Source: Alphaproteobacteria bacterium (lineage in GTDB: Bacteria > Pseudomonadota > Alphaproteobacteria > Bin95). Taken from it: a stretch of DNA of 64,000 nt. Of the stretch, positions 1-64,000 are shown in pieces. Location of the stretch: assembly GCA_965205265.1 (NCBI GenBank), contig CBDBGH010000003.1:5216001-5280000 (forward strand), read 5' to 3'. How positions within the stretch are numbered: the first letter of the stretch is position 1; each line of letters opens with the position of its first letter. The notes under the pieces were generated by a model that saw nothing but the letters and a program-made list of their open reading frames with translations, was not told the DNA's origin and ran no database searches. The translations under genes and the position numbers were made by a program.

Positions 1-68
1 AGACATGGACGCCGCCTTCCTCGCCGGAGCCATTCTCCGGGAAGTGGACCGACGGGAGGAGGGGCGCG

Positions 69-941
69 GTGCCTCTCGATGAGTTCCAGAAGGGCATAAC
101 CAATCTCCTCAGCGCCAACCGGGACATCGACAGCCCCTTTGCAGGAGGAGCGGTGATCCATCGGCATGGATTCCGGTTGAGCAGGGACCAGGACATCTTC
201 AGCGGCTCCGACGTGACAGACATCGCCGCCCGCGATATCGCCACGCTTGAGGAGGCGGACTATGAAATTTTCGTCCAGCGCCGATATGACAGCTTCATCG
301 AGTGCCATGTCGTCAAGCCCGGAGAAGGCGCCACTGTCCTGCAATGGACGCAGGCGTTGAGCCGGGAATTCTACCAGCCCGTGCCCGACGACCGGTTCGG
401 ATACCGGCTGCATTTTGCCGACCTGGCGGCGAACAAGGCCCTTGCCGGGGCTACACGATCGGCGGTGAGGGACTTTGTCGACCTCTGGATGCTGGATCGG
501 CACGTCCTCCCCTTGTGGCGTATTCTGTGCGCCGCGCCCGGGAAGGATCCTGACTTCAATCCATTGTCGATGATCGAGAGGATGCAGTTCAACTGGCATA
601 TGGCCAAGACCCGGGATGCGGAGGAGTATTTGGCGACTATCGACCGTTCTCCCGAGAGTATGGGACTTTCTCTTCTCGACAGCCTCCGCGATGCGTCCGG
701 GATCCTCAAGGACTTGCCTGAGGAGCACTATGGGCGTCTGCAGGTCCGGCCGGACGGCCAGCCCGTTCTGGCGCGCGAAAGCGGGCAGGACGGGCAATGG
801 GTAAAGCCGGCTGTCGGCGGCGGCATGCCGTCCTTCGAGGGCAGCGATGGCGAGATGATTGCCGGACTCATCGAAGAATACGGTCCGGAGGGCCGCGGCC
901 ATGCGGAAGAAGCGGATGACCGGTTCACCCGCGGTTGGTAG
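69..941 (+). CDS. AbiEii/AbiGii-like nucleotidyltransferase
   Basis: FAGG...RLSRDQDIF (GG plus DxD) and the later DLAANKALA..R..VRDFVDL motif typical of AbiEii-type NTases. Confidence 0.65.
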   Translation: MPLDEFQKGITNLLSANRDIDSPFAGGAVIHRHGFRLSRDQDIFSGSDVTDIAARDIATLEEADYEIFVQRRYDSFIECHVVKPGEGATVLQWTQALSREFYQPVPDDRFGYRLHFADLAANKALAGATRSAVRDFVDLWMLDRHVLPLWRILCAAPGKDPDFNPLSMIERMQFNWHMAKTRDAEEYLATIDRSPESMGLSLLDSLRDASGILKDLPEEHYGRLQVRPDGQPVLARESGQDGQWVKPAVGGGMPSFEGSDGEMIAGLIEEYGPEGRGHAEEADDRFTRGW

Positions 942-1179
942 CTGCGGCGGCGCGTGAGACGAACAGGACGGCGTGGGAAACGAGGCGCCAGAACCTGTTT
1001 TTCCGGCAATTGAATCGAGCAGACTCAATGCGATAGATCGAGCGCGTTATAGCGCCTGTGCCGACTGTGCCACAAAATTCCGAGCGCCTCTCAGAAATTC
1101 CGAACGCCTCTGTAGGGACATATACGCGGGCGCCCGCTTGCCCTATATCCGCCTGCCGACGACAAGCGACCGGCGCGGG

Positions 1180-1473
1180 CTCGACCGGCTCGACCGGCTC
1201 TACCGGGCCTTGAGGGATGCGGGCGTCCACGAGCCGGGCGAGCCCGCGCCGGTCGTGCTGGAGGCGCTGCTCGACGACCTCAACACGCCGGCCGCCATCG
1301 CCGCCATGCACGAGACCGCGACAGCGCTCAACCGGTCCGAGGACGCCGGGGAGAAGGCGGCGCGGCGCTCGCGCGACTTCGCGCGGGCGGACGCGATCCG
1401 GGACGATCTGGCCGCGCGCGGCATAGCGCTCGAGGACGGGCCGGGAGGCACCGCCTGGCGGCGGACAGCCTGA
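1180..1473 (+). pseudogene. cysS: C-terminal fragment of cysteinyl-tRNA synthetase (DALR and anticodon-binding tail)
   Basis: LDRLYRAL...LLDDLNTPAAIA...RDFARADAIRDDLAARGIALEDGPGGTAWRR; the catalytic N-terminal part is absent. Confidence 0.7.
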
Positions 1474-1486
1474 GGAGGAAAGAGCG

Positions 1487-1699
1487 ATGCGGTTCCGCCT
1501 TCACGACGCGGCGGGTATTGCGGACATAGAGGTTCCGGTCTCCGTCATCGTCATCGCCGGCTGGTCCGGACGCGACCGGGCGGCGGACCTCGGTTCGATT
1601 CTTCGGGCGGTCCTGTATGCAGTCGGCATTCTGGATGGGATGAGTCGTGCGATTCCCGGATTGCGGCCTACGCCGCGGCGCGCCCGTCCGGCCAATTGA
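1487..1699 (+). pseudogene. Possible N-terminal fragment of a DUF2848-like protein
   Basis: Good RBS (GAGGAGG) and VIAGWSGRDRAA motif, after which the similarity is lost. Confidence 0.3.
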
Positions 1700-2909
1700 G
1701 CGGCGTGGATGAGCGGGTGGAAAAGCGCGGTGGTCCGGGGCGGGTTTCCTCGACAATCCGGTCGACGACGGCCCGCAGCGCCTCTAGCTCGCCGGCGCCG
1801 TCCAGGCGGAGGAGATCGTAGAGTTCCACCTGGCGGTCAGCCCCCGAGCCTTCGCGGAGGATCCTCTCGATCCCGCACAGTTCGCCATCGCAGCCGAGTG
1901 CACGGGCGTCGTCGGCGACTTCCACGAGCAAGGCCTCGATACTGTCGGCTATGTCGATGCGCCCGCCGCGCCCGGAATCGCAGAGAAAGGCCAGCGTGCC
2001 ATAGCGCTGGGCCAGCCAGCAGTTTTCGGCAATGAGTTCCGTCGGCGGCTCCGGGGGAAGCGTCCCGGCACTGTCCCGGTGCAGCAGATGGCGCAGCGTC
2101 GAGGCATAAAGCGCCGCGAGCGCCACGGCGTCGTCCAGATCGGTGCAGATGTCGCACGCCCGGATCTCGATGGTGGGATAGGCGTGCGAAGGCCTGATCG
2201 TGAACCAGATCTGGCTGCTGTCGCGAATGGCCTCGACGCTGCGGTACATGTCCACCAGGGCGTCGAAATCGGCCTGGGCCGAAAAGACCGGCGGAACACT
2301 CGTGCGCGGCCAGGCGCCGAACAGGAGCGGCCGGTAGGAGCGGCAGCCGGCAAAGCCGCCGGTGTAGAAGGGAGAGGAGGCAGAGAGCGCGATGAACAGC
2401 GGGAGGTGACGGCGGAAGGCCGTCATCACCCGAAGGCGCGAGTCGGGGTCGCCGAAACCGGCATGGATATGCATGCCACTGGCGAAAGAGCGCCGGGCGA
2501 CGTCCTGCATCTCGACCTCGAACTCGCGGTAACGCGGTTCGGGGGTGACCACCTGGTCCTTCCAGGACGCGAAGGGATGGGTCGAGGCAGCCATGGCCCG
2601 GGCGCCGTGGGCTTCGGCCGCCCGGACCACAAGGCTACGGGTTTCGGTCAGCGCCTGGCGCAACTCGGCGATGGACCGGCACACGCGTGTCCCCGTCTCG
2701 ATCTGGGACCGCAGAAGTTCGGGAACCACCTTGTGCGGGCCGCGCTCACGGATGCATTGCTGCATGATCGCCGGGTCGGGGTCGGCGATCACATCGCGGG
2801 TTTCCGGGTCGACGAGGAAGAATTCTTCCTCGATGCCGAAGGTAAACTCCGGCCCGGAACCCGCGGCCGGACGGTCATCCGTTTCAATCTCTCCTGACGA
2901 CATGGTCAT
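1668..2909 (-). CDS. ybdK: Carboxylate-amine ligase / glutamate-cysteine ligase family 2
   Basis: FGIEEEFFLVD, GMHIHAG, ALSASSPFY, IRPSHAYPTIEIRACD motifs. Confidence 0.9.
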   Translation of the reverse strand: MTMSSGEIETDDRPAAGSGPEFTFGIEEEFFLVDPETRDVIADPDPAIMQQCIRERGPHKVVPELLRSQIETGTRVCRSIAELRQALTETRSLVVRAAEAHGARAMAASTHPFASWKDQVVTPEPRYREFEVEMQDVARRSFASGMHIHAGFGDPDSRLRVMTAFRRHLPLFIALSASSPFYTGGFAGCRSYRPLLFGAWPRTSVPPVFSAQADFDALVDMYRSVEAIRDSSQIWFTIRPSHAYPTIEIRACDICTDLDDAVALAALYASTLRHLLHRDSAGTLPPEPPTELIAENCWLAQRYGTLAFLCDSGRGGRIDIADSIEALLVEVADDARALGCDGELCGIERILREGSGADRQVELYDLLRLDGAGELEALRAVVDRIVEETRPGPPRFSTRSSTPLNWPDGRAAA

Positions 2910-2956
2910 GAAGAACTCCTCTTTTTCGTTTCACGATATGCTGGATATGCATGGCA

Positions 2957-3190
2957 TCACGATGTCATGGCCCGCAGCGCCGTATGGATACGGTGGGCGT
3001 CCCGGGCGGCCGCGCTGGCCTCTTCGCGAATCCGCGGGCGCTTGGTCTGTTGAGCGAGCTGGAGTTGGCGGGCGCGTTCTTCGGCGACGGTTTCCGTGGC
3101 CTGATGCAGCCATAGCGGGTCGGTCGGGCAGGTGCCGCCGTCGACCATGCTCCGGATCATGTCGAAAGGAATCCCGCGATTGGCGGTCAT
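2957..3190 (-). CDS. Hypothetical protein
   Basis: Short ORF with RBS (GAGGAAG), part of a minus-strand run of small genes. Confidence 0.45.
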   Translation of the reverse strand: MTANRGIPFDMIRSMVDGGTCPTDPLWLHQATETVAEERARQLQLAQQTKRPRIREEASAAARDAHRIHTALRAMTS

Positions 3191-3284
3191 GGCTGTTCTT
3201 CCTCACGCTCGGTATCGAATTCGGTGCGGCGCCCGGCGGGAAGGCACCCGTCCTCCCGCCGGGTTGCCGTCGCCGCCAGCCCGG

Positions 3285-3500
3285 TCATGGAAAGTCCGGT
3301 TGCGGGCCGTCGGGGTCGAAATCGGTGACCGCCTGCATTTCGTGGGTCTGCGCAAGACCCAGGGCGGCACGCTTGACGAAATGGCTGGCGGTCACGCCCT
3401 GGTCCGAGGCGGCTGTCGAGAGGCGGTCCCACTCGCTTTGGGTGACATAGACGGGGATCGTCCGGCCTTCCCTGTTGCCGCCGTTTCCCGGCGTTGCCAT
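3285..3500 (-). CDS. Ribbon-helix-helix / MobC-like small DNA-binding protein
   Basis: TIPVYVTQSEWDRLSTAASDQGVTASHFVKRAAL fits the RHH pattern; ends QPDFP. Confidence 0.5.
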   Translation of the reverse strand: MATPGNGGNREGRTIPVYVTQSEWDRLSTAASDQGVTASHFVKRAALGLAQTHEMQAVTDFDPDGPQPDFP

Positions 3501-3535
3501 CAGCCGACGCCGGTGGGCCCCCTTCTTCCGCCCCA

Positions 3536-3772
3536 TTATGGCGTCTCTCCGGCCCTGGCCGAATCCGTCGCGCCGGCGGCCGACTGCATCGCGGCAATGG
3601 CTTCCTGGACAAAATGGCTTAATGGCTGCATGTCGGCTTCGGGTGCCGACCCGCCCGTGCAGATCAGCGTTCTGTCGGGCAGGTGGCCGTTGTGGAGGCC
3701 TTTGGCGACGAGGTTGAGGGCTTTCGCCACCTTGTCCCAGGCTTCGGGTGAAAGGGTCGTTCCCGCACTCAT
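3536..3772 (-). CDS. Hypothetical protein
   Basis: RBS AAGGAG, ATG start, operonic position; ends GETP. Confidence 0.55.
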   Translation of the reverse strand: MSAGTTLSPEAWDKVAKALNLVAKGLHNGHLPDRTLICTGGSAPEADMQPLSHFVQEAIAAMQSAAGATDSARAGETP

Positions 3773-3934
3773 TCGAAATCTCCTTGTGTCGGGTGGTTGA
3801 GGAAAAGCCGGTCGAGAAGGACGCGCGCCGGCAATGTCGGGAGCGTCCGGTTGTTGGTTGTGCTGGTCTTCCGTCGGCTTCTCCGGAGGACCTTCATGCC
3901 GGGAGTGTCTCGAGATCCCGGAGTTCGCGGCCGT

Positions 3935-4351
3935 TCATGTCAGGAGCCCGGCGCGCCCGTGGCCGTCGCCGGGGGCCGGCGTGGCCGTCCAGCCAGGTTC
4001 GACAAGGCCGCCGAGGACGGGCTCCATGTCGTAGAGATGACGTTCACGGAGCGCCTTGAGGCCCGCTTCGGTAAGCCGTACCGGGCGGGCGGCGCGCGCG
4101 CGGTCCCACTCGCCGATGTCGAACCAGTCCTCATGCTGCTGCCAGCGGTTCATGATCTCCATGCCGGTGAGCAGGTCGACGCGCAGCTCGTCGAGGCCCT
4201 CGGGCAGCCGGTCCCTGTTCCAGGGGCTGAACCAGAGCGTGCCGAGGTCGCGCATGCGTTCCATGATCTGCCAGTCCCCGTCGCGGATTGCTCGGGCCCG
4301 TTCGCGGGCGAGGGGGGCGTTGTCGAGGTTTTTCCGTGTCCTTGAGGTCAT
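3935..4351 (-). CDS. Hypothetical protein
   Basis: 138 aa with protein-like composition, operonic position. Confidence 0.6.
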   Translation of the reverse strand: MTSRTRKNLDNAPLARERARAIRDGDWQIMERMRDLGTLWFSPWNRDRLPEGLDELRVDLLTGMEIMNRWQQHEDWFDIGEWDRARAARPVRLTEAGLKALRERHLYDMEPVLGGLVEPGWTATPAPGDGHGRAGLLT

Positions 4352-4362
4352 TGGGCGCCTCG

Positions 4363-4677
4363 CTATCCGGATACCTGCCGGATTGCGGCCGCGATGACCG
4401 CGTCAACGAAGGAATTGTAGATAAAGGGACCGGAACCGATGGCCCCGGCAATGACGAATTTGGAAAGCAGGGGCGGCGGGCGGTCTCCATCGGGCGTCCT
4501 GTAGGCCCTCCATACCGCAACGAAGACGAGGAGGCCCGCGAGCGCAAGGAAGGGAATGTGTCCCGCGAAGGGGATGACCGGAATCGACTGGACCAGAAGG
4601 ATCAGGTCCGGAGGCGGGCAGTCCGGGCAATCGGTGTCCGAAAGCAGCCATGCGGCGATCGAGGCCGGGATGCTCAT
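4363..4677 (-). CDS. Small membrane protein
   Basis: Two hydrophobic segments and a CPDC motif; ATGA overlap with the upstream ORF. Confidence 0.5.
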   Translation of the reverse strand: MSIPASIAAWLLSDTDCPDCPPPDLILLVQSIPVIPFAGHIPFLALAGLLVFVAVWRAYRTPDGDRPPPLLSKFVIAGAIGSGPFIYNSFVDAVIAAAIRQVSG

Positions 4678-4982
4678 TGTCGTGCCCCGGTTCCCGGATC
4701 GGGGCGGTTTAGCCCCGTCGGGTCGATCCCCAGTTCCTCGGCCTTTCTGCGGGCGGCCACGACAAGTGCCGTGGCCGCCTTCCATTCCTGGACCGTGGAG
4801 GCGTCCAGGCAGGCCTGCAATGCCGTCTGGGCCTGGGCATGAACCGAATAGGGGACATAGGGGACGCCGCTGCCGCGCTGATCGCCGGGCCGCCTCTCGT
4901 GGCTGTGCCAGAGGCCGCCGTCGGCGGTAAAGTCGTCCGGTGGCAGCACCCGGACGAGTGCAGGGGGGCCGCCGGCTGTCAT
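4674..4982 (-). CDS. Hypothetical protein
   Basis: ATGA overlaps on both sides (translational coupling). Confidence 0.5.
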   Translation of the reverse strand: MTAGGPPALVRVLPPDDFTADGGLWHSHERRPGDQRGSGVPYVPYSVHAQAQTALQACLDASTVQEWKAATALVVAARRKAEELGIDPTGLNRPDPGTGARQ

Positions 4983-5197
4983 GCGGCCTCCTCGGCGTCG
5001 CCGGGGTCCGGCGTTTCCTCGGCGGACCGCCAGGCCATGGCATTGTGCTCCGCGCAATAGGGCTGCCCGGGCGCTTTGGGAGCGCGGCAAAAGCGGAATC
5101 CGGGGTCCTGAGGGTCTCCGATCGGCCAGACACAGGCGCCGGGCGAAAGCTCGCGATCGATCTCGAGGTCCTGGTCCGGCGTGCGTGCGTCAGCCAT
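4979..5197 (-). CDS. gcrA: GcrA-like protein, C-terminal Cys-rich domain only
   Basis: CVWPIGDPQDPGFRFC..P..PGQPYCAEH..MAW is the GcrA C-terminal signature; the N-terminal HTH is missing. Confidence 0.75.
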   Translation of the reverse strand: MADARTPDQDLEIDRELSPGACVWPIGDPQDPGFRFCRAPKAPGQPYCAEHNAMAWRSAEETPDPGDAEEAA

Positions 5198-5405
5198 CGT
5201 CGGCACCCCTGTCCTCCTCGATGCTCCTGCGGATATGCGGGAGACCCTGTTCGATGCAGGCCCTGGCAAGCTCGGCGACCGTGACGCCGGCGCGGCGGGC
5301 CAGGGCCTGCATTTCGCGGAAGTCGGACGGCGTCAGCGAGAGGTTGAGCCGTTCCGTCAGCGGTTCGCGGGACCCGAGGAGCCGTCTTGTTGGTTTTCGT
5401 GTCAT
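5190..5405 (-). CDS. Ribbon-helix-helix transcription regulator
   Basis: RLNLSLTPSDFREMQALARRAGVTVAELARACI; first gene of the operon; CATTTTG repeats at its start. Confidence 0.55.
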   Translation of the reverse strand: MTRKPTRRLLGSREPLTERLNLSLTPSDFREMQALARRAGVTVAELARACIEQGLPHIRRSIEEDRGADDG

Positions 5406-5460
5406 TTTGTGCTACACATTTTGACACAATGTCTGCGCGGCGTCAAGAGGGAAGAGATCG

Positions 5461-6246
5461 GTGTCGGACAAGATGGCGGGAGAGCGGGCGGTTTCGCCCC
5501 GGCCGGCCGCGCCGCTAGATGGCGGGCCTGTGCTGCTGCTCGATATAGACGGGGTTTGCGCTCCGACAGGGCAGAACGGGCGGTTCGATATCAGGTGTCC
5601 GCCGCCTGGCTTTGCAAGCACCGGACATATCTCCCTGCACTGTCCGTCGCATCCTCTGTTGCCGCAATGGCTGTCGGCGCTTGAGAGCGCTTTCCACCGG
5701 GTAGGGTGGATTTCGTCCTGGGGTCCGATGGCAGCGGATTTCGCCCGGCAGGTGCGGTATCCTCCCGGTATTGAATGGCCGAGCCTGTTCCCCGCCGGAG
5801 GAAGGAAGGTGGACGGCTGTCTGGACTGGGTTGCAAAGGACACGCCGCTGGCGGTTGTCGACGACCAGCTGTGCGCCGAGGATGCCCTGTTTCTCGAGAA
5901 GCTGTTCTGTCTGCGGGAAGCGCCGACACTGGTCATCTCTCCCGACCCGGCGGTCGGCCTGGGCGGAGCGCTGGTCGAGATCCTGTGCGACTTCGCGGCG
6001 TTTCCGGGAAAGGCGCGGTTTGAAGGCCGGTTTGTATGGGTGATATATGCCATCAGGATGTCAGGTGGCTGTCTGGCCGGGATGCCGATCCGCATGGCTG
6101 GCCGACAAGGCGGGCCAGGGGACGTCGGCTTGCGGCCGGCGAGAAAAGCCATTTCCTGCATAGCGATGCAGATCTTCCCCCTCTGGATGACCGGGACATT
6201 CGCCGGCGGGAACCGCGATAACGCGGGCGGCACTCAGGCCGGGTGA
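5461..6246 (+). CDS. HAD-superfamily protein (Swiss-Army-knife RNA-repair-like)
   Basis: LLLDIDGV, WISSW, K, VVDD and P.VGL motifs; the 3' end may be extended or degenerate. Confidence 0.55.
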   Translation: MSDKMAGERAVSPRPAAPLDGGPVLLLDIDGVCAPTGQNGRFDIRCPPPGFASTGHISLHCPSHPLLPQWLSALESAFHRVGWISSWGPMAADFARQVRYPPGIEWPSLFPAGGRKVDGCLDWVAKDTPLAVVDDQLCAEDALFLEKLFCLREAPTLVISPDPAVGLGGALVEILCDFAAFPGKARFEGRFVWVIYAIRMSGGCLAGMPIRMAGRQGGPGDVGLRPARKAISCIAMQIFPLWMTGTFAGGNRDNAGGTQAG

Positions 6247-6482
6247 GGCTCCGGAAGGGAATCGTGGTCGTCGAGAGCGGCTTGCCGGGACGCGACGGCG
6301 GTCTCGCAGGCCGTGATGATCCTGTGGTAGTCGTCGCCGTCTAGGATCCGTTCGACGCCGAGGATGAAACAGAGCTGGTTCGCGATGACCCGGGTTGCGG
6401 CGTTGGTGTTCCAGCAGTCATTGCGTTGCGAGTATATGCGATCAGGCAAGGAAGCGGGCAAGACAATGATGTCCGACGTCAA
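6234..6482 (-). CDS. Hypothetical protein
   Basis: Protein-like 3' part of ORF 6234..7148 with possible TTG start; ends LPEPHPA. Confidence 0.35.
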   Translation of the reverse strand: MTSDIIVLPASLPDRIYSQRNDCWNTNAATRVIANQLCFILGVERILDGDDYHRIITACETAVASRQAALDDHDSLPEPHPA

Positions 6483-6492
6483 TAAAAAGTGG

Positions 6493-6538
6493 TTGCAATG
6501 TGGTGCAAACAAGTGTATATGTGATGTAATTGTGGTGC
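6493..6538 (+). promoter_or_regulatory. Putative sigma70 promoter with direct-repeat operator
   Basis: TTGCAA-17nt-TATATG in an AT-rich island; TGTGGTGC at 6499 and 6531. Confidence 0.45.
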
Positions 6539-6559
6539 TACAATTGAGGAGTCTGCCGG

Positions 6560-6880
6560 ATGACGGCAGCGTTGGACAAACCGGGTTGCCTCGACAATGT
6601 CTTCGTTGTCCGCGAGACGATCTGCTCGTCCTGCATCTACCGGAAGAGCAGCCTGCTCGATCTGGAGAAGCTGGAGTCGGAGGTGACCGACCGGTACGGC
6701 GGGATCGTCGGCTACAGGATCTGTCACCACCACGGGGAGGACAGGAACGGCCGGGGCACCTGCTGCCGCGGCTTCTGGAACCGGCACTGGAACAATTACG
6801 CGCCGGCGCGCGTCGCGAAACTGTTCGGCCTGGTGCGGTTCTCGGACGAGGGCGACTTCTGGACGGCAAGGAGTGGGTGA
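6560..6880 (+). CDS. Cys/His-rich hypothetical protein
   Basis: RBS GAGGAG; CSSCIY, ICHH and CCRGF motifs. Confidence 0.6.
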   Translation: MTAALDKPGCLDNVFVVRETICSSCIYRKSSLLDLEKLESEVTDRYGGIVGYRICHHHGEDRNGRGTCCRGFWNRHWNNYAPARVAKLFGLVRFSDEGDFWTARSG

Positions 6881-7133
6881 GCGGCGGAAACCGCCGGGAC
6901 CGCCGGCGACGGTGTTCTACGTGCCGACGACGGAGGAGCTGCGTGCGAGGGTAGGCAATCTGAGCGCGTGGGCCCGGCGGCTGCGGGTGAGCCCGCGATA
7001 TGCCGGCAACATTCTGAGACGCCACGGCGGAAGGGCGGTCGATCTCGGAAGGATCTGGGGTGAGGACAGTCGCGTGATCCTGCGCGAGGCGGCCGCCGCC
7101 ATGCAGGATCCGTCGCAGGACGAAAGGGAATGA
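6873..7133 (+). CDS. Hypothetical (possible HTH) protein
   Basis: Overlaps both neighbours; LSAWARRLRVSPRYAGNIL resembles an HTH. Confidence 0.45.
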   Translation: MGERRKPPGPPATVFYVPTTEELRARVGNLSAWARRLRVSPRYAGNILRRHGGRAVDLGRIWGEDSRVILREAAAAMQDPSQDERE

Positions 7134-7621
7134 CAATGAAGCATGCATTCACCACGATAACGGCGGCTGCGGCCGCCCTGTTTCTGGCGGGCTGCGGGCC
7201 GGACCAGGGTCCGAAACAGAACCTGGGGACCATTCTGGGGGCCGTCGGCGGGGCTGTGCTCGGCAATGAAGTCGGGAAGGGCCGGGGCCGCAAGGTGGCC
7301 ATCGCGGCCGGGACGCTGATGGGGGCGATGCTCGGCTCGCGCCTGGGCAGGGATCTCGACGAGGCCGACCGGATCATCGCCGACCGGTCGACGCGGAACG
7401 CCCTGGAGACGTCGCGGTCGGGAGACCGCACGGTCTGGCGGAACCCGGATAGCGGTAATTCGGGCTGGGTCGTGCCGACCCAGACCTGGGAAGCCTCGCC
7501 GGGGCGGTATTGCCGTGAGTTCCGGACGGGGATCACGGTCGGCGGCCGGCAGGAGACGGCTTACGGGACCGCCTGCCGCCAGCCGGACGGCAGTTGGGAG
7601 ATCGTGCAGCCGGGAGCCTGA
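7130..7621 (+). CDS. 17-kDa surface antigen-like lipoprotein (glycine zipper 2TM)
   Basis: Lipobox LAGC, glycine zipper, WRNPDSGNSG, CREF...YGTACRQPDGSW. Confidence 0.9.
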   Translation: MTMKHAFTTITAAAAALFLAGCGPDQGPKQNLGTILGAVGGAVLGNEVGKGRGRKVAIAAGTLMGAMLGSRLGRDLDEADRIIADRSTRNALETSRSGDRTVWRNPDSGNSGWVVPTQTWEASPGRYCREFRTGITVGGRQETAYGTACRQPDGSWEIVQPGA

Positions 7622-7832
7622 CGGTCGGCTGCATCTCGAGATGCCTCGTAGCGGAGAAGCGCAGTCCGTGTCATCGGTCGTCGAGGAAGCGCAGAGGATC
7701 GCGATGGCCTTTCCCTGTCGACTGGCCGTCGAAGCGGGACATCCGCGCTACAGGTGGGTCTGCAACGGCCTGGTGCTGCGCATGACCGTCAATACGGGCT
7801 ATGAGTGACTGGAGGAGGGTTTCGGCGGGTCC

Positions 7833-8135
7833 GTGTGGCATGCCTCGATCAGCTTCCGGCGCCGGAGGTCCCGCCGCCAGTACCGGGCGGCCCTGCTCGC
7901 GGCCCTCAAGGGCGTCGGAGACCCTTCAAGGGAGTGGAGCGACACCAGCCCGGACGGCACGGTGTTTCACCTGCGCCGCCGCCTTACGGAGCCTGAGGAA
8001 TTGCGGGCGGGTTCGCCCGCCGACATCCGAGGAACGGACGAGGCGGTGCGCCGGCAGGCGGAAATGGCCCGGGTGCTCGGTTGGCCGCTTCGGCGGGCGC
8101 AGGACCTTGACAGGCCGGACGGTATTTTCTCGTGA
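7833..8135 (+). CDS. Hypothetical protein
   Basis: WHASIS...GVGD..REW...FHLRRRLT..E; protein-like, start uncertain. Confidence 0.5.
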   Translation: MWHASISFRRRRSRRQYRAALLAALKGVGDPSREWSDTSPDGTVFHLRRRLTEPEELRAGSPADIRGTDEAVRRQAEMARVLGWPLRRAQDLDRPDGIFS

Positions 8136-8181
8136 CCCGGTTATCCTGTCTGCGGGCGGCACAGGAAGGAGGCAGTCGATC

Positions 8182-8931
8182 ATGAAAATGTCGGTGGAGG
8201 AATTCGTGCGTGCCCGGGATAAGGGAAGGCGCGTGTTCGCCGGCGTCGAACTGCCTCCCGGCTCAAGCCTGGCAGGCGAATGCCTGGAGGATGTCATCCT
8301 GGTCGGGGCTGTCCTTCGCGGGGTCGATTTCAGCAGGGCGGATCTCGGCGGCGCCGACCTTACCGGGGCAAATGTGGAAGAGGCGGACTTCAGTGGCGCC
8401 CAGCTGGAGCATGCCGTTCTGCACGGCGTGAGGGCTGCGCAGGCGAGATTCTCGGGCGCCGGCATGCAGGGCGTGCTGATGCGCGGGGCCGATGCGTCCG
8501 GAGCGCGCATGGACAATGTCCGGTTCAGCTACGGGGACCTGTCGGCGATCGCCGACCTGTCCGGGAGCGTGCTGAACGGGGCGGACCTGTCCGACTCGCT
8601 GATGAACGAGGTTTCGTTTCGCGGCGCCAAACTCCAGGATGCGGACCTGACCGGTGCAAGGGCCATGCGGACCCTGTTTGTCGAGGCGGACCTCCGTCAG
8701 GCAAGGCTCGTGGGCGTGACGGGGCAGGCGGCTCTCTTCTTGAAGGCAGATCTGACGGGGGCCAGTCTGGCGCAGGCCCGGCTACCGGACGCGGACTTCG
8801 CGTCGGCGGTGATGAGATACACCAATGTGGATTCCGCCGATCTGCGGGATGCGAAATTCGATAATGCGGCGATGGACGATGCGGTGCGTGCAGCCATCGT
8901 GCAGACAGAACCGGCCGGGCCGGCCCCTTGA
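8182..8931 (+). CDS. Pentapeptide repeat protein
   Basis: A(D/N)L/F-xx repeats; RBS AAGGAGG; ends EPAGPAP. Confidence 0.9.
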   Translation: MKMSVEEFVRARDKGRRVFAGVELPPGSSLAGECLEDVILVGAVLRGVDFSRADLGGADLTGANVEEADFSGAQLEHAVLHGVRAAQARFSGAGMQGVLMRGADASGARMDNVRFSYGDLSAIADLSGSVLNGADLSDSLMNEVSFRGAKLQDADLTGARAMRTLFVEADLRQARLVGVTGQAALFLKADLTGASLAQARLPDADFASAVMRYTNVDSADLRDAKFDNAAMDDAVRAAIVQTEPAGPAP

Positions 8932-8965
8932 GGGGCCGCGGGCTCCACAGGGAAGGCATGCGGAA

Positions 8966-9286
8966 ATGGAAAGCAGGTTTGACGACAGGCCGGCATCCAG
9001 GCGGCCATCGGCAAGCGCCCCTCCTGTTCTCGAGATCGGCTGGGACAACGGGGCCGTGATCTATCCGGTCGGGGTCGAAACCGGAATCTCCGAAATCTAT
9101 GTCCAGAAGCGGTTCCATTCCGAGGCGGTGGACGCCATTCGGGCGTTGCTGCGGGTCATGGGAAGGCCGGAAGAGGGCGGAGAGGCCGCGCTGGCGCGAC
9201 GCAAGGCCGAAACGGTGCTGTTTCGCGAGGAGGCGTACCGTCTCGGTTCGAGGCCGGACGGGCTGCCGGTGAATTGGAGGTGCTGA
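8966..9286 (+). CDS. Hypothetical protein
   Basis: Fills the gap in the operon; stop overlaps the next ATG. Confidence 0.45.
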   Translation: MESRFDDRPASRRPSASAPPVLEIGWDNGAVIYPVGVETGISEIYVQKRFHSEAVDAIRALLRVMGRPEEGGEAALARRKAETVLFREEAYRLGSRPDGLPVNWRC

Positions 9287-9333
9287 TGGGCGCGCCCGAC
9301 CACCGCCTCGGAATGGAACCGCTTCTGGACATA
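9098..9333. repeat. Perfect 34-bp inverted repeat (9098-9131 and 9300-9333)
   Basis: TATGTCCAGAAGCGGTTCCATTCCGAGGCGGTGG and its exact reverse complement 168 bp downstream. Confidence 0.9.
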
Positions 9334-10053
9334 AGTGAGGCGCGCTTGCTCTATCGCAGTTCGCTGGCTCGGCAGGCGGGCTGCGTCAACCGTCGGCGTC
9401 GTCGGAAGTTCCGTGCGATGGAACGCGCCGTCGACGAGCATGACGGGATGACGCTCGATGCCGCCGACGAGGAGGTTTGGGTCTGGTCGGACCTGCACCT
9501 GGGACATGCGAACATCATCGAATATGCAGCGCGACCGTTCGCCGGTGTCGATGAGATGAACGCGTCTCTGTGGCGGCAGTGGGAACGGATTGGAGGACGG
9601 GCGTCGACGATGGTGGTTGTCGGTGACCTGGCGATGGGCAGCGCCGTGTCCGACAACACATGGGCGCGCGTGCAGGGGACGGGGCCTGGAAAGAAAATCC
9701 TGGTGCTCGGGAATCACGACCTTACCGGTTCGGGCAAGGTGCGCGTCGAGGGATTCGATGAAATGGGGTCGCTCATGCTCTGCGCCGGTGACCCACCGCT
9801 TGTCTGGACCCATTTCCCGCTCGACGACGTGCCGGAGGGGTGGGTGAACGTGCATGGACACGAGCACGATGCGCCGCCGCGCGACTCGCGGCACATCAAT
9901 GTATGCGTCGAGCATCTCGACTTCGCGCCGGTGTCCCTCGGGAGGATCAGGGCGCTCGCAAGAGCGCTTGTTCGCGGCTCGGCGCCAACTTGCGGAAGGA
10001 CGATCGAGCGGATCGAAACGATCGAGGCGCGCTCGGCGGCCGGCGGCAACTGA
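9286..10053 (+). CDS. Calcineurin-like metallophosphoesterase (phage-type)
   Basis: SDLHLGH, GD, GNHD, THFP, NVHGHEH, INVCVE. Confidence 0.85.
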   Translation: MGAPDHRLGMEPLLDISEARLLYRSSLARQAGCVNRRRRRKFRAMERAVDEHDGMTLDAADEEVWVWSDLHLGHANIIEYAARPFAGVDEMNASLWRQWERIGGRASTMVVVGDLAMGSAVSDNTWARVQGTGPGKKILVLGNHDLTGSGKVRVEGFDEMGSLMLCAGDPPLVWTHFPLDDVPEGWVNVHGHEHDAPPRDSRHINVCVEHLDFAPVSLGRIRALARALVRGSAPTCGRTIERIETIEARSAAGGN

Positions 10054-10055
10054 CG

Positions 10056-10871
10056 ATGGCAGGCGGCGGCATGCCTGTTCCGTCGCTCTGCGCGGTATTG
10101 CCTGCCAATGCCGGGGGCCGGGATTTCGTAGTCGGCGACATCCATGGCCATTTCCCGACCCTCCGACGGGCGCTCGCCGAGTTGGAGGTCGGCGCCGCCG
10201 ACCGTCTGCTGTCCGTCGGCGACCTTGTCGACCGCGGGCCGTCATCGGAGGAGGCGCTGGACTGGATGACGGGTGACGGGATGGACTGGCGGTTCGATCT
10301 CGTGCTCAGGGGCAATCATGAACAGATGATGCTGGAGGCCCTCGCGGAATGCCCGCTTCCCGGCGTCCGGGACAGTGTCCGGGACTTGTGGTACGGGAAT
10401 GGCGGGCAGTGGTGGGAAACGGCCGGCCAGGAGGCCCGGGCGGCGTTCTGGATGGCGGCTCTCTCGGACCTGCCGTTCGCTGCCCGTGTGGAGACGGCGC
10501 ACGGTCCGGTCGGCCTGGTGCATGCCTGTCCCGTCCACCGGGCCTGGAGGGAATTGGAGCGCGTCCTGGACGACGACAGCCATGCGGGCGATGTCGCCCG
10601 GACGAGGGCGATCTGGAGCCGCGCCTATTTCGGCAGGGTCGAGCCGCTGATCGGCGAGGACGGCAGCGAGTGGCAGGGCCCGGTCGAGGGGGTCAGGGCG
10701 GTTCTGGTCGGACACACAAGGGTCCGCGAGCCGGTCTGGGCAGGGAACGTGCTGCATATCGAGACGGGCGTCTATTCCGGCGGGCCGTTGACCCTGGCGC
10801 GGATAGACGGGCCGGAGATCGAGACCTGGAGTTTCCACCGGGAGGGAGCGGAACCTGTGGAGAGCGCATGA
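10056..10871 (+). CDS. Ser/Thr protein phosphatase (PphA / lambda NinI-like)
   Basis: GDIHG, GDLVDRGP, RGNHE, VHA, GHT. Confidence 0.9.
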   Translation: MAGGGMPVPSLCAVLPANAGGRDFVVGDIHGHFPTLRRALAELEVGAADRLLSVGDLVDRGPSSEEALDWMTGDGMDWRFDLVLRGNHEQMMLEALAECPLPGVRDSVRDLWYGNGGQWWETAGQEARAAFWMAALSDLPFAARVETAHGPVGLVHACPVHRAWRELERVLDDDSHAGDVARTRAIWSRAYFGRVEPLIGEDGSEWQGPVEGVRAVLVGHTRVREPVWAGNVLHIETGVYSGGPLTLARIDGPEIETWSFHREGAEPVESA

Positions 10872-11239
10872 TACGGACAGGGTTGCGGAATCTGGTTGCG
10901 AAGACGGTGGGCGGTGTCGTGCGGGAGTTTTCCCTTCCGGAGCTGCCGGGCGTCCGGATCGTGCATGCTCCGTGGTGGGAGGGCGGCTTCTATTACGAGT
11001 TCGAGGATATGCGAGCGTACGGGGCCTATCTTGAGGAGAGGAGAGCTGCGCAGCCGCGTGTCCCGCCAAACATCAACGGCGAGAGTCTGTATGGCAGGCT
11101 GCTGAAAACGGCGGTCGGGCTCTTTGTCTGGAACTGGGTGTTCTGGACCCGGATGCGCTTGCGTCTGCAAGACAGCCGCGTCCATCGTTGGTTCTTCGGC
11201 CACGGCACGGGACAGTGGTGGTATGATGGACACCGGTGA
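10868..11239 (+). CDS. Hypothetical protein
   Basis: ATGA overlap with the phosphatase gene; aromatic-rich. Confidence 0.5.
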   Translation: MIRTGLRNLVAKTVGGVVREFSLPELPGVRIVHAPWWEGGFYYEFEDMRAYGAYLEERRAAQPRVPPNINGESLYGRLLKTAVGLFVWNWVFWTRMRLRLQDSRVHRWFFGHGTGQWWYDGHR

Positions 11240-11299
11240 TCGATGTCTGGCGGGGACGGGGTGGCTGCCGCCGCGCCGTTTCGAGCGGTCCGGCGACGA

Positions 11300-11467
11300 G
11301 AATTTTCCGGGAACCTCTCGAATTCCTGCACGGTGTGGATTATGCGGTGCTTTTTTGCATGGTGGGAGGGATTGGCGGGACCGGTGAGGGCTCTTCGTGC
11401 GCCTGTTTCGGGGACCTCTCGAAAATGGCCGGATTCCCCTTTGCACAAGAAGGGGTTAGAAGGGACC
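11300..11467 (+). promoter_or_regulatory. Putative CRISPR leader
   Basis: Non-coding, relatively AT-rich, contains ACCTCTCGAA twice about 100 bp apart, abuts repeat 1. Confidence 0.55.
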
Positions 11468-11802
11468 CTATCCAGAGCCTCTGTGTTCCGGCCACACATT
11501 GAAGGCTGTGACCCTGGCGACCGCGTTGAGCATCCCGGCGGCTATCCAGAGCCTCTGTGTTCCGGCCACACATTGAAGGTGAGGGCTGACCGGTGAAGGC
11601 GTCGGCATTCCTCGGCCTATCCGGAGCCTCTGCGCTCCGGCCGCATTGAAGGTTTTCCCTGTCGCCCGGCTAAGTCCTCGAGCGCGCGGTCTATCCGGAG
11701 CCTCTGTGCTCCGGCCACATTGAAGGTGAACGCGGGACAGGAATGCGATAACGAGAAGGCCGGGTTATTCGGAGCCTCTGCGCTCCGGCCACACATTGAA
11801 GC
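11468..11802 (+). CRISPR. Orphan CRISPR mini-array, 5 repeats and 4 spacers (type I-G/I-U-like repeat)
   Basis: Repeats start at 11468, 11542, 11617, 11691 and 11765; consensus CTATCCGGAGCCTCTGTGCTCCGGCCAC(AC)ATTGAAGG with a CCGGAGC/GCTCCGG hairpin; unique spacers of 36-38 nt; no cas gene in the window. Confidence 0.92.
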
Positions 11803-11934
11803 AGTCGAAAAGCGGAGGATGCGGTATGGCAAGCGAATTCTGTCCGGAGCACAGGTTTCGGAAGGGTTGGTCAGTGGCACGATCCTCCGCTATTCTATGA
11901 GCGGCACCTGCACGAACTGTCAGGAGGGACCCAG

Positions 11935-13081
11935 ATGAATGCGGAAGCGTTGGCCTTGGCGGCCGAGATTCGCGACTGCCTCGTGGTAATCGGGGACTCT
12001 CTTTAGCCGGGCGGCGTCTGCGGACCGGCTGGCGGTCCTGGATGCTCAAGCCGAAAATCCCGAACTCTGGAACGACCCGGCGCATGCCCGGGCGGTGATG
12101 CGCGAGCGACGGCATCTGGCCGGAAGGCTGGATGACCGGCGGCGCATGGAACAGGCGCTCCAGGACGCGCTCACGCTATGCGCTCTGGGCGAAGAGGAGG
12201 GAGATCCGGCGATCGTGGCCGAAGCCGCGGCCGGACTCCGGGCGCTGTGCCGGCAGGCCCGTCAGCGACGGCTCGAAACGCTGTTGTCCGGCGAAGCTGA
12301 CGGCAATGACTGCTACCTGGAAGTCACTGCCGGGGCCGGAGGCACGGAAGCCCAGGCCTGGGCGTGCATGCTGCTGCGCATGTATCTGCGCTGGGCTGGG
12401 GCCAAGGGCCATGAGATCGAGTGGCTGGAAGAGAGCCCCGGCAGTGAGGGAGGCCTCAAGTCGGCTTCGGTACTTGTCAGCGGCGTAAACGCCTATGGCT
12501 GGCTGAAGACCGAGAGCGGCGTTCATCGCCTTTCGCGGATATCGCCGTTCGACAGGCGGGCCCGGCGTCAGACGAGCTTTGCCTCGGCCTGGATATGGCC
12601 GGCCGTCGACGAGGAACGGGTCGGGATCGAGGTCGATGAAAGGGACCTCAGGATCGACCGCTACCGGGCGTCCGGGGCGGGCGGCCAGCACGTCAACAGG
12701 CGCGAGTCGGCGGTGCGGATCACGCACCTGCCTACCGGGACGGTCGTGCAGTGCCAGGACGAGCGCTCCCAGCACCGCAACCGGTCGACGGCGATGTCCA
12801 TGCTGAAGGCGCGGCTCTATGAGCGCGAACTTCGGGAACGGGAGGCGCGGGCGGCAGCGGAGGCCGCCGCAAAACCCGAGATCGCATGGGGCCGCCAGAT
12901 CCGGTCATACGTGCTTCAGCCGCAGCAACTGGTGAAAGACCTGCGGACCGGCCTGGAGAGGAATGACGCCGGGTCCGTCCTCGACGGGGATATAGACCGG
13001 TTCCTCAGTGCGGCGCTGGCGGCGCGGAGTGCGTATGCGGTGCGGGCGAGGCAGCCGGCTTTCAGCTTGACGACGGCTTGA
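11935..13081 (+). CDS. prfB: Peptide chain release factor 2, needs a +1 frameshift at 12001-12006; last codons replaced by IS66
   Basis: SPF and GGQ motifs, GAGGTEA, WGRQIRSY; 23-codon first ORF MNAEAL...GDSL, then the +1 frame continues ...ENPELWNDP. Confidence 0.92.
11992..12007 (+). promoter_or_regulatory. prfB +1 frameshift cassette, variant GGGGAC-TCT-CTT-TAG-C
   Basis: Same position as the canonical SD-NNN-CTT-TGA-C site, but the stop is TAG and the internal SD is weak. Confidence 0.8.
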
Positions 13082-14663
13082 AGTTCCAGGGAAGCAGTTC
13101 ATCGAGGCGGTCATTGGGATGACCGGCTGCGATGGCTTCGAGTGTGGCCTTGAGCCAGGCGTGTGGCTCGACCTCGTTCAACTTCGCCGTCTGGATGAGG
13201 GATGCTATGCGTCCCCAGGCGGCGGCGCCGTCGTCGTGACCGGCGAACAAGGCGTTTTTCCGTGTAAGGACCACGGGCCGCAGGCTGTTTTCGACGGCAT
13301 TGCTATCCATTTCGACGCGGCCGTCGTCGAGGAAGATCCGGAGGCCGTCCCAATGACGGGCGATATAGGCGAGCTTTTCGCCGAGCCGGGACTTGGGCGA
13401 GACGCGGACGCGCTGCTGCGTCAGCCATTCGCCGAAGGCCTCGACCAGGGGCGCGGAGCGCGTTTGCCGTTCGGCGAGGCGCAGCTCCGGCGGGCTGCCG
13501 CGTATATCGGCCTCGATGGCGTAGAGTTCGGCGATCCGGCGTAAGCCCTCGGCTGCGATTTCCGAGCCGCTGCTGTCGTGGATTTCGCGAAGCCGGCGCC
13601 GACAATGGGCCCAACAGTAGGCCAGCCGCAGCGGCGCGCCGCCCTTGCGGCTCGGTCCGGCCAGCCGGCTGTAGCCGGCATAGCCATCGACCTGCAGGAT
13701 GCCGTCGAAGCCATCAAGGAAGCGCTCCGCATGTTCGCCGCCGCGCCCGGGGGCGTAGAAGTAGACGACGCCCGGTGGATCGGGCCCGCCCCAGGAACGG
13801 TCGTCGCGGGCCAGCGCCCATAACCAGCCGGTCTTCGTCCTGCCGCGGCCCGGATCGAGCACCGGCGCCCGCGTCTCATCCATGAAGAGCTTGGACGACC
13901 GTTTCAGGTGCCGTGCCAGGCGGTCAACCACCGGCCTGAGGTGGAACGAGGCCTTGCCGACCCAGCCGGCCAGCGTCGAGCGGTCCAGATCGAGGCCTGA
14001 GCGGGCATAGATCTGCGTCTGACGGTGCAACGGACAATGATCGGCGTATTTCGAGACCAGCACATGCGCGATAGCGCCTTCGGTCGGCAGCGCCCCTTCG
14101 ATCAGCCGGGCCGGCGCCGGCGCCTGGGTCACGCCTTCCTCACACCGGCGGCAGGCGTATTTCGGGCGCACCGTGACGATCACCCGCAACTGCGCCGGCA
14201 CGATGTCCAGGCGCTCCGTGCGATCCTCGCCGATCTTCGCCATTTCCCCGCAGCCGCAGGGGCAGAGCGTGCTCTCCGGCTCGATCACCTGCTCGATCCG
14301 CTCCAGGTGGTCCGGCAAATGGCCGAGATTGCGCGCCGGGCGAGGACGCTTCGGCGATTGGGCCGGCGCCGGATCGGCCGGCGTGATCGCTTCCTCGATC
14401 TCTTCCGCCGCCGCAACAAGGTCCTCGAACGCCAGCTGGCGCTCGTCCGCCGTCAGCTTCTCCGACCTTTTCCCGTAGATAACGCGCTGCAGCTCGCGCA
14501 CCAGGTGTTCGAGACGGCGGATGCGCTCGGACTGCGCCTCATTGCGGTCCGTCAACACCTCGTTCTCGGTGCGAAGCGTCTCCAGCGCCATGATCGCCTG
14601 CACCGCCGCTTCCCGCTGTTCGGGTGTCAGCGTTTCAAGGTCGATCTCCGCAAGCGCAGCCAT
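13062..14663 (-). CDS. tnpC: IS66 transposase TnpC
   Basis: YGKRSEK, CPCGC, MDET, QVDGY, CWAHCRR, DSNAVEN. Confidence 0.95.
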   Translation of the reverse strand: MAALAEIDLETLTPEQREAAVQAIMALETLRTENEVLTDRNEAQSERIRRLEHLVRELQRVIYGKRSEKLTADERQLAFEDLVAAAEEIEEAITPADPAPAQSPKRPRPARNLGHLPDHLERIEQVIEPESTLCPCGCGEMAKIGEDRTERLDIVPAQLRVIVTVRPKYACRRCEEGVTQAPAPARLIEGALPTEGAIAHVLVSKYADHCPLHRQTQIYARSGLDLDRSTLAGWVGKASFHLRPVVDRLARHLKRSSKLFMDETRAPVLDPGRGRTKTGWLWALARDDRSWGGPDPPGVVYFYAPGRGGEHAERFLDGFDGILQVDGYAGYSRLAGPSRKGGAPLRLAYCWAHCRRRLREIHDSSGSEIAAEGLRRIAELYAIEADIRGSPPELRLAERQTRSAPLVEAFGEWLTQQRVRVSPKSRLGEKLAYIARHWDGLRIFLDDGRVEMDSNAVENSLRPVVLTRKNALFAGHDDGAAAWGRIASLIQTAKLNEVEPHAWLKATLEAIAAGHPNDRLDELLPWNFKPSSS

Positions 14664-14718
14664 GGCTCGCTTGGTAGCACAGTGTCGCGGAGCCGGACGC
14701 CCCGATCCACCGGCTGAG

Positions 14719-15072
14719 TCACTCCGCCTCAGCCGGGCGCCGCGCCGACAGCGCCCGCACGCGACGCCAGTCCAGGCCCGCGAACAAGGCCTCGAACTGC
14801 GCATGGCTCAGCGACATCACCCCGTCGCGGATCGCCGGCCATACAAAGCCCTGGTCCTCCAGACGCTTGTAGATCAGCACCAGCCCGGTCCCGTCCCAGA
14901 AGACCAGCTTCAGCCTGTCAGCTCGCCTCGATCGAAAGACGTATACCGTGCCGGTGAACGGGTCCCGCCGCAGCGCGCCCTTCACATGCGCGACAAGGCC
15001 GTCGTGCTGGCGGCGGAAGTCGACGGGCTTCGTTGCGACAACGATCCGCACCCGGTTCGACGGGAAGATCAT
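14719..15072 (-). CDS. tnpB: IS66 accessory protein TnpB
   Basis: PVDFRR..DGL, VFRSRRADRLKLVFWDGTG. Confidence 0.93.
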   Translation of the reverse strand: MIFPSNRVRIVVATKPVDFRRQHDGLVAHVKGALRRDPFTGTVYVFRSRRADRLKLVFWDGTGLVLIYKRLEDQGFVWPAIRDGVMSLSHAQFEALFAGLDWRRVRALSARRPAEAE

Positions 15073-15458
15073 GACAGCGCATTCAGCGCAGACACGATCT
15101 CCGCCAGCCGGCCCGCCGGCACCGCCGCATCCAGACGGACCGTAACCCGGTCCAGAACCACTTCCAGACACCCACCGTTCGCCTCGGCGCCGTGCCCTTC
15201 AGCCCGGACCACCAGCGGCGCAAACTCCACTGCCTCGTCCGCTGCAGGCAAAACCAGGCGACCCTCCCGCGCCTTGCGACGCCAGTCCGACAGATGGCTT
15301 GGGCGAAGATCGTAACGCCGTGCTACCGAGGCCACCCTCGCGCCAGGCTCAAGCGTCTCCGCTACAATCCGCGCCTTCAACTCTTCCGGCCAGCGACGGC
15401 GACCCTTCACTCCACCGATCACCTCGACCGGGCTGAGAAACTCCGCAGTGCGCTCCAT
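15069..15458 (-). CDS. tnpA: IS66 accessory protein TnpA (HTH)
   Basis: RRRWPEELKARIVAE...VARRYDL....LSDWRR. Confidence 0.9.
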   Translation of the reverse strand: MERTAEFLSPVEVIGGVKGRRRWPEELKARIVAETLEPGARVASVARRYDLRPSHLSDWRRKAREGRLVLPAADEAVEFAPLVVRAEGHGAEANGGCLEVVLDRVTVRLDAAVPAGRLAEIVSALNALS

Positions 15459-15622
15459 GGAGAAACTCCTCTACGTCCTCCCGAACGTAGCGGAGTCTCA
15501 AATCCCGAGACCGAGCGGAAGGTGCCCCTGCCGCATCGCTTACCGGAGTGCAGCGGGGTCCGGGTAATGGTGGGGGTGTGCGGCAGCAAGGGCGCCAGGA
15601 GACCGTTTGCAAGAAGTCCCTT

Positions 15623-15698
15623 TGGAAGGCCCGCCGGGACTTGAACCCGGAACCTGGCGGTTAAGAGCCGCCCGCTCTGCCGTTTGAGCTACAGGCCT
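15623..15698 (-). tRNA. tRNA-Lys(CUU)
   Basis: Cloverleaf: acceptor AGGCCTG/CGGGCCT, anticodon arm GGCGG-CT-CTT-AA-CCGCC, T-loop GTTCAAGTC, encoded CCA; discriminator U. Confidence 0.92.
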
Positions 15699-16290
15699 TC
15701 GGAGGGCGCGGGAATATAGGGCGGCTTGCGAATTTGGGAAGGGCCGGGCGGTCCGTTGCCTTGTCTGCGGCGAATGGCAAGCCTGTTCATGCGTGCCACC
15801 TGAGCACATGAGAGCTGCAGAGCCGGGTGTCGGGGGCTTGGCTAGACAGGAGCGCCGTTCTCCCTTACAGTATTCTTGGAAGGTGCATGGGGTATATGGG
15901 GTATCCCTCTACCAGCCGAGCAGACGCCGACGGGCACCCCTGCCAGCCGAAAGAGGGTCACCTTTCCCGTTCCTTGCGACGGCGAGGAATGACATGGCGA
16001 GGCAAGGGAACGGCGGCTCCGGCCGCCGTTCGCTCGTTGGGCGGCTTGCATGAGCGGCTCCCCCCCCTGCCTTCTCGATCCGCAACCCGGCCGAACGCGG
16101 CGCGGTCCTCGTACGCTGGCCCGTCGGCGCATGGCATGACTTTCGGATGTGCCGCGGGAAGACAGTGAACAGCACGGCAGCATGCCTCTGGCGTGCCGGA
16201 GATCCTGCGGGCGGTGCGGATTTTCATGGGACTGACATAGAGTGGCGGCAGTGCGCCGGCCGTCCCGAGGGGCCGAGAGGAGAGTGACAG

Positions 16291-17442
16291 ATGGATTCCA
16301 CGCCGATCACGTTGGAGGAAATCCGTGAACTGGTCGCGTCCCGGCAGAGCGGTCGGCGGCTCGACCTGAGGGGGCGTGACCTCTCAGGCCTGGACCTCTC
16401 GGGTTTTGCTCTCGGGGCCGTCGATCTGAAATTCTGCAATGCCGCCGGAACGAGGTTCGACGGTGCGGAGCTGACCGGCTCGGACTGGGAGGGAACGGAT
16501 CTGAAGGGGGCGAGCTTCAGAAATGCGGGCTTGAGCGGGGCCTTCTTCAGCATGAACGGGGAGCTTTCCGAGGTCGATTTCACTGGAGCCATGCTGCGCG
16601 AGGCTCACTTCTACGATTGCAGCATGGAGAATATCGATTTCACGAACGCCGACCTTTCAGGTGCGGACTTCCATTCGGTAACGGCGCAGAGCGTGATCTT
16701 CGACGGCGCGGATCTCCGGAACATCGAGCGGACCGACGCCAGTGTCCCGTTCCCTGCCATGAACTGGCGGAAGGCGGAAACCCGGGCGGCCGCCAACCTT
16801 CTGGCCCTGGTCGAGGACTATGGCAGGGAGGCGGAGAAGGCGCACCCGGCCCAGGTTGAGATATCGCTCGAGCAACTCAATGGTGCCTTGGCCGAGGTCA
16901 TGGAGCGCGCCCGGGAGCGGAGCAGGGAGGCGCAGCAGGCTCGTGCGGCGCTCCATGTCCGTGTCTTGAACGGCGAGCGCCGGTTTGCAGGAGAACGATT
17001 CGAGTTCATGACCCTGACGGACCTCGACCTGTCGGGTTGTGACTTCTCGGGCTGCTCCTTCCGGGGGAGCCGACTGTCGGGGTCCGACCTGTCCGGGGCC
17101 ATCCTGAAAGATACCTTCCTGCTGGACGCCGTCTTCAACGGGGCCAAGTGCAGGAAGACCGACTTCACGTCCGCGTCGGCGACCATGGCGAGCTTCCTGG
17201 GCGCGGACATGAGGGAGGCGGTGCTGCGGCAGGCCTCCCTCGACAATGCCGACTTCCGGGGCGCCTGGCTCGAGGACACGGATTTCTCCGGGGCGGAAGG
17301 CAGGAACATCGATTTCCGGGAGGCGCACATGGGGGCAGACGAATGGGAGGGGGCGGAGATTGCCGGCCCGATCCTGCGCAGCCCGCGGACGGGTCCGGAG
17401 GCCGCTCCTGAAGACGCGGTGGCGGCTGGCCCCGCGCCATGA
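16291..17442 (+). CDS. Pentapeptide repeat protein with two repeat blocks
   Basis: Two pentapeptide arrays joined by a helical linker; ends AAGPAP. Confidence 0.9.
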   Translation: MDSTPITLEEIRELVASRQSGRRLDLRGRDLSGLDLSGFALGAVDLKFCNAAGTRFDGAELTGSDWEGTDLKGASFRNAGLSGAFFSMNGELSEVDFTGAMLREAHFYDCSMENIDFTNADLSGADFHSVTAQSVIFDGADLRNIERTDASVPFPAMNWRKAETRAAANLLALVEDYGREAEKAHPAQVEISLEQLNGALAEVMERARERSREAQQARAALHVRVLNGERRFAGERFEFMTLTDLDLSGCDFSGCSFRGSRLSGSDLSGAILKDTFLLDAVFNGAKCRKTDFTSASATMASFLGADMREAVLRQASLDNADFRGAWLEDTDFSGAEGRNIDFREAHMGADEWEGAEIAGPILRSPRTGPEAAPEDAVAAGPAP

Positions 17443-17911
17443 GGCGCGCACAGGAGCGGGGCCCCGGAGACAACCAGGCCCTGGGCGGGCTGTGAGGAGG
17501 GGTCTTTCCGAAACGCAAGCGAACCCTGAATCCAAGGTGCCGGAAGGCCCGTAGGGCAGGTTTGGTCATTTCAGGAGAGCCGATGAAGATTTTGGGGGGA
17601 GGAATCGAGCCCGCCAATTGCCGAGCGGGCGATGCATCTCCGCCGACCTCCGGTCCCCGGCTCACCGCGAGAGCCGTGTTCACCACCAGTCAGCCGGTTC
17701 TTCCTCCGGCGGGACATCCGTCCAGCGAACGGACAGGTCGCGGAACGATCCCGGCAGCCCGGACAGGGCCGGGTCGTCGAAGGACAGGCCGAGATGTCCC
17801 GTCGCGATCGCGGCGGCGAGGCGCGCCTGTTCCGCGTCCCGGACCCGTTTCAGCGGGTCCCGGGTGGAGTCGTTTTCCACGATCCACTGCTTTTGCAGGG
17901 CGAACACCCTA

Positions 17912-19089
17912 GTATCCTGATCGAGAAGTTTATTAGAATAAGATTATCGGTTTTGATGGAGGGCTGACCGGTGGGGAGAGCAGCGGTCGCGATTACTTTG
18001 TCGGCAGCAGAACGACGAGAGTTGGAGGGTTTGGCGCGGCGTCGGAAGACGGCGCAGGGACTGGCGCGTCGGGCTCGGATTGTCCTGGCTGCTGCTGAGG
18101 GTCTGGAGAACAAGGCGATAGTTGCGCGCTTGGGAGCGGATGCGAATACGGTCGGCAAATGGCGGCGGCGTTTTGCCGAGCGCGGGCTTGACGGGCTCTA
18201 TGACGAGCCGCGCCCGGGCGCTCCGCGCAAGATCGGTGACGAGGAGGTTGCGGAGGTCATTGCCCGCACCCTGGAAGAAACACCCCCCGACGGCACGCAT
18301 TGGAGCCTGCGCTCGATGGCGCGCGCTGCAGGCTATGCGCCCTCGACGATCCATCGCATCTGGCAGGCTTTCGGCCTGCAGCCGCATCGCTCGGAGACGT
18401 TCAAGCTGTCGTCGGACCCACTGTTTGTGGAGAAGGTGCGGGACATTGTCGGCCTCTATCTCGACCCGCCCGAGCGCGCGCTGGTGCTCTGCGTCGATGA
18501 GAAGAGCCAGATCCAAGCTCTGGACCGCTCCCGCCCGCTGCTTCCCATGCGGCCGGGTCAGGTCGAGCGGCGTACTCATGACTACACGCGCCATGGCACC
18601 ACCACGCTGTTCGCGGCGCTGGACATCGCCACCGGCCGGGTCATCGGCCAGTGCTTGCCGCGCCACCGCAGCCGGGAGTTCCTCAAGTTCCTGCGCACGC
18701 TCGAAGCCCAGGTCCCCGGCGAACTCGACGTCCATCTGGTGATGGACAACTACGCAACCCACAAGACGCCCGCCGTCCGGCGTTGGCTGGCCCGGCATCC
18801 CCGCTGGCATGTCCACTTCACGCCCACCGGCGCCTCCTGGCTCAACCAGGTCGAGCGCTTCTTCGCACTCTTGACCGAGAAACAGCTCAGGCGCGGGGTT
18901 CATCGCTCGCCCCAGGAACTCGAGCAGGCCATCCGGAACTACATCGACACCGTCAACGCCGACCCGCGACCCTTCCGCTGGACCAAATCCGCCGACGACA
19001 TCCTTGCCACCATCAAGCGCTTCTGTCTGCGGACGCTGGAAACTGCCGAACGCCAGATGAAAATCATCAAAACTTCAGAATCAGGACAC
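17912..19089 (+). mobile_element. IS630-family element, copy 1 (TA duplication in a CTAG site)
   Basis: IRs GTATCCTGATCGAGAAGTTT and AAACTTCAGAATCAGGACAC; TA at 17910 and 19090. Confidence 0.95.
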
Positions 19090-19092
19090 TAG
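17971..19092 (+). CDS. IS630 transposase
   Basis: HTH; [29 protein letters not shown]. Confidence 0.95.
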
Positions 19093-20140
19093 GGTCGAGG
19101 GTGACAAGCCGCACGGGCAGACCGGATTCATCGAAAGCCGTCGCTTCGAATTTCGGGGTGTTCAGGAGCCAGCGGCTGCTTTCGGTTGCAGCCGCGAGCA
19201 GGTCCTCCGGATGGTCCGACAGGCTCGCCTGACCTTCCCGCATGATTCTGTCATGGTCCAGAGGTTCCAGAAGGTCGACCGTGTACCCATTCCTGTTGGC
19301 GGCCGAGTAATGCCGGCCCGTTTTCCTGAAGGACCTGTCAACGGACTGGAGCGCCCCGACCAGCCCCTTCCCGGCCATCTCTCCGGAAAGACGCAGGCGC
19401 CGACGCGCGTCGCACGCCAGCAGACCGGCTTCGATCCTCACCCCCGCCGCCGCTTCATAGGCGAACAATGAATGCGTTCCCAGAACGATCAGGGAGGTCC
19501 CGAGCCAGTTCAGGTCGTCCAATTTCCGCATGATCCGGGCCGCCAGCGCCGGCACACGTCCCAGGCCGCGGGCCCGGAGCACCCGCGCCCTGCCGTCGAT
19601 CTGCCGCCTGAGCGCGGTGAACCGCTCCAGAGCCCGGGTCTTCCCATCGAGGAATTGCTCCAGTATCTTTTCGGTTTCGGGAGAGCGGCGGCCATAGGAC
19701 TTCCTCGTAGAGAGCCCGTGGGGGCGGCGAATGAGGTATTCGGCGTCTCCCCGTCTTTCGAATTTCAGCGATCCGCCGTAGCTGTGGCGCGTGTCCCGGC
19801 GCGCCTCCCGGAACAGGTCGAACCGGTCCCGGGCGTCCACGGAATCCCGGAGGCTGTCATAGTCCAACTGTATGATTTCCGTCATTTTTGCCAATTCTTC
19901 CTTGGATTCTTTTATCTTTTGGCAAAAACAGGAAAAATCAAGGTGTTGCGATAGAGTTTTTGAGCCTGGGCGAAGCCGCCGCGCGCGAGCCGCAATCGCA
20001 GGTGACAAGCCGAAAGCTCCGGGAGGCGCCAGGTTGAGGACACGGGATTCCCCCCAAAATATTCTCGGCTCTCATTTCAGGTCGAGGGGCTATCGTGAGA
20101 CTGGATGACAGCGCACGGTCCGGAGAAAGGGAGTCGGGCG

Positions 20141-21373
20141 ATGGAGTTGAAGCCGATATCGCAGCAGGAGCTGGAGGACCGGCTCGGCAGCCAGCGCTGG
20201 CCAGCCGACGTGCCGGACGCCGACGGCAACAACCTGCTGCACCGGGCGGCGGGACTCGGCGATCTGCGGAGTCTGGAGCTGCTTCTGGAGCCGAAGGGGC
20301 AAGGCAATCCCTGGCTGGTCAACGCCAGGGGAGAGACGCCCATGGCGCTGGCCGCTGCGGGTGGGCACGCCGACGCGATCAGGCTTCTTCTGGAAGCGGG
20401 GGTGCCTTCGTATGGAGCGGACAAGGCCGGGCGGAGCCCGTTGCACAGGGCTGCGGAAGCCGGCGCCGCCCATGCCGTGTCGGTTCTTCTGGAGGCCGGG
20501 GCCGCGGTTGACCCCGCCGACAAGCGCGGCCGGACACCCCTTCTCCTGGCTGTGTCCGCGGGGCATGAGAAGGTCGCGCGCCGCCTGCATCGCGCCGGGG
20601 CCGATCCTTGCCGGGAAGGCGGCTGGCTCGGCATGACGCCGCTTCATGAAGCGGTCCGCCTCAACCTCTCAAGTCTGGCCGGCAGCTTCATCGTCCAAGG
20701 GGAGAGAGCGAGCCCGCGCGATGCCTGGGGCCGGACGCCGCTTCATCTCGCCGCCCAGCGCGGGAATCGCGAGGCGTGCGTCACGCTGATCGCGCTGGGA
20801 GCGGATGTCGATACGCAGGACAGGAACGGCAATACGCCCCTGCACAGCGCGTGCCGGGGGGAGTTGCACGGAAACACCGACGCCAAGGAGCGGGGGGACA
20901 TCGTGCATCTTCTTGTCGATGGCGGCGCAGCCGACCCGAATATAGCCAATCAGGACGGGCAGACGGCCCTGCATTGGGCCGCGGCCGAGATGTTTACGGA
21001 AAGCCTGAAGAACTTGCTGGATGCTGACGGGGATCCGAACCTGCTCGACCAGAACAGACATACGCCGTTCCGTTGGGTGGTGATGAGCGGATATCCGGAT
21101 CTGGTCTCGATGGTGCTCAGCGCCGGCGCCGATCCGGATATGCGGGATATCCGGGGAGAGACGTCCCTGCACTGGGCGGCCCGACAGGGGTTCGGCGATG
21201 TGGTGGGGGTGCTACTCAAGGCCCGGGCGGATCCGCACGTCCTGAACAGGGACGGGCAGAGTCCCTTCGATCTCGCGAGTGAATGTCGGGGGGCGGACGG
21301 AACGCTGGACCACTATAACCTGCTGAAGGAGGCACAGGCTCCGGCCGGCGGAGATCTCCCGGAACCGGCCTAG
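20141..21373 (+). CDS. Ankyrin repeat protein
   Basis: Many G-x-TPLH-x-AA repeats; ends DLPEPA. Confidence 0.93.
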   Translation: MELKPISQQELEDRLGSQRWPADVPDADGNNLLHRAAGLGDLRSLELLLEPKGQGNPWLVNARGETPMALAAAGGHADAIRLLLEAGVPSYGADKAGRSPLHRAAEAGAAHAVSVLLEAGAAVDPADKRGRTPLLLAVSAGHEKVARRLHRAGADPCREGGWLGMTPLHEAVRLNLSSLAGSFIVQGERASPRDAWGRTPLHLAAQRGNREACVTLIALGADVDTQDRNGNTPLHSACRGELHGNTDAKERGDIVHLLVDGGAADPNIANQDGQTALHWAAAEMFTESLKNLLDADGDPNLLDQNRHTPFRWVVMSGYPDLVSMVLSAGADPDMRDIRGETSLHWAARQGFGDVVGVLLKARADPHVLNRDGQSPFDLASECRGADGTLDHYNLLKEAQAPAGGDLPEPA

Positions 21374-21374
21374 A

Positions 21375-22355
21375 TCAGCAGGGGGTCGGGGCTTCAGGGC
21401 TGTCTGCGGAAGGCACATCGTCGAGCTTCGCCCCGCTCAGCTTGGCCATGTGAAGCTGATGGGCGAACCTGGTATTGGCGCCGCGCAGGTCCGCATCGAC
21501 GAAAAAGGCCTCCCCGCAGCTCGCATAGGCGAGACTGGCGTGAAGCAGGACGGCTCCGGAAAAGTCGGCGCCGGCGAGATTGGCCTTGTCGAGCGAGGCC
21601 CGTGTGAGGTCCGTCCGGGCCAGACAGGCGTCGGAGAAATCGACCTCGCCGAGAACGGCCCGGGCCATCGAGGCCCTCTCGAGATCCGCACTCACAAAAT
21701 TCGCGAACAGGAGAGTCGTCCGGCCGAGAGACGCCCCGCGCAAGCTGGCGTTCGTGAAGGAAGAGCCGTTGGCGACGGCGTCGCGCAGGCAGGCCTCATT
21801 GAGATTTGCACCCTCGAAATTACACCGCCACAGCTCGGCATCCTCCAGCGAAGCCCGACGGAGGAAGGCGTGTTTGAACGAGGTTTCCACACATATGGCC
21901 CCGTTCATCTGGGCTCCTGTGAAGTCGGCTCCTTCGCATTCGCAGTCCGTGAGGATCACGGAACTCATATACGCCCCGCGGAAACTCGCGCCCTTGAAGG
22001 AGGCGCCGGTGAGGTCGAGATGCTGCAGAAACTGCCCGGAGAAGTCCTGGCCGTCGAAATTGCGTTCGCCGGCGGCGTAGCGGGCGCCGAGTTCGGCTTG
22101 GGACGGCCCGCGCCGGGAGGCGAGGATGTCGCCTGGGCGACGTTCCACGAGCCGGTCGGGCGCCGGGACGTGGATGTTGTCTTCGTGTATCTCAAGGACG
22201 TAGGGATTCCCGGCGTCCCCGTCTTTCCAGCTATCGCGGTAGTCGCAGAGAGCGACGGCCTTCTCGAAGCCGCGGTCGACATCGTCCGCCTCAACCTCGA
22301 CCTCGGCGCTATAGGACCTCGTGTAGGCGAGTGCGAACGTCCAGGTTTTGGTCAT
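21375..22355 (-). CDS. Pentapeptide repeat protein with conserved N-terminal domain (tandem copy 6)
   Basis: N-terminal TWTFAL...VEVEAD, RYAAGERNF, repeats; ends PEAPTPC. Confidence 0.9.
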   Translation of the reverse strand: MTKTWTFALAYTRSYSAEVEVEADDVDRGFEKAVALCDYRDSWKDGDAGNPYVLEIHEDNIHVPAPDRLVERRPGDILASRRGPSQAELGARYAAGERNFDGQDFSGQFLQHLDLTGASFKGASFRGAYMSSVILTDCECEGADFTGAQMNGAICVETSFKHAFLRRASLEDAELWRCNFEGANLNEACLRDAVANGSSFTNASLRGASLGRTTLLFANFVSADLERASMARAVLGEVDFSDACLARTDLTRASLDKANLAGADFSGAVLLHASLAYASCGEAFFVDADLRGANTRFAHQLHMAKLSGAKLDDVPSADSPEAPTPC

Positions 22356-22374
22356 GGCAGTGAACTCCTCTCCG

Positions 22375-23343
22375 TCATTCGGCAATCGCCGGTCGGGAAC
22401 CGGACAGGGTGTCCTGCTCCCGATCCATGAAGGTCCTGGCGGTGTTGGCGCCGACGAGCTCGGCGCCGGCCATGCTGCAGGCGGTGAACACGGTGCAGGG
22501 CATGTTGGTGCCGACAAACTGCGCCCGCTCGAGCCGGGCTCTGTAGAATCCCGTGTCGTCGAGCGAGGCCCGGGAGAAGTCCGCCCCGGCCGCCTGGGCA
22601 TATTCGAAGAGGCAGTCGGCCACCAGCGCCCCGGCAAAGGTCGCGCGCTCGAGGGGAGTTCCGATGAAGTGGGTCTTCCGGATGCTCGCCGACAGGAACG
22701 AGGCGTCGGTCAGGTCCGTCTGCCGGAATGCGGCCGACGAGACAATGGCGCCGCGGAAGCCGGCGTTCCGGGCCCTGGCGCTCCCGAATGTCGTGCGCCA
22801 GAGCCGTGCCCGGTCGAACGATGCGCTGTCCAGACAGGCCTCGTCGAAAACCGCCTCGTCGAGGATGGCCGTGTCTAGCCGGGCGCCGTTGAAGACGGCC
22901 TTGCGGCAGTTGGCGCCGGTCAGCCGGAGGCCGTGCAGTTTCGCGCCTTCGAAAACGGCTTCGACAAGATCGGCGCCGGAGAGGTCGGCACCCGACAGGT
23001 CCATATGCGCGAAGTTCTCGCCGCTGAAGTCGCGCTCGCCCGCATCGTAGCGGGCGGCGAGTTCGATGGCGTCGGCGGACCGGTTCACGGACGGCCAGTC
23101 GGGGATCGGGCGCGCCAGGGGAGCCACAGGGATGCCGGCCGGGATCGGCAGCACGCTACCGGCCTCGGTGAGTTCGTAGGCGTAGGCCCGGTCGGTGGCG
23201 ATCACATCCCAGAGTCCGTCCCGGTCGGCGCGGACAGCCGCATCGGCGAAGGCTTCCTCGACAGTATTGCCGGCGCCTGCCGCCAGGGCGGCGTGGGACT
23301 GCCTGCGGATCAGGCCGAATTCGATGGTTCTGGTCATGCGCAT
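22375..23343 (-). CDS. Pentapeptide repeat protein (tandem copy 5)
   Basis: Same architecture, RYDAGERDFSG. Confidence 0.9.
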   Translation of the reverse strand: MRMTRTIEFGLIRRQSHAALAAGAGNTVEEAFADAAVRADRDGLWDVIATDRAYAYELTEAGSVLPIPAGIPVAPLARPIPDWPSVNRSADAIELAARYDAGERDFSGENFAHMDLSGADLSGADLVEAVFEGAKLHGLRLTGANCRKAVFNGARLDTAILDEAVFDEACLDSASFDRARLWRTTFGSARARNAGFRGAIVSSAAFRQTDLTDASFLSASIRKTHFIGTPLERATFAGALVADCLFEYAQAAGADFSRASLDDTGFYRARLERAQFVGTNMPCTVFTACSMAGAELVGANTARTFMDREQDTLSGSRPAIAE

Positions 23344-23352
23344 GCGCTCCGG

Positions 23353-24375
23353 TCAGGGTGTCGGCTCCGGCAACTGGTTCGCAGGGGCGCTCGGCTCGCC
23401 GCCCCGCCGCATCGCGGTTACCCAGTCGGCGAGCGCGTCATCCATGATGGCGTCCTCCAGGTTGGCACAGTGGATATCGGAGGAACGGGCGTTGACGCCG
23501 GTGAGGTCCGCCCGGACGAGCGTGGCGTCCGCGAACTTGGCGCCGGGCATGTTCGCCTCCCTGAAAAGCGTGTCCGAGCAGTCCGCGGTGAGCAGGGAGG
23601 CTTCGTCAAGAAGGGCATGCTCGAAATCGGAGCGGACGAGCCGGGCGCCGTTGAGATTGGCGTGGAAGAAGTTCGCCTTGCGGCAGGAGGCATGGGATAG
23701 ATCGGTGCGGACGAAGATCGCATGGGTGAATTCGCCGTCGAACAGGGTGGCATGCTTCAGCGAGGCGTCGGAGAAGTGGCACCGGGACGCGCGGGCGTCG
23801 GTAAAGGTGGCCCCGCGAAGGTCGGCCCGGTCCATGACGGCGTGCCAGAGACGTGCGCCGGAGAAGTTCGCATGTCGGGCGTAGGCATTTCCGAAGCCTG
23901 CTTCGTCGAGACAGGCGCCGTTGAAGGCGGCGCCGGCAAGATTCGCGCCGCTGAAGTCCGCGAGGGCAAGCCTGCAGCCTGAGAAGTCCGTTCCGTTCAG
24001 CTTCGCCTCGTAGAAATTGGCCCCGGAGAGATCCAGGCCGGACAGGTCCTGGCCGGAGAAGTCCTCTCCCGCGAAGTCGCGCTCGCCGGCGGCGTAGCGG
24101 GCGGCGAGGGCGCGCGCCGCGCGCCTGTCGCGCCGCTCGGGCGGTCCGGCATGCGGGTTTTCGCCGATGGAATCGGGCACCGCGAGCGATATCCTGCCGT
24201 CGTGGATGTCGGTGGCGTGTTCGCTCTCGACTTCCCCGACGCGCCAGGCGCTGTCGTTGTTGGCGCGCTCGACGGCGGCGTGGAAGGCATCCTCCACGGT
24301 TTCGCCGGCCCCTTGGGCCCGGGCGTGGTAGAGGCGCTTCTGGACCAGTTCGAAGTCGTAGCTTTTTTCTGGCAT
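23353..24375 (-). CDS. Pentapeptide repeat protein (tandem copy 4)
   Basis: RYAAGERDFAGEDFSGQDL; ends LPEPTP. Confidence 0.9.
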   Translation of the reverse strand: MPEKSYDFELVQKRLYHARAQGAGETVEDAFHAAVERANNDSAWRVGEVESEHATDIHDGRISLAVPDSIGENPHAGPPERRDRRAARALAARYAAGERDFAGEDFSGQDLSGLDLSGANFYEAKLNGTDFSGCRLALADFSGANLAGAAFNGACLDEAGFGNAYARHANFSGARLWHAVMDRADLRGATFTDARASRCHFSDASLKHATLFDGEFTHAIFVRTDLSHASCRKANFFHANLNGARLVRSDFEHALLDEASLLTADCSDTLFREANMPGAKFADATLVRADLTGVNARSSDIHCANLEDAIMDDALADWVTAMRRGGEPSAPANQLPEPTP

Positions 24376-24394
24376 GGATCGGGATCCCGGGTGG

Positions 24395-25432
24395 TCAGGG
24401 GGCGGGTGCAGCGGCTTCAGGGGCGGCGGCACGGTCGGAAAGGTGCTGAAGCAGCCAGGGATTGTCGGTTTCGACATCCGAAAGCGTTGCTTCGGTGATG
24501 TCCGAACCGCTGGCGTTGACGCCGGTGAGGTCGCTGCCGGTGAAATCTGCGCCGGCGCATGACGCGGACACCAGACTTGCGCCCCTGAGGGCTGCGAAGG
24601 AGACATTGGAACCCCAGAGGGTTGTCTCGTCCAGCACGGCGGCGGTGAGGTCTGCGCCGGACAGGATGGCCTGCTCCAGGGAGGTATTGGTCAGGTTGGC
24701 CCGGCGGAGCGAGGCATGGTCGAGATCCGTGTGCCAACACAGGGCGCCGCCCATCTGGATGCGGTCCAGAACGGCCCGTTTCATGTTGGAACTGCTGAAA
24801 TCGCATTTGGCAGCCATCGCATCGCGCAGGGAGGCGTCCTGGAGGTCGCAAGTCCTGAGCCGGGCGGACCACATGGCGGCCCTGTCGAAGCGGCTGCGCG
24901 GGAGCAGGGCAGTGGAGAGATCCGCTTCCTTCAGGTCGGCATCCCGGAAATCGGCGCCCGGGGCGCGGGCGTTCCTGAAGGACGCATTTGCCAGCTTGCA
25001 GCCCGAGAAATTCGTTCCTTGCAGCCGGGCCCTCTCGAAGCTGGCGGCCGTGAGGTCGAGACCGGACAGGTCCTGGCCTGAGAAGTCCTCGCCCGCGAAG
25101 TCGCGCTCGCCGGCGGCGTAGCGGGCGGCAAGCGTGCGGGCCGCCTCGGACAGATCGTCTTCGGGCCGGCTGGCCGGCTGGATGAAGCCGGGTGTCGGAT
25201 GCTCCGCATATCGGTCCGGAACGGGAAGTCCGAACCCGAGCTTCGAATCGGTCTCGTCGTCCACGACCGCTTCGATGAAGGGGCGGTCGTCCTCGTCGGA
25301 GCCCCAGAGGTCCTCGGCATCGGCTTCCTCTGCGGCGGTATCGAAGGCCTCGTCGATGCTGTCGGCGATGACGGTGACGCGCGCGGTGCGTCGTGTGAGG
25401 AGGGTCAGGTCAAGGGTCCAGGGATCGGACAT
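24395..25432 (-). CDS. Pentapeptide repeat protein (tandem copy 3)
   Basis: Same architecture; ends PEAAAPAP. Confidence 0.9.
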   Translation of the reverse strand: MSDPWTLDLTLLTRRTARVTVIADSIDEAFDTAAEEADAEDLWGSDEDDRPFIEAVVDDETDSKLGFGLPVPDRYAEHPTPGFIQPASRPEDDLSEAARTLAARYAAGERDFAGEDFSGQDLSGLDLTAASFERARLQGTNFSGCKLANASFRNARAPGADFRDADLKEADLSTALLPRSRFDRAAMWSARLRTCDLQDASLRDAMAAKCDFSSSNMKRAVLDRIQMGGALCWHTDLDHASLRRANLTNTSLEQAILSGADLTAAVLDETTLWGSNVSFAALRGASLVSASCAGADFTGSDLTGVNASGSDITEATLSDVETDNPWLLQHLSDRAAAPEAAAPAP

Positions 25433-25445
25433 GGGCCAGCTCCGG

Positions 25446-26501
25446 TCAGGGGGTCGAAGGGAGGGAGGTTTCGGGGGCCGGTGGATCCGGATTCGGGGCC
25501 ATTTCGGCGAGGCCGGGGGCCGAGGTTTCCACGCCGTCCAGAACGGCCCCTGTCATGTCCGTGCCGACGAGGTTGGCTCCGCGGAGATTGGTCCGGGTGA
25601 AATTGGCTCCTCTGCATGATGCATGGGGAAGGTTGGCGCCGTTGAGGTTCCCGTCGGTGAAGTCCCCGTGATGCAGCGACGCACGGTCGAGGAGGGCCCC
25701 GGTGAAGTCCGCGCGCGCCGCGGCAACGCGCGTCAGCCGGGCCTGGAAGAGATTGGTCCATGCCAGCCAGGCATCCTCGATATCGGCTTCCAGGAAGGAC
25801 GCCAGGGCCATCTGGGCCCCGCTCATCGAGGCCCGTTTCATGCCTGCGCCATCGAAATGGGCCTGGCTTGCGATGGCGTCGCGCAGGCATGACTCGGAAA
25901 GATCCGCATTGTTGAACCCGGCGTTCCAGAGCCGGGTCCGATCCAGATGGGCGCGCGGCAGGCGGGCGTCGATGAACTGCGCTTCCGAGAGGTCGGCGCA
26001 GGAAAGCAGGACACCGTCCATCGTGGCGTTGTTGAAGTTCGCGCCGCGGAGATCCGCGGCGGAAAGTCTGGCCCCGCTGAGGTCGGCGCCGTCGAACCGG
26101 GCGTGAGGCAGGCGGATGCGGAGCAGGTCCTGGCCGGAGAAATCCTCGCCCGAGAAGTCGCGCTCGCCGGCGGCGTAGCGCGCCTCGAGGCGCTCGCGGT
26201 CGGGGAAGCCGCCGAAGCGCTGGTGCGGGCGGTCGTCGGGCCCTACGAAGACCGGCGGGGGCGTTTCCAAGAGGATGTCCGGGACCGGAATGAGGGATTT
26301 GCGGTAAGCGTTGCGCGGCTCGCCGTCTCCTTCGCCGACATTCTGGACAAAGGTGCGTATTTCGGGGGACTCGCACAGGAGATTGGCTTCCTCCGCATCG
26401 TTGAAAGCGGTCAGGAAGGCCAATTCCATGGAATCGCCCTCGGCAGTGACACGGGCCATCGAGCGGCTGGTTGCAACGAGGTCGAAGGTCCATTTACCCA
26501 T
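25446..26501 (-). CDS. Pentapeptide repeat protein (tandem copy 2)
   Basis: MGKWTFDL...; ends LPSTP. Confidence 0.9.
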   Translation of the reverse strand: MGKWTFDLVATSRSMARVTAEGDSMELAFLTAFNDAEEANLLCESPEIRTFVQNVGEGDGEPRNAYRKSLIPVPDILLETPPPVFVGPDDRPHQRFGGFPDRERLEARYAAGERDFSGEDFSGQDLLRIRLPHARFDGADLSGARLSAADLRGANFNNATMDGVLLSCADLSEAQFIDARLPRAHLDRTRLWNAGFNNADLSESCLRDAIASQAHFDGAGMKRASMSGAQMALASFLEADIEDAWLAWTNLFQARLTRVAAARADFTGALLDRASLHHGDFTDGNLNGANLPHASCRGANFTRTNLRGANLVGTDMTGAVLDGVETSAPGLAEMAPNPDPPAPETSLPSTP

Positions 26502-26518
26502 GCCGGCACCTTCCGGAG

Positions 26519-27544
26519 CTATGGAGACGCATCTTCAATGCCGGCTTCCCGAGCCAGCGCGGAGTCGGAGAACAGCGCGCCGCCCAGGGTGGCCGAGGAA
26601 ATATCGGACTCCATGAAATTGGCGCCGCGCATGTCGGCATCCGTGAAGTCGGTGTCCATGCAATGCGTTCTGGGCATGTTGGCGCCGCAGAACCTCGCGC
26701 CGGAGAAATCGCAGAAGCTCAGATTGACCTTGTCGAGCAGCGCCCCGGTAAAATCGGCCCGGCGCGCTATGGCGTCGCGCATATGGATGCAGAACATGTT
26801 GGCGCGAACGAACGTGGCGTCCGTGAGATCGGCAAAGGTCAGGAAGGCGTCCGTGAGGTGGGCTTCGTTCAGGCAGGCGCGCTGCAGATCCGCCCTGCTG
26901 AAGACGGCGCTGCTCGCGATGACGCCGCGCAGGGATGCGTCCGTGAGGATGGCGTCGGAAAACCGCGCTCGCCAGAGATTTGCATGGTCGAGATGGGCGC
27001 GGGGCAGGCGGGTCTCATCGAATTCGGCTTCCGCGAGATTGGCGTGCAAAAGAACGGCTCCGGGAAGCATGGCGCGCTTGAATTTCGTGTTCCGAAGATT
27101 GGCCCCGCGCAGATCGGCGTTTGCGAAGGTTGCTCCATCGAACCAGGCGTAAGGGACCTCGACGTCGGACAGGTCCTGGCCGGAGAAGTCCTCGCCGGAG
27201 AAATCGCGCTCTCCCCGGTCGTAGCGCTGCTGGAGCTTCCGGGCGTCCTCCGAAAGTTCACGATGCGGCGAAGCCCCCGGACCGAAATATCGGGCGGAAT
27301 GGTGTTCGTCGAGGGCGTCCGGAACGGGAATGACGGAGTATCCATGGAAGGGATTGCAGGGGTTGGCTTCGCCTTCGCATACATTGTCGACGGACTCGGC
27401 GCGGTCCTCGACCTCTTCCCAGAGGCCGCCCAGATTGGCCTGGTCGAGGGCGGCGTTGAAGGCGGCGGTCATCGACTCGCCGTCGGCCGTGACGCGGGCG
27501 ACGCAGTAGTCGGCCCGACGGAGGTCGAATGTCCACTTGCCCAT
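26519..27544 (-). CDS. Pentapeptide repeat protein (tandem copy 1)
   Basis: MGKWTFDL...; ends EDASP. Confidence 0.9.
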   Translation of the reverse strand: MGKWTFDLRRADYCVARVTADGESMTAAFNAALDQANLGGLWEEVEDRAESVDNVCEGEANPCNPFHGYSVIPVPDALDEHHSARYFGPGASPHRELSEDARKLQQRYDRGERDFSGEDFSGQDLSDVEVPYAWFDGATFANADLRGANLRNTKFKRAMLPGAVLLHANLAEAEFDETRLPRAHLDHANLWRARFSDAILTDASLRGVIASSAVFSRADLQRACLNEAHLTDAFLTFADLTDATFVRANMFCIHMRDAIARRADFTGALLDKVNLSFCDFSGARFCGANMPRTHCMDTDFTDADMRGANFMESDISSATLGGALFSDSALAREAGIEDASP

Positions 27545-27607
27545 GGGAAGCCTTCCTCCTGTCCTTCGGTCAGCTGCCCCGGTTCGGCCGGGAGGGGACC
27601 GGGACCG

Positions 27608-30600
27608 TCAGCTGCATCCGTCGGTCTGCCCGCAGGTCATGCATTTGAGGCAGGTCCCGTTGCGGACCATGGTGAAGTTCCCGCAGCCGCCGCAGGCGTC
27701 GCCCTCGTATCCCATGCGGCGGGCCTGGGCGACGGCGAAGTCCCTCGAGCCGGGCGCCGGGGCGACACCGCCGCTGTCGTCCGGGAAGGCGTAGAGGTTA
27801 TCGCGTGCGAAACCGCGGCTCGCGCCGAGGACGGCCGCGGGGCCCGCGGCTTCGATGACCGTGCCGTGCCCGGTTTCGGAGCCGTTGCCGTCGCCCAGGC
27901 TGTCGGGCCGGAGATCTTCCGGTTGGACATGGGCGAGGTCGCGGCGGCCGAGATAGGAGATCGCCAGTTCGCGGAAGATATAGTCGAGCACGGAGGTCGA
28001 CATCTTGATGGTGTCATTGCCCTCGACGAGCCCGGAGGGCTCGAAGCGCGTGAACACGAAGGCTTCGACGAACTCTTCCAGAGGCACGCCGTACTGCAGG
28101 CCGATCGAGATCGCGATGGCGAAATTGTTCATCAGGCTGCGGAAGGCCGCGCCTTCCTTGTGCATGTCGATGAAGATCTCGCCGAGCTTGCCGTCGTCAT
28201 ATTCGCCCGTGCGCAGATAGACCTTGTGGTTCCCGACCCGGGCCTTCTGGGTGTAGCCCTTGCGCCGGTGCGGGAGGCGCTCGCGCTCCATATGGCGGAC
28301 GAGGCGCTCCGCCACGGACGCCACGCGCAGCGGCACCGGATCGTCCGCTTCGGCGCCCGGGTCGTCGCCGAGCACGACAGAGGACAGCGGCTGGGAGAGT
28401 TTCGAGCCGTCGCGGTAGAGGGCGTTGGCCTTCAGGCCCAGCTCCCAGGAAAGCATGTAGGCGTCGGTGCAGTCCTGGACCGTGGCCTCGTTGGGCATGT
28501 TCACCGTCTTCGAGATGGCGCCAGAAATGAAGGGCTGGACCGCGCCGAGCATGCGGATATGGCTCTCGGTGGAGAGGCAGCGCGTGCCGGTCTGGCCGCA
28601 GGGATTGGCGCAGTCGAACACCGGGAGGTGTTCCTCGCGCAATCCTGGGGCGCCTTCCACGGTCATCGCCCCGCCGCACCAGAGGTTTGCGGCGTCGATC
28701 TCCTGCCTGGTGAAGCCGAGGGCCGCGAGAATATCGCCGCCGGCGATGGCGTCGTCATCCAGCCCGAGCGCCGTCCGGCAGTCCTCCTCGCCGATTTGCG
28801 CGGGGGTAAAGACGAACCGGATATCGAAGGCGCCGGGAAGGGCCGCCTCGACGGCGGCGGTCATGTCGGTGGTGAAGCCCCTGGCCGCAAGCGCGTCATG
28901 GTCGATTGCGGGCGACCCGGCGAGAGTGCCGCGGCCGATGGCGTGGCGCTCGATGGCGCCGATTTCGTCTTCATCGTAGCCCAGGCTGCGCAGCGCCGCC
29001 GGCACGAGGCTGTTGATGATCTTGAAATGGCCGCCGCCGGCGAGCTTCTTGAACTTCACAAGGGCGAAGTCCGGCTCGATACCGGTGGTGTCGCAGTCCA
29101 TGACCAGACCGATCGTGCCGGTGGGCGCTATCACGGTCGTCTGGGCGTTGCGGTATCCGTGTTCCACGCCTGCCTCGAGCGCAAGGTCCCATGCGCTCCG
29201 GGCGGCCCCGACAAGGCCGGGGAAGGGGCAGGCGTCGCGGTCGAGGGGTTGCGGGAGCGTATGCAGGCCTTCGTAGCCCTCGCTGCGCCCGTAGGCCGCC
29301 CGGCGATGATTGCGGATGACGCGCAGCATGTTCTCGCTGTTGGCCTCGTAGCCCTGGAAGGGTCCGAGGGTCCGGGCCATGTCGGCCGAGGTCTCGTAGG
29401 CGGTCGCGGTCATGAGCGAGGCGATGGCGCCGCCGACCCCGCGTCCCGCCTCGCTGTCGTAGGGAATGCCGCAGGACATCAGCAGCCCGCCGAGATTGGC
29501 GAAGCCGAGACCGAGCGTGCGGTAGCGCCAGGAGCGTTCGGCGATGCGCCGGGACGGGAACTGGGCCATGGACTCCGAAATCTCGAGCGTGATCGTCCAT
29601 AGCCGGACGGCCTTGCGGAAGTGGAGCGCGTCGAAGCCTCCGTCTTCGTCCAGGAAGGCCATCAGGTTGAGGGAAGCGAGATTGCATGCCGTGTCGTCGA
29701 GGAACATGTACTCGGAACAGGGGTTGGAGGCGTCGATGCGTCCCTCGGCCGGACAGGTGTGCCAGTCATTGATGGTCGTGTCGTACTGAAGTCCGGGGTC
29801 CGCGGAAGCCCAGGCGGCCGTGGCGATACGGTCCATGAGGTCGCGGGCCTTCACGGTGCGCGCAACCTCGCCGTCGGTCCGCTGGACGAGGTCCCAGTCC
29901 CCGTCGTCGCGGACGGCCTTCAGGAAGGTGTCGGTAACGCGTACCGAGTTGTTCGAGTTCTGGCCGGCGACGGTCAGATAGGCCTCGCTGTCCCAGTCCG
30001 TGTCGTAGGTGTCGACGGCCATGCTCCGATAGCCCTGACGGGCGAACTGGATGGCCCGCTGGATGTAGGCGTCCGGGATGAAGGCCCGCCGGGCGTCGCG
30101 GACCGCCCGGCGGAGCCCCGGATTGCGGCGCGGATCAAAAGGATCCGAGACGCCGCTCTCCGGTTCTGTACAGGTCTCCATGATGAGAGGCAGATGATGG
30201 GCGCAGGCTTTCGAGCCCGCGACCAGGGCCGCGACTTTCTGCTCCTCCACGGCCTTCCAGTCGATATAGTCCTCGATGTCGGGATGATCGATGTCGAGGG
30301 TGACCATCTTGGCGGCCCGGCGCGTGGTGCCGCCGGACTTGATGGCGCCCGCAGCGCGGTCGCCGATCTTGAGGAAGCTCATCAGCCCGGAGGACCGCCC
30401 GCCGCCGGAAAGCGGTTCGCCTTCGCCGCGCAGCCTCGAGAAATTGCTTCCGGTCCCGGAGCCGTATTTGAACAGGCGCGCCTCGCGCTGCCAGAGGTCC
30501 ATGATCCCGCCTTCATTGACCAGGTCGTCGGTGATCGACTGGATGAAGCAGGCATGCGGCTGCGGGCGCGCGTAGGAGGAGGTGGACGCGACGACCTCGC

Positions 30601-31186
30601 CGGTCTCCGGGTCGGCGTGGTAGTGGCCCTGCGAGGGGCCGTCCAGACCATAGGCCCAGTGCAGGCCGGTATTGAACCATTGCGGCGAGTTGGGGGCCCC
30701 GATCTGCCGGGCGAGCATCGCCGTCATCTCGGTATAGTAGAGCCGGGCGTCGTCTTCATCGGCGAAGCAGCCGGACTTCCAGCCCCAGTAGGTCCAGGCC
30801 CCGGCCATGCGGTGGAAGACCTGCCGGGCATCGGTCTCGGCGCCGAACCCGGCGCCCGGGGCCGCCCGCCGGGCCTGCAGCCACTCGGGAACGCCCTCCT
30901 CGTGGACCGGCTCCGTGCGGTCCGGCACGCCCGCCTTGCGGAAATACTTCTGCGCGAGCACGTCGACGGCGACCTGGGACCAGTCTTCCGGGGCGAGGAC
31001 GGCGTCGGCCGAAAAGACCGAGGTGCCGTCGGGATTGCGGATATCGCTCTGTCGCGCGGCATAGGAAACGGGTGCCAGGACGTGCGCCGGCAAGGGACTT
31101 TCGCCGTCGGGGAAAAGCAGCCTCCGGACCGGGCCAGCGATTTCGGGATCTCGCGGGACGGGGGCGGAAATACCTTCGGGGCTCAT
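27608..31186 (-). CDS. nrdJ: Vitamin B12-dependent (class II) ribonucleotide reductase
   Basis: [36 protein letters not shown] and C-terminal CxxC...CMTCG..DGCS. Confidence 0.97.
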
Positions 31187-31279
31187 GGGGTCCTCGCTGC
31201 GGGTATTCGAACCCGATGCAGGGTAAAGCTGTCCGGTGAAAATCCAGCGCGGGAATTTTCGGCCGGGAGGGTGCGGGGC

Positions 31280-32308
31280 TCAGGACGGGCGGGCAGTGTG
31301 CTCCGGAGCGCCGAGGGCGCTGCCGAGCCGTTCGGCTTCGGACCGGTAGGCAAGAGCGCAGGAAAAGCCCGCCTCGATCCGGGCCGTGATCGGCTCCGGG
31401 GCATCGGACGGAGTCGGCGCGTTTTCTCCGTGGAAGGGCCGAAGCCCCCATCCGCCACGATTCAGGCCTTCGCAGGGAAGGGTCTTCCATTCCTTGTAAG
31501 TGGATGCGAAGGCCTCCGACCATGCGTCGCCGTCGAGCGGCGCCCCGTGGGCAAGCAGGTCCAGCACGGCATTGCGGGCCGACCCGATGAAATTGTCATC
31601 GCAATCGAGTCCGGCCAAGGCATCCCGGTAGCGCGATGCGAGCTGGGGATGCGTCGTGCAGGCCCAGAGGATCTCGATGGCTGTGCAAAGATACTTGCAG
31701 GTCAGGTATTCGAGGCGGCGTCGGCGTTCGTGCTCCGCCTGGGCGGCGTCGGCTGCTGCTGCTGCTGCTGCGGCGATGGCGGCCGCCTTGCCGGGCGAAG
31801 CGAGGCAGGCTTCCGCGCAGCCCGACAGCGAACTGCGCATGAAAGAAGACCACAAAGTCGCCGGACTCTCCTTTGCGGTATCCGTCCAGAGATAGTCCAG
31901 CGTCAGGGTCGGCATTTCCGGTCTTGCGTCGAACTCCCGGCTGCGCAGCTCCCCGATCATGCCGTGGACCAGCGCGCAATCGGCGTCGTGGAGTTCCCGC
32001 AGGCAATCGGCCACAGGCTTCCACGGCATGAGTTCTTTGAGAATGGGGTGGCGTTTCTCCCGAAACAGCGCCCTCAGCCGCGCACGGACATGCGAGGGAA
32101 GGGAACGCAGCGCCTCCAGAAAAGGCTGGCCCGCAGCCTCGGAGGCGGAAATGCCCTGGAACGCGGCATCAAGGGCTTCGGGGTAGCCAGACCCGGAGAA
32201 TATCGCCTCCTGCGAGGCGGAGGAGTCGAGAAACGCCTGCATAGCGGCTTCGAGACGTTCGGCAAGGCCGACCTTGCCGCGAGCGTCGAGGCAGGAAATT
32301 GAGGACAT
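31280..32308 (-). CDS. Hypothetical protein, paralog C of an unrecognised family
   Basis: RRRLEYL...HP...NAVLDLLAHGAPLDGDAWSEAF, shared with the next two ORFs. Confidence 0.7.
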   Translation of the reverse strand: MSSISCLDARGKVGLAERLEAAMQAFLDSSASQEAIFSGSGYPEALDAAFQGISASEAAGQPFLEALRSLPSHVRARLRALFREKRHPILKELMPWKPVADCLRELHDADCALVHGMIGELRSREFDARPEMPTLTLDYLWTDTAKESPATLWSSFMRSSLSGCAEACLASPGKAAAIAAAAAAAADAAQAEHERRRRLEYLTCKYLCTAIEILWACTTHPQLASRYRDALAGLDCDDNFIGSARNAVLDLLAHGAPLDGDAWSEAFASTYKEWKTLPCEGLNRGGWGLRPFHGENAPTPSDAPEPITARIEAGFSCALAYRSEAERLGSALGAPEHTARPS

Positions 32309-32371
32309 CGGGAGATGCCTCCCTCTGGATGAGGGTCGGACGAAGGACGCCGGGACCGGCCCGGGCGCCGG

Positions 32372-33340
32372 TCAACGGAAGCGGTAGAAGGCGGCGACGC
32401 TGCCCGTGACCGATTTCTCGGCTTCCTGGAGTTGGCCGGCGGCGCTCTCGAGCAGGTCCCACTCCCGGGCCATATGGGCGCGCGCGTCGTCCCGGCTGCG
32501 GGATGGATCGAGCACCTCCGTGACCGGCCGCGAGGAAAAGACGATGCCGGCCTCCTGGAACCATGTCTTGAATGCCTCGCACCAGGCGGCCCCGTCCTGC
32601 GGCGCGTCGGCCTCCACCAGCGCGAGAACGGCGTCGGCCAGGGTCCGGACGGCAGCGGGGATGTCGGCGGGCAGGTTGTTGAGCCGCTCCCGCTGCTCAT
32701 AGGCCAGAGCCGGATGCGGGATCATGAGCAGGAGGACAGACAGAACCGCGCCGGCCTGCCGGTCGCGGAGCGTGTTGATCTGCCGCCGGGCCTCGTAGCG
32801 CTCGGTGAGGGCGTCCGCGACCTGGCAGACGGCGTCGGCAGTGGCCTCGACCGCCGGCAGCCGATCGAGCGGCGCCGGTGTCGCGGCGGCGGCGAATTCG
32901 CGCCAGACGGACAGCAGGGGCCGGGGCGCCGCAAGTCTCGGCTCGAGGAGGAAGCGCAGATCGCTGTCTAGGCGCAGGGGAAGGAAGTCGATGCCGTTGA
33001 GGGTTCCGAGAACGAGTTTCTTACACTCGTCGGTAATGGAGACGATGATGCGATTGATATCGCGCCAGCGCCGGTCAGCACGTCCCAAGGCAACGGTGCC
33101 GATGGGGCTGGTGAAAAGGTCCAGTGCGGCGCGGTCTTCCGATTCCAGGCGCGCCAGCAGCAAGGTGAGCGACGCCGTTTGCGTCGGATTCTTCGCGCGT
33201 TCCAGCAGGAACATTGCAGGCTGGGGAATCGGCGTTTCGTTCAGCCGGTTGACCGTTTCGTCTTCGAGGCTGCTGGCCCAGGCGGCGAGTTCCGCCCCGG
33301 CCAGGTCCGCGTTCGGATGGGGTATCCGGAGTGCTGCCAT
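32372..33340 (-). CDS. Hypothetical protein, paralog B
   Basis: RRQINTL...HP...DAVLALVEADAPQDGAAWCEAF; ends FYRFR. Confidence 0.75.
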   Translation of the reverse strand: MAALRIPHPNADLAGAELAAWASSLEDETVNRLNETPIPQPAMFLLERAKNPTQTASLTLLLARLESEDRAALDLFTSPIGTVALGRADRRWRDINRIIVSITDECKKLVLGTLNGIDFLPLRLDSDLRFLLEPRLAAPRPLLSVWREFAAAATPAPLDRLPAVEATADAVCQVADALTERYEARRQINTLRDRQAGAVLSVLLLMIPHPALAYEQRERLNNLPADIPAAVRTLADAVLALVEADAPQDGAAWCEAFKTWFQEAGIVFSSRPVTEVLDPSRSRDDARAHMAREWDLLESAAGQLQEAEKSVTGSVAAFYRFR

Positions 33341-33513
33341 TGATGATGATCCTTCCCTGCTTGTGCGGTGTTTCAGTCCGCCAGTCGATAACCCTGTGTC
33401 CCTTCGTGGGTCGCGGGATTCCACACCTAACATGCCGGGACAGGCGGCCGTCATGGGCCCGAACCAAATAGATGGGGAAAACCGGACTTCGCGCGCCGTT
33501 TTCCGGACCGGAC

Positions 33514-34545
33514 TCACCGGAACCGGAAACAGCGCCTGAACTGCGTTGCCGCCTCGTCGCCGAGTTCGCGTTCCAGGTCCGCGATCTGTTCGGCGACGAG
33601 GCCCGTCTCCGTCCGGCGCCCGGCCAGGAACTGTTGGGTTTCGGCCCTTGATTTGCGCGGGCGCGGGGCGACCGAGGACGACTTGTCGTAATGCGGGAAG
33701 TCGGTCCCATAATGCCAGAACCATGACTGGAATGCTTCGGCCCAGCCCATGCCGTCGGGCAAACACCCGGCGTCAAGAACCGCCAGAACGCCGTCGCGCA
33801 GACTGCGGGCTGCGGTCGGCAGGTCGGCCATGGCCTTGATGTGGCCATGTTGCGCGAGTCCTGTCTCGGGTTGGTTGATGACCGCGAGCAGGATGGAGGT
33901 ATCGAGACAGCCCCGCAGATGATACAGGGTCTCGAGCTGGCGGCGAACCTCATGTTCGGCTGTCAGCGCGTCAGCAAGACCGGCAAGACCGCTGGCGTGG
34001 CCACAGGGCTCCGGGATGCCGGATGCAAGGGTTCCCAGAGCGCCCGCGGCGGCGAATCCCGACCACAGGCCGTGAACCGGGCCGGGCGGGGCGGCGGGCG
34101 GCGCCCAGGCGCCCGCGACAGGCATGTCCCCCGAATGGGCCAGAACGGGAAGGCCCTTGCCATGGGCAAGGCCGAGCCCTTCCGTCCGCAGGCCGTAAAG
34201 AGTGAGGAGCGCAGCCTCGCGGCTGCACTTGGTGATCCTGTCCATGGCGGTGCCCACGGCGGCCCACACGGGGGAATCCTGGGAGGAAGCCAGAAGTGGC
34301 ATGAGGCGCGAGCTGCGCAGACAGGCCCTGTCCTCGGAGGTCAGCCGGGACATGAGCATGAGCAGACTCATGTCCGGTTCTGCCGCCTCTCTGGCAGTTT
34401 TGAACAAACGGCCGAGCGCTTCGTCCAGACCTTCGTGGTTTCCCAGCCGACGTGTTCGGACGTCGGCCTCAAGTGCCTCGATATAGGCGGCGAGATCGGC
34501 ACCGCTCGTGGCGGGTCCGGCCGGGGCAGCGGTGACTGCGGTCAC
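33514..34545 (-). CDS. Hypothetical protein, paralog A
   Basis: RRQLETL...QP...DGVLAVLDAGCLPDGMGWAEAF; ends CFRFR; GTGA overlap with recD2. Confidence 0.75.
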   Translation of the reverse strand: MTAVTAAPAGPATSGADLAAYIEALEADVRTRRLGNHEGLDEALGRLFKTAREAAEPDMSLLMLMSRLTSEDRACLRSSRLMPLLASSQDSPVWAAVGTAMDRITKCSREAALLTLYGLRTEGLGLAHGKGLPVLAHSGDMPVAGAWAPPAAPPGPVHGLWSGFAAAGALGTLASGIPEPCGHASGLAGLADALTAEHEVRRQLETLYHLRGCLDTSILLAVINQPETGLAQHGHIKAMADLPTAARSLRDGVLAVLDAGCLPDGMGWAEAFQSWFWHYGTDFPHYDKSSSVAPRPRKSRAETQQFLAGRRTETGLVAEQIADLERELGDEAATQFRRCFRFR

Positions 34546-36797
34546 AGCGACGGTCTCCTTTCGGCGATCTGTTCCTCGAGAAGCTGCCGCAACCGGGTCC
34601 AGCGGCGGTTGGCCGAGGACGCGCGCACGGCCCGCGTGACGGCCCTCTCGTCGCCGACCAGGACGACATAGCGCTTGCCCCTGGTCACGGCGGTGTAGAG
34701 CAGGTTGCGCTGGAGCATCACGTAGTGCTGCATGGTCAGCGGAATGACGACAGCCGGGTATTCGGAGCCCTGGCTCTTGTGGATGGAAATGGCCCAGGCC
34801 GGAACGAGGGCGTCGAGTTCCTGGAAGGTGTAGGGGACGGCGCGCTCGCGGCCCTCGAAAAGGACGCCGAGGGTCTTGCGATCCGCATCGAGTTCGACGA
34901 CGAAGCCGATATCGCCGTTGAAGACCTTCCTGTTGTAGTCGTTCTCGATCTGCATGGCCTTGTCGGCCAGGGCCCAGCGCCAGCCGCCGCGCTCGATGAC
35001 GGACTCGTCGCGGGCCGGGTTGAGCAGCTTCTGCATCTGGATATTGAGGTTGCGGGTCCCGACTTTCGGGCGGTGCATGGGACAGATGACCTGGATATCC
35101 TCGGCGGCCCGCAGGCCGAACCGCCTGGGCAGGCGCTCGGAAACGATCTCAAGCGTGCGCTCGACGGTTATGGCCGCGGTTGCGGCCGGGACGAAGAAGA
35201 AGTCGGTCGGCACGTCCGGGCGCGACAGATCCGGGACCTCGCCGGAATTGATGAGATGGGCCGCATGGACGATGCGGCTGTTGCGCTCCTGCCGATGGAT
35301 ACGGCTCAGCCGCGAGACCGGCAGGGAGCCGGAGACGATGATGTCCCCGAGCACATGGCCGGGTCCGACCGAGGGCAGCTGGTCCACGTCGCCGACGATC
35401 AGCAGGGCGGCCCCGTCGCGCAGGGCCCGCAGAAGCGATTCCATCAGTTCGGCATCGACCATGCTGCACTCGTCGACGATAACCAGGTCGGCGGACAGCG
35501 GGTCGTCCTCGTTGCGCAGGAATTCGAACGTGGCCGGGGAGAATTCGAGCAGCCGGTGAATTGTCATCGCCTCGTGGCCGGTGGCCTCGGACATGCGCTT
35601 CGCCGCCCGTCCGGTCGGGGCGCACAGGGATATCGTGATTTCGCGGGGTCGGAGAATGTCCAGGACCGCCTTCAGGATCGTGGTCTTGCCGACGCCGGGC
35701 CCGCCTGTAATGACGAACAGCTTGTGGGTGAGCGCGCGCAGCACGGCGGCGCGCTGCTCGGTGTCGAAGCGCAGCCCGGAGCGCTGCTCGGCGGCGGAGA
35801 CCGCCGCATCCGGATCGGCGACCGACCAGGGCAGGGCGCCGGCGGAAAGGCGCCGGAGATCGTGGGCAATCCGGTTCTCGCAGGCGAAGAGAACCGGCGA
35901 AAACACGCAGTGGATCCCGGATATCCTGTCCAGGTGAAGGCGTTCCGCCGCAATCTCCTCGTCGAACACCGCGTTGATCGCGGCGGGCGACACCTCGAGC
36001 AGTTCCTTGGCGCGCTGCAGGAAAATGTCGAGGGGCAGTCCGCAATGCCCTTCGGAGCGGCTTTCGTGGAGAACATGGAAAAGCGCGGCCCGCAGGCGTT
36101 CGGGATTGTCCTTCGTGAATCCGGCGGCCAGCGCGATGGTATCGGAAGTGGCGAAGCCGATGCCGCGGATGTCGCGGGCCAGCCGGTAGGGGTCGGCCTG
36201 CATGACCTGCATCGCCCGGCTGCCATAGGCCCGGTAGATGCGGTAGGCCCGCGCCCCGCCGAGCCCATGGCCGTGCAGGAAGACCATGATGGTCCGGATG
36301 GTCCTGTCCTCGGCCCAGCTTTCGACGATGGCCCTGGCGCGGCCGGGGCCGATGCCGGCAACGTCCTGGAGGCGCCCGGGCTCGTTCTCGATGATGTCGA
36401 AAACCTGCTCGCCGAAAGCCTGTATGAGCCGACGCGCATAGACGGTGCCGATGCCGTTGACCATGCCGGAAGCGAGGTATTTCTCCATCGCCTCGAGCGA
36501 GCCGGGCGGGCCGACATGGATGAAATTCGCCTTGAGTTGCCGGCCGTGGGTCGGGTTGTGGACCCATTCGCCCTGATAGGAAATGCCGTCGCCTTCGTCG
36601 AGCGGCACTGAATGGCCCACGACCGTGATGAGGTTGTGCTCGTCGCTGTCCGGCCGGACGAGGAGAACGCAGAAGCCGGTTTCGACATTGTGGTAGATGA
36701 CCTTCCTGACAATGCCGGCGCCGGACAGCGGCACACCGTCCGCGGCGGAGGCGGGCCCCGGCGCGGACGGTGTGCCGATGGCGGCGTCAGCCTGCAT
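34542..36797 (-). CDS. recD2: RecD2-like SF1B helicase
   Basis: N-terminal HhH, TGGPGVGKTT, VDECSMVD, GDVDQLPSVG, HKSQGSEY, RNLLYTAVTRG. Confidence 0.95.
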   Translation of the reverse strand: MQADAAIGTPSAPGPASAADGVPLSGAGIVRKVIYHNVETGFCVLLVRPDSDEHNLITVVGHSVPLDEGDGISYQGEWVHNPTHGRQLKANFIHVGPPGSLEAMEKYLASGMVNGIGTVYARRLIQAFGEQVFDIIENEPGRLQDVAGIGPGRARAIVESWAEDRTIRTIMVFLHGHGLGGARAYRIYRAYGSRAMQVMQADPYRLARDIRGIGFATSDTIALAAGFTKDNPERLRAALFHVLHESRSEGHCGLPLDIFLQRAKELLEVSPAAINAVFDEEIAAERLHLDRISGIHCVFSPVLFACENRIAHDLRRLSAGALPWSVADPDAAVSAAEQRSGLRFDTEQRAAVLRALTHKLFVITGGPGVGKTTILKAVLDILRPREITISLCAPTGRAAKRMSEATGHEAMTIHRLLEFSPATFEFLRNEDDPLSADLVIVDECSMVDAELMESLLRALRDGAALLIVGDVDQLPSVGPGHVLGDIIVSGSLPVSRLSRIHRQERNSRIVHAAHLINSGEVPDLSRPDVPTDFFFVPAATAAITVERTLEIVSERLPRRFGLRAAEDIQVICPMHRPKVGTRNLNIQMQKLLNPARDESVIERGGWRWALADKAMQIENDYNRKVFNGDIGFVVELDADRKTLGVLFEGRERAVPYTFQELDALVPAWAISIHKSQGSEYPAVVIPLTMQHYVMLQRNLLYTAVTRGKRYVVLVGDERAVTRAVRASSANRRWTRLRQLLEEQIAERRPSL

Positions 36798-37110
36798 GGC
36801 TGCCCTCGTCGGAGTCGTTGGCGCCGCGCGCGTCCAACCCGTCGAGAAGGGCGTTTGGCCAGTCTGTCGTCACGGCGATGCGTCCGTGCGCCCGAGGGTC
36901 AACAAGGCGCCGGAGAGGTCGTCGGGAAACCCGTGGAGAACGCGGTGCACGGTTTACGGTTTCCTCGCCCGGGTCCTGAACCTCGACGCCACCATCGACG
37001 AGGTCATCGCAGGATATGCCCGTTTTCCTGGCCCGGTAAGCCGCCCATCCCGGAACAGGCTCCCGGATATGTTGGTGAAGGTCTTCGGCATCGAACCTGT
37101 TATCCGTCAT
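36787..37110 (-). CDS. Hypothetical protein
   Basis: Overlaps the integrase stop and the recD2 start. Confidence 0.5.
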   Translation of the reverse strand: MTDNRFDAEDLHQHIREPVPGWAAYRARKTGISCDDLVDGGVEVQDPGEETVNRAPRSPRVSRRPLRRLVDPRAHGRIAVTTDWPNALLDGLDARGANDSDEGSHAG

Positions 37111-38398
37111 CGCGCACCGCGGCACGGTCATCGCTAAACGGGTCATGGATGCGGGTCGAGGCCTTCTGGAGAGACCGGTCGCCGCGCCGGTCGTAGCGCG
37201 CGGTCGTCAGGGGCGAGGCGTGGCCCGCAAGACGCTGCACGATCGCGATATCGGTGCCTGCCTCCAGGGAGTCGGAAACGAAGGTGCGGCGCAGGTCGTG
37301 AGGCGTGAGCCGGTCGAGGCCGGCGGCCTGGGCCCGGCGGGCAAGGCGTCGCATGAGAGCGTCTCCCGATATGCCGCGGTTGCCGGCGACCCGGGTTCCC
37401 CGGCGAAGCTGGGTGAGCACGGGCCCGGGCTCCCTTCCCCGGAGTTCTATCCAGCGGTTGAGGGCTTCAAGGGCGCCGCTCGAGAGCCAGATGCGCCGCT
37501 GGCGGTTGCCCTTGCCGATCACACGGATCTCGCCGCTGTCGAGATCGACATCGCGCAGCTGCAGAGAACAGGCCTCCGCACGTCGAAGGCCGCCGGAATA
37601 GAGCAGGGCGAAGGCCGCCGCATCGCGGGTGCCGAGCAGGACGTTCTTGCGGTCCCGGCAGCTGGCGATGAGCCTCGAGAGTTCCTCGTCGGTTGCAGAC
37701 CGGCCGGCGGGCAGACGGCTGCCGGGAACGGCCCGAAAGTCGATCGCGCGCTGATAGTCGTCGGTCGACATGGCTCCCAGGCGCCAGGCCGCCCTCAGCA
37801 CGCCTCGCAGTACGGACAGGATACGGTTGGCCGTGGCCGGTGCGTATCGCGCCGCCAATTCGGAGCGCAGCTGCATGGTTTCCGCCGCACGCAATTGCTC
37901 CCAGGGAAAGTCCTCGAAAGCCCCGTATTCGCGGCCGGAGAGAAATCCGGCGATTCGCACGAGGCATCGCAGCGCCGAACGTCCCGACTCGCGCGACGGC
38001 CCGACCGAGAGGGAGGCGAGATAGGCCAGTGTGGGCGAAGCGGGCCGGGTCGGGCCGGGGAGCCCCGCGCCGGCTACGGTCACGGCGGTTCCCGGCCCGG
38101 CTTCCGGCATTGCCCCGTGGCCGTCGGGCGGGGGCCGGGAAAGCAGGTCGTCCTCGGCGGCCTTCAGGACACCGCGAAGACAGGAAAGCATGTGCCGAAC
38201 CGTCGCGGGGGCGTACCGGGCCGCGAGCTTGTCGCGCATTTCGTGGAATCCGGGTCCCCGCAGGGCCTCCCAGCAGTTGTCCGGGTCCCCGCCCGCCAGC
38301 TCGCATATCCTGCGCAGCGAACGGGTAGCCTGTTCCCGGGACCGGCCCGGCGCCAGGGTGGCGAGGTAGATGCTGACGGGATGGACGCTTTCGGTCAT
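37100..38398 (-). CDS. Tyrosine recombinase with duplicated core-binding domain
   Basis: GLRRAE, GKGN, HDLRRT, LAGH, RYDRR; two copies of YLAxL...LAARYAPAT...LRGVL. Confidence 0.93.
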   Translation of the reverse strand: MTESVHPVSIYLATLAPGRSREQATRSLRRICELAGGDPDNCWEALRGPGFHEMRDKLAARYAPATVRHMLSCLRGVLKAAEDDLLSRPPPDGHGAMPEAGPGTAVTVAGAGLPGPTRPASPTLAYLASLSVGPSRESGRSALRCLVRIAGFLSGREYGAFEDFPWEQLRAAETMQLRSELAARYAPATANRILSVLRGVLRAAWRLGAMSTDDYQRAIDFRAVPGSRLPAGRSATDEELSRLIASCRDRKNVLLGTRDAAAFALLYSGGLRRAEACSLQLRDVDLDSGEIRVIGKGNRQRRIWLSSGALEALNRWIELRGREPGPVLTQLRRGTRVAGNRGISGDALMRRLARRAQAAGLDRLTPHDLRRTFVSDSLEAGTDIAIVQRLAGHASPLTTARYDRRGDRSLQKASTRIHDPFSDDRAAVRDDG

Positions 38399-38437
38399 GG
38401 GCGGTCGGCCGGTTCCCTGCTTGATCTGCGAATCATA

Positions 38438-38468
38438 ACACAATCCGATTGTGTGGACAATCCGATTG
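38438..38468. promoter_or_regulatory. Palindromic double box upstream of the integrase
   Basis: ACACAATC-C-GATTGTGT (8-bp arms) followed by a second ACAATCCGATTG. Confidence 0.6.
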
Positions 38469-38596
38469 CACATTCGCGGGAACCACGCTAGTCTGTAGCC
38501 GCCCGCCTGTGCAGTGGAGATAACCGGCACGGTCCGTGGGACAAGAGGAAAAGGTCCCGCTGGACTTTTTCACGCTGTCGCGGAAAGGTCATCCGG

Positions 38597-40228
38597 ATGA
38601 GCCAGCAAGACATCTTTCGGAACGAGACCCCGCCGATCCCCGCAGGTCCGGACGACGGATACGGGGCGGACGGCCCGCACTGGGAAGGCGAGACCGAAGA
38701 GCGGACTTCGGGACCGTCGTCCCCGGCCAGGGCCGTCGGTGCCGGCGGGGCCCCGGAGCACGGGGCGGACGCGGACCCCGTGCCGGGGCTGCCGGCACAA
38801 TTCGCGGATATCGTGGAACCCCACGACATCGGCCTCGAACGGATCATGCTCGGGGAATTGCTGGTGACCAATGAGATCGCCGAGGAGGTCGAGGGCTATC
38901 TCGAGGCGGCGCATTTCCACAACCCCGCGCATCGGGAGATATTCAGGAATATCCGCAGCCTGATCGACAGCGGCCGCGAGGCGAGTGTCGACAGTCTGGC
39001 CCCATACGTCGAATCCCATCCGGAGGTGAAGGCACTGGGCGGCCGGGAGTATCTGGTCGAGCTTCCCAAATATGCGGTCGGCCTCGCCGACTGGCGCACC
39101 TATGCGGACCTGCTGCGCGACCTGTTCATGCGCCGTCGGCTCAACGACCTCGCACGGAAAATGCTGCGCGACAATCACCGGGCCGATGTCGGGAAATCCG
39201 GGCTCGACCGTGTCGAGTCGGTCGAAAAGGACCTCTACGATCTGACGGTCGGCGAACGGGACGCGACCGGCACCAGAAGTTTCGCCAATGCACTGTCCGA
39301 GATGCTGGCGCAGGCCGAAAGGGCCTACCAGTCGGATCGGAACGTGGTCGGGCTGCCGACCGGGTTCAGGGATCTGGACAATGTCATGGGCGGCCTCGTC
39401 GAAACCGATCTTGTCGTTCTGGCGGGGCGGCCCGGCATGGGCAAGACCGCCCTCGCGACGGCCATCACCGCGAATATCGCGCTGCCGAAACGGGCGCCCC
39501 GCCCGGACGACCCCAAATATGTCGTCCAGTTCTTTTCCCTCGAGATGTCGGCCTCGCAGCTCAGCCTGCGCACGGTGTCGGCGCGCAGCCGCATTGACGG
39601 CAGCCGCATCCGGCGCGGCAGGGTGAGCAGGGAAGAGATGCATGAGATTATCAATACGGCGCGCGAGATCGAGCTGGCGCGCCTGTTCATCGATGACAGC
39701 CCGGCGCTGACGCCGTCGCAGATGCGCACGAGGGCAAGGCGCCTGAAACGGCGCGAGGGGTCGCTGGACCTGATCGTGGTGGACTACATCCAGCTGATGC
39801 AGGCCTCGGAGGAGGAGCAGAGGCGGATCGGGGGCCGGCAGGAAGAGGTGGCCAGCATCAGCCGGTCCCTGAAAGTGCTGGCGAAAGAACTCAATGTTCC
39901 GGTCCTGGCGCTGTCCCAGTTGTCGCGGGCTGTCGAGGGCCGCGAGGACAAGCGCCCGATTCTGTCGGACCTGCGCGAATCGGGCGGCATCGAGCAGGAT
40001 GCCGATGTGGTGCTGTTTCTCTTTCGCGAGGAATACTACCTGCGGCGCAAGGCCGATGATGAGGAAGACGAGAGACCGGATATCAATGCGGCCGCCGAGG
40101 GTCTGGCCGAGGTGATCGTGGCGAAGAACCGGCACGGGCCGCTCACGAGCGTCAACATGAATTTCGATGACAAGTTCACCGAGTTCAGCGACCTCGCCCA
40201 GCGTGACACCAGAGGCCCGCCGCCATAG
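38597..40228 (+). CDS. dnaB: Replicative DNA helicase
   Basis: GRPGMGKT, FSLEMS, VDYIQLM, LSQLSR, SDLRESGGIEQDAD, KNRHGP. Confidence 0.96.
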   Translation: MSQQDIFRNETPPIPAGPDDGYGADGPHWEGETEERTSGPSSPARAVGAGGAPEHGADADPVPGLPAQFADIVEPHDIGLERIMLGELLVTNEIAEEVEGYLEAAHFHNPAHREIFRNIRSLIDSGREASVDSLAPYVESHPEVKALGGREYLVELPKYAVGLADWRTYADLLRDLFMRRRLNDLARKMLRDNHRADVGKSGLDRVESVEKDLYDLTVGERDATGTRSFANALSEMLAQAERAYQSDRNVVGLPTGFRDLDNVMGGLVETDLVVLAGRPGMGKTALATAITANIALPKRAPRPDDPKYVVQFFSLEMSASQLSLRTVSARSRIDGSRIRRGRVSREEMHEIINTAREIELARLFIDDSPALTPSQMRTRARRLKRREGSLDLIVVDYIQLMQASEEEQRRIGGRQEEVASISRSLKVLAKELNVPVLALSQLSRAVEGREDKRPILSDLRESGGIEQDADVVLFLFREEYYLRRKADDEEDERPDINAAAEGLAEVIVAKNRHGPLTSVNMNFDDKFTEFSDLAQRDTRGPPP

Positions 40229-40380
40229 GGGTTTCGGGCGCGCGCCGTTCCCCTGCAGCGGGCGCTCCGGGCGCCCTGGTGGTTGGCGATTTCACGCGTC
40301 GCCGGCATTCTGTCCTGCGGAAGCGGCCTCCCTCCCCGGACCCCCCGGACGGCAGGCCGGACGAGGGAAGAGGGAGAGCG

Positions 40381-41271
40381 ATGGACGGGGTGGCGGAAGA
40401 CATGAGAGTCAAGGCGGAGGAGTTCCTTGGGCGCTATCGCTCGGGAGAACGCGATTTTCCGGATATCGACCTGTCGGGGATTGTGATCCGCGACATGACA
40501 TTCGAAAATCTCAACCTGGCCGGCGCCCAGGCGCGGGGCTCGGACTTCACGGGGTGCAGCTTTGCGGGTTGCCGCTTCGACAGGGCGGACTTCACCGGTG
40601 CGCGCTTCGAACTGTGCCTGTTCGAAGAGGGATGCAGTTTCTCCAAGGCAGAGTGCGCGGGAAGCTGCTTCGACAGCGCCCGCCTTGAGGACGCCGACCT
40701 CGAGGGAGCCAATTTCGAGCGGGCGAGCCTGCAGGGCGCGAGCCTGTATGCCTGTCTGCTCAACCGGACCAATTCGCGCAAGGCCTCGATGGAGGATATC
40801 GAGGCCCCGGGCGCGCGTTGCGACCGTGCCGACTTCACCGGCGCCTGGATGCCCGGCGCGAATTTTCAGGATGCATCCCTGCAGGCGGTGAAGATGGAGG
40901 GCTGCATTGCCCGGGGAAGCAATTTCTCGGGTTGTGACATGCGCGGGAGCAACCTGAAGCGCTGCGTCCTCGACCGGGCCCGCTTCGACGGCACGGACGC
41001 GCGGCTCTCCGACTTCGGTGGAACGTCGATGGACTCCGTCTGGATGCGCAATGCTGACATGCGCGGCGTGTCGGTCTGCGAAGCGGACCTGACCCGGGCA
41101 CGCCTCAATGGCACCGATTTCGAAGGCGCCGTGGCGCACAATGCGTGTTTCCGTGAAGCCGAGTGCGAGGGCGCCAGGTTTTCCGACATCGAGGCCTCCG
41201 GAGCGGATTTCACCGATGCGTCCGGCTACCGTCAGGAGCCGGAGGCGCCGGAAGCGCTGCTCCGGTTCTGA
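40381..41271 (+). CDS. Pentapeptide repeat protein
   Basis: RYRSGERDF followed by repeats; start at 40381 or 40402. Confidence 0.88.
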   Translation: MDGVAEDMRVKAEEFLGRYRSGERDFPDIDLSGIVIRDMTFENLNLAGAQARGSDFTGCSFAGCRFDRADFTGARFELCLFEEGCSFSKAECAGSCFDSARLEDADLEGANFERASLQGASLYACLLNRTNSRKASMEDIEAPGARCDRADFTGAWMPGANFQDASLQAVKMEGCIARGSNFSGCDMRGSNLKRCVLDRARFDGTDARLSDFGGTSMDSVWMRNADMRGVSVCEADLTRARLNGTDFEGAVAHNACFREAECEGARFSDIEASGADFTDASGYRQEPEAPEALLRF

Positions 41272-41304
41272 GGAAGCGGCGCGAGAGGCCGTTCGATCCC
41301 GGGT

Positions 41305-42111
41305 TTACGGCGTCGGCGCAATCCCTGTCGGAATGCCGAGGGCGTTGTCGAAGCAGGCCCGTAACCTCCCTGTCGAACTGAACTGTGCTCCCGTGAAATC
41401 GGAGTCGGCGAAATCGGCGCCGTCGAGAAGGGCGTCGACCATGTACGCATTACGGAAGTTGCCGCCTCGAAGACAGACGGATTGCAGGTCCGCGCCGCAG
41501 AGGGACGCTCCGGCAAAGACGACTTCGGACCCGCCGTCGAGAGCCCGCGAACGCGAGGTCGCGAACCGCATGCGGGCGCCGTCCAGGGAGGCGCCGTCGA
41601 AGCGGCATGCATGCACGGACGCGCCCTCGAGAACGATCCGCGGCAAGCGGGCGCGGACGAAGCTCGCCATGGCGAGATCGCATTTCTTCAGCACGGTGTC
41701 CGCCAGGGTGGCGTCGTTGAAAACGGCGCTCGCGAAATTAGCGCCCAGCGCGTTGACCGATGAGAGCCTGGCTCCTGTGAAGTCGGCACCGGGAGCATCG
41801 GCCCGGTTGAAGGCGGCGCCGCATAGGCTTGCATGGCGGAAGCGCGCGCCGCTGGCCATTGCGCCGTGAAACGAGCAATTCGCCATCCATGCACGTTCAA
41901 GAACGGAACCGAGCAGAAGGCTCCCGTCGAAGCTGCACTCCGTCAGGGTGGCGTCGCGGAATGAGCAGCCGACAAGGTCGGCCCCGCGAAAATCGGCGCC
42001 TTCGAGGGAAACGCCCGGAACGCTGAGGCCGGAGAGCGGGGCATTGCGGAAATCGCGCTCGCCTGCGGCATAACGCCGGAGAAACGCCGCTGTATCGTCA
42101 TCCGTGGACAT
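41305..42111 (-). CDS. Pentapeptide repeat protein
   Basis: RRYAAGERDF followed by repeats; ends IAPTP. Confidence 0.88.
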   Translation of the reverse strand: MSTDDDTAAFLRRYAAGERDFRNAPLSGLSVPGVSLEGADFRGADLVGCSFRDATLTECSFDGSLLLGSVLERAWMANCSFHGAMASGARFRHASLCGAAFNRADAPGADFTGARLSSVNALGANFASAVFNDATLADTVLKKCDLAMASFVRARLPRIVLEGASVHACRFDGASLDGARMRFATSRSRALDGGSEVVFAGASLCGADLQSVCLRGGNFRNAYMVDALLDGADFADSDFTGAQFSSTGRLRACFDNALGIPTGIAPTP

Positions 42112-42292
42112 GGTCGGGCGCCCTCCGGCACGGCAGCGTGCAACGCCAGGACCGTTGCCGGCCGCGGGGTCCGATCTGCATCCGGTGTCGGCTATGGGTA
42201 CTTCGCATATGGCTCGCTGCTCGGTGGCGTGGTGCGCCGTGCGGCATTCGCCGATTATCCGCGCATCCGGCTGCCGGCGCCGTTCCGGAGGA

Positions 42293-42844
42293 TCATGGGG
42301 CCATGTCCGGGTTCTGTCCTTCGCGGCTTCCTTCCCAGGCTTCGCGCCGCTCGACGGCCGCAATCAGTCTTGCCCCCGAGCGTGCGAGTTCCGGGCTCGA
42401 GAACCCTTCCAGCGGCGGCGGGTCGAGGGACTCGGGCGGCACCGGGTCGGGAGTCGGCGGTGCGGGTTCGGAAGGCGGCAGCAGGGTGTAGTTGTGGCTG
42501 GCGATGGAAACGTCGGTGATGGCCTCGCGTCCGAGATGGCGGTTTACCGCCTCCACTATCACTGGCCGGATGTGCACCAATTCCGTCGCGAAGCTGGAGT
42601 GGGCGCCTATCCGGAGCACACCGCGGCTGATCTTCATCGGGTACGAAACCCGGCTGTACTTCCTGCCGACCACCGCTTCCCAGTGCATCAGAAGGCGCAT
42701 GTCCTGGATGCCCATCTGCTGTCCGGTCCGCCGGATTTCGTCCTGGACGATGTCCCCCATTCTCACGGGTTGGCCATCGGCTTTGACAGATCTGCGGCGG
42801 CGCGGCATTCGCGTTCTATAGAGGAATCCCGTCCCGTTTTCCAT
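42293..42844 (-). CDS. dciA: DciA / DUF721 helicase-loader-like protein (start uncertain)
   Basis: LLMHWEAVVG...S.P.KI..GVLRI...A.EL......IVEAVN..LG..AI; lies near dnaB. Confidence 0.75.
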   Translation of the reverse strand: MENGTGFLYRTRMPRRRRSVKADGQPVRMGDIVQDEIRRTGQQMGIQDMRLLMHWEAVVGRKYSRVSYPMKISRGVLRIGAHSSFATELVHIRPVIVEAVNRHLGREAITDVSIASHNYTLLPPSEPAPPTPDPVPPESLDPPPLEGFSSPELARSGARLIAAVERREAWEGSREGQNPDMAP

Positions 42845-43607
42845 ATGGTCCCTACGGACGGGGAAGGGAGAGGCAGGCGGGAAATGTCTCCGGGCTCGAA
42901 TTTCACCAGTCCTCCGGCATAGACGCGGCCGTCATCGAGCGTGACGGTGCTGTTGAGCCAGTCGATGATCCCCGTGATTTCATCCGTGGCCAGCGGGGCG
43001 CGGGGATAGAGCCCGTGCGCGATGTTCAGGTGGACCGCCCCGGCCTCGTTGCGGACGAAGACCGGAGCCCGGCGGGCCATGTAGGAACAGAGAATCGGGG
43101 CAGGTGGACGCAGGCGCACGCGCCACCATGGGCGGCGGTGGGCCGCTGTCCAGGAACGATGCGCTCCGCGTTCCCTAGCATATTGGAGAAAGCGGTCCAC
43201 CGCCCGGCGCCTGTCCGGGTCGAGGCAGTCGAGGTCCTCGGGCAGTACGATGAGCCTGTCGAGCGGGGTTTGCGGCCGGATCACCCCCTCGGGCGCTTCG
43301 AAGAGCTGACGGGCATGGGTGACGGCCGGCACCAGGAGGTCCGGAGGCAGGTCGGCGGTTCGGTCGCCGGCGATCCAGATGCGGTTGCCGCCCGTCACGA
43401 CGCCGCGATGAACACGGAAGAGCGTTCCGAGTTCGACAGGGTTGCGGCGCCTTCCGGAAGACGGGCGCCCGAGGCCTGTCCATTTCGGACTTTCGACAAA
43501 CCGCTTCAGTGCTACCGGTCGGCCGCCGCGAAGCATGCCGGGTCCGGACAGCCGACGAATGCGGTGAAGCCGCGGAAAGGGGCTGGCCTGCCCCGCGCGA
43601 AAGCAGA

Positions 43608-44944
43608 GGGGCTTACAAAGGTAAGTTGACATTGCCGTGTATCGTATCCAGTTCGGCCGCATGAGCGAGGTCTTCACGCACCGTCAGGTGGTATTCCGGC
43701 TTCTGCCGGGCCGCCGGTCCGTTTGGCGGCGTCTGGAGCGGGTTCTGGAGGCGCAGCGGCAGTTGTACAACGCCGCCCTTCAGGAACGCTGCGACGCCTG
43801 GCGTCTGGCCGGGCGGTCGCTCTCCTATATCGACCAGGCGAAGAGCCTGACGGTGTGCCGCCGGGAGGACCCCGAGATGGCGGCCGTTCCGGTCGCCGTG
43901 CAGCGCGGGACGCTGAAGCGCCTGGACGAGGCGATGAAGGGCTTCTTCCGGCGGGTGAAGGCGGGCCAGAAGCCGGGTTTTCCCCGGTTCCGGTCCCGCC
44001 GGCGGTTCGACAGCCTCTCCTTCGTCTCGGGGGTGAGGCTGGAGGACCGGGCCCGGCCCGGCGCGGACTGCGGGTCCGGCGCGGCCTGCCTGCGCCTTCC
44101 GGGTTTCGGCCCGCTTGCGGTCCGCCGGCGGGGCGGCAACCCGCATGGGGATGGCGAGCCGGTCTCGGCGGTGCTGAAGCGCGAGGCCGGCAAGTGGTAC
44201 GCCGTGGTCTGCTACCGGGTCCCGGCGCCGGCGGTCCACGAGGATGACGACAGCGTCATCGGGGTGGACATGAACGCTGGCCAGGTGGCGGCGAGCGGTC
44301 CGGGGCCGGAAGCCCGCCTGTTCCATGCCCCGGATACGCGGCGGCTGGAGGCGAGGGCGAAGCGCCTTGCCCGGCGTCTGGCGCGCCAGAAGCGCGGCTC
44401 CGGGCGCCGGGAGCGCACCCGCGCCCGTCTGGCGAAGACGAGGCGGCGCCTTTCCGGGATGCGGTGCGACTGGCGCCACCATGTCTCGCGGACAGTCGCC
44501 GACGCCGCCCATACCGTCGCCGTCGAGGACCTCCGGGTCCGGAACATGACGCGCAGCGCCCGGGGCACGACAGAGGAGCCGGGCGCCCGGGTCCGGCAGA
44601 AGGCCGGGCTCAACCGCGTCATCCTGGCCACGGGATGGGCGGAACTGCGCTTCATGTTCGGCTACAAGGCGGGACGGCTGCTCGCGGTCGACCCGGCCCA
44701 TACCAGCCGGACCTGCGCCGCCTGCGGCCATGTCGATGCCGGCTCGCGGCGTTCGCGGGCCGAATTCCAGTGCACGGCCTGCGGCCATGCGGACCATGCC
44801 GACGCGAATGCCGGCAGCAACATCCGGCGTCGGGGACTGGCGCTGCTGCACGGGGAGGGGCGTTCCGGCTTGCGGACCCCTGCGATCCGTGAAAACGCAG
44901 GGATGCTGGCGGCATGACGCCGTCAACTCATCTTTGTAAGGCCC
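43608..44944 (+). mobile_element. TnpB-only element with 23-bp TIRs and 8-bp TSD AAAGCAGA
   Basis: Left GGGGCTTACAAAGGTAAGTTGAC, right GTCAACTCATCTTTGTAAGGCCC (20/23 match); TSD at 43600-43607 and 44945-44952. Confidence 0.9.
43661..44917 (+). CDS. tnpB: RNA-guided endonuclease TnpB
   Basis: KPGFPRF, RuvC-I GVDMN, RuvC-II VEDL, Zn finger TSRTCAACGH..FQCTACGH, RuvC-III ADANA. Confidence 0.95.
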   Translation: MSEVFTHRQVVFRLLPGRRSVWRRLERVLEAQRQLYNAALQERCDAWRLAGRSLSYIDQAKSLTVCRREDPEMAAVPVAVQRGTLKRLDEAMKGFFRRVKAGQKPGFPRFRSRRRFDSLSFVSGVRLEDRARPGADCGSGAACLRLPGFGPLAVRRRGGNPHGDGEPVSAVLKREAGKWYAVVCYRVPAPAVHEDDDSVIGVDMNAGQVAASGPGPEARLFHAPDTRRLEARAKRLARRLARQKRGSGRRERTRARLAKTRRRLSGMRCDWRHHVSRTVADAAHTVAVEDLRVRNMTRSARGTTEEPGARVRQKAGLNRVILATGWAELRFMFGYKAGRLLAVDPAHTSRTCAACGHVDAGSRRSRAEFQCTACGHADHADANAGSNIRRRGLALLHGEGRSGLRTPAIRENAGMLAA

Positions 44945-45845
44945 AAAGCAGACTATCGCCGCGCTGGCCTGGATGCCCGGGAAGATATCGGCGGCCGGGT
45001 CGATGACATGCAGGGAGGAAAGCCCCAGGGGACCCGCGGTGAAGAGGGTCCGCAGCACCGCCCCATAACCGGTATGGAGCCATTCCGCGGGCAGCAGCAT
45101 CGCGCCGTAGTCGCCGGGCCGGGCGAGTCCGCATATCGCAAGCATGAAATGGACGTAGAGCCCGGAAAGGCGGCTGAAGGGCAAACGCAGGTCGGCCGCC
45201 CGTGCCGCGGCAAGGTCTTTCCGGCCGCGGTCTATATCGTGGTGCCTCACCCATGGCGGGTTGCCGATAAACAGGGTCGGGCCCGGGGCGGGGCCCGGGT
45301 CGGCGGCGAGAAAGTCCCGGGTCTCCAGCCGGAGCCGGTCGCAGAGGCCGTTCAAGCGCGCGTTGGCGCGAAGCAGCCGGGCGCTGTTTCTGTCGGTCTC
45401 GAACGCGACAAGTTCGGCCGCCGGAAAGCGCTTGGCGGCGGCGAGACCGAACCGGCCCGTTCCGGCGCCCGGATCGACAATGCGCCGCGGCGATCCTGTG
45501 CGGGCGGCCCAATCCGTCATCGCGTCGACGATGGCGGACGGGGTCAGCACGGCGCCGGCGGTGCGGCGCTCGGCAGGACTGCGAAGGCGCATGAGCATTT
45601 CGCCCAGAGGGTCGCCGCCATCGGCAATCCGCCGGCGCAGGGCGGCGATGGCGGGGTCCGGACAGGGCCGACCGTCGTCGAGCGAACGGGCCAGCGCAAC
45701 CAGCGACTGCATGGAGGTCGGGGTTTGTAATGCCATGCCCGGACTGTCGCCGGGACACCTGAAAACTCAAAAAGCGGTCCGCGCTGTGCGGCACGGGGTC
45801 CGGGGCTTCGTTACCGGATCCCTGGACAGCGCCCGGCTGTTACTC

Positions 45846-46544
45846 TCATGGTGGCGCGGTCTCGGGCGCCTGCGCTTCGGCGATCATGGCGGCGAGCCCT
45901 TCGCGGTCAGCGCCGACCGCGCGCCTGGCGGCCTGGGCGATGAATTCCGGCGTGCAGAGCGGGAGCACGGCCGAGGCCGCAAGCGGGGTTTCGGGGCCAT
46001 CCGGGTTCTGGAGGTCGAGTATTTCGGCCACGAGCGGGGCGTCCCGCCCTCCGGGCCTGTCGAGGCGCCACATTTCGCGGGCGCCGACCATGCGCCAGAC
46101 ATCGGGCCTGTCCCCGTCGCCCCAGACACGCTCGACATCCACAACGAGCGTAGGCGGGTGGCAGTCGGCGAAGGCGATTCCCGCCTCGGGACCCTTGTCG
46201 GCCCTGTTGGCCCAACCGTCGGCGTCCCCGCCGACATAGAAGCAGCAGTCGGCTTCCCAGCCGCTGTCCTTCGGGTCGTGCGTGCGCCGCCAGCGCGTCC
46301 GCCCGAGCGCCACCAGGCGCAGGCCGCAGGCGCGGGCGATCTCGTGGGCCACCGTGTCGGCCCCGCGGGCGTGGATTTCGTGGTCGAGCGAGGGGGACAT
46401 AAGCTCGACGAATCCGGTGTCCGGGTCGAGAAACACACGCGGCGCGGACCGGTTCCAGTCGGCCTTCGCCAGATCGGGAATCTCCTGCCAGTGGAATTGC
46501 AGCCGGATGACGCTGGATCCCATGCGTCCGGTGCATGCAGCCAT
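45846..46544 (-). CDS. Uma2-family PD-(D/E)xK endonuclease
   Basis: ELMSPSLDHE, EADCCFYV, PPTLVVDV, GAREMWRLD; ends ETAPP. Confidence 0.8.
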   Translation of the reverse strand: MAACTGRMGSSVIRLQFHWQEIPDLAKADWNRSAPRVFLDPDTGFVELMSPSLDHEIHARGADTVAHEIARACGLRLVALGRTRWRRTHDPKDSGWEADCCFYVGGDADGWANRADKGPEAGIAFADCHPPTLVVDVERVWGDGDRPDVWRMVGAREMWRLDRPGGRDAPLVAEILDLQNPDGPETPLAASAVLPLCTPEFIAQAARRAVGADREGLAAMIAEAQAPETAPP

Positions 46545-46767
46545 GTCGGCCTCCCGCGCAGTCGGCTGTCAAGGATAGGGCGGGGCCGCGGCCTGAGGAA
46601 GGGTCCCGCCCAGTGCCCGCCGGCGAGAGCGTAGCTGCGCGTGTGCGCGTGCTGCATTCGCGGCCGGGCGCCCTTTCGTGCGGCCGGGGAGGTCGCGTCG
46701 CCTGCCGGCAGGATGCGGAACGTCCGGCCGCCGGGGCCGCCCGGAGTCCGGATTGCTTCGGGGAAAC

Positions 46768-46796
46768 TGGACAGGCGGGAGACGGGATGGTAGAAT
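46768..46796 (+). promoter_or_regulatory. Sigma70-type promoter
   Basis: TGGACA-17nt-TAGAAT with extended -10 TG, ahead of a long plus-strand run of small genes. Confidence 0.6.
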
Positions 46797-46819
46797 ACTA
46801 GACAAGCTGGAGATCGAAT

Positions 46820-47152
46820 GTGGCGGCACGGCGTTCGAGCGGAATTCTGGGAGGCCCCTCATCGAACTGGGAGACCAGGCTTCCGAAAATCAGGCGATAC
46901 CTGCTGCACCGGGAGCCCGTGGATTTCGGCCCGCGCTGGATGTGCTCCTGCGGGCACACGATGCGCGTTCTCTGGCGGCAGGCCTGGTATTGCCGGCGCT
47001 GCGGGCGCTGGTTGCACGACCGGGCTGTGGCCGCCCGGGCGCGGGAACTCGGGGAGGACCCGCGCGGCGGCGTGGCGGCATTTTCACGGATCGGTGGTAA
47101 TCAGCGCGGTGCGTCATCGACGGACCGGGAAGGAAGAGCGGCATGTCAGTAG
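46820..47152 (+). CDS. Possible Zn-ribbon protein
   Basis: CSCG...CRRCG; RBS GGAG. Confidence 0.4.
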   Translation: MAARRSSGILGGPSSNWETRLPKIRRYLLHREPVDFGPRWMCSCGHTMRVLWRQAWYCRRCGRWLHDRAVAARARELGEDPRGGVAAFSRIGGNQRGASSTDREGRAACQ

Positions 47153-47817
47153 GCCAGCCCGGCTACTACGCCTACGAGGCGTCCTGCCATTGCGTGGACT
47201 GCGCCCGCGAGCGCTTTGGCGAGGCCCTCGACAACGGCACGGCAACGGATATCGAGGGCAATTCGGTCGGCGTCGGCTTCGATACCGACGAACGCGACTC
47301 CCCGGCCAGCTGCAACGAGTGCTCGGAGTTCATCCTCACGAGCCTGACCGACACGGGTGAGGACTTCGTGGTCGACGCCATTCTCCGCAACCGGGGCCGC
47401 CCGGAAGTGCTCGCGCAATGGCGCGAGGAGTTCGACTGGCTGGAGGAGCGCATCCGCAACGCAATCTGCGAGGCGGAATTCGAGACGGTCGCCGATGGCG
47501 GCGACGGCCAGTATGACAACAGCGACTATTTCAGCGGGGTCGCCGGCTTCGTCAGCGCGATGACGGAACAGGACCTCCCGGAACCGGACGGGCTGGGCGA
47601 CGCGGACTGGGGCCATGAAGCCCTGGAAGAGGCGATCGGGGATGCCAACGACATCCTGAGGGAGGCGGGCGTCGACCGGATCATTTCCTGGCACGGACAC
47701 CTGCCCGGCGTTCTCATGGCCGGGTCGGGGAGGGCGTGGGACGCCGCGTCCGACCTGCCGGCGGTGCAAGGCAAGGCGGAACCGCCGCCCGGGCACGACG
47801 GGATGGAAGGGCCGTAG
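47143..47817 (+). CDS. Acidic hypothetical protein with CxxC motifs
   Basis: HCVDC and CNEC; ends DGMEGP. Confidence 0.7.
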   Translation: MSVGQPGYYAYEASCHCVDCARERFGEALDNGTATDIEGNSVGVGFDTDERDSPASCNECSEFILTSLTDTGEDFVVDAILRNRGRPEVLAQWREEFDWLEERIRNAICEAEFETVADGGDGQYDNSDYFSGVAGFVSAMTEQDLPEPDGLGDADWGHEALEEAIGDANDILREAGVDRIISWHGHLPGVLMAGSGRAWDAASDLPAVQGKAEPPPGHDGMEGP

Positions 47818-47834
47818 GGTCCGGGGAGACGGGC

Positions 47835-48065
47835 ATGAGCGGCGACGGACATATCTACAAGGCAATGCTGCGGCCTGTCGCGCTCTGGACGCTGCCCATG
47901 GACATCCGGGAGTGGCGCTATGTGCATAGGCCGGAAAGCCTGGAGGGCGGCCGGTACGGCGTCATTGCACTGCCCAGGGCCCTGGACGAGGACGAGCGGT
48001 CCCGGTTCGGGTTGGAACCTGTTGCCGCCGGCCCCGGGACGCCGGACGGCATGGACGGTCCTTAG
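47835..48065 (+). CDS. DarA C-terminal-like small protein
   Basis: Y...LRP....TLP...RYGVI...RALDEDE..RFGLEPV resembles the DarA_C pattern; ends DGMDGP. Confidence 0.5.
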   Translation: MSGDGHIYKAMLRPVALWTLPMDIREWRYVHRPESLEGGRYGVIALPRALDEDERSRFGLEPVAAGPGTPDGMDGP

Positions 48066-48098
48066 GGACACTTACGCAAAGGAGCTGGACATCGAGCG

Positions 48099-48473
48099 AT
48101 GGCCATACGCGCCCACCGGGTCTTCTTTCCGGCCGGCCGGGAGCATTACCGGACGGTGATGGAGGATACCGGCTTTGTGGAGATCGTGACCGAACAGGGA
48201 CATGCCCGGCTCGCCATATGGGCCCTGTCGTCCAGGCGGATGATCGTGAGCTATAGCGAAGGCCGCGTGACGACGGTGCGCTGCGATCATGAGGAGGAGT
48301 TCGTGAACGCAGTCGAGGCGCTCGAGCGATGGGCCAATGAACACGCGGACGCACCGCTGAGCCGGGCGCCGACCGACGGGACCGGCCGTGAGGTCGCTGC
48401 CGCGCTCGGCCTGGTTGAGCTGTTCCCCCGGGAGCCGGCACAGGACGCGGGAGCGGTTCCAGGGGGAATTTGA
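48099..48473 (+). CDS. Hypothetical protein (paralog of 48498..48878)
   Basis: VSYSEGRV...CDHEEEFV.AV. Confidence 0.7.
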   Translation: MAIRAHRVFFPAGREHYRTVMEDTGFVEIVTEQGHARLAIWALSSRRMIVSYSEGRVTTVRCDHEEEFVNAVEALERWANEHADAPLSRAPTDGTGREVAAALGLVELFPREPAQDAGAVPGGI

Positions 48474-48497
48474 GAGGACCGGCCAGGGAGGCGAGCA

Positions 48498-48878
48498 ATG
48501 CCGATACGGACAAACCGCAGCTTCAACCCGGCCGCCGGCCGTTACGTGTACGATTTCGGGTCCTGTTCGATCGCCAACGGCTATGCGCAGATCGATACCG
48601 GTCAGGATGCTCCCTACTACGGTGCCTGGTGTTCACCCTCGGAACGCAAGCTCGTCAACTATTGCGAAGGCGATGTGGTCGAGACGATCTGCGACACGGA
48701 CGAGGAGTTCGTCCAGGCCGTGCGCGAATTCGCGTCATGGACGAATGAGGCGGGCTGGGGGCCTGCGAGGATCGACCCGGGGCTGGACCCGGAGTTCGCG
48801 GAGTGCTTCCGGGCTCTCGGTCTGGGGGACCTGCTGCACGGCGAGCCGGACACCGGACCGGGTCCCGATGGCCCGTAG
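48498..48878 (+). CDS. Hypothetical plasmid/phage-type protein
   Basis: RYVYDF...GYAQIDTGQDAPYYG.W...YCEGDV...CDTDEEFV; ends GPDGP. Confidence 0.75.
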   Translation: MPIRTNRSFNPAAGRYVYDFGSCSIANGYAQIDTGQDAPYYGAWCSPSERKLVNYCEGDVVETICDTDEEFVQAVREFASWTNEAGWGPARIDPGLDPEFAECFRALGLGDLLHGEPDTGPGPDGP

Positions 48879-48948
48879 CGTTTGCGGCGGGCCGCCTGCG
48901 CCCGGCGGGTCCCGGAGGACGGCCACTCCGGAGTGACGAAGGAGAGGG

Positions 48949-49833
48949 ATGGTGAGTGCCTTCATCTGCAACGAGACGCATATCGCAACCTGCGCGAATC
49001 TCATTGGCGAGACCCTTTCGCATCTCGGGAACATGACCCCCAGGGGTATTGCCGCGCAGCTTGCGGAGCAAAACCTGGCGAGTGTCCGGTTCCGGTATGG
49101 AGAGGACGCCGTCGGCAGAATGTTGCCTGAGAGTGCCGAAGGCGATGGTACGCGGTATGTGGAGCGTTGTCGTACCGCCGCCGCGCTGCCATGCAGTGCC
49201 GCGGAAGGTTATGGCTATCTGACCTGCCTCGATTACCAGAGCTGCGAACATCCCGGATGGAACGCGAGCAATGCCCGCAGATGGATCTGCGAGGCCCGCG
49301 ATGCGCTGGTCGTCGCAATGAGGGAGGAACTCCTCGCCGGGCGGGAGGTATGGGAAACCGATGGAACTCCGAAGCCTCTCCCGGAACCATTCCTGTGCAA
49401 CCCGGTGCATATTGCGACCTGCGCGGCGAACCTGAAGGAGGCGGACATTTTCGCTTTCCGGAATCTGTTCGTCGACGGGGTTGCCGAGGCGCTCGGCCGC
49501 GCCAACATGGCGGCGCTGGGCCTGGGCGGTGCCGGTGAGGAGGCCGAGGACGGCGATGTTCTGCCGAACGGCATGACCGCGGCGCAATACCTGCATGAGT
49601 GTCGCACAGCAGCGCCGGCAAAGGCAGGACCCGCCGACATCTACAACTTCCTCTGCTGCTTGCGGGAGCAGTGCGGCGGCGTCGGAAACACCAAAGCCGT
49701 GCGCTGGATCGACGAGGGGCTGGGCCGACAGGAATGGAATCTGCACAAAGCCCTGGTGGGCGGCGCCCATGTATGGGAAGCCCCGCACGGCGATGCGGAA
49801 ACGGAACCGGTGCAATCGGCGCCGACGCCCTGA
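48949..49833 (+). CDS. Hypothetical protein with internally duplicated domain
   Basis: SAFICNETHIATCA...CLDYQSCEHPGW, second copy FLCNPVHIATCA; ends SAPTP. Confidence 0.75.
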   Translation: MVSAFICNETHIATCANLIGETLSHLGNMTPRGIAAQLAEQNLASVRFRYGEDAVGRMLPESAEGDGTRYVERCRTAAALPCSAAEGYGYLTCLDYQSCEHPGWNASNARRWICEARDALVVAMREELLAGREVWETDGTPKPLPEPFLCNPVHIATCAANLKEADIFAFRNLFVDGVAEALGRANMAALGLGGAGEEAEDGDVLPNGMTAAQYLHECRTAAPAKAGPADIYNFLCCLREQCGGVGNTKAVRWIDEGLGRQEWNLHKALVGGAHVWEAPHGDAETEPVQSAPTP

Positions 49834-49883
49834 GAACCAGGAAACGGCCTGCGCTGCGCCGCGAAGCACGGAAGGAGACGGCC

Positions 49884-50828
49884 ATGAGCGCCTTCATCTG
49901 CAACGAGACGCATATCGCGACCTGCGCGGAGATCGTCCGGACCCTGGGGCCGGCCGAGGTCCGGGAGATGGAACGCGGCGACATCGCAGCCGTCCTCGCC
50001 CTGGAGAACATGAAGAGCGTCGCCTTCCGCTATGGCCCGGAAGGTCAGGAGATCTACGACAGAATGATGGCTCCGATGATCGGGCAGGGCTTCACGGTGC
50101 TCAGGGGCGGGCCCGCCGAAGAGGATCCGCTGTCGGAAATGCTGCCGGGCGGGCAGACGGGGCGGGAATATGCCGCGTCCTGCCGTCTTGCCCGGCCGAT
50201 CGTCGAATACAGCCCGGCCGAAGCCCATGCCTGGCTGTCCTGTCTCGAGTACCAGAGCTGCGAGCATCCAGGGTGGGAGGGCTGCGAGGCGCGCGCCTGG
50301 ATCCATGCCGTCCAGCATGGTCTTGCCCTCCGGATCAGGGACGGGCTGCTGGGTGGGCGGGAGGTCCGGGATATCGGGGGAAAGCCGCTGCATCATGGAC
50401 AGGTCGTGCTGTGCAGGGAGGTGCATATGGCGACCTGTGCATCGATCCTGGAGCATTGCGGCCTGTATGTCCTGATGGACCGGTCGTATGGGGATATCCT
50501 GGAAGGGCTCGTCGAGGCGAACCTCAATGCGCTCGAGGCCGAAGGGATGGGCATGGCGCAGAGCAACCGTCGCAGGCATCGCATGAGGTGCCGCGTGGCC
50601 GGGCCGGTCGATACCAGCCCGCTGGAGGCCCATGCCCTTTTGAGCTGCGTGCGCGACAATTGCCGAGCGGATCCCGGGCCGGAGCAGACCCCGGTCGCGG
50701 AGTGGCTGGATGACGGGTTGCTTTCGATAGCCAAGGAGATGAGGCGGGAGGCGCTTGGCGGGCGGCATGTCTGGGAGGCGCCGGAACTGCTTGACTCGCC
50801 CGATGCCGGAGAGGCACCCTCGCCGTAG
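49884..50828 (+). CDS. Paralog of 48949..49833
   Basis: MSAFICNETHIATCA...CLEYQSCEHPGW; ends EAPSP. Confidence 0.75.
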   Translation: MSAFICNETHIATCAEIVRTLGPAEVREMERGDIAAVLALENMKSVAFRYGPEGQEIYDRMMAPMIGQGFTVLRGGPAEEDPLSEMLPGGQTGREYAASCRLARPIVEYSPAEAHAWLSCLEYQSCEHPGWEGCEARAWIHAVQHGLALRIRDGLLGGREVRDIGGKPLHHGQVVLCREVHMATCASILEHCGLYVLMDRSYGDILEGLVEANLNALEAEGMGMAQSNRRRHRMRCRVAGPVDTSPLEAHALLSCVRDNCRADPGPEQTPVAEWLDDGLLSIAKEMRREALGGRHVWEAPELLDSPDAGEAPSP

Positions 50829-50832
50829 CCGC

Positions 50833-51351
50833 ATGGATGGTTTCCACAGCCTTTTCCCGGACGAGCCGGCCGCGCGCGCCTGGTTCGAGGACGGCCGCTG
50901 GCCGCACGGGCGGTTCTGTCCGCAATGCGGTTCGGCGCGCACCCGGCCGGTGCCGAACGAGCGGCCGGCCCCCTATCACTGCACGTCCTGCCGCACCTAT
51001 TTTTCAGTGCGTTGGGGGACCATGCTGCACAGAAGCAACCTGCCGTTGCGCAAATGGGCGATGGCGATTCATCTCATGTCCGCAAGTACAGGGCGCAACG
51101 GGGTTCCCGGTTGTGTCGCGATGGGCCGCTGTCTCGACATCAATCCGCGCTCCGCGGACATGGCCGTGAACAAGATAAGGCGGGCGGTCGCGGAGCAGAT
51201 CGGTTCGGGCGGGGGAAACCCGGATGGCCTCATAGACGCGGACGTCGAGGACATACGCGACGCCCTTCTGGGCATCGTCCCGCACGGGAGGGAGGCCCAG
51301 CTCCCGGAGGATTGGGAGGACCTGGATGTCCTATTGCAGGAGTCCCTCTAG
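50833..51351 (+). pseudogene. IS1595-family transposase N-terminal part (Zn ribbon and HTH), no DDE domain
   Basis: FPDE.AAR.WFE..RWP.G..CP.CGS...YHC..CR.YFSVR.GT....S.LPLRKW. Confidence 0.75.
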
Positions 51352-52362
51352 TTCACGCCATTCACGGTCCGAGAGGCCGCTGCAGGACTGCGTTACCGTC
51401 TCGCCGGCGAACCGGCGCCGGAGGACATCCAGCGCCGCGGCGGAAAGCGTGGCGGCGTCCAGAACATAGTTCCGAAAGGCCTGACAGGTGACCGGGACCC
51501 ACCGGCTCACGATCTCATTGAGAATGGTATCCGCATAGGCGCGGATTTCGTGCTGCGCGTGGCTGTCGGACCGCAGCGACAGGAAATGCAGGAGGTTGTG
51601 GAGATCGCACTTCCAGTAGAACTGGGTGTACCAGTTGACCGGCAAGACGGTCCGGGCCAGCTCACGGGCAATGCCGGACCGGCTTTCGTCGATCCTGTTC
51701 CCGGCCTCATCCTCGTTGAGAAGATTGCGATAGACGCCGTGGGCGCGCTGGGAGAGCCAGTCCAGGCGTGAGAGGGCGTCCCGGGCCTCGTCGGCCTCGA
51801 GCGTCCCTTCGCGGCCTTGCCTGTTGCTGGAGGACTGTGCGGCCAGGGCCTCGGGACTCCCGTCGGCGGCCGCGGGCACGAACAGGTCCGGCTGGTGCTG
51901 TCGCGCGCGCCGCGAGAGGGTGCGCTCCTCAAGGAGGGCGCGCAGGTGATCGGGATCCGGGACGTAGTACTCCCGGTCCATCCGGGAGTAGCGGGCCGAG
52001 TATTCGTTCACATTCGCGGTGCGGTGCCGAATCCATTGCCGGGCGACAAAGATCGGCAGCTTGACGTGCAGCTTGATCTCGCACATCTCGAACGGCGTGC
52101 TATGTCGGTGGCGCAGAAGATACCGGATCAGCGCGGCGTCCTCCGACCGCCGTTTCGTGCCCCTGCCGTAGGAGACCCTGGCCGCCTGCACAACGGCGCT
52201 GTCGCTGCCCATGTAGTCGACCAGCCGGACGAAGCCGTGGTCGAGAACGGGGAAGGGCCTGTTAAGGATTGCCTCGAGATCGGGGACGGTGTCCCGTCCC
52301 GTCTCGAAGCGCCCGCGCGGCGCAAGGGATTCATCCGCGTCTGTTTCATTCCGGGAATGCAT
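51331..52362 (-). CDS. thyX: FAD-dependent thymidylate synthase
   Basis: AARVSY, HSTPFE, RQWIRHR..NVNEYSARY, ARELAR.VLP, HAQHEIR. Confidence 0.96.
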   Translation of the reverse strand: MHSRNETDADESLAPRGRFETGRDTVPDLEAILNRPFPVLDHGFVRLVDYMGSDSAVVQAARVSYGRGTKRRSEDAALIRYLLRHRHSTPFEMCEIKLHVKLPIFVARQWIRHRTANVNEYSARYSRMDREYYVPDPDHLRALLEERTLSRRARQHQPDLFVPAAADGSPEALAAQSSSNRQGREGTLEADEARDALSRLDWLSQRAHGVYRNLLNEDEAGNRIDESRSGIARELARTVLPVNWYTQFYWKCDLHNLLHFLSLRSDSHAQHEIRAYADTILNEIVSRWVPVTCQAFRNYVLDAATLSAAALDVLRRRFAGETVTQSCSGLSDREWRELEGLLQ

Positions 52363-52632
52363 GAGTGCCGTGACCTGCTCTTCATGTGGGTCAGGGAAAG
52401 CGGAACAATATAGAAGACGACGGCATTTGTCCGGGGCGGCGGAGACGGTGTCCCGCAACGGAAGAAATCCGGCACCCGGATCTTCCGCCGCCGGGACGGT
52501 CGGGGCTCAGCAGTCAAGAAGCGATTGGCGGCCGCGGTGCCGGCATCAGCTTTTGCCTTGACAGGATGCGCTGAAGTCCGTCCCCTTGTCAGCAGTCCAC
52601 ACTGGACATTCAAGGATTGCGAGAGCAATGCG

Positions 52633-53352
52633 ATGGATGAACTTGTCAAGCAATTGCTCGTCTCCGGCATATCCGGCCTGGTGGCGTCCGTGCTCATCCT
52701 GTTGGTAGCCAAGCCGCTCGTTCAAAGAGCTATTGAGCATTGGTTTGGGAAAATAGAAGAACGGGTTCGGATTGAAGGTGTGCTGATCGAAAAGCGCTAC
52801 ACAAGCAGCGCGAACGCATTAAAGGATCTCACGGAATTATACGAGGACTTGCAAAGGGAGTTGAGAGAGCTTAATTTTACAGAGGAAGAAAGCAGGAATC
52901 CATTATCAAAGATAGTGCAGGAGTCTCATCCCCGATATCGGGCACGCTTCCACATAATACGAAGCCAATTAGAAGTTGCAAACGACCTTCTTTCCTTTTA
53001 TAGCATAGAATTTGAACGATTGCTTCACGCTGACGTTATTCAAAAAATCATAGGAACAGAAACAACAAATGTCTCGGACTGCAAATATGCATATAGGACA
53101 ATATGGCGGGCCGCCCCTACCAACCTTCATGCTGTCCTGAGAATTGCAGCGGCATACGAGTTTTGGGATTCGGGTAACCAATATGCTGATCGGGCAAGAA
53201 AATGGGCTGAGGCGGATGGAAGGAGGATCGAGGAATTCCTGATTATGGAAATCAAAAGGATTCCTAGCGAAAACAAAGTTTTTTCACTGTATCTTGAAGA
53301 ATATGGCGCCAAGGAATTTTGGAAGCACCTTGATCCGTCTCTTGTAAAGTAA
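52633..53352 (+). CDS. Low-GC hypothetical protein with N-terminal TM helix
   Basis: Clearly more AT-rich than its flanks; hydrophobic N-terminus then coiled-coil-like region. Confidence 0.7.
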   Translation: MDELVKQLLVSGISGLVASVLILLVAKPLVQRAIEHWFGKIEERVRIEGVLIEKRYTSSANALKDLTELYEDLQRELRELNFTEEESRNPLSKIVQESHPRYRARFHIIRSQLEVANDLLSFYSIEFERLLHADVIQKIIGTETTNVSDCKYAYRTIWRAAPTNLHAVLRIAAAYEFWDSGNQYADRARKWAEADGRRIEEFLIMEIKRIPSENKVFSLYLEEYGAKEFWKHLDPSLVK

Positions 53353-53519
53353 CGGGCGTTTGGAACGAGCCGGAGAGGTCCGGCCGCGACACGCCGGCGA
53401 AAGCGAAGGACGGTCTCGACAGGTCCTGGCGGGCGCTCAGGAATGCAGGAGGGGCCAAGCCGGGCACGCCGCCGGGCCTTCCCCCGAAAAAAGCGACCGA
53501 CCGTCTGGCGGGGCCGGCC

Positions 53520-54248
53520 TCAAGGCGACGGAGACGGCAGCGCCTCTTCCGGGGCTTCACGGACGGGGGGAGCGATTTCCATGCCGATTTCATCGCGGAG
53601 AGCGGCCTCGGCCTGCTCCCAGCCGTAGAAGGGACCCCAGAGCTCCGTCTCGCCGCTCTCCGGCAAGGAGCGTTCGCCGTCCAGCGTCCACCTCTCGACA
53701 GCCATGCTGTACACATGGCCGTTGGCCCACTCGCTGAATTCGTCGAGAATGGCGTTGCAGGACGAGAAATACTCCTTGCGGGCCTCGTCTTCGCCGATTG
53801 CCGCGCTGCGCTCCAGGAACCTCTCGTAGAGGTCGGCGGGCGGCGTGTAGAGGCCCGCAGTCCCGACGTCCCAGTCGTGTCCGGGATAGCGCATCGTGCC
53901 GGTCAGGGAATAGTGGACCGCGCCGTGGCTGTATCGTTGCACAACCAGGGGCCTCGGCGTCTGGAGGGCCGCTTCCTTCAGGGTCTCGCGCACATCCTCG
54001 TTTCGGGTGAACTCATGGAACGCGCCGGGTTCGCCGTGGTCCCAGAATGAACCGTAATCGTTGTCGAGCAGCACATACCCGACTATCAGCGCGTTGCCCT
54101 CCGGGGAAGGCCGGACGAGCAGGTCGTCCCTGAAGTCCGATGAATTCGAATAGTCGACCGGTTCGTGCTCGGTCAGGCAGCGGACGCCGGAGGGAAGATC
54201 GACACCCCAGTGCCGCTGGATGATGTCCGTAATGTCCTTGCGCGCCAT
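53520..54248 (-). CDS. Hypothetical phage/plasmid-type protein
   Basis: YSHG..HYS...WDVG, EWANGHVY, GPFYG; ends LPSPSP. Confidence 0.7.
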   Translation of the reverse strand: MARKDITDIIQRHWGVDLPSGVRCLTEHEPVDYSNSSDFRDDLLVRPSPEGNALIVGYVLLDNDYGSFWDHGEPGAFHEFTRNEDVRETLKEAALQTPRPLVVQRYSHGAVHYSLTGTMRYPGHDWDVGTAGLYTPPADLYERFLERSAAIGEDEARKEYFSSCNAILDEFSEWANGHVYSMAVERWTLDGERSLPESGETELWGPFYGWEQAEAALRDEIGMEIAPPVREAPEEALPSPSP

Positions 54249-54465
54249 TTCCGACGACCTCTCCTGCGTTGGGCGTGGATCGATGCGGAGCGATGTTAGA
54301 CGCAATACGTGAAAAACCGCAGCCGATTTCTCTACGGGTGGCTCGGTTTATCCGCAGAGCGATCCCCTGAGACTCCAGCAGACAGGCCGCGCGGAGTTGA
54401 ACGCGGCGCGTTATGGCCTAGTTTCGGCTGGGAACAGGACCATGCGGGATTCGGGAACAGGAGAT

Positions 54466-55017
54466 ATGTCGGAAAGTCCGGCGATCCTGGCGTTTCGGGA
54501 CCATCTGAGGGCTCTGGCCGGGCGGATCGGCCCGTTTGGCCGTCCGGTCGAGGTACGCATCGCCGGAGACCTTGCGCTGAGCTACTACACCGGGCACCGG
54601 GTGCCCGGCGACGCGGAGGTAAACTGCTCGCAGCGCATTGCCATCCCGGTCGACATGCAGGTGTTCGAGGTGCCGGATCCGACCGGGGCGACAGGATGCA
54701 GCCCCGTTGCCCTTCATCCCGGCGCCGGTGAATCCGGTTTCTATCCGCAGGATTGGGAAGCGAGGGCGATGGCGATCGGCGAGGTGGGCCCGTTCGTGCT
54801 GTTCGTGATGGATCCGGTCGATCTCGCGGTCTCGAAACTCGTGCGGTTCTCCCCACAGGACCGCGAGGACATAAGGCAGCTGATCTCCCGGCGCATGCTG
54901 GACCGGGAGCTTCTCGAGGAGCGGACGAAGCGGGCCCTGGAGGCCTGCATCGGGGATGCGGAAGCCGTCCGGCGCAATTTCGAGGAGACTGTCAGGATCG
55001 TGTCCAGGAGCATGTGA
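54466..55017 (+). CDS. DUF6036-like nucleotidyltransferase
   Basis: IAG.LAL..Y.G.R...D, DWEARA, DPVDLAVSKL.RF...DREDI. Confidence 0.7.
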   Translation: MSESPAILAFRDHLRALAGRIGPFGRPVEVRIAGDLALSYYTGHRVPGDAEVNCSQRIAIPVDMQVFEVPDPTGATGCSPVALHPGAGESGFYPQDWEARAMAIGEVGPFVLFVMDPVDLAVSKLVRFSPQDREDIRQLISRRMLDRELLEERTKRALEACIGDAEAVRRNFEETVRIVSRSM

Positions 55018-55102
55018 GGCGCCCGGCCCGCGGTTTGTCTTTTCACCGAAGCCGGATAGGATTCCGCAGGGGCATGGCCCCCGCATCGGGGGAGGAGAGC
55101 AA

Positions 55103-55996
55103 ATGTCCACGCGCTCGGTGATCTGCGGAATGACGCCCGACGGGCCGAAAGTGAACTTCATCAACTACGATGGCTACCCGGAGTTCCCGGGCGTCGGTTC
55201 CAAACTGCTCACCTTCTACGGAGGTCCGGAGTCGGCCAGGGAACTGCTTGAGCTGGGCGATATGGTGTCCCTGGGAAAGACCCCGGAGGACTGCGAAATC
55301 CCGGAGGAATGGCGTCGGGACGGCAGTGCGGCGTACCCGGTCGATGACAGGCCGGACGAGGCGCTCAGGGACACGCTGATGCGAGCCATGGCGGGCGACA
55401 GCGGATTGCCGATCAAATGGGGCTATGTATTCGAGAACGGCCGCTGGGACTGCATCGCGTCGCCGCACTATGAGAAGGAGTGGAACGGGGTCCCGCTCGA
55501 GCAGCTGGCCCGGGACGGGCTGGAATACAAGACCATCTCGCAATTTGCCGTGATTGCCGGCATGACCGATGACGGTCCCGCCGTCATCTGGATCCACGGT
55601 CGGGGCATTCCCGAAGCGCCCGGCCTGGGCCGGACGCTGCTCGAACGCTATGGCGACGCCGGGGCCGTGAAGGAGCTTCTTGCGGGCGGCGATCTGAATG
55701 CGCTGGGAACGACGCCGGAGGAGAATGCGGAGTTCAGCAGGCGCAAGGACGACCTTCCCACGATGCTGGAGGTCCGGGAGGCCTCCACCGGTGTCCTGGC
55801 CGATACCGTCATGGAAACGGTGAAGAGTGAATGGATCGGGTCGGGCGTGACCTGGGCCTATCTCTTCAACGAGGACGGCGTCTGGGAGTGCTGCCAGGCG
55901 CCATGGTTCGCGCGGGAGTGGGAAGGGGCGCCGCTGGAGGATGTCGTGGCGGCCAGGGAAGCGGAGAAGGAAGCGGAGGACGCGCCGACGCCATGA
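55103..55996 (+). CDS. Hypothetical protein with two copies of an STRS..DGYP domain
   Basis: MSTRSVICG...YDGYPE..G..L..Y...LLELGD..SLG...WGYVF, repeated twice; ends DAPTP. Confidence 0.75.
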   Translation: MSTRSVICGMTPDGPKVNFINYDGYPEFPGVGSKLLTFYGGPESARELLELGDMVSLGKTPEDCEIPEEWRRDGSAAYPVDDRPDEALRDTLMRAMAGDSGLPIKWGYVFENGRWDCIASPHYEKEWNGVPLEQLARDGLEYKTISQFAVIAGMTDDGPAVIWIHGRGIPEAPGLGRTLLERYGDAGAVKELLAGGDLNALGTTPEENAEFSRRKDDLPTMLEVREASTGVLADTVMETVKSEWIGSGVTWAYLFNEDGVWECCQAPWFAREWEGAPLEDVVAAREAEKEAEDAPTP

Positions 55997-57093
55997 GCCG
56001 TCCGGTGATCGAGGCGGGCGCGGAGCCCGGATTCCGCTTCATAGACCTGTTTGCCGGAATCGGCGGCATGCGGCGGGGCTTCGAGGAGGTGGGCGGGCGC
56101 TGCGTCTTCACGTCCGAGATCGACCGCTTTTCGCGCCAGACCTACACCGCCAACTTCCCGGAATCCCCCCCGGACAGCGGCCATGAGCTTGCCGGGGACA
56201 TCCGGCCCTGGGCCGGACAGCCGGATAGCATACCGCGGCACGACGTGCTGCTGGCCGGATTCCCCTGCCAGCCATTCTCTAACGCCGGCGTGGCGAAGAA
56301 GAAGGCCCTGGGCCGTCCGCACGGCTTCCGGTGCCGGGCGCAGGGCACGCTGTTCTTCGACGTGGCGAGGATACTCGACTGGCACCGGCCGGCGGCCTTC
56401 CTGCTCGAGAATGTCAGCAACCTGGAACGCCATGACGGCGGCCGGACATTCCGGACCATTATGGATATTCTGGGTGGAGACCTCGGCTACAGGACCTGCG
56501 CGCGGGTGATCGATTCCTCGCCCTGGGTTCCACAGAAGCGCAGGCGCATCTTCATCGCGGGGTTCAGGGAAGAAACGGGGTTTTCATTCGACGGTCTGGA
56601 AATTCCGCCCGGTCCCGGACCGCGCCTCGGGAGCATCCTCGACAGCGAGGTTCCGGTCAAATACACACTGGGCCCCGGGACGTGGGAGGCGCTTAAGCGT
56701 CACAGGGACAGACACGGACGCAAGCCCGGTCACGGGTTCGGGCATTCGGTATTCGGGCCCCAGGACGTGGCGCGCACGCTCTCGGCCCGCTACTACAAGG
56801 ACGGTGCCGAAATCCTCATCGAACAGGAGGGCCCGCGCCCCCGGCGCCTGACGCCCAGGGAATGCGCCCGCCTGATGGGCTTCGACAGACCCGGCGGGGA
56901 CGGGTTCCGGATTCCCGTATCCGACCTGCAGGCCTACCGGCAATTCGGGAATTCGGTGGTCGTCCCGGTCGTGAACGCCGTGGCGCGGCTGATGCAGCCG
57001 CACATCGCGGCGATTCTCGCAGGGGAACACCGGGCGCCGCTGCGCGCGCGGCAGTCCGTTTTCCTCTTCGCCGGAGCGGCTTCCGGCGGTTGA
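55993..57093 (+). CDS. dcm: DNA (cytosine-5) methyltransferase, Dcm/EcoRII-like
   Basis: FAGIGG, GFPCQ, LENV, PQKRRR, RTLSARYYKDG.EILI, QFGNSV. Confidence 0.95.
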   Translation: MSRPVIEAGAEPGFRFIDLFAGIGGMRRGFEEVGGRCVFTSEIDRFSRQTYTANFPESPPDSGHELAGDIRPWAGQPDSIPRHDVLLAGFPCQPFSNAGVAKKKALGRPHGFRCRAQGTLFFDVARILDWHRPAAFLLENVSNLERHDGGRTFRTIMDILGGDLGYRTCARVIDSSPWVPQKRRRIFIAGFREETGFSFDGLEIPPGPGPRLGSILDSEVPVKYTLGPGTWEALKRHRDRHGRKPGHGFGHSVFGPQDVARTLSARYYKDGAEILIEQEGPRPRRLTPRECARLMGFDRPGGDGFRIPVSDLQAYRQFGNSVVVPVVNAVARLMQPHIAAILAGEHRAPLRARQSVFLFAGAASGG

Positions 57094-57097
57094 TCCG

Positions 57098-57595
57098 ATG
57101 CCTGCCGACACCGTTTCACCCGGAGTCCGTTCACGGATAATGGCCTCTGTCCGGGGCCGGGATACGCGACCGGAGATCCTGGTCCGGTCGGCGCTTCACC
57201 GGCTGGGATTCCGGTTCCGGGTCCACCTCAAGGACCTGCCGGGCAAGCCGGACATCGTGCTGCCGAGATACCGTGCCGTCATCTTCGTGCACGGTTGCTT
57301 CTGGCACGGGCATGATTGCCATCTTTTCAGCTGGCCGAAGAGCAGGAGGGAATACTGGGGGCGGAAGCTTCTCGCGAATGCCGCCCGCGATCACAGACAA
57401 CTTGCCGCCCTGCGGGAGGCGGGCTGGCGCGTGGCCGTTGTCCGCGAATGCGCGCTGAAGGGCCGCACGAGGCTTCCGCCGGGAACGGTGGCCACCCGCT
57501 GTGCGGCCTGGCTGCGATGCGGCGGGCCGGAACTCGAGATCGCAGGCATCGGGGCGGCCGGTCCCGGTAGGCGATTTCAGCAGAGGCTTCCATAA
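57098..57595 (+). CDS. vsr: Very short patch repair endonuclease
   Basis: RSRIM..VR..DT.PE, LPGKPD, FVHGCFWHGH. Confidence 0.95.
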   Translation: MPADTVSPGVRSRIMASVRGRDTRPEILVRSALHRLGFRFRVHLKDLPGKPDIVLPRYRAVIFVHGCFWHGHDCHLFSWPKSRREYWGRKLLANAARDHRQLAALREAGWRVAVVRECALKGRTRLPPGTVATRCAAWLRCGGPELEIAGIGAAGPGRRFQQRLP

Positions 57596-57634
57596 TCGGG
57601 CAATCCCTACGGGTTCCGCGGGAGGAGGCGTGAC

Positions 57635-58669
57635 ATGGATTTTGCATCCGCATCGGTTTCCGAACTGCGAGCATGGCTTGACGCCGGCGGAGATCCCAAC
57701 GAAAGGGATGATGGGAATTCCACGCCCCTTCACAGCGTTGTAGCCGCCGGCAGCATCGAGGCCGCGCGTTTGCTGCTCGGGGCCGGGGCGGACCCCGATA
57801 TGCGGAACCGCAGCATGGACGCACCGCTTCACCTGGCGGCAAGGGAAGGGAACCCGGACATGGTCCGGATTCTTCTGGAGGCCGGCGCCGATCCGGAGGC
57901 CGGCCTCCAGAAGAATCTGGTCGATGGCCCGGCCGGATATACGCCGCTCCATATGGCGGCCTCCAGGGGCGACACGGAGGTGATCGAGCTGCTGCACCGC
58001 GCGGGAGCCGGTATCGAACACCGCGACGGCATCGGACGCGATGTCGACTGCACCCCCTTGCAGGTCGCGGCGCAGGCGAACAGGGTCGGCGCCGTGCGGA
58101 TGCTGCTGGCTCTCGGAGCGGACCCGGACGTCAGGGACGATTTCGCGCATACGCCGCTGCACTGGGCGGCCCTCGAAGGCCGCAACGACGTTCTCGGCTG
58201 CCTGCTCGAGGCCGGGGCGGACCCGGATCCGCGGGCGGCGGGAGGCGGGACACCCCTCCTCTCCGCCGCACAGACGGGCAATGCGGACGGCGTGCGGCTG
58301 CTTCTTCATGCGGGCGCCGATCCCGGCGCCCGGACCCGTTCCGGCATAGCCCCGCTGCACCTTGCGGCGGAATACGGCGCCCCGGAATATGTCGAATGCG
58401 TGCGGGCCCTGCTGGACGCGGGGGCCGACCCGGTCCTTGCCGACGACAACGGGCGCACGGCCCTGCATGCCGCGGCGGTCCGGAGCATCCCCGAGGTGGC
58501 CGTCCTTCTTCTGAAGGCAGGGGCCGATCCGGCATTCAGGGACAAGGAGGGCGTGTCGGCGCTCGACGAGGCCCGCGGGTTGGTTACCAGACATGGGATA
58601 CCGGAACCGGGACGAAGGATTCTGGAAGCGCTTGAACAGGCGACAGGGCCGGCCGGCCCCGGAATGTGA
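57635..58669 (+). CDS. Ankyrin repeat protein
   Basis: Repeated TPLH..A..G....V..LL.AGADP; ends GPAGPGM. Confidence 0.93.
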   Translation: MDFASASVSELRAWLDAGGDPNERDDGNSTPLHSVVAAGSIEAARLLLGAGADPDMRNRSMDAPLHLAAREGNPDMVRILLEAGADPEAGLQKNLVDGPAGYTPLHMAASRGDTEVIELLHRAGAGIEHRDGIGRDVDCTPLQVAAQANRVGAVRMLLALGADPDVRDDFAHTPLHWAALEGRNDVLGCLLEAGADPDPRAAGGGTPLLSAAQTGNADGVRLLLHAGADPGARTRSGIAPLHLAAEYGAPEYVECVRALLDAGADPVLADDNGRTALHAAAVRSIPEVAVLLLKAGADPAFRDKEGVSALDEARGLVTRHGIPEPGRRILEALEQATGPAGPGM

Positions 58670-58710
58670 CGGCGCAGGGGCCCGCCACGGCCGCGCACGG
58701 TCCCCAGAGT

Positions 58711-58737
58711 ATCCGATTGTATAGATAAGCGGATTGT
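58711..58737. promoter_or_regulatory. Second copy of the integrase-proximal double box
   Basis: ATCCGATTGT-ATAGA-TAAGCGGATTG aligns without gaps to ATCCGATTGT-GTGGA-CAATCCGATTG at 38443. Confidence 0.45.
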
Positions 58738-58827
58738 TATATATCGTGGCACGGAACACACAGTGCTGGACGCGCGGAGCGCGGCGTCGGCGCAACTGAC
58801 CAAGTCCAAAGGAAGGACCGCGAAAAC

Positions 58828-59775
58828 ATGTTCCTCGGAATCGACGCCTTCTCGCTCTTCGTCGTTATCGTGCTCCTGTTTGCGGTGCTGCTCGTCTTCA
58901 TGGGCGTCAAGACGGTCCCGCAAGGTCACGAATTCACGGTCGAGCGTTTCGGCCGGTACACGCGCACGTTGCCGCCCGGGCTTCATTTGATCGTTCCTGT
59001 CGTGGACCGCATCGGCCGGCGCCAGAACGTCATGGAACAGGTGACCGACGTGCCCTCGCAGGAGGTCATCACCCGGGACAACGCCATGGTGCGGGTGGAT
59101 GGCGTCGTGTTCTTCCAGGTGCTCGACGTGGTGAAGGCGTCCTATGAAGTCAGACGCCTGGAACTCTCGATCCTGAACCTGACCATGACCAACATCCGCA
59201 CGGTCATGGGGTCCATGGACCTGGACGAACTCCTTTCCCAGCGCGACAAGATCAACGCCGACCTGCTGAAGGTGGTGGACGAGGCGACTGCGCCCTGGGG
59301 CGTCAAGATCACCCGCATCGAGATCAAGGATATCTCGCCTCCCCAGGAACTTGTGGACGCCATGGCGCGACAGATGAAGGCCGAGCGCGAAAAGCGGGCC
59401 GTGATCCTGGAAGCTGAGGGTGTCAGGCAATCCGAAATCCTGCGGGCCGAAGGCGAGAAACAGGCAGCAATCCTCGATGCCGAAGGGCGACGCGAGGCGG
59501 CATTTCGGGATGCAGAGGCGCGCGAGCGCGAGGCCGAGGCGGAAGCGAGGGCGACCGAGATGGTCTCCAAGGCGATCGGCGAAGGCAACATCCAGGCGAT
59601 CAACTATTTCGTTGCCCAGAAATATGTCTCGGCCCTCGAAGGCATCGCGAGCGCCGAAAACCAGAAGATCGTCCTGATGCCCCTTGAGGCTTCAGGGGTA
59701 ATCGGTGCCGTCGGCGGCCTGACCGAGATCGCAAGGGAGGCGTTCGGCAAGGAGGCCCGGCGCCCGGCCGACTGA
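58828..59775 (+). CDS. qmcA: SPFH / stomatin-like protein
   Basis: VERFGRY, QEVITRDNA, LSQRDKIN, QMKAEREKRA. Confidence 0.93.
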   Translation: MFLGIDAFSLFVVIVLLFAVLLVFMGVKTVPQGHEFTVERFGRYTRTLPPGLHLIVPVVDRIGRRQNVMEQVTDVPSQEVITRDNAMVRVDGVVFFQVLDVVKASYEVRRLELSILNLTMTNIRTVMGSMDLDELLSQRDKINADLLKVVDEATAPWGVKITRIEIKDISPPQELVDAMARQMKAEREKRAVILEAEGVRQSEILRAEGEKQAAILDAEGRREAAFRDAEAREREAEAEARATEMVSKAIGEGNIQAINYFVAQKYVSALEGIASAENQKIVLMPLEASGVIGAVGGLTEIAREAFGKEARRPAD

Positions 59776-59791
59776 TCCGGAGGCGCGAACG

Positions 59792-60256
59792 ATGGAAGCC
59801 TTCACACCCGAGAGCATTTCCCACTGGCACTGGCTTGCCTTCGGCGTGCTCATCATGGCCCTTGAGATCGTGGCGCCCGGCGCCATCTTTCTGTGGCTCG
59901 GCATTGCCGGCCTCGGGACCGGCCTTGCGCTCGCCGCGCTGCCGGACCTGGGGTGGGAGGTCGAGCTGATCCTGTTTGCGGTGCTGTCGGTGGCCGCAAT
60001 CCTCGTCGGGCGCCGCTTCGTGGGCTCCCGGCAGCGTCCGACCGACCATCCGACGCTCAACCGGCGCGGGCACGGCATGGTCGGGGTCCGCAGCACTCTG
60101 AAGGATGCCACTGTCGACGGACGCGGAAGGATGCGCGTCGGCGACACCATGTGGGCCATCCGCACGGAAGACGAAGGGAGCGACCTGCCGGAGGGCGCGG
60201 AAGTGTCGGTTGTCGGCGTGGACGGGCCGACGCTGATTGTTCGCAAAATCTGCTAG
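59792..60256 (+). CDS. NfeD-family membrane protein
   Basis: WHWL..G...EI..PG..FLWLG, LNRRG, GDT.W; usual partner of SPFH genes. Confidence 0.9.
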   Translation: MEAFTPESISHWHWLAFGVLIMALEIVAPGAIFLWLGIAGLGTGLALAALPDLGWEVELILFAVLSVAAILVGRRFVGSRQRPTDHPTLNRRGHGMVGVRSTLKDATVDGRGRMRVGDTMWAIRTEDEGSDLPEGAEVSVVGVDGPTLIVRKIC

Positions 60257-60429
60257 ACCGTTGTTCGACACCTTCCATATCGTCGACGAGGACGGAGAAA
60301 CGCAGCGGGTGTTCGAGGCGCGGTCGGAAGAGGCCGCCTGGCGCATCCTGGAATCCCTCGTCGCCGAACCGGATATTCCGGCAGGCGAGTACATGCTGCT
60401 CAAGGAAATCGGGACCCTGGACAGGACGG

Positions 60430-60711
60430 ATGACTGACCGGGTATTCATCGCCCGGCGGCCGGATGGCAGCATGTCGCCGATCTGGTGGCGGCGCGAGCC
60501 GGACCAGAGCCGCCTCGGGAAGAAGGTCGACTACCGGCCTTTCGTCCGCGAGGAACTGGCGGACGGATTGTTCGAGGCGCTCCAGGCACTGGCCAGCACC
60601 CCCGGCGTCCAGATCGGCATGAGCGCCTACGCGGCGCCCAAGACGGTCGAGAAGGTCAATGCGGCCCTCGCGGCATACAGCAAAAGCAGAAGCCGGCCGC
60701 CGGAGCCTTGA
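60430..60711 (+). CDS. Hypothetical protein
   Basis: ATG with RBS; ends RPPEP. Confidence 0.5.
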   Translation: MTDRVFIARRPDGSMSPIWWRREPDQSRLGKKVDYRPFVREELADGLFEALQALASTPGVQIGMSAYAAPKTVEKVNAALAAYSKSRSRPPEP

Positions 60712-60724
60712 ACGGCTCCGTCGT

Positions 60725-61558
60725 CTAGGGGCCGCCCGGCCCGGACACGGCCGGAGACTCGCGGCTCTCCGGAGAAAGCAGGGCGCCGTCCGCAAGACGT
60801 TCGATCACACCGCCGGCGCCGCCGGTATGGGCGGCGACCGTGTGCGGGCCGGGCTCGGCCGCGTACCACGCCACCGCGCCACCGGGCCAGACCGGCTTGT
60901 CCGCCCTGTAGATCAGATAGCCCGGTGCTCCGGTTTCACTCTTGCGGACCGGAGTGCTGCCGGCGCCAACCACAACGTCAGCCGTGAGCCGGGCCACCAA
61001 TTCGTCACCGACATGGACGCTGGCGCCTTCCAGGGTCGGCAGTGGATCGCCTGGTTCCCAGGACCCGGCGTAATCCCTGGGATGCGTGTCATGGAGATCG
61101 CCGGAGATGGCGGCAGCCAGGGCCGCGGTGTCCTCCAGCACGGCATTCGGCAGGCGTGTCGTCCACCGGGTGCCATCCGCCTCGACGACCGTGGCGGCGG
61201 TCTCGGCTGCATAGCGGTCATACTCCGCCTGGGGCGCGCCCAGGAACAGCCATCCGCCGAGATCCGGTCTCCAGGTCAGGCGGGAGAGAGCGTTCTGCTC
61301 GGCTTCACCCACCCCTCCGACATCCAGAATTACCGGAGCAGCAAAAAGCATCTCGCCGGCGGCTGAGGGTTCGCCGCCGGGGTCGTAAGGGGCGACATCC
61401 ATGTCGGGACAGCTCCAGAGACTGCCGATATCGAGCGGACGGCAAAGCCAGTTGGCCTGGCGGAACGCCGCCCGCATGGAGTCATCGGAGATCGTGACCA
61501 GAAATGCATCGCCGTCCCCGGCGTCCAGAATTACGTCCGGATACCTCCGTGCCCTCAT
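60725..61558 (-). CDS. Hypothetical protein
   Basis: 277-aa acidic ORF with RBS; ends GPGGP. Confidence 0.65.
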   Translation of the reverse strand: MRARRYPDVILDAGDGDAFLVTISDDSMRAAFRQANWLCRPLDIGSLWSCPDMDVAPYDPGGEPSAAGEMLFAAPVILDVGGVGEAEQNALSRLTWRPDLGGWLFLGAPQAEYDRYAAETAATVVEADGTRWTTRLPNAVLEDTAALAAAISGDLHDTHPRDYAGSWEPGDPLPTLEGASVHVGDELVARLTADVVVGAGSTPVRKSETGAPGYLIYRADKPVWPGGAVAWYAAEPGPHTVAAHTGGAGGVIERLADGALLSPESRESPAVSGPGGP

Positions 61559-61708
61559 TTCCTGTACCCCCTTCGGAACCAGTTCCCTGACAATACCCGT
61601 GTTCGCTGAAAATTCCCTTCACATGCCGCGTCGGTGCCCGGTCATGTGGATGGGTCCGTGCCTCCGTTGTTGCGGCGCAAGACCGTTCCGGATTTTCAGG
61701 GAAGTGCG

Positions 61709-62830
61709 CTAGTGTCCTGATTCTGAAGTTTTGATGATTTTCATCTGGCGTTCGGCAGTTTCCAGCGTCCGCAGACAGAAGCGCTTGATGGTGGCAAGGA
61801 TGTCGTCGGCGGATTTGGTCCAGCGGAAGGGTCGCGGGTCGGCGTTGACGGTGTCGATGTAGTTCCGGATGGCCTGCTCGAGTTCCTGGGGCGAGCGATG
61901 AACCCCGCGCCTGAGCTGTTTCTCGGTCAAGAGTGCGAAGAAGCGCTCGACCTGGTTGAGCCAGGAGGCGCCGGTGGGCGTGAAGTGGACATGCCAGCGG
62001 GGATGCCGGGCCAGCCAACGCCGGACGGCGGGCGTCTTGTGGGTTGCGTAGTTGTCCATCACCAGATGGACGTCGAGTTCGCCGGGGACCTGGGCTTCGA
62101 GCGTGCGCAGGAACTTGAGGAACTCCCGGCTGCGGTGGCGCGGCAAGCACTGGCCGATGACCCGGCCGGTGGCGATGTCCAGCGCCGCGAACAGCGTGGT
62201 GGTGCCATGGCGCGTGTAGTCATGAGTACGCCGCTCGACCTGACCCGGCCGCATGGGAAGCAGCGGGCGGGAGCGGTCCAGAGCTTGGATCTGGCTCTTC
62301 TCATCGACGCAGAGCACCAGCGCGCGCTCGGGCGGGTCGAGATAGAGGCCGACAATGTCCCGCACCTTCTCCACAAACAGTGGGTCCGACGACAGCTTGA
62401 ACGTCTCCGAGCGATGCGGCTGCAGGCCGAAAGCCTGCCAGATGCGATGGATCGTCGAGGGCGCATAGCCTGCAGCGCGCGCCATCGAGCGCAGGCTCCA
62501 ATGCGTGCCGTCGGGGGGTGTTTCTTCCAGGGTGCGGGCAATGACCTCCGCAACCTCCTCGTCACCGATCTTGCGCGGAGCGCCCGGGCGCGGCTCGTCA
62601 TAGAGCCCGTCAAGCCCGCGCTCGGCAAAACGCCGCCGCCATTTGCCGACCGTATTCGCATCCGCTCCCAAGCGCGCAACTATCGCCTTGTTCTCCAGAC
62701 CCTCAGCAGCAGCCAGGACAATCCGAGCCCGACGCGCCAGTCCCTGCGCCGTCTTCCGACGCCGCGCCAAACCCTCCAACTCTCGTCGTTCTGCTGCCGA
62801 CAAAGTAATCGCGACCGCTGCTCTCCCCAC
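61709..62830 (-). CDS. IS630 transposase
   Basis: Identical to 17971..19092. Confidence 0.95.
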
Positions 62831-62889
62831 CGGTCAGCCCTCCATCAAAACCGATAATCTTATTCTAATAAACTTCTCGATCAGGATAC
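61712..62889 (-). mobile_element. IS630-family element, copy 2
   Basis: Same length and ends as copy 1, opposite orientation, TA at 61710 and 62890; the internal ORF translations are identical. Confidence 0.95.
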
Positions 62890-62946
62890 TAGATAGAATT
62901 TCTCGAAACGACGATGAATCGCGCAGTCGCGGTGAAAGGAGGGGCG

Positions 62947-63447
62947 ATGGGGACCAGAGCGCTGATCTGCGGCCGGACCGCTGAGGGGCCGCGGGCAATC
63001 CATGTCGGCTTTGACGGGGACCCGGAAGCCGCGGGGCTGCTCCTCGAGGAACATTACGCCACCCCGGAGGCCGTGGAGGAGCTTCTCGAGCTCGGGAACC
63101 TCCGGAGGCTCGGGGCGGTCCCGACCCTGTGCGAGCAGGCCAGCAGCCCGCAAGCCCTTCTGGTGAACATGGTCGATGACAATGCCTATGTGGGCGAGAG
63201 CCTCGTGTCGGCCATCAACGGCGGGGGAGCGCCCGGAGCTGCGTCCTTCGATATCGACTGGGCCTATGCGTTCGAGGACGGGTTCTGGGAGTGCATGCCC
63301 GGACCGTACGGCGCCACGCGCTGGGAAGGCATGTCCATCGACCAGGGAGTGGAAATGGTCCGTCAGGAACGGGACGATGCCGAAGCCGAAAACATGATGG
63401 CGATGGAATCCAACGAGGATGACCTGCCGTCGCCGGCACCGTGCTGA
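62947..63447 (+). CDS. Single-domain paralog of 55103..55996
   Basis: MGTRALICG...DGDPE..G..L..HY...LLELG.L..LG...WAYAF; ends LPSPAPC. Confidence 0.75.
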   Translation: MGTRALICGRTAEGPRAIHVGFDGDPEAAGLLLEEHYATPEAVEELLELGNLRRLGAVPTLCEQASSPQALLVNMVDDNAYVGESLVSAINGGGAPGAASFDIDWAYAFEDGFWECMPGPYGATRWEGMSIDQGVEMVRQERDDAEAENMMAMESNEDDLPSPAPC

Positions 63448-63468
63448 CACGGCCCCGGAACCAGCCGG

Positions 63469-63891
63469 GTGACGGCAATGGATGACAGAGCCATGAAGGG
63501 CCATGTCCTGTCGGCGGCAGCAGTGGACTGCAAGAGGCTGTCGGGCCCCGCACTGCGGGCCTTCTTCCGCATTGCCTCATTATGGGGGCTGTCGATGGAA
63601 GAGCAGATGACGCTTCTGGGCGTGAGCGCGCATTCCGTCGTCTTCAGGTGGAAGAAGGATGCGGACGCGGTTCTCCCGAGGGATGCGCTGGAGCGCATCT
63701 CCTGCATGTTGGGTATCTACAAGGCCCTCCAGATCCTGCTGCCGGAGGAGAACGCGGCGCAGGAGTGGCCAAGGAGGCCGAACGGGGCGGTGCTGTTCGG
63801 GGGACGTGCGCCGCTCGCCAGGATGCTGTCGGGCCAGGCCGCGGACCTGTTCGCGGTGAGGCAGTATCTGGATGCTCATCGGGAGGGGTAG
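63469..63891 (+). CDS. Xre/MbcA/ParS-type antitoxin
   Basis: RAFFRIA..WGL...Q..LLG, ERIS..LGIYKAL..L, RPN...FGG..PL..M, VRQYLDA. Confidence 0.88.
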   Translation: MTAMDDRAMKGHVLSAAAVDCKRLSGPALRAFFRIASLWGLSMEEQMTLLGVSAHSVVFRWKKDADAVLPRDALERISCMLGIYKALQILLPEENAAQEWPRRPNGAVLFGGRAPLARMLSGQAADLFAVRQYLDAHREG

Positions 63892-64000
63892 GTGTATTGA
63901 GGAGGCGGCGGAAGCTGCCTCCCGGGCCGGCAAATGGAGCTGTGGAGGCACTCTTGCCGGGGTTGGTTCCGCAAATCAGAGCGTCACGGACCTTCGCGCC

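Follow-up and report, generated by a model that had tools for sequence, protein, structure and literature searches.

Why so many proteins of one locus should end in the same way is the question raised by the window analysed here, a stretch of 64,000 nt of CBDBGH010000003.1 (positions 5,216,001-5,280,000) from Alphaproteobacteria bacterium (Bin95; GCA_965205265.1), whose genome has 5.7 Mb and 68% GC. The original prediction had counted about 22 proline-ended proteins among roughly 70 coding sequences of the window and had taken their tails as an element-wide sorting signal on unrelated proteins.

Proline-ended proteins in the window and in the island

Genes were called with our own codon-usage log-likelihood caller, which was then retrained on the island bearing the tails; because the stop position fixes the protein end, the choice of start codon has no bearing on the last residue. 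With the retrained caller, 21 of the 62 window genes had proline as last residue, in good agreement with the predicted count (binomial p 1.7e-9 against a background of 0.074), and 14 of 44 remained after collapse into BLAST families (p 2e-6). The chromosome-trained model gave 14/44 and a caller score of at least 50 gave 9/24. The tails and their near variants are shown in Table 1.

Table 1. Window genes with proline-ended tails or near variants (coordinates relative to the window)
Feature	Position	Strand	C-terminal end	Remark
83-aa ORF	3285..3536	-	PQPDFP	weak gene call, score 10.3
Pentapeptide-repeat protein	8194..8931	+	EPAGPAP	
Pentapeptide-repeat protein	16291..17442	+	AAGPAP	
Ankyrin-repeat protein	20141..21373	+	DLPEPA	near variant
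Pentapeptide BLAST family F0 member	21375..22385	-	EAPTPC	near variant; by BLAST family, not Pfam
Pentapeptide-repeat protein	23353..24375	-	LPEPTP	
Pentapeptide-repeat protein	24395..25432	-	AAAPAP	
Pentapeptide-repeat protein	25446..26459	-	SLPSTP	
Pentapeptide-repeat protein	26519..27544	-	IEDASP	
DnaB paralogue of island	38597..40228	+	TRGPPP	44% identity to chromosomal DnaB
Pentapeptide-repeat protein	41305..42111	-	GIAPTP	
DciA-domain protein	42293..42760	-	NPDMAP	
211-aa protein	42763..43398	-	KPMANP	no Pfam family
Uma2 paralogue family F8 member	45846..46523	-	APETAPP	BLAST family
224-aa Cys-rich protein	47143..47817	+	DGMEGP	
76-aa ORF	47835..48065	+	DGMDGP	
126-aa protein	48498..48878	+	GPGPDGP	
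F17 two-domain helical protein	48949..49833	+	QSAPTP	
F17 two-domain helical protein	49884..50828	+	GEAPSP	
242-aa protein	53520..54248	-	LPSPSP	no Pfam family
288-aa BLAST family F2 member	55130..55996	+	EAEDAPTP	ankyrin family by its other members
Ankyrin-repeat protein	57770..58669	+	GPAGPGM	near variant
93-aa ORF	60430..60711	+	SRPPEP	
277-aa protein	60725..61558	-	SGPGGP	
177-aa F2-family protein	62914..63447	+	DDLPSPAPC	near variant

All the predicted examples were recovered except the ending GETP placed at 3536, a position at which the minus-strand gene 3285-3536 begins and which is not a second stop. The genes named as tail-less (class II RNR, ThyX, GCS2/YbdK, RecD2, integrase and IS copies) were indeed so, according to Pfam and to their protein ends. 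The protein encoded by 42763-43398, ending in MANP, had been missing from the list; because of a basic residue at -5, its tail lies outside the acidic type.

The feature is element-wide as proposed: past the window, it fills a chromosomal island of approximately 584 kb (C3 ~4.737-5.321 Mb, GC 0.665). Proline was the last residue in 105 of 497 island genes and in 293 of 3958 chromosomal ones (7.4%), and Pro-x-Pro-stop was found in 47/497 on the island versus 22 in 3958-4068 elsewhere. Pro-x-Pro occurred inside the last 8 residues of 107/497 island proteins compared with 112/4068 elsewhere (Fisher 2e-48), with no excess in the first 10 residues (12/497 and 123/4068, respectively). The carriers make up about a quarter of the island proteins, or about 110-160 native ones.

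Controls for composition and paralogy

Such ends could be a neutral by-product of high-GC foreign composition, of read-through into GC-rich spacers or of a few expanded paralogue families. High GC favours CCN codons, and proline ended 13.6% of the uncalled ORFs of the island; however, these ORFs had 17% Arg and only 1.8% of Pro-x-Pro-stop, while the tails had 5% Arg and 18% Asp+Glu. The overall proline content was the same in the island (5.65%) and in the chromosome (5.54%), and shuffling the last 12 residues within proteins (n=2000) yielded 9.6 +/- 3.0 Pro-x-Pro ends, with a maximum of 21, against the 47 observed.

GC-matched controls were carried out with a single cruder caller throughout and a classifier that accepted ends with two or more prolines and without Lys/Arg over the last 8 residues, provided that the last 12 contained one or more Asp/Glu. 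By this classifier, tails were present on 65/519 island proteins, 11/433 and 9/439 proteins of two 580-kb chromosome pieces, 2/174 of the own plasmid C1 (GC 0.657), 1/46 of the own plasmid C2, 0/25 of the adjoining F-type ICE and 4/167 of a high-GC Roseomonas plasmid carrying a type IVB secretion system (T4BSS). The tails are restricted to the island, the other replicons and the ICE being at background level, and the enrichment beyond GC-matched host genes is thereby confirmed.

Paralogy inflates the raw counts, because 38 of the 105 Pro-enders came from three families (17 pentapeptide-repeat, 13 DUF6878 and 8 ankyrin proteins), which have 45, 27 and 25 members on the island, respectively, not all of them tailed. 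The description of the carriers as unrelated thus holds in part: these three families speak against it, but at least one Pro-ender was found in 57 of 307 BLAST families, including 40 of 264 singleton families, and Uma2 nucleases, DnaB, DciA and many orphans were also among the carriers.

Tails were found on 111/388 island-only proteins, 10/31 proteins having a homologue of <50% identity, 1/35 having a host-like paralogue of 50-95% identity, and 0/57 IS or duplicate genes. They were retained across orthologues and paralogues at 22-66% identity while the linker drifted, and more distant homologues and chromosomal paralogues were without them. In an alignment of 16 DUF6878 paralogues (22-38% identical; reference row ending at 250), the only invariant columns were W89, G94 and P248, the last in the terminal cap. 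Six F17 homologues, encoded partly here and partly on two ENA contigs (36-52% identical), all ended in [AL]P[STA]P, distant single-domain homologues being without the tail, and three orthologues, two of them metagenomic counterparts of 47143..47817 (63-66% identical), preserved nothing but EGP over their last 25 columns. As had been suggested for checking, chromosomal counterparts were compared: all six island copies of Uma2 had 7-15 additional C-terminal residues, acidic and Pro-rich, which were absent from the chromosomal copy (7 residues in 45846..46523, where Pfam Uma2 was not matched, although it was in three sister copies), and chromosomal DnaB ended in DDEPPS instead of the island's TRGPPP. 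Judging by these alignments, the tail is under selection. The singleton families, the invariant cap proline, the plasmid C1 count and the absence of the added tail from chromosomal and distant homologues all oppose a neutral origin, which was already disfavoured and which we regard as very unlikely.

Selection on the peptide

Proline was most frequent at -1 and -3 and its excess returned to background by about 15 residues inward. The typical form is Pro-x-Pro-COOH, with x being S, A, E, G, T or Q, together with close variants such as LPEPG(x). Asp/Glu made up 15-29% at positions -4 to -13, Lys/Arg 2-7% of the last 8 positions (13-15% in the chromosome), and the net charge of the last 20 residues was -1.9 versus 0 in the chromosome (p 9e-24). 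The label is a disordered, acidic, Pro-rich stretch of about 12-15 residues, poor in Lys/Arg and also in hydrophobic residues; in the AF2 model of the F17 protein 49884..50828, residues 300-314 had pLDDT <50. An N-terminal hydrophobic run was found in 0/122 tail proteins and in 15/389 others.

The terminal proline codons were CCG (42), CCC (30), CCA (24) and CCT (9), and the stop-codon usage of Pro-enders equalled the island average. Since the codons vary, stop usage is ordinary and the DNA flanking the stop is rarely shared (11 of 12403 tail-gene pairs, mostly duplicates), the tail seems to be selected as a peptide. A feature of the DNA or RNA read incidentally as proline codons, such as a repeat, an attC/REP-like site or a hairpin over the stop, was suggested by several stops lying, by eye, between short GC-rich inverted repeats. 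The 48-nt stop MFE was nevertheless similar for Pro-x-Pro (-15.4), Pro-end (-14.6) and other island genes (-14.3 kcal/mol), and did not differ from that of the chromosome (-14.8 to -15.0 kcal/mol; Mann-Whitney p 0.22-0.96), making this origin extremely improbable. DNA repeat, hairpin, read-through and GC effect were rejected on the MFE, pair, uncalled-ORF and GC-matched controls.

Proline before the stop might also slow termination and thereby tune expression or couple close-packed neighbour genes. In E. coli, a C-terminal Pro-Pro disturbs termination and triggers ssrA tagging, as documented for YbeL-PP in the portion of PMC3834316 covered here, and in both cases proline is the last sense codon. 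CCA accounted for 24 of the 105 Pro-enders, many being CCA-TGA, able to overlap a downstream ATG, and the tail genes were clustered (45 adjacent pairs versus 28.9 expected). However, the strongest staller, Pro-Pro-stop, was rare (5/497) whereas Pro-x-Pro-stop was dominant, variants with 1-5 residues trailing Pro-x-Pro were enriched too, and neither the conserved proline at -3 nor the conserved acidic stretch of 12-15 residues is explained by stalling. With ordinary stop usage in addition, we consider a translational role quite unlikely.

A type IVB system on the same island

A T4SS with its coupling protein had been proposed as something to look for, and was found. Among the island genes are those of a type IVB (Dot/Icm, IncI-like) system, which comprises IcmL/DotI (NCBIfam 191 bits, cut-off 175; Pfam E 3e-42), DotH/IcmK (E 1e-41), an IcmE/DotG-TraO-like protein, DotA/TraY (258 bits, cut-off 100), a DotL/TrbC-like coupling ATPase of 1163 aa, a DotM/IcmP-like coupling protein (DotM_C, 102 bits, cut-off 27), two T2SSE ATPases and PilS/bundlin-type pilins of a type IVb pilus, with NCBIfam DotM, DotG, DotA-equivalog and TrbC scores under their equivalog cut-offs. 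Directly outside the left island edge there is a further T4SS, of the F type and with a TraD-type coupling protein. No relaxase of Pfam PF03432, PF07514, PF08751 or PF03389 was found inside the island, so its conjugative function is only putative, and the neighbours tried yielded no adaptor of the IcmS/IcmW/DotN type.

In Legionella, DotM of the DotL-DotM-DotN coupling complex reads the Glu-rich E-block signal, binding acidic C-terminal peptides via R196/197, R217 and R314/315 (Meir et al. 2018, PMC5802825). The island DotM, with 591 aa and a long charged C-terminal extension, was present only in this host among 37 species of its order. In the alignment, Arg occupies the sites matching R217 and R314/R315, R196/197 being outside the aligned region; within the DotM clade, the R314 equivalent was invariant (8/8), that of R315 was found in 5/8 and that of R217 in only 2/8. 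One ENA contig appears to be shared by a DotM orthologue of 72% identity and an F17 homologue with the tail, as deduced from the equal listed contig size of 302,850 bp.

Possible reader of the tail

With a type IVB machine encoded on the island that carries it, the tail is probably an export label of that machine. The explanation we prefer, which we hold to be about evenly poised between right and wrong, is that a horizontally acquired island marks more than 100 cargo proteins with a new Pro-capped variant of the T4BSS translocation signal. The island's own secretion/conjugation system would read the tail, the acidic stretch docking on the DotM/DotL-like coupling complex in the way that Legionella DotM receives Glu-rich signals, and the Pro-x-Pro cap could hold the end extended and exopeptidase-resistant or provide a second contact. 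The IncI-like thin pilus would point to a recipient bacterium as the target, the richness of the cargo in ankyrin proteins to a eukaryotic host. Cargo for replication or of the anti-restriction style would suit establishment of the element in a recipient. The tagged DnaB and DciA look like donor-cell workers, which counts against export. The predicted sorting signal finds partial, circumstantial support in the T4BSS with its coupling proteins and in an acidic tail, Dot/Icm-like in its general properties, that is under selection.

Packaging and timed turnover had been named beside translocation, and either may be the role of the tail instead. A docking or stability tag for another reader, either a degron/anti-degron setting timed turnover or a motif for an island-encoded chaperone, adaptor or protease hub, would agree with a conserved motif bound to the free C-terminus and carried by proteins expected to be intracellular, e.g. 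DnaB and DciA. Ala, the commonest last residue in the chromosome (20%), is replaced by Pro in the island, a protein ending in proline would be shielded from exopeptidases and from C-terminal degron recognition, and a gene near the T4BSS genes matched M48-like peptidases weakly. Nevertheless, the T4BSS coupling proteins were the only candidate reader identified, a simple protease-blocking cap needs no acidic Lys/Arg-free stretch of about 13 residues, and confinement to a T4BSS-carrying island would be a coincidence; we therefore find such a tag rather doubtful.

As to export by the type IVB system, the tail in its composition shares general properties of the Dot/Icm acidic C-terminal signal. 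Like the Legionella E-block, as far as presented in the covered part of PMC5802825, it is C-terminal, unstructured, net-acidic and with few basic residues, and in both systems more than 100 unrelated proteins, ankyrin-repeat proteins included, are carriers; DotL-like and DotM-like genes, with the Arg positions given above, add to the likeness. In contrast to the Glu runs of the E-block, the island tail is moderately acidic, with mixed Asp/Glu and many prolines, and the island DotM differs from that of Legionella in its size, extension and sub-equivalog score. Unlike in Legionella, no IcmS/IcmW-type adaptors were seen, and translocation by the island system is a prediction. Legionella signals are not described as having such a strict Pro-x-Pro (or Gly-Pro) free end, and we found no description of a terminal Pro cap as a T4SS-signal feature in the literature covered.

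The island system is IncI-like in its TrbC-, TraO- and TraY-type matches and its PilS-type thin-pilus pilins, and the Sog primase of IncI1 plasmids is a protein co-transferred by conjugation. The F-plasmid 'conjutome' likewise comprises proteins that a T4SS co-transfers during conjugation (PMC8406263, PMC11288057), so that delivery of many element-encoded proteins by a mobile-element T4SS, via C-terminal or internal signals, has a parallel. The conjutome signals, in the sections of these papers covered, are positively charged or hydrophobic, whereas the island tail is acidic and Pro-capped, and the tagged set of the island is about 10 times larger than in such co-transfer systems.

Proline-ended proteins in the window and on the chromosome

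The genome (5.70 Mb) consisted of a chromosome, C3 (5.46 Mb, GC 0.682), and two plasmids, C1 (193 kb, GC 0.657) and C2 (43 kb). Owing to the high GC content, the window (GC 0.61-0.70) held 342 ORFs of at least 80 aa and raw ORF lists were useless; genes were called using an own-written codon-usage log-likelihood caller, trained on 560 long high-GC3 ORFs and then retrained on the island, a region of about 584 kb in C3 (approximately 4.737-5.321 Mb). The last residue of each protein is set by the frame and the stop codon alone, the choice of start being irrelevant. With the island-retrained caller, 21 of the 62 genes called in the window ended in proline, compared with a chromosomal background of 293/3958 (7.4%), an excess with a binomial p of 1.7e-9 for genes and of 2e-6 for BLAST families (14/44). 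The chromosome-trained model gave 14/44; with a caller score of at least 50 required, the count was 9/24.

Tails, that is, acidic C-termini capped by Pro-x-Pro, were scored when the last eight residues contained at least two Pro and no Lys or Arg and the last 12 contained at least one Asp or Glu. Applying this tail classifier to genes from a crude caller, we found tails in 65/519 island proteins and in 2/174 of those of the GC-matched plasmid C1. The original prediction, that many proteins of the window end in proline, was borne out. All its examples were recovered, but the entry GETP at position 3536 corresponded to the start of the gene 3285-3536. The genes it had named as tail-less, which matched class II RNR, ThyX, GCS2/YbdK, RecD2, integrase and IS copies in Pfam, indeed carried no tail.

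The feature extended beyond the window, from about 4.74 to about 5.32 Mb in both 100-kb and 20-kb bins. Binned GC was 0.65-0.69 in the island versus 0.68-0.70 for the rest, and the host-codon score per codon was 0.17-0.21 versus about 0.28. Terminal proline was present in 105 of the 497 island proteins and Pro-x-Pro-stop in 47, as against 22/3958 Pro-x-Pro-stop ends elsewhere on the chromosome and 0/109 in the plasmids. A second bin rich in proline ends (C3 4400000-4500000, 21/85) would seem to be a random fluctuation with no connection to the motif of the island, because its ends were ordinary basic or hydrophobic ones and the classifier passed just 2 of the 21.

Anatomy of the tail

Proline occupied 21% of the -1 and 22% of the -3 positions in the island, with Gly, Ala, Ser, Glu or Thr at -2. 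The density of Pro-x-Pro was 9.5% at the very end, 2-5% when one to five residues followed, and no higher than background (0.5%) once some 16 residues followed, while the chromosome was flat at about 0.5%; many near variants were the same motif plus one to a few residues, such as LPEPG(x), LPSPAPC and LPEPSPFD. No excess was seen at N-termini (Pro-x-Pro in 12/497 island proteins versus 123/4068).

Since the tail set is defined by proline, only its non-proline features count as independent tests. In tail proteins Asp and Glu made up 15-29% of positions -4 to -13. Lys and Arg accounted for 2-7% of the last eight positions and hydrophobic residues for 7-14%, against 13-15% and 18-30%, respectively, in the chromosome, and the C-terminal 20 residues had a net charge of -1.9 versus 0.0 (p 9e-24). 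This acidity came from mixed Asp and Glu interleaved with Pro, Ala and Gly, with no Glu runs, and island proteins without the motif resembled chromosomal ones in these end features. The classifier passed 110/511 island proteins and 143/4054 elsewhere (odds ratio 7.5, p 3e-42), and 109/444 in the island after removal of near-identical multicopy genes. Both the excess of Pro-x-Pro and the bias in charge were limited to the last 15 residues or so. In the AF2 model of a 314-aa member of F17, an orphan BLAST family of two-domain helical proteins, residues 300-314 stayed under a pLDDT of 50, an unstructured end.

Composition, DNA, RNA and paralogy as possible origins

Overall proline content was equal in the island (5.65%) and the chromosome (5.54%), and shuffling the last 12 residues of each protein gave 9.6 +/- 3.0 Pro-x-Pro ends, whereas 47 were observed. 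Spurious ORFs or read-through were rejected as a source: of 5959 uncalled island ORFs 1.8% had a Pro-x-Pro end, and their Arg content was 17%, in contrast to the 5% Arg and 18% Asp plus Glu of the tails. That the tail is really a nucleic-acid feature is barely conceivable. A DNA repeat or cassette shared at gene ends was discarded, with 11 of 12403 tail-gene pairs sharing stop-flanking DNA, mostly duplicated genes; proline codons in the tails were varied and stop-codon usage was ordinary. A hairpin or terminator spanning the stop was likewise discarded, the folding MFE being equal in all groups. Control of termination, in which a proline before the stop would tune translation, seems very unlikely, as Pro-Pro-stop, the consecutive-proline stalling motif, was avoided (5/497, against 47/497 for Pro-x-Pro-stop). 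Finally, paralogy alone did not account for the tails, because the 497 proteins fell into 307 BLAST families of which 57 held a proline-ended member, including 40 of the 264 singleton families; the family-weighted frequency of proline ends was 16.5%.

Conservation of the tail among homologues

Sixteen DUF6878 paralogues, 22-38% identical, had just three invariant columns, W89 and G94 of the fold and P248 of the terminal cap (numbering of the alignment, whose reference row ends at 250), and nearly all of them ended in a 12-15-residue xPAPx...PxP stretch. The six members of F17 (from this genome and from ENA contigs of 17,516 bp and 302,850 bp), which were 36-52% identical, all ended in [AL]P[STA]P preceded by divergent acidic linkers, and single-domain homologues of other lineages stopped right after the domain. 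In the 224-aa protein of the window and its two orthologues (63-66% identical), Glu-Gly-Pro alone was invariant in the last 25 columns. Such ends, kept in diverged proteins, point to selection on the tail. We consider it most unlikely that the tail is a neutral by-product.

All six island copies of the Uma2 family carried 7-15 extra acidic, proline-rich residues past the chromosomal end ALIAERL; Pfam Uma2 was passed by three sister copies and failed by the window copy. In 102 end-aligned pairs, 19 island proteins ended in proline versus 4 of the chromosomal or plasmid partners. Grouped by origin, tails occurred in 111/388 proteins without a host homologue, 10/31 with a host homologue below 50% identity, 1/35 with a host-like paralogue at 50-95% and 0/57 IS or duplicate genes. 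Tails are a mark of native island genes.

A HMMER profile search with DUF6878 among 1.84 billion representatives found 2107 relatives. Among the 130 foreign ones in the best 150, the tail was present in 12/30 of those in the top 50 and in 4/100 at ranks 50-150, a ranking that is biased because the profile includes the tail columns and lifts tail-bearing proteins. What the search does establish is that tail-bearing homologues occur among foreign proteins and that most of the wider family is without the tail. We found no mention of DUF6878 in the literature.

The type IVB machine in the island

The original prediction had advised looking for a type IV secretion system (T4SS) and coupling protein elsewhere on the contig, and both were located, with the coupling genes, DotL/TrbC-like and DotM-like, inside the island (see the table). 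The core genes of an I-type (IncI-like, MPF-I) conjugative T4SS and a type IVb thin pilus were found as TraO-, TrbC- and TraY-type NCBIfam matches, PilS/bundlin pilins and two T2SSE ATPases. No match to the VirB4 Pfam PF03135 was obtained in the genome, and none to the relaxase families PF03432, PF07514, PF08751 and PF03389 inside 4.74-5.32 Mb. The DotM-like protein exceeded its Legionella counterpart in length by about 200 residues, and its C-terminal extension was strongly charged, with a run of seven Asp; the two closest DotM relatives also had long charged C-terminal extensions.

Coordinates of features in the island and at its borders (positions labelled window count from the window start)
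Feature	Coordinates	Strand	Remarks
IcmL/DotI	C3 4763036-4763692		Island left end
DotH/IcmK	C3 4762080-4762874		Island left end
IcmE/DotG-TraO-like protein	C3 4760749-4762080		Island left end
VirB4/TraC-like ATPase, 1022 aa			Island left end; weak match
PilS/bundlin-type pilins and two T2SSE ATPases			Island left end
DotL/TrbC-like coupling ATPase, 1163 aa	C3 4924915-4928406		Island middle
DotM/IcmP-like protein, 591 aa	C3 4928484-4930259		Directly after DotL-like gene; DotM_C 102 bits, cut-off 27
DotA/TraY	C3 4933183-4935660		Island middle
Left 2.2-kb direct repeat	C3 4734317-4736483		Two tyrosine integrases
Right 2.2-kb direct repeat	C3 5320871-5323045		Two tyrosine integrases
F-type transfer cluster	C3 4716856-4737038		Abuts island left edge, outside left repeat
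Nearest TrwC relaxase	C3 4730561		Within F-type cluster
GSU0054/GSU0053/Cas3-like set	C3 5045981-5052738		Type I
Cas9-like protein, 1056 aa	C3 5127293-5130463		RuvC_III, HNH, Cas9 alpha lobe
Second HNH protein, 780 aa	C3 5084427-5086769		Same BLAST family as Cas9-like protein
Six pentapeptide-repeat paralogues	window 21375-27544	-	Tandem; 322-345 aa
F17 genes	window 48949-50828		48949-49833 and 49884-50828
224-aa protein	window 47143-47817
IS-type gene, 320 aa	window 18130-19092	+	Identical to next
IS-type gene, 320 aa	window 61709-62671	-	Inverted orientation
IS-type gene, third copy	C3 923297		100% identical
tRNA-Lys (CTT)	window 15623-15698	-	Lone tRNA in island

DotM/DotL as the proposed reader of the tail

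In Legionella, acidic effector peptides from the C-terminus that are rich in Glu bind to DotM with a Kd of 0.2-0.7 uM through its Arg patches R196/197, R217 and R314/315, unlike peptides in which Glu is balanced by Lys, which do not bind; the Dot/Icm signal is described as net-acidic, Glu-rich and of low pI, with few Lys and Arg (excerpts of PMC5802825). Like the island tail, the Legionella signal is unstructured, lies in the last 20-30 residues or so and belongs to a genome that also encodes a type IVB system with a DotL/DotM-type coupling complex. T4S signals in general are flexible and exposed and have an overall surplus of Glu, Ser, Thr and Pro; by position, Glu is over-represented at 9-19 and depleted at 1-4 (excerpts of PMC3915618). 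The Asp and Glu of the island tail at -4 to -13 overlap this pattern in part, but the tail is not depleted at -4.

In an alignment to the solved DotM (E 1e-11), the island protein had Arg at the R217 and R314/R315 positions, R196/197 being unaligned. Among eight members of the DotM clade the equivalent of R314 was conserved in 8/8, that of R315 in 5/8 and that of R217 in 2/8. A complex prediction with residues 195-470 of the DotM-like protein and tail residues 275-314 of F17 gave a score of 0.00, which, without controls, counts neither way. By analogy with Legionella, the coupling complex is the likely reader of the tail. None of the papers searched described a T4SS signal that ends in proline.

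The reading with the most support is that the tail is a type IVB secretion (T4BSS) substrate label, which we hold at about an even chance; in it the acidic stretch would dock and the Pro-x-Pro cap would form the second part. A docking or stability tag with no role in secretion is a rather unlikely alternative. T4SS substrate signals are fuzzy, and machine learning or work on single proteins is the usual way to effector repertoires. In this element, which has its own type IVB machine, a clear-cut motif of the free C-terminus that can simply be counted was present on about one in four native genes, confined to the island and absent elsewhere in the genome. An export label would provide a testable rule of substrate recognition for a DotM clade outside Legionellales, would supply more than 100 candidate substrates at once, and would mean that housekeeping-type proteins (DnaB, DciA, nucleases) are turned into cargo by adding 7-15 residues. 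It would also reveal whether large sets of proteins are delivered to new hosts by giant conjugative elements.

Distribution among relatives

This type of DotM was found in none of 36 other genomes of the order, and the F17 protein in none of 40 relatives. Of 401 genomes sampled from the class, 28 had DotM_C (27/400 without one unpublished genome), and those other than the present genome had 1.1-4.1 Mb and a more canonical DotM. The nearest DotM relatives were metagenomic: 72% identity (ENA contig), then 60% (ENA, 188,107 bp), 55% (NCBI, 138,020 bp) and 54% (JGI, 46,364 bp). The contig of the 72% relative has a listed length of 302,850 bp, equal to that of the contig of a tail-bearing F17 homologue. 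Contigs of 17,516 bp and 24,512 bp also carried tail-bearing orthologues. The next DotM relatives were 35-39% identical, two of which their sources assign to Pseudosulfitobacter and Paracoccus, and homologues from plasmid searches reached 26-32% identity at most. On a Roseomonas plasmid of high GC with a T4BSS and a DotM 27% identical, tails were at background (4/167).

Locus searches gave no related locus among genome contigs with DotM or among metagenome contigs with P0017, one remote match among metagenome contigs with alignment A3, and 15 distant loci with the F17 alignment, whose neighbourhoods had background tails (11/272). Judged on few accessible relatives, the tail convention thus appears to go with this DotM clade and not with T4BSS or high GC generally.

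Possible target and cargo

The IncI-like thin pilus and the replication and nuclease cargo favour delivery into recipient bacteria, which would be comparable to the F-plasmid 'conjutome' of PMC8406263 and PMC11288057, as far as excerpts of these describe it. Delivery of effectors to a eukaryotic host is favoured by the expanded ankyrin proteins and by the failure to find a relaxase of the four families inside the island. The chromosome had nine TrwC relaxase matches, implying that it carries many integrated conjugative elements, and an F-type system adjoined the island.

A wider reading, which we regard as speculative and improbable, is that a giant integrative element injects its tailed cargo as an establishment proteome by the IncI-like type IVB system, with the cap as a second recognition element. 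More than 100 proline-capped, acidic-tailed proteins would then enter recipients ahead of or along with the 584 kb of DNA, including DNA-mimic-type pentapeptide-repeat proteins, ankyrins, Uma2 nucleases and the DnaB/DciA helicase-loader pair, and a Pro-x-Pro-COOH cap specific to the DotM clade would keep this cargo orthogonal to the many other T4SSs of the host.

Island borders and other content

The direct repeats flanking the island were 99.6% identical, and copies of the integrase pair occurred at five chromosomal places in both orientations (also at about 3.51, 5.16 and 5.35 Mb); they may represent a mobile integrase pair or a route of excision by recombination. The F-type cluster encoded TraN, TraF, TraH, TraG_N, a TraD-type coupling protein and a TrwC relaxase, with a GC of 0.72 and tails in 0/25 proteins.

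Besides the CRISPR-associated genes of the table, the island encoded HipA, a topoisomerase III-type enzyme (Topoisom_bac, Toprim), a DnaG-type primase and methyltransferases. The pentapeptide family had 45 members across the island, its sole chromosomal relative being a 160-aa protein, and is a very large expansion of the DNA-mimic-type fold. The F17 model was a confident two-domain all-helical one (mean pLDDT 83.6) for which Foldseek gave no PDB match at E <= 0.001; the motif CLxYQSCE was invariant in the family, and MAGs from several phyla contained single-domain relatives. The island was IS-dense, with a BLAST family of nine full-length 551-aa copies and genes of 501, 261 and 292 aa recurring together. 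Second copies of housekeeping-type genes in the island included DnaB (44% identical), class II RNR (74%) and others (60-90%), which are probably, by inference, the cause of the 7.28% 'contamination' that marker genes gave for the genome with its three contigs.
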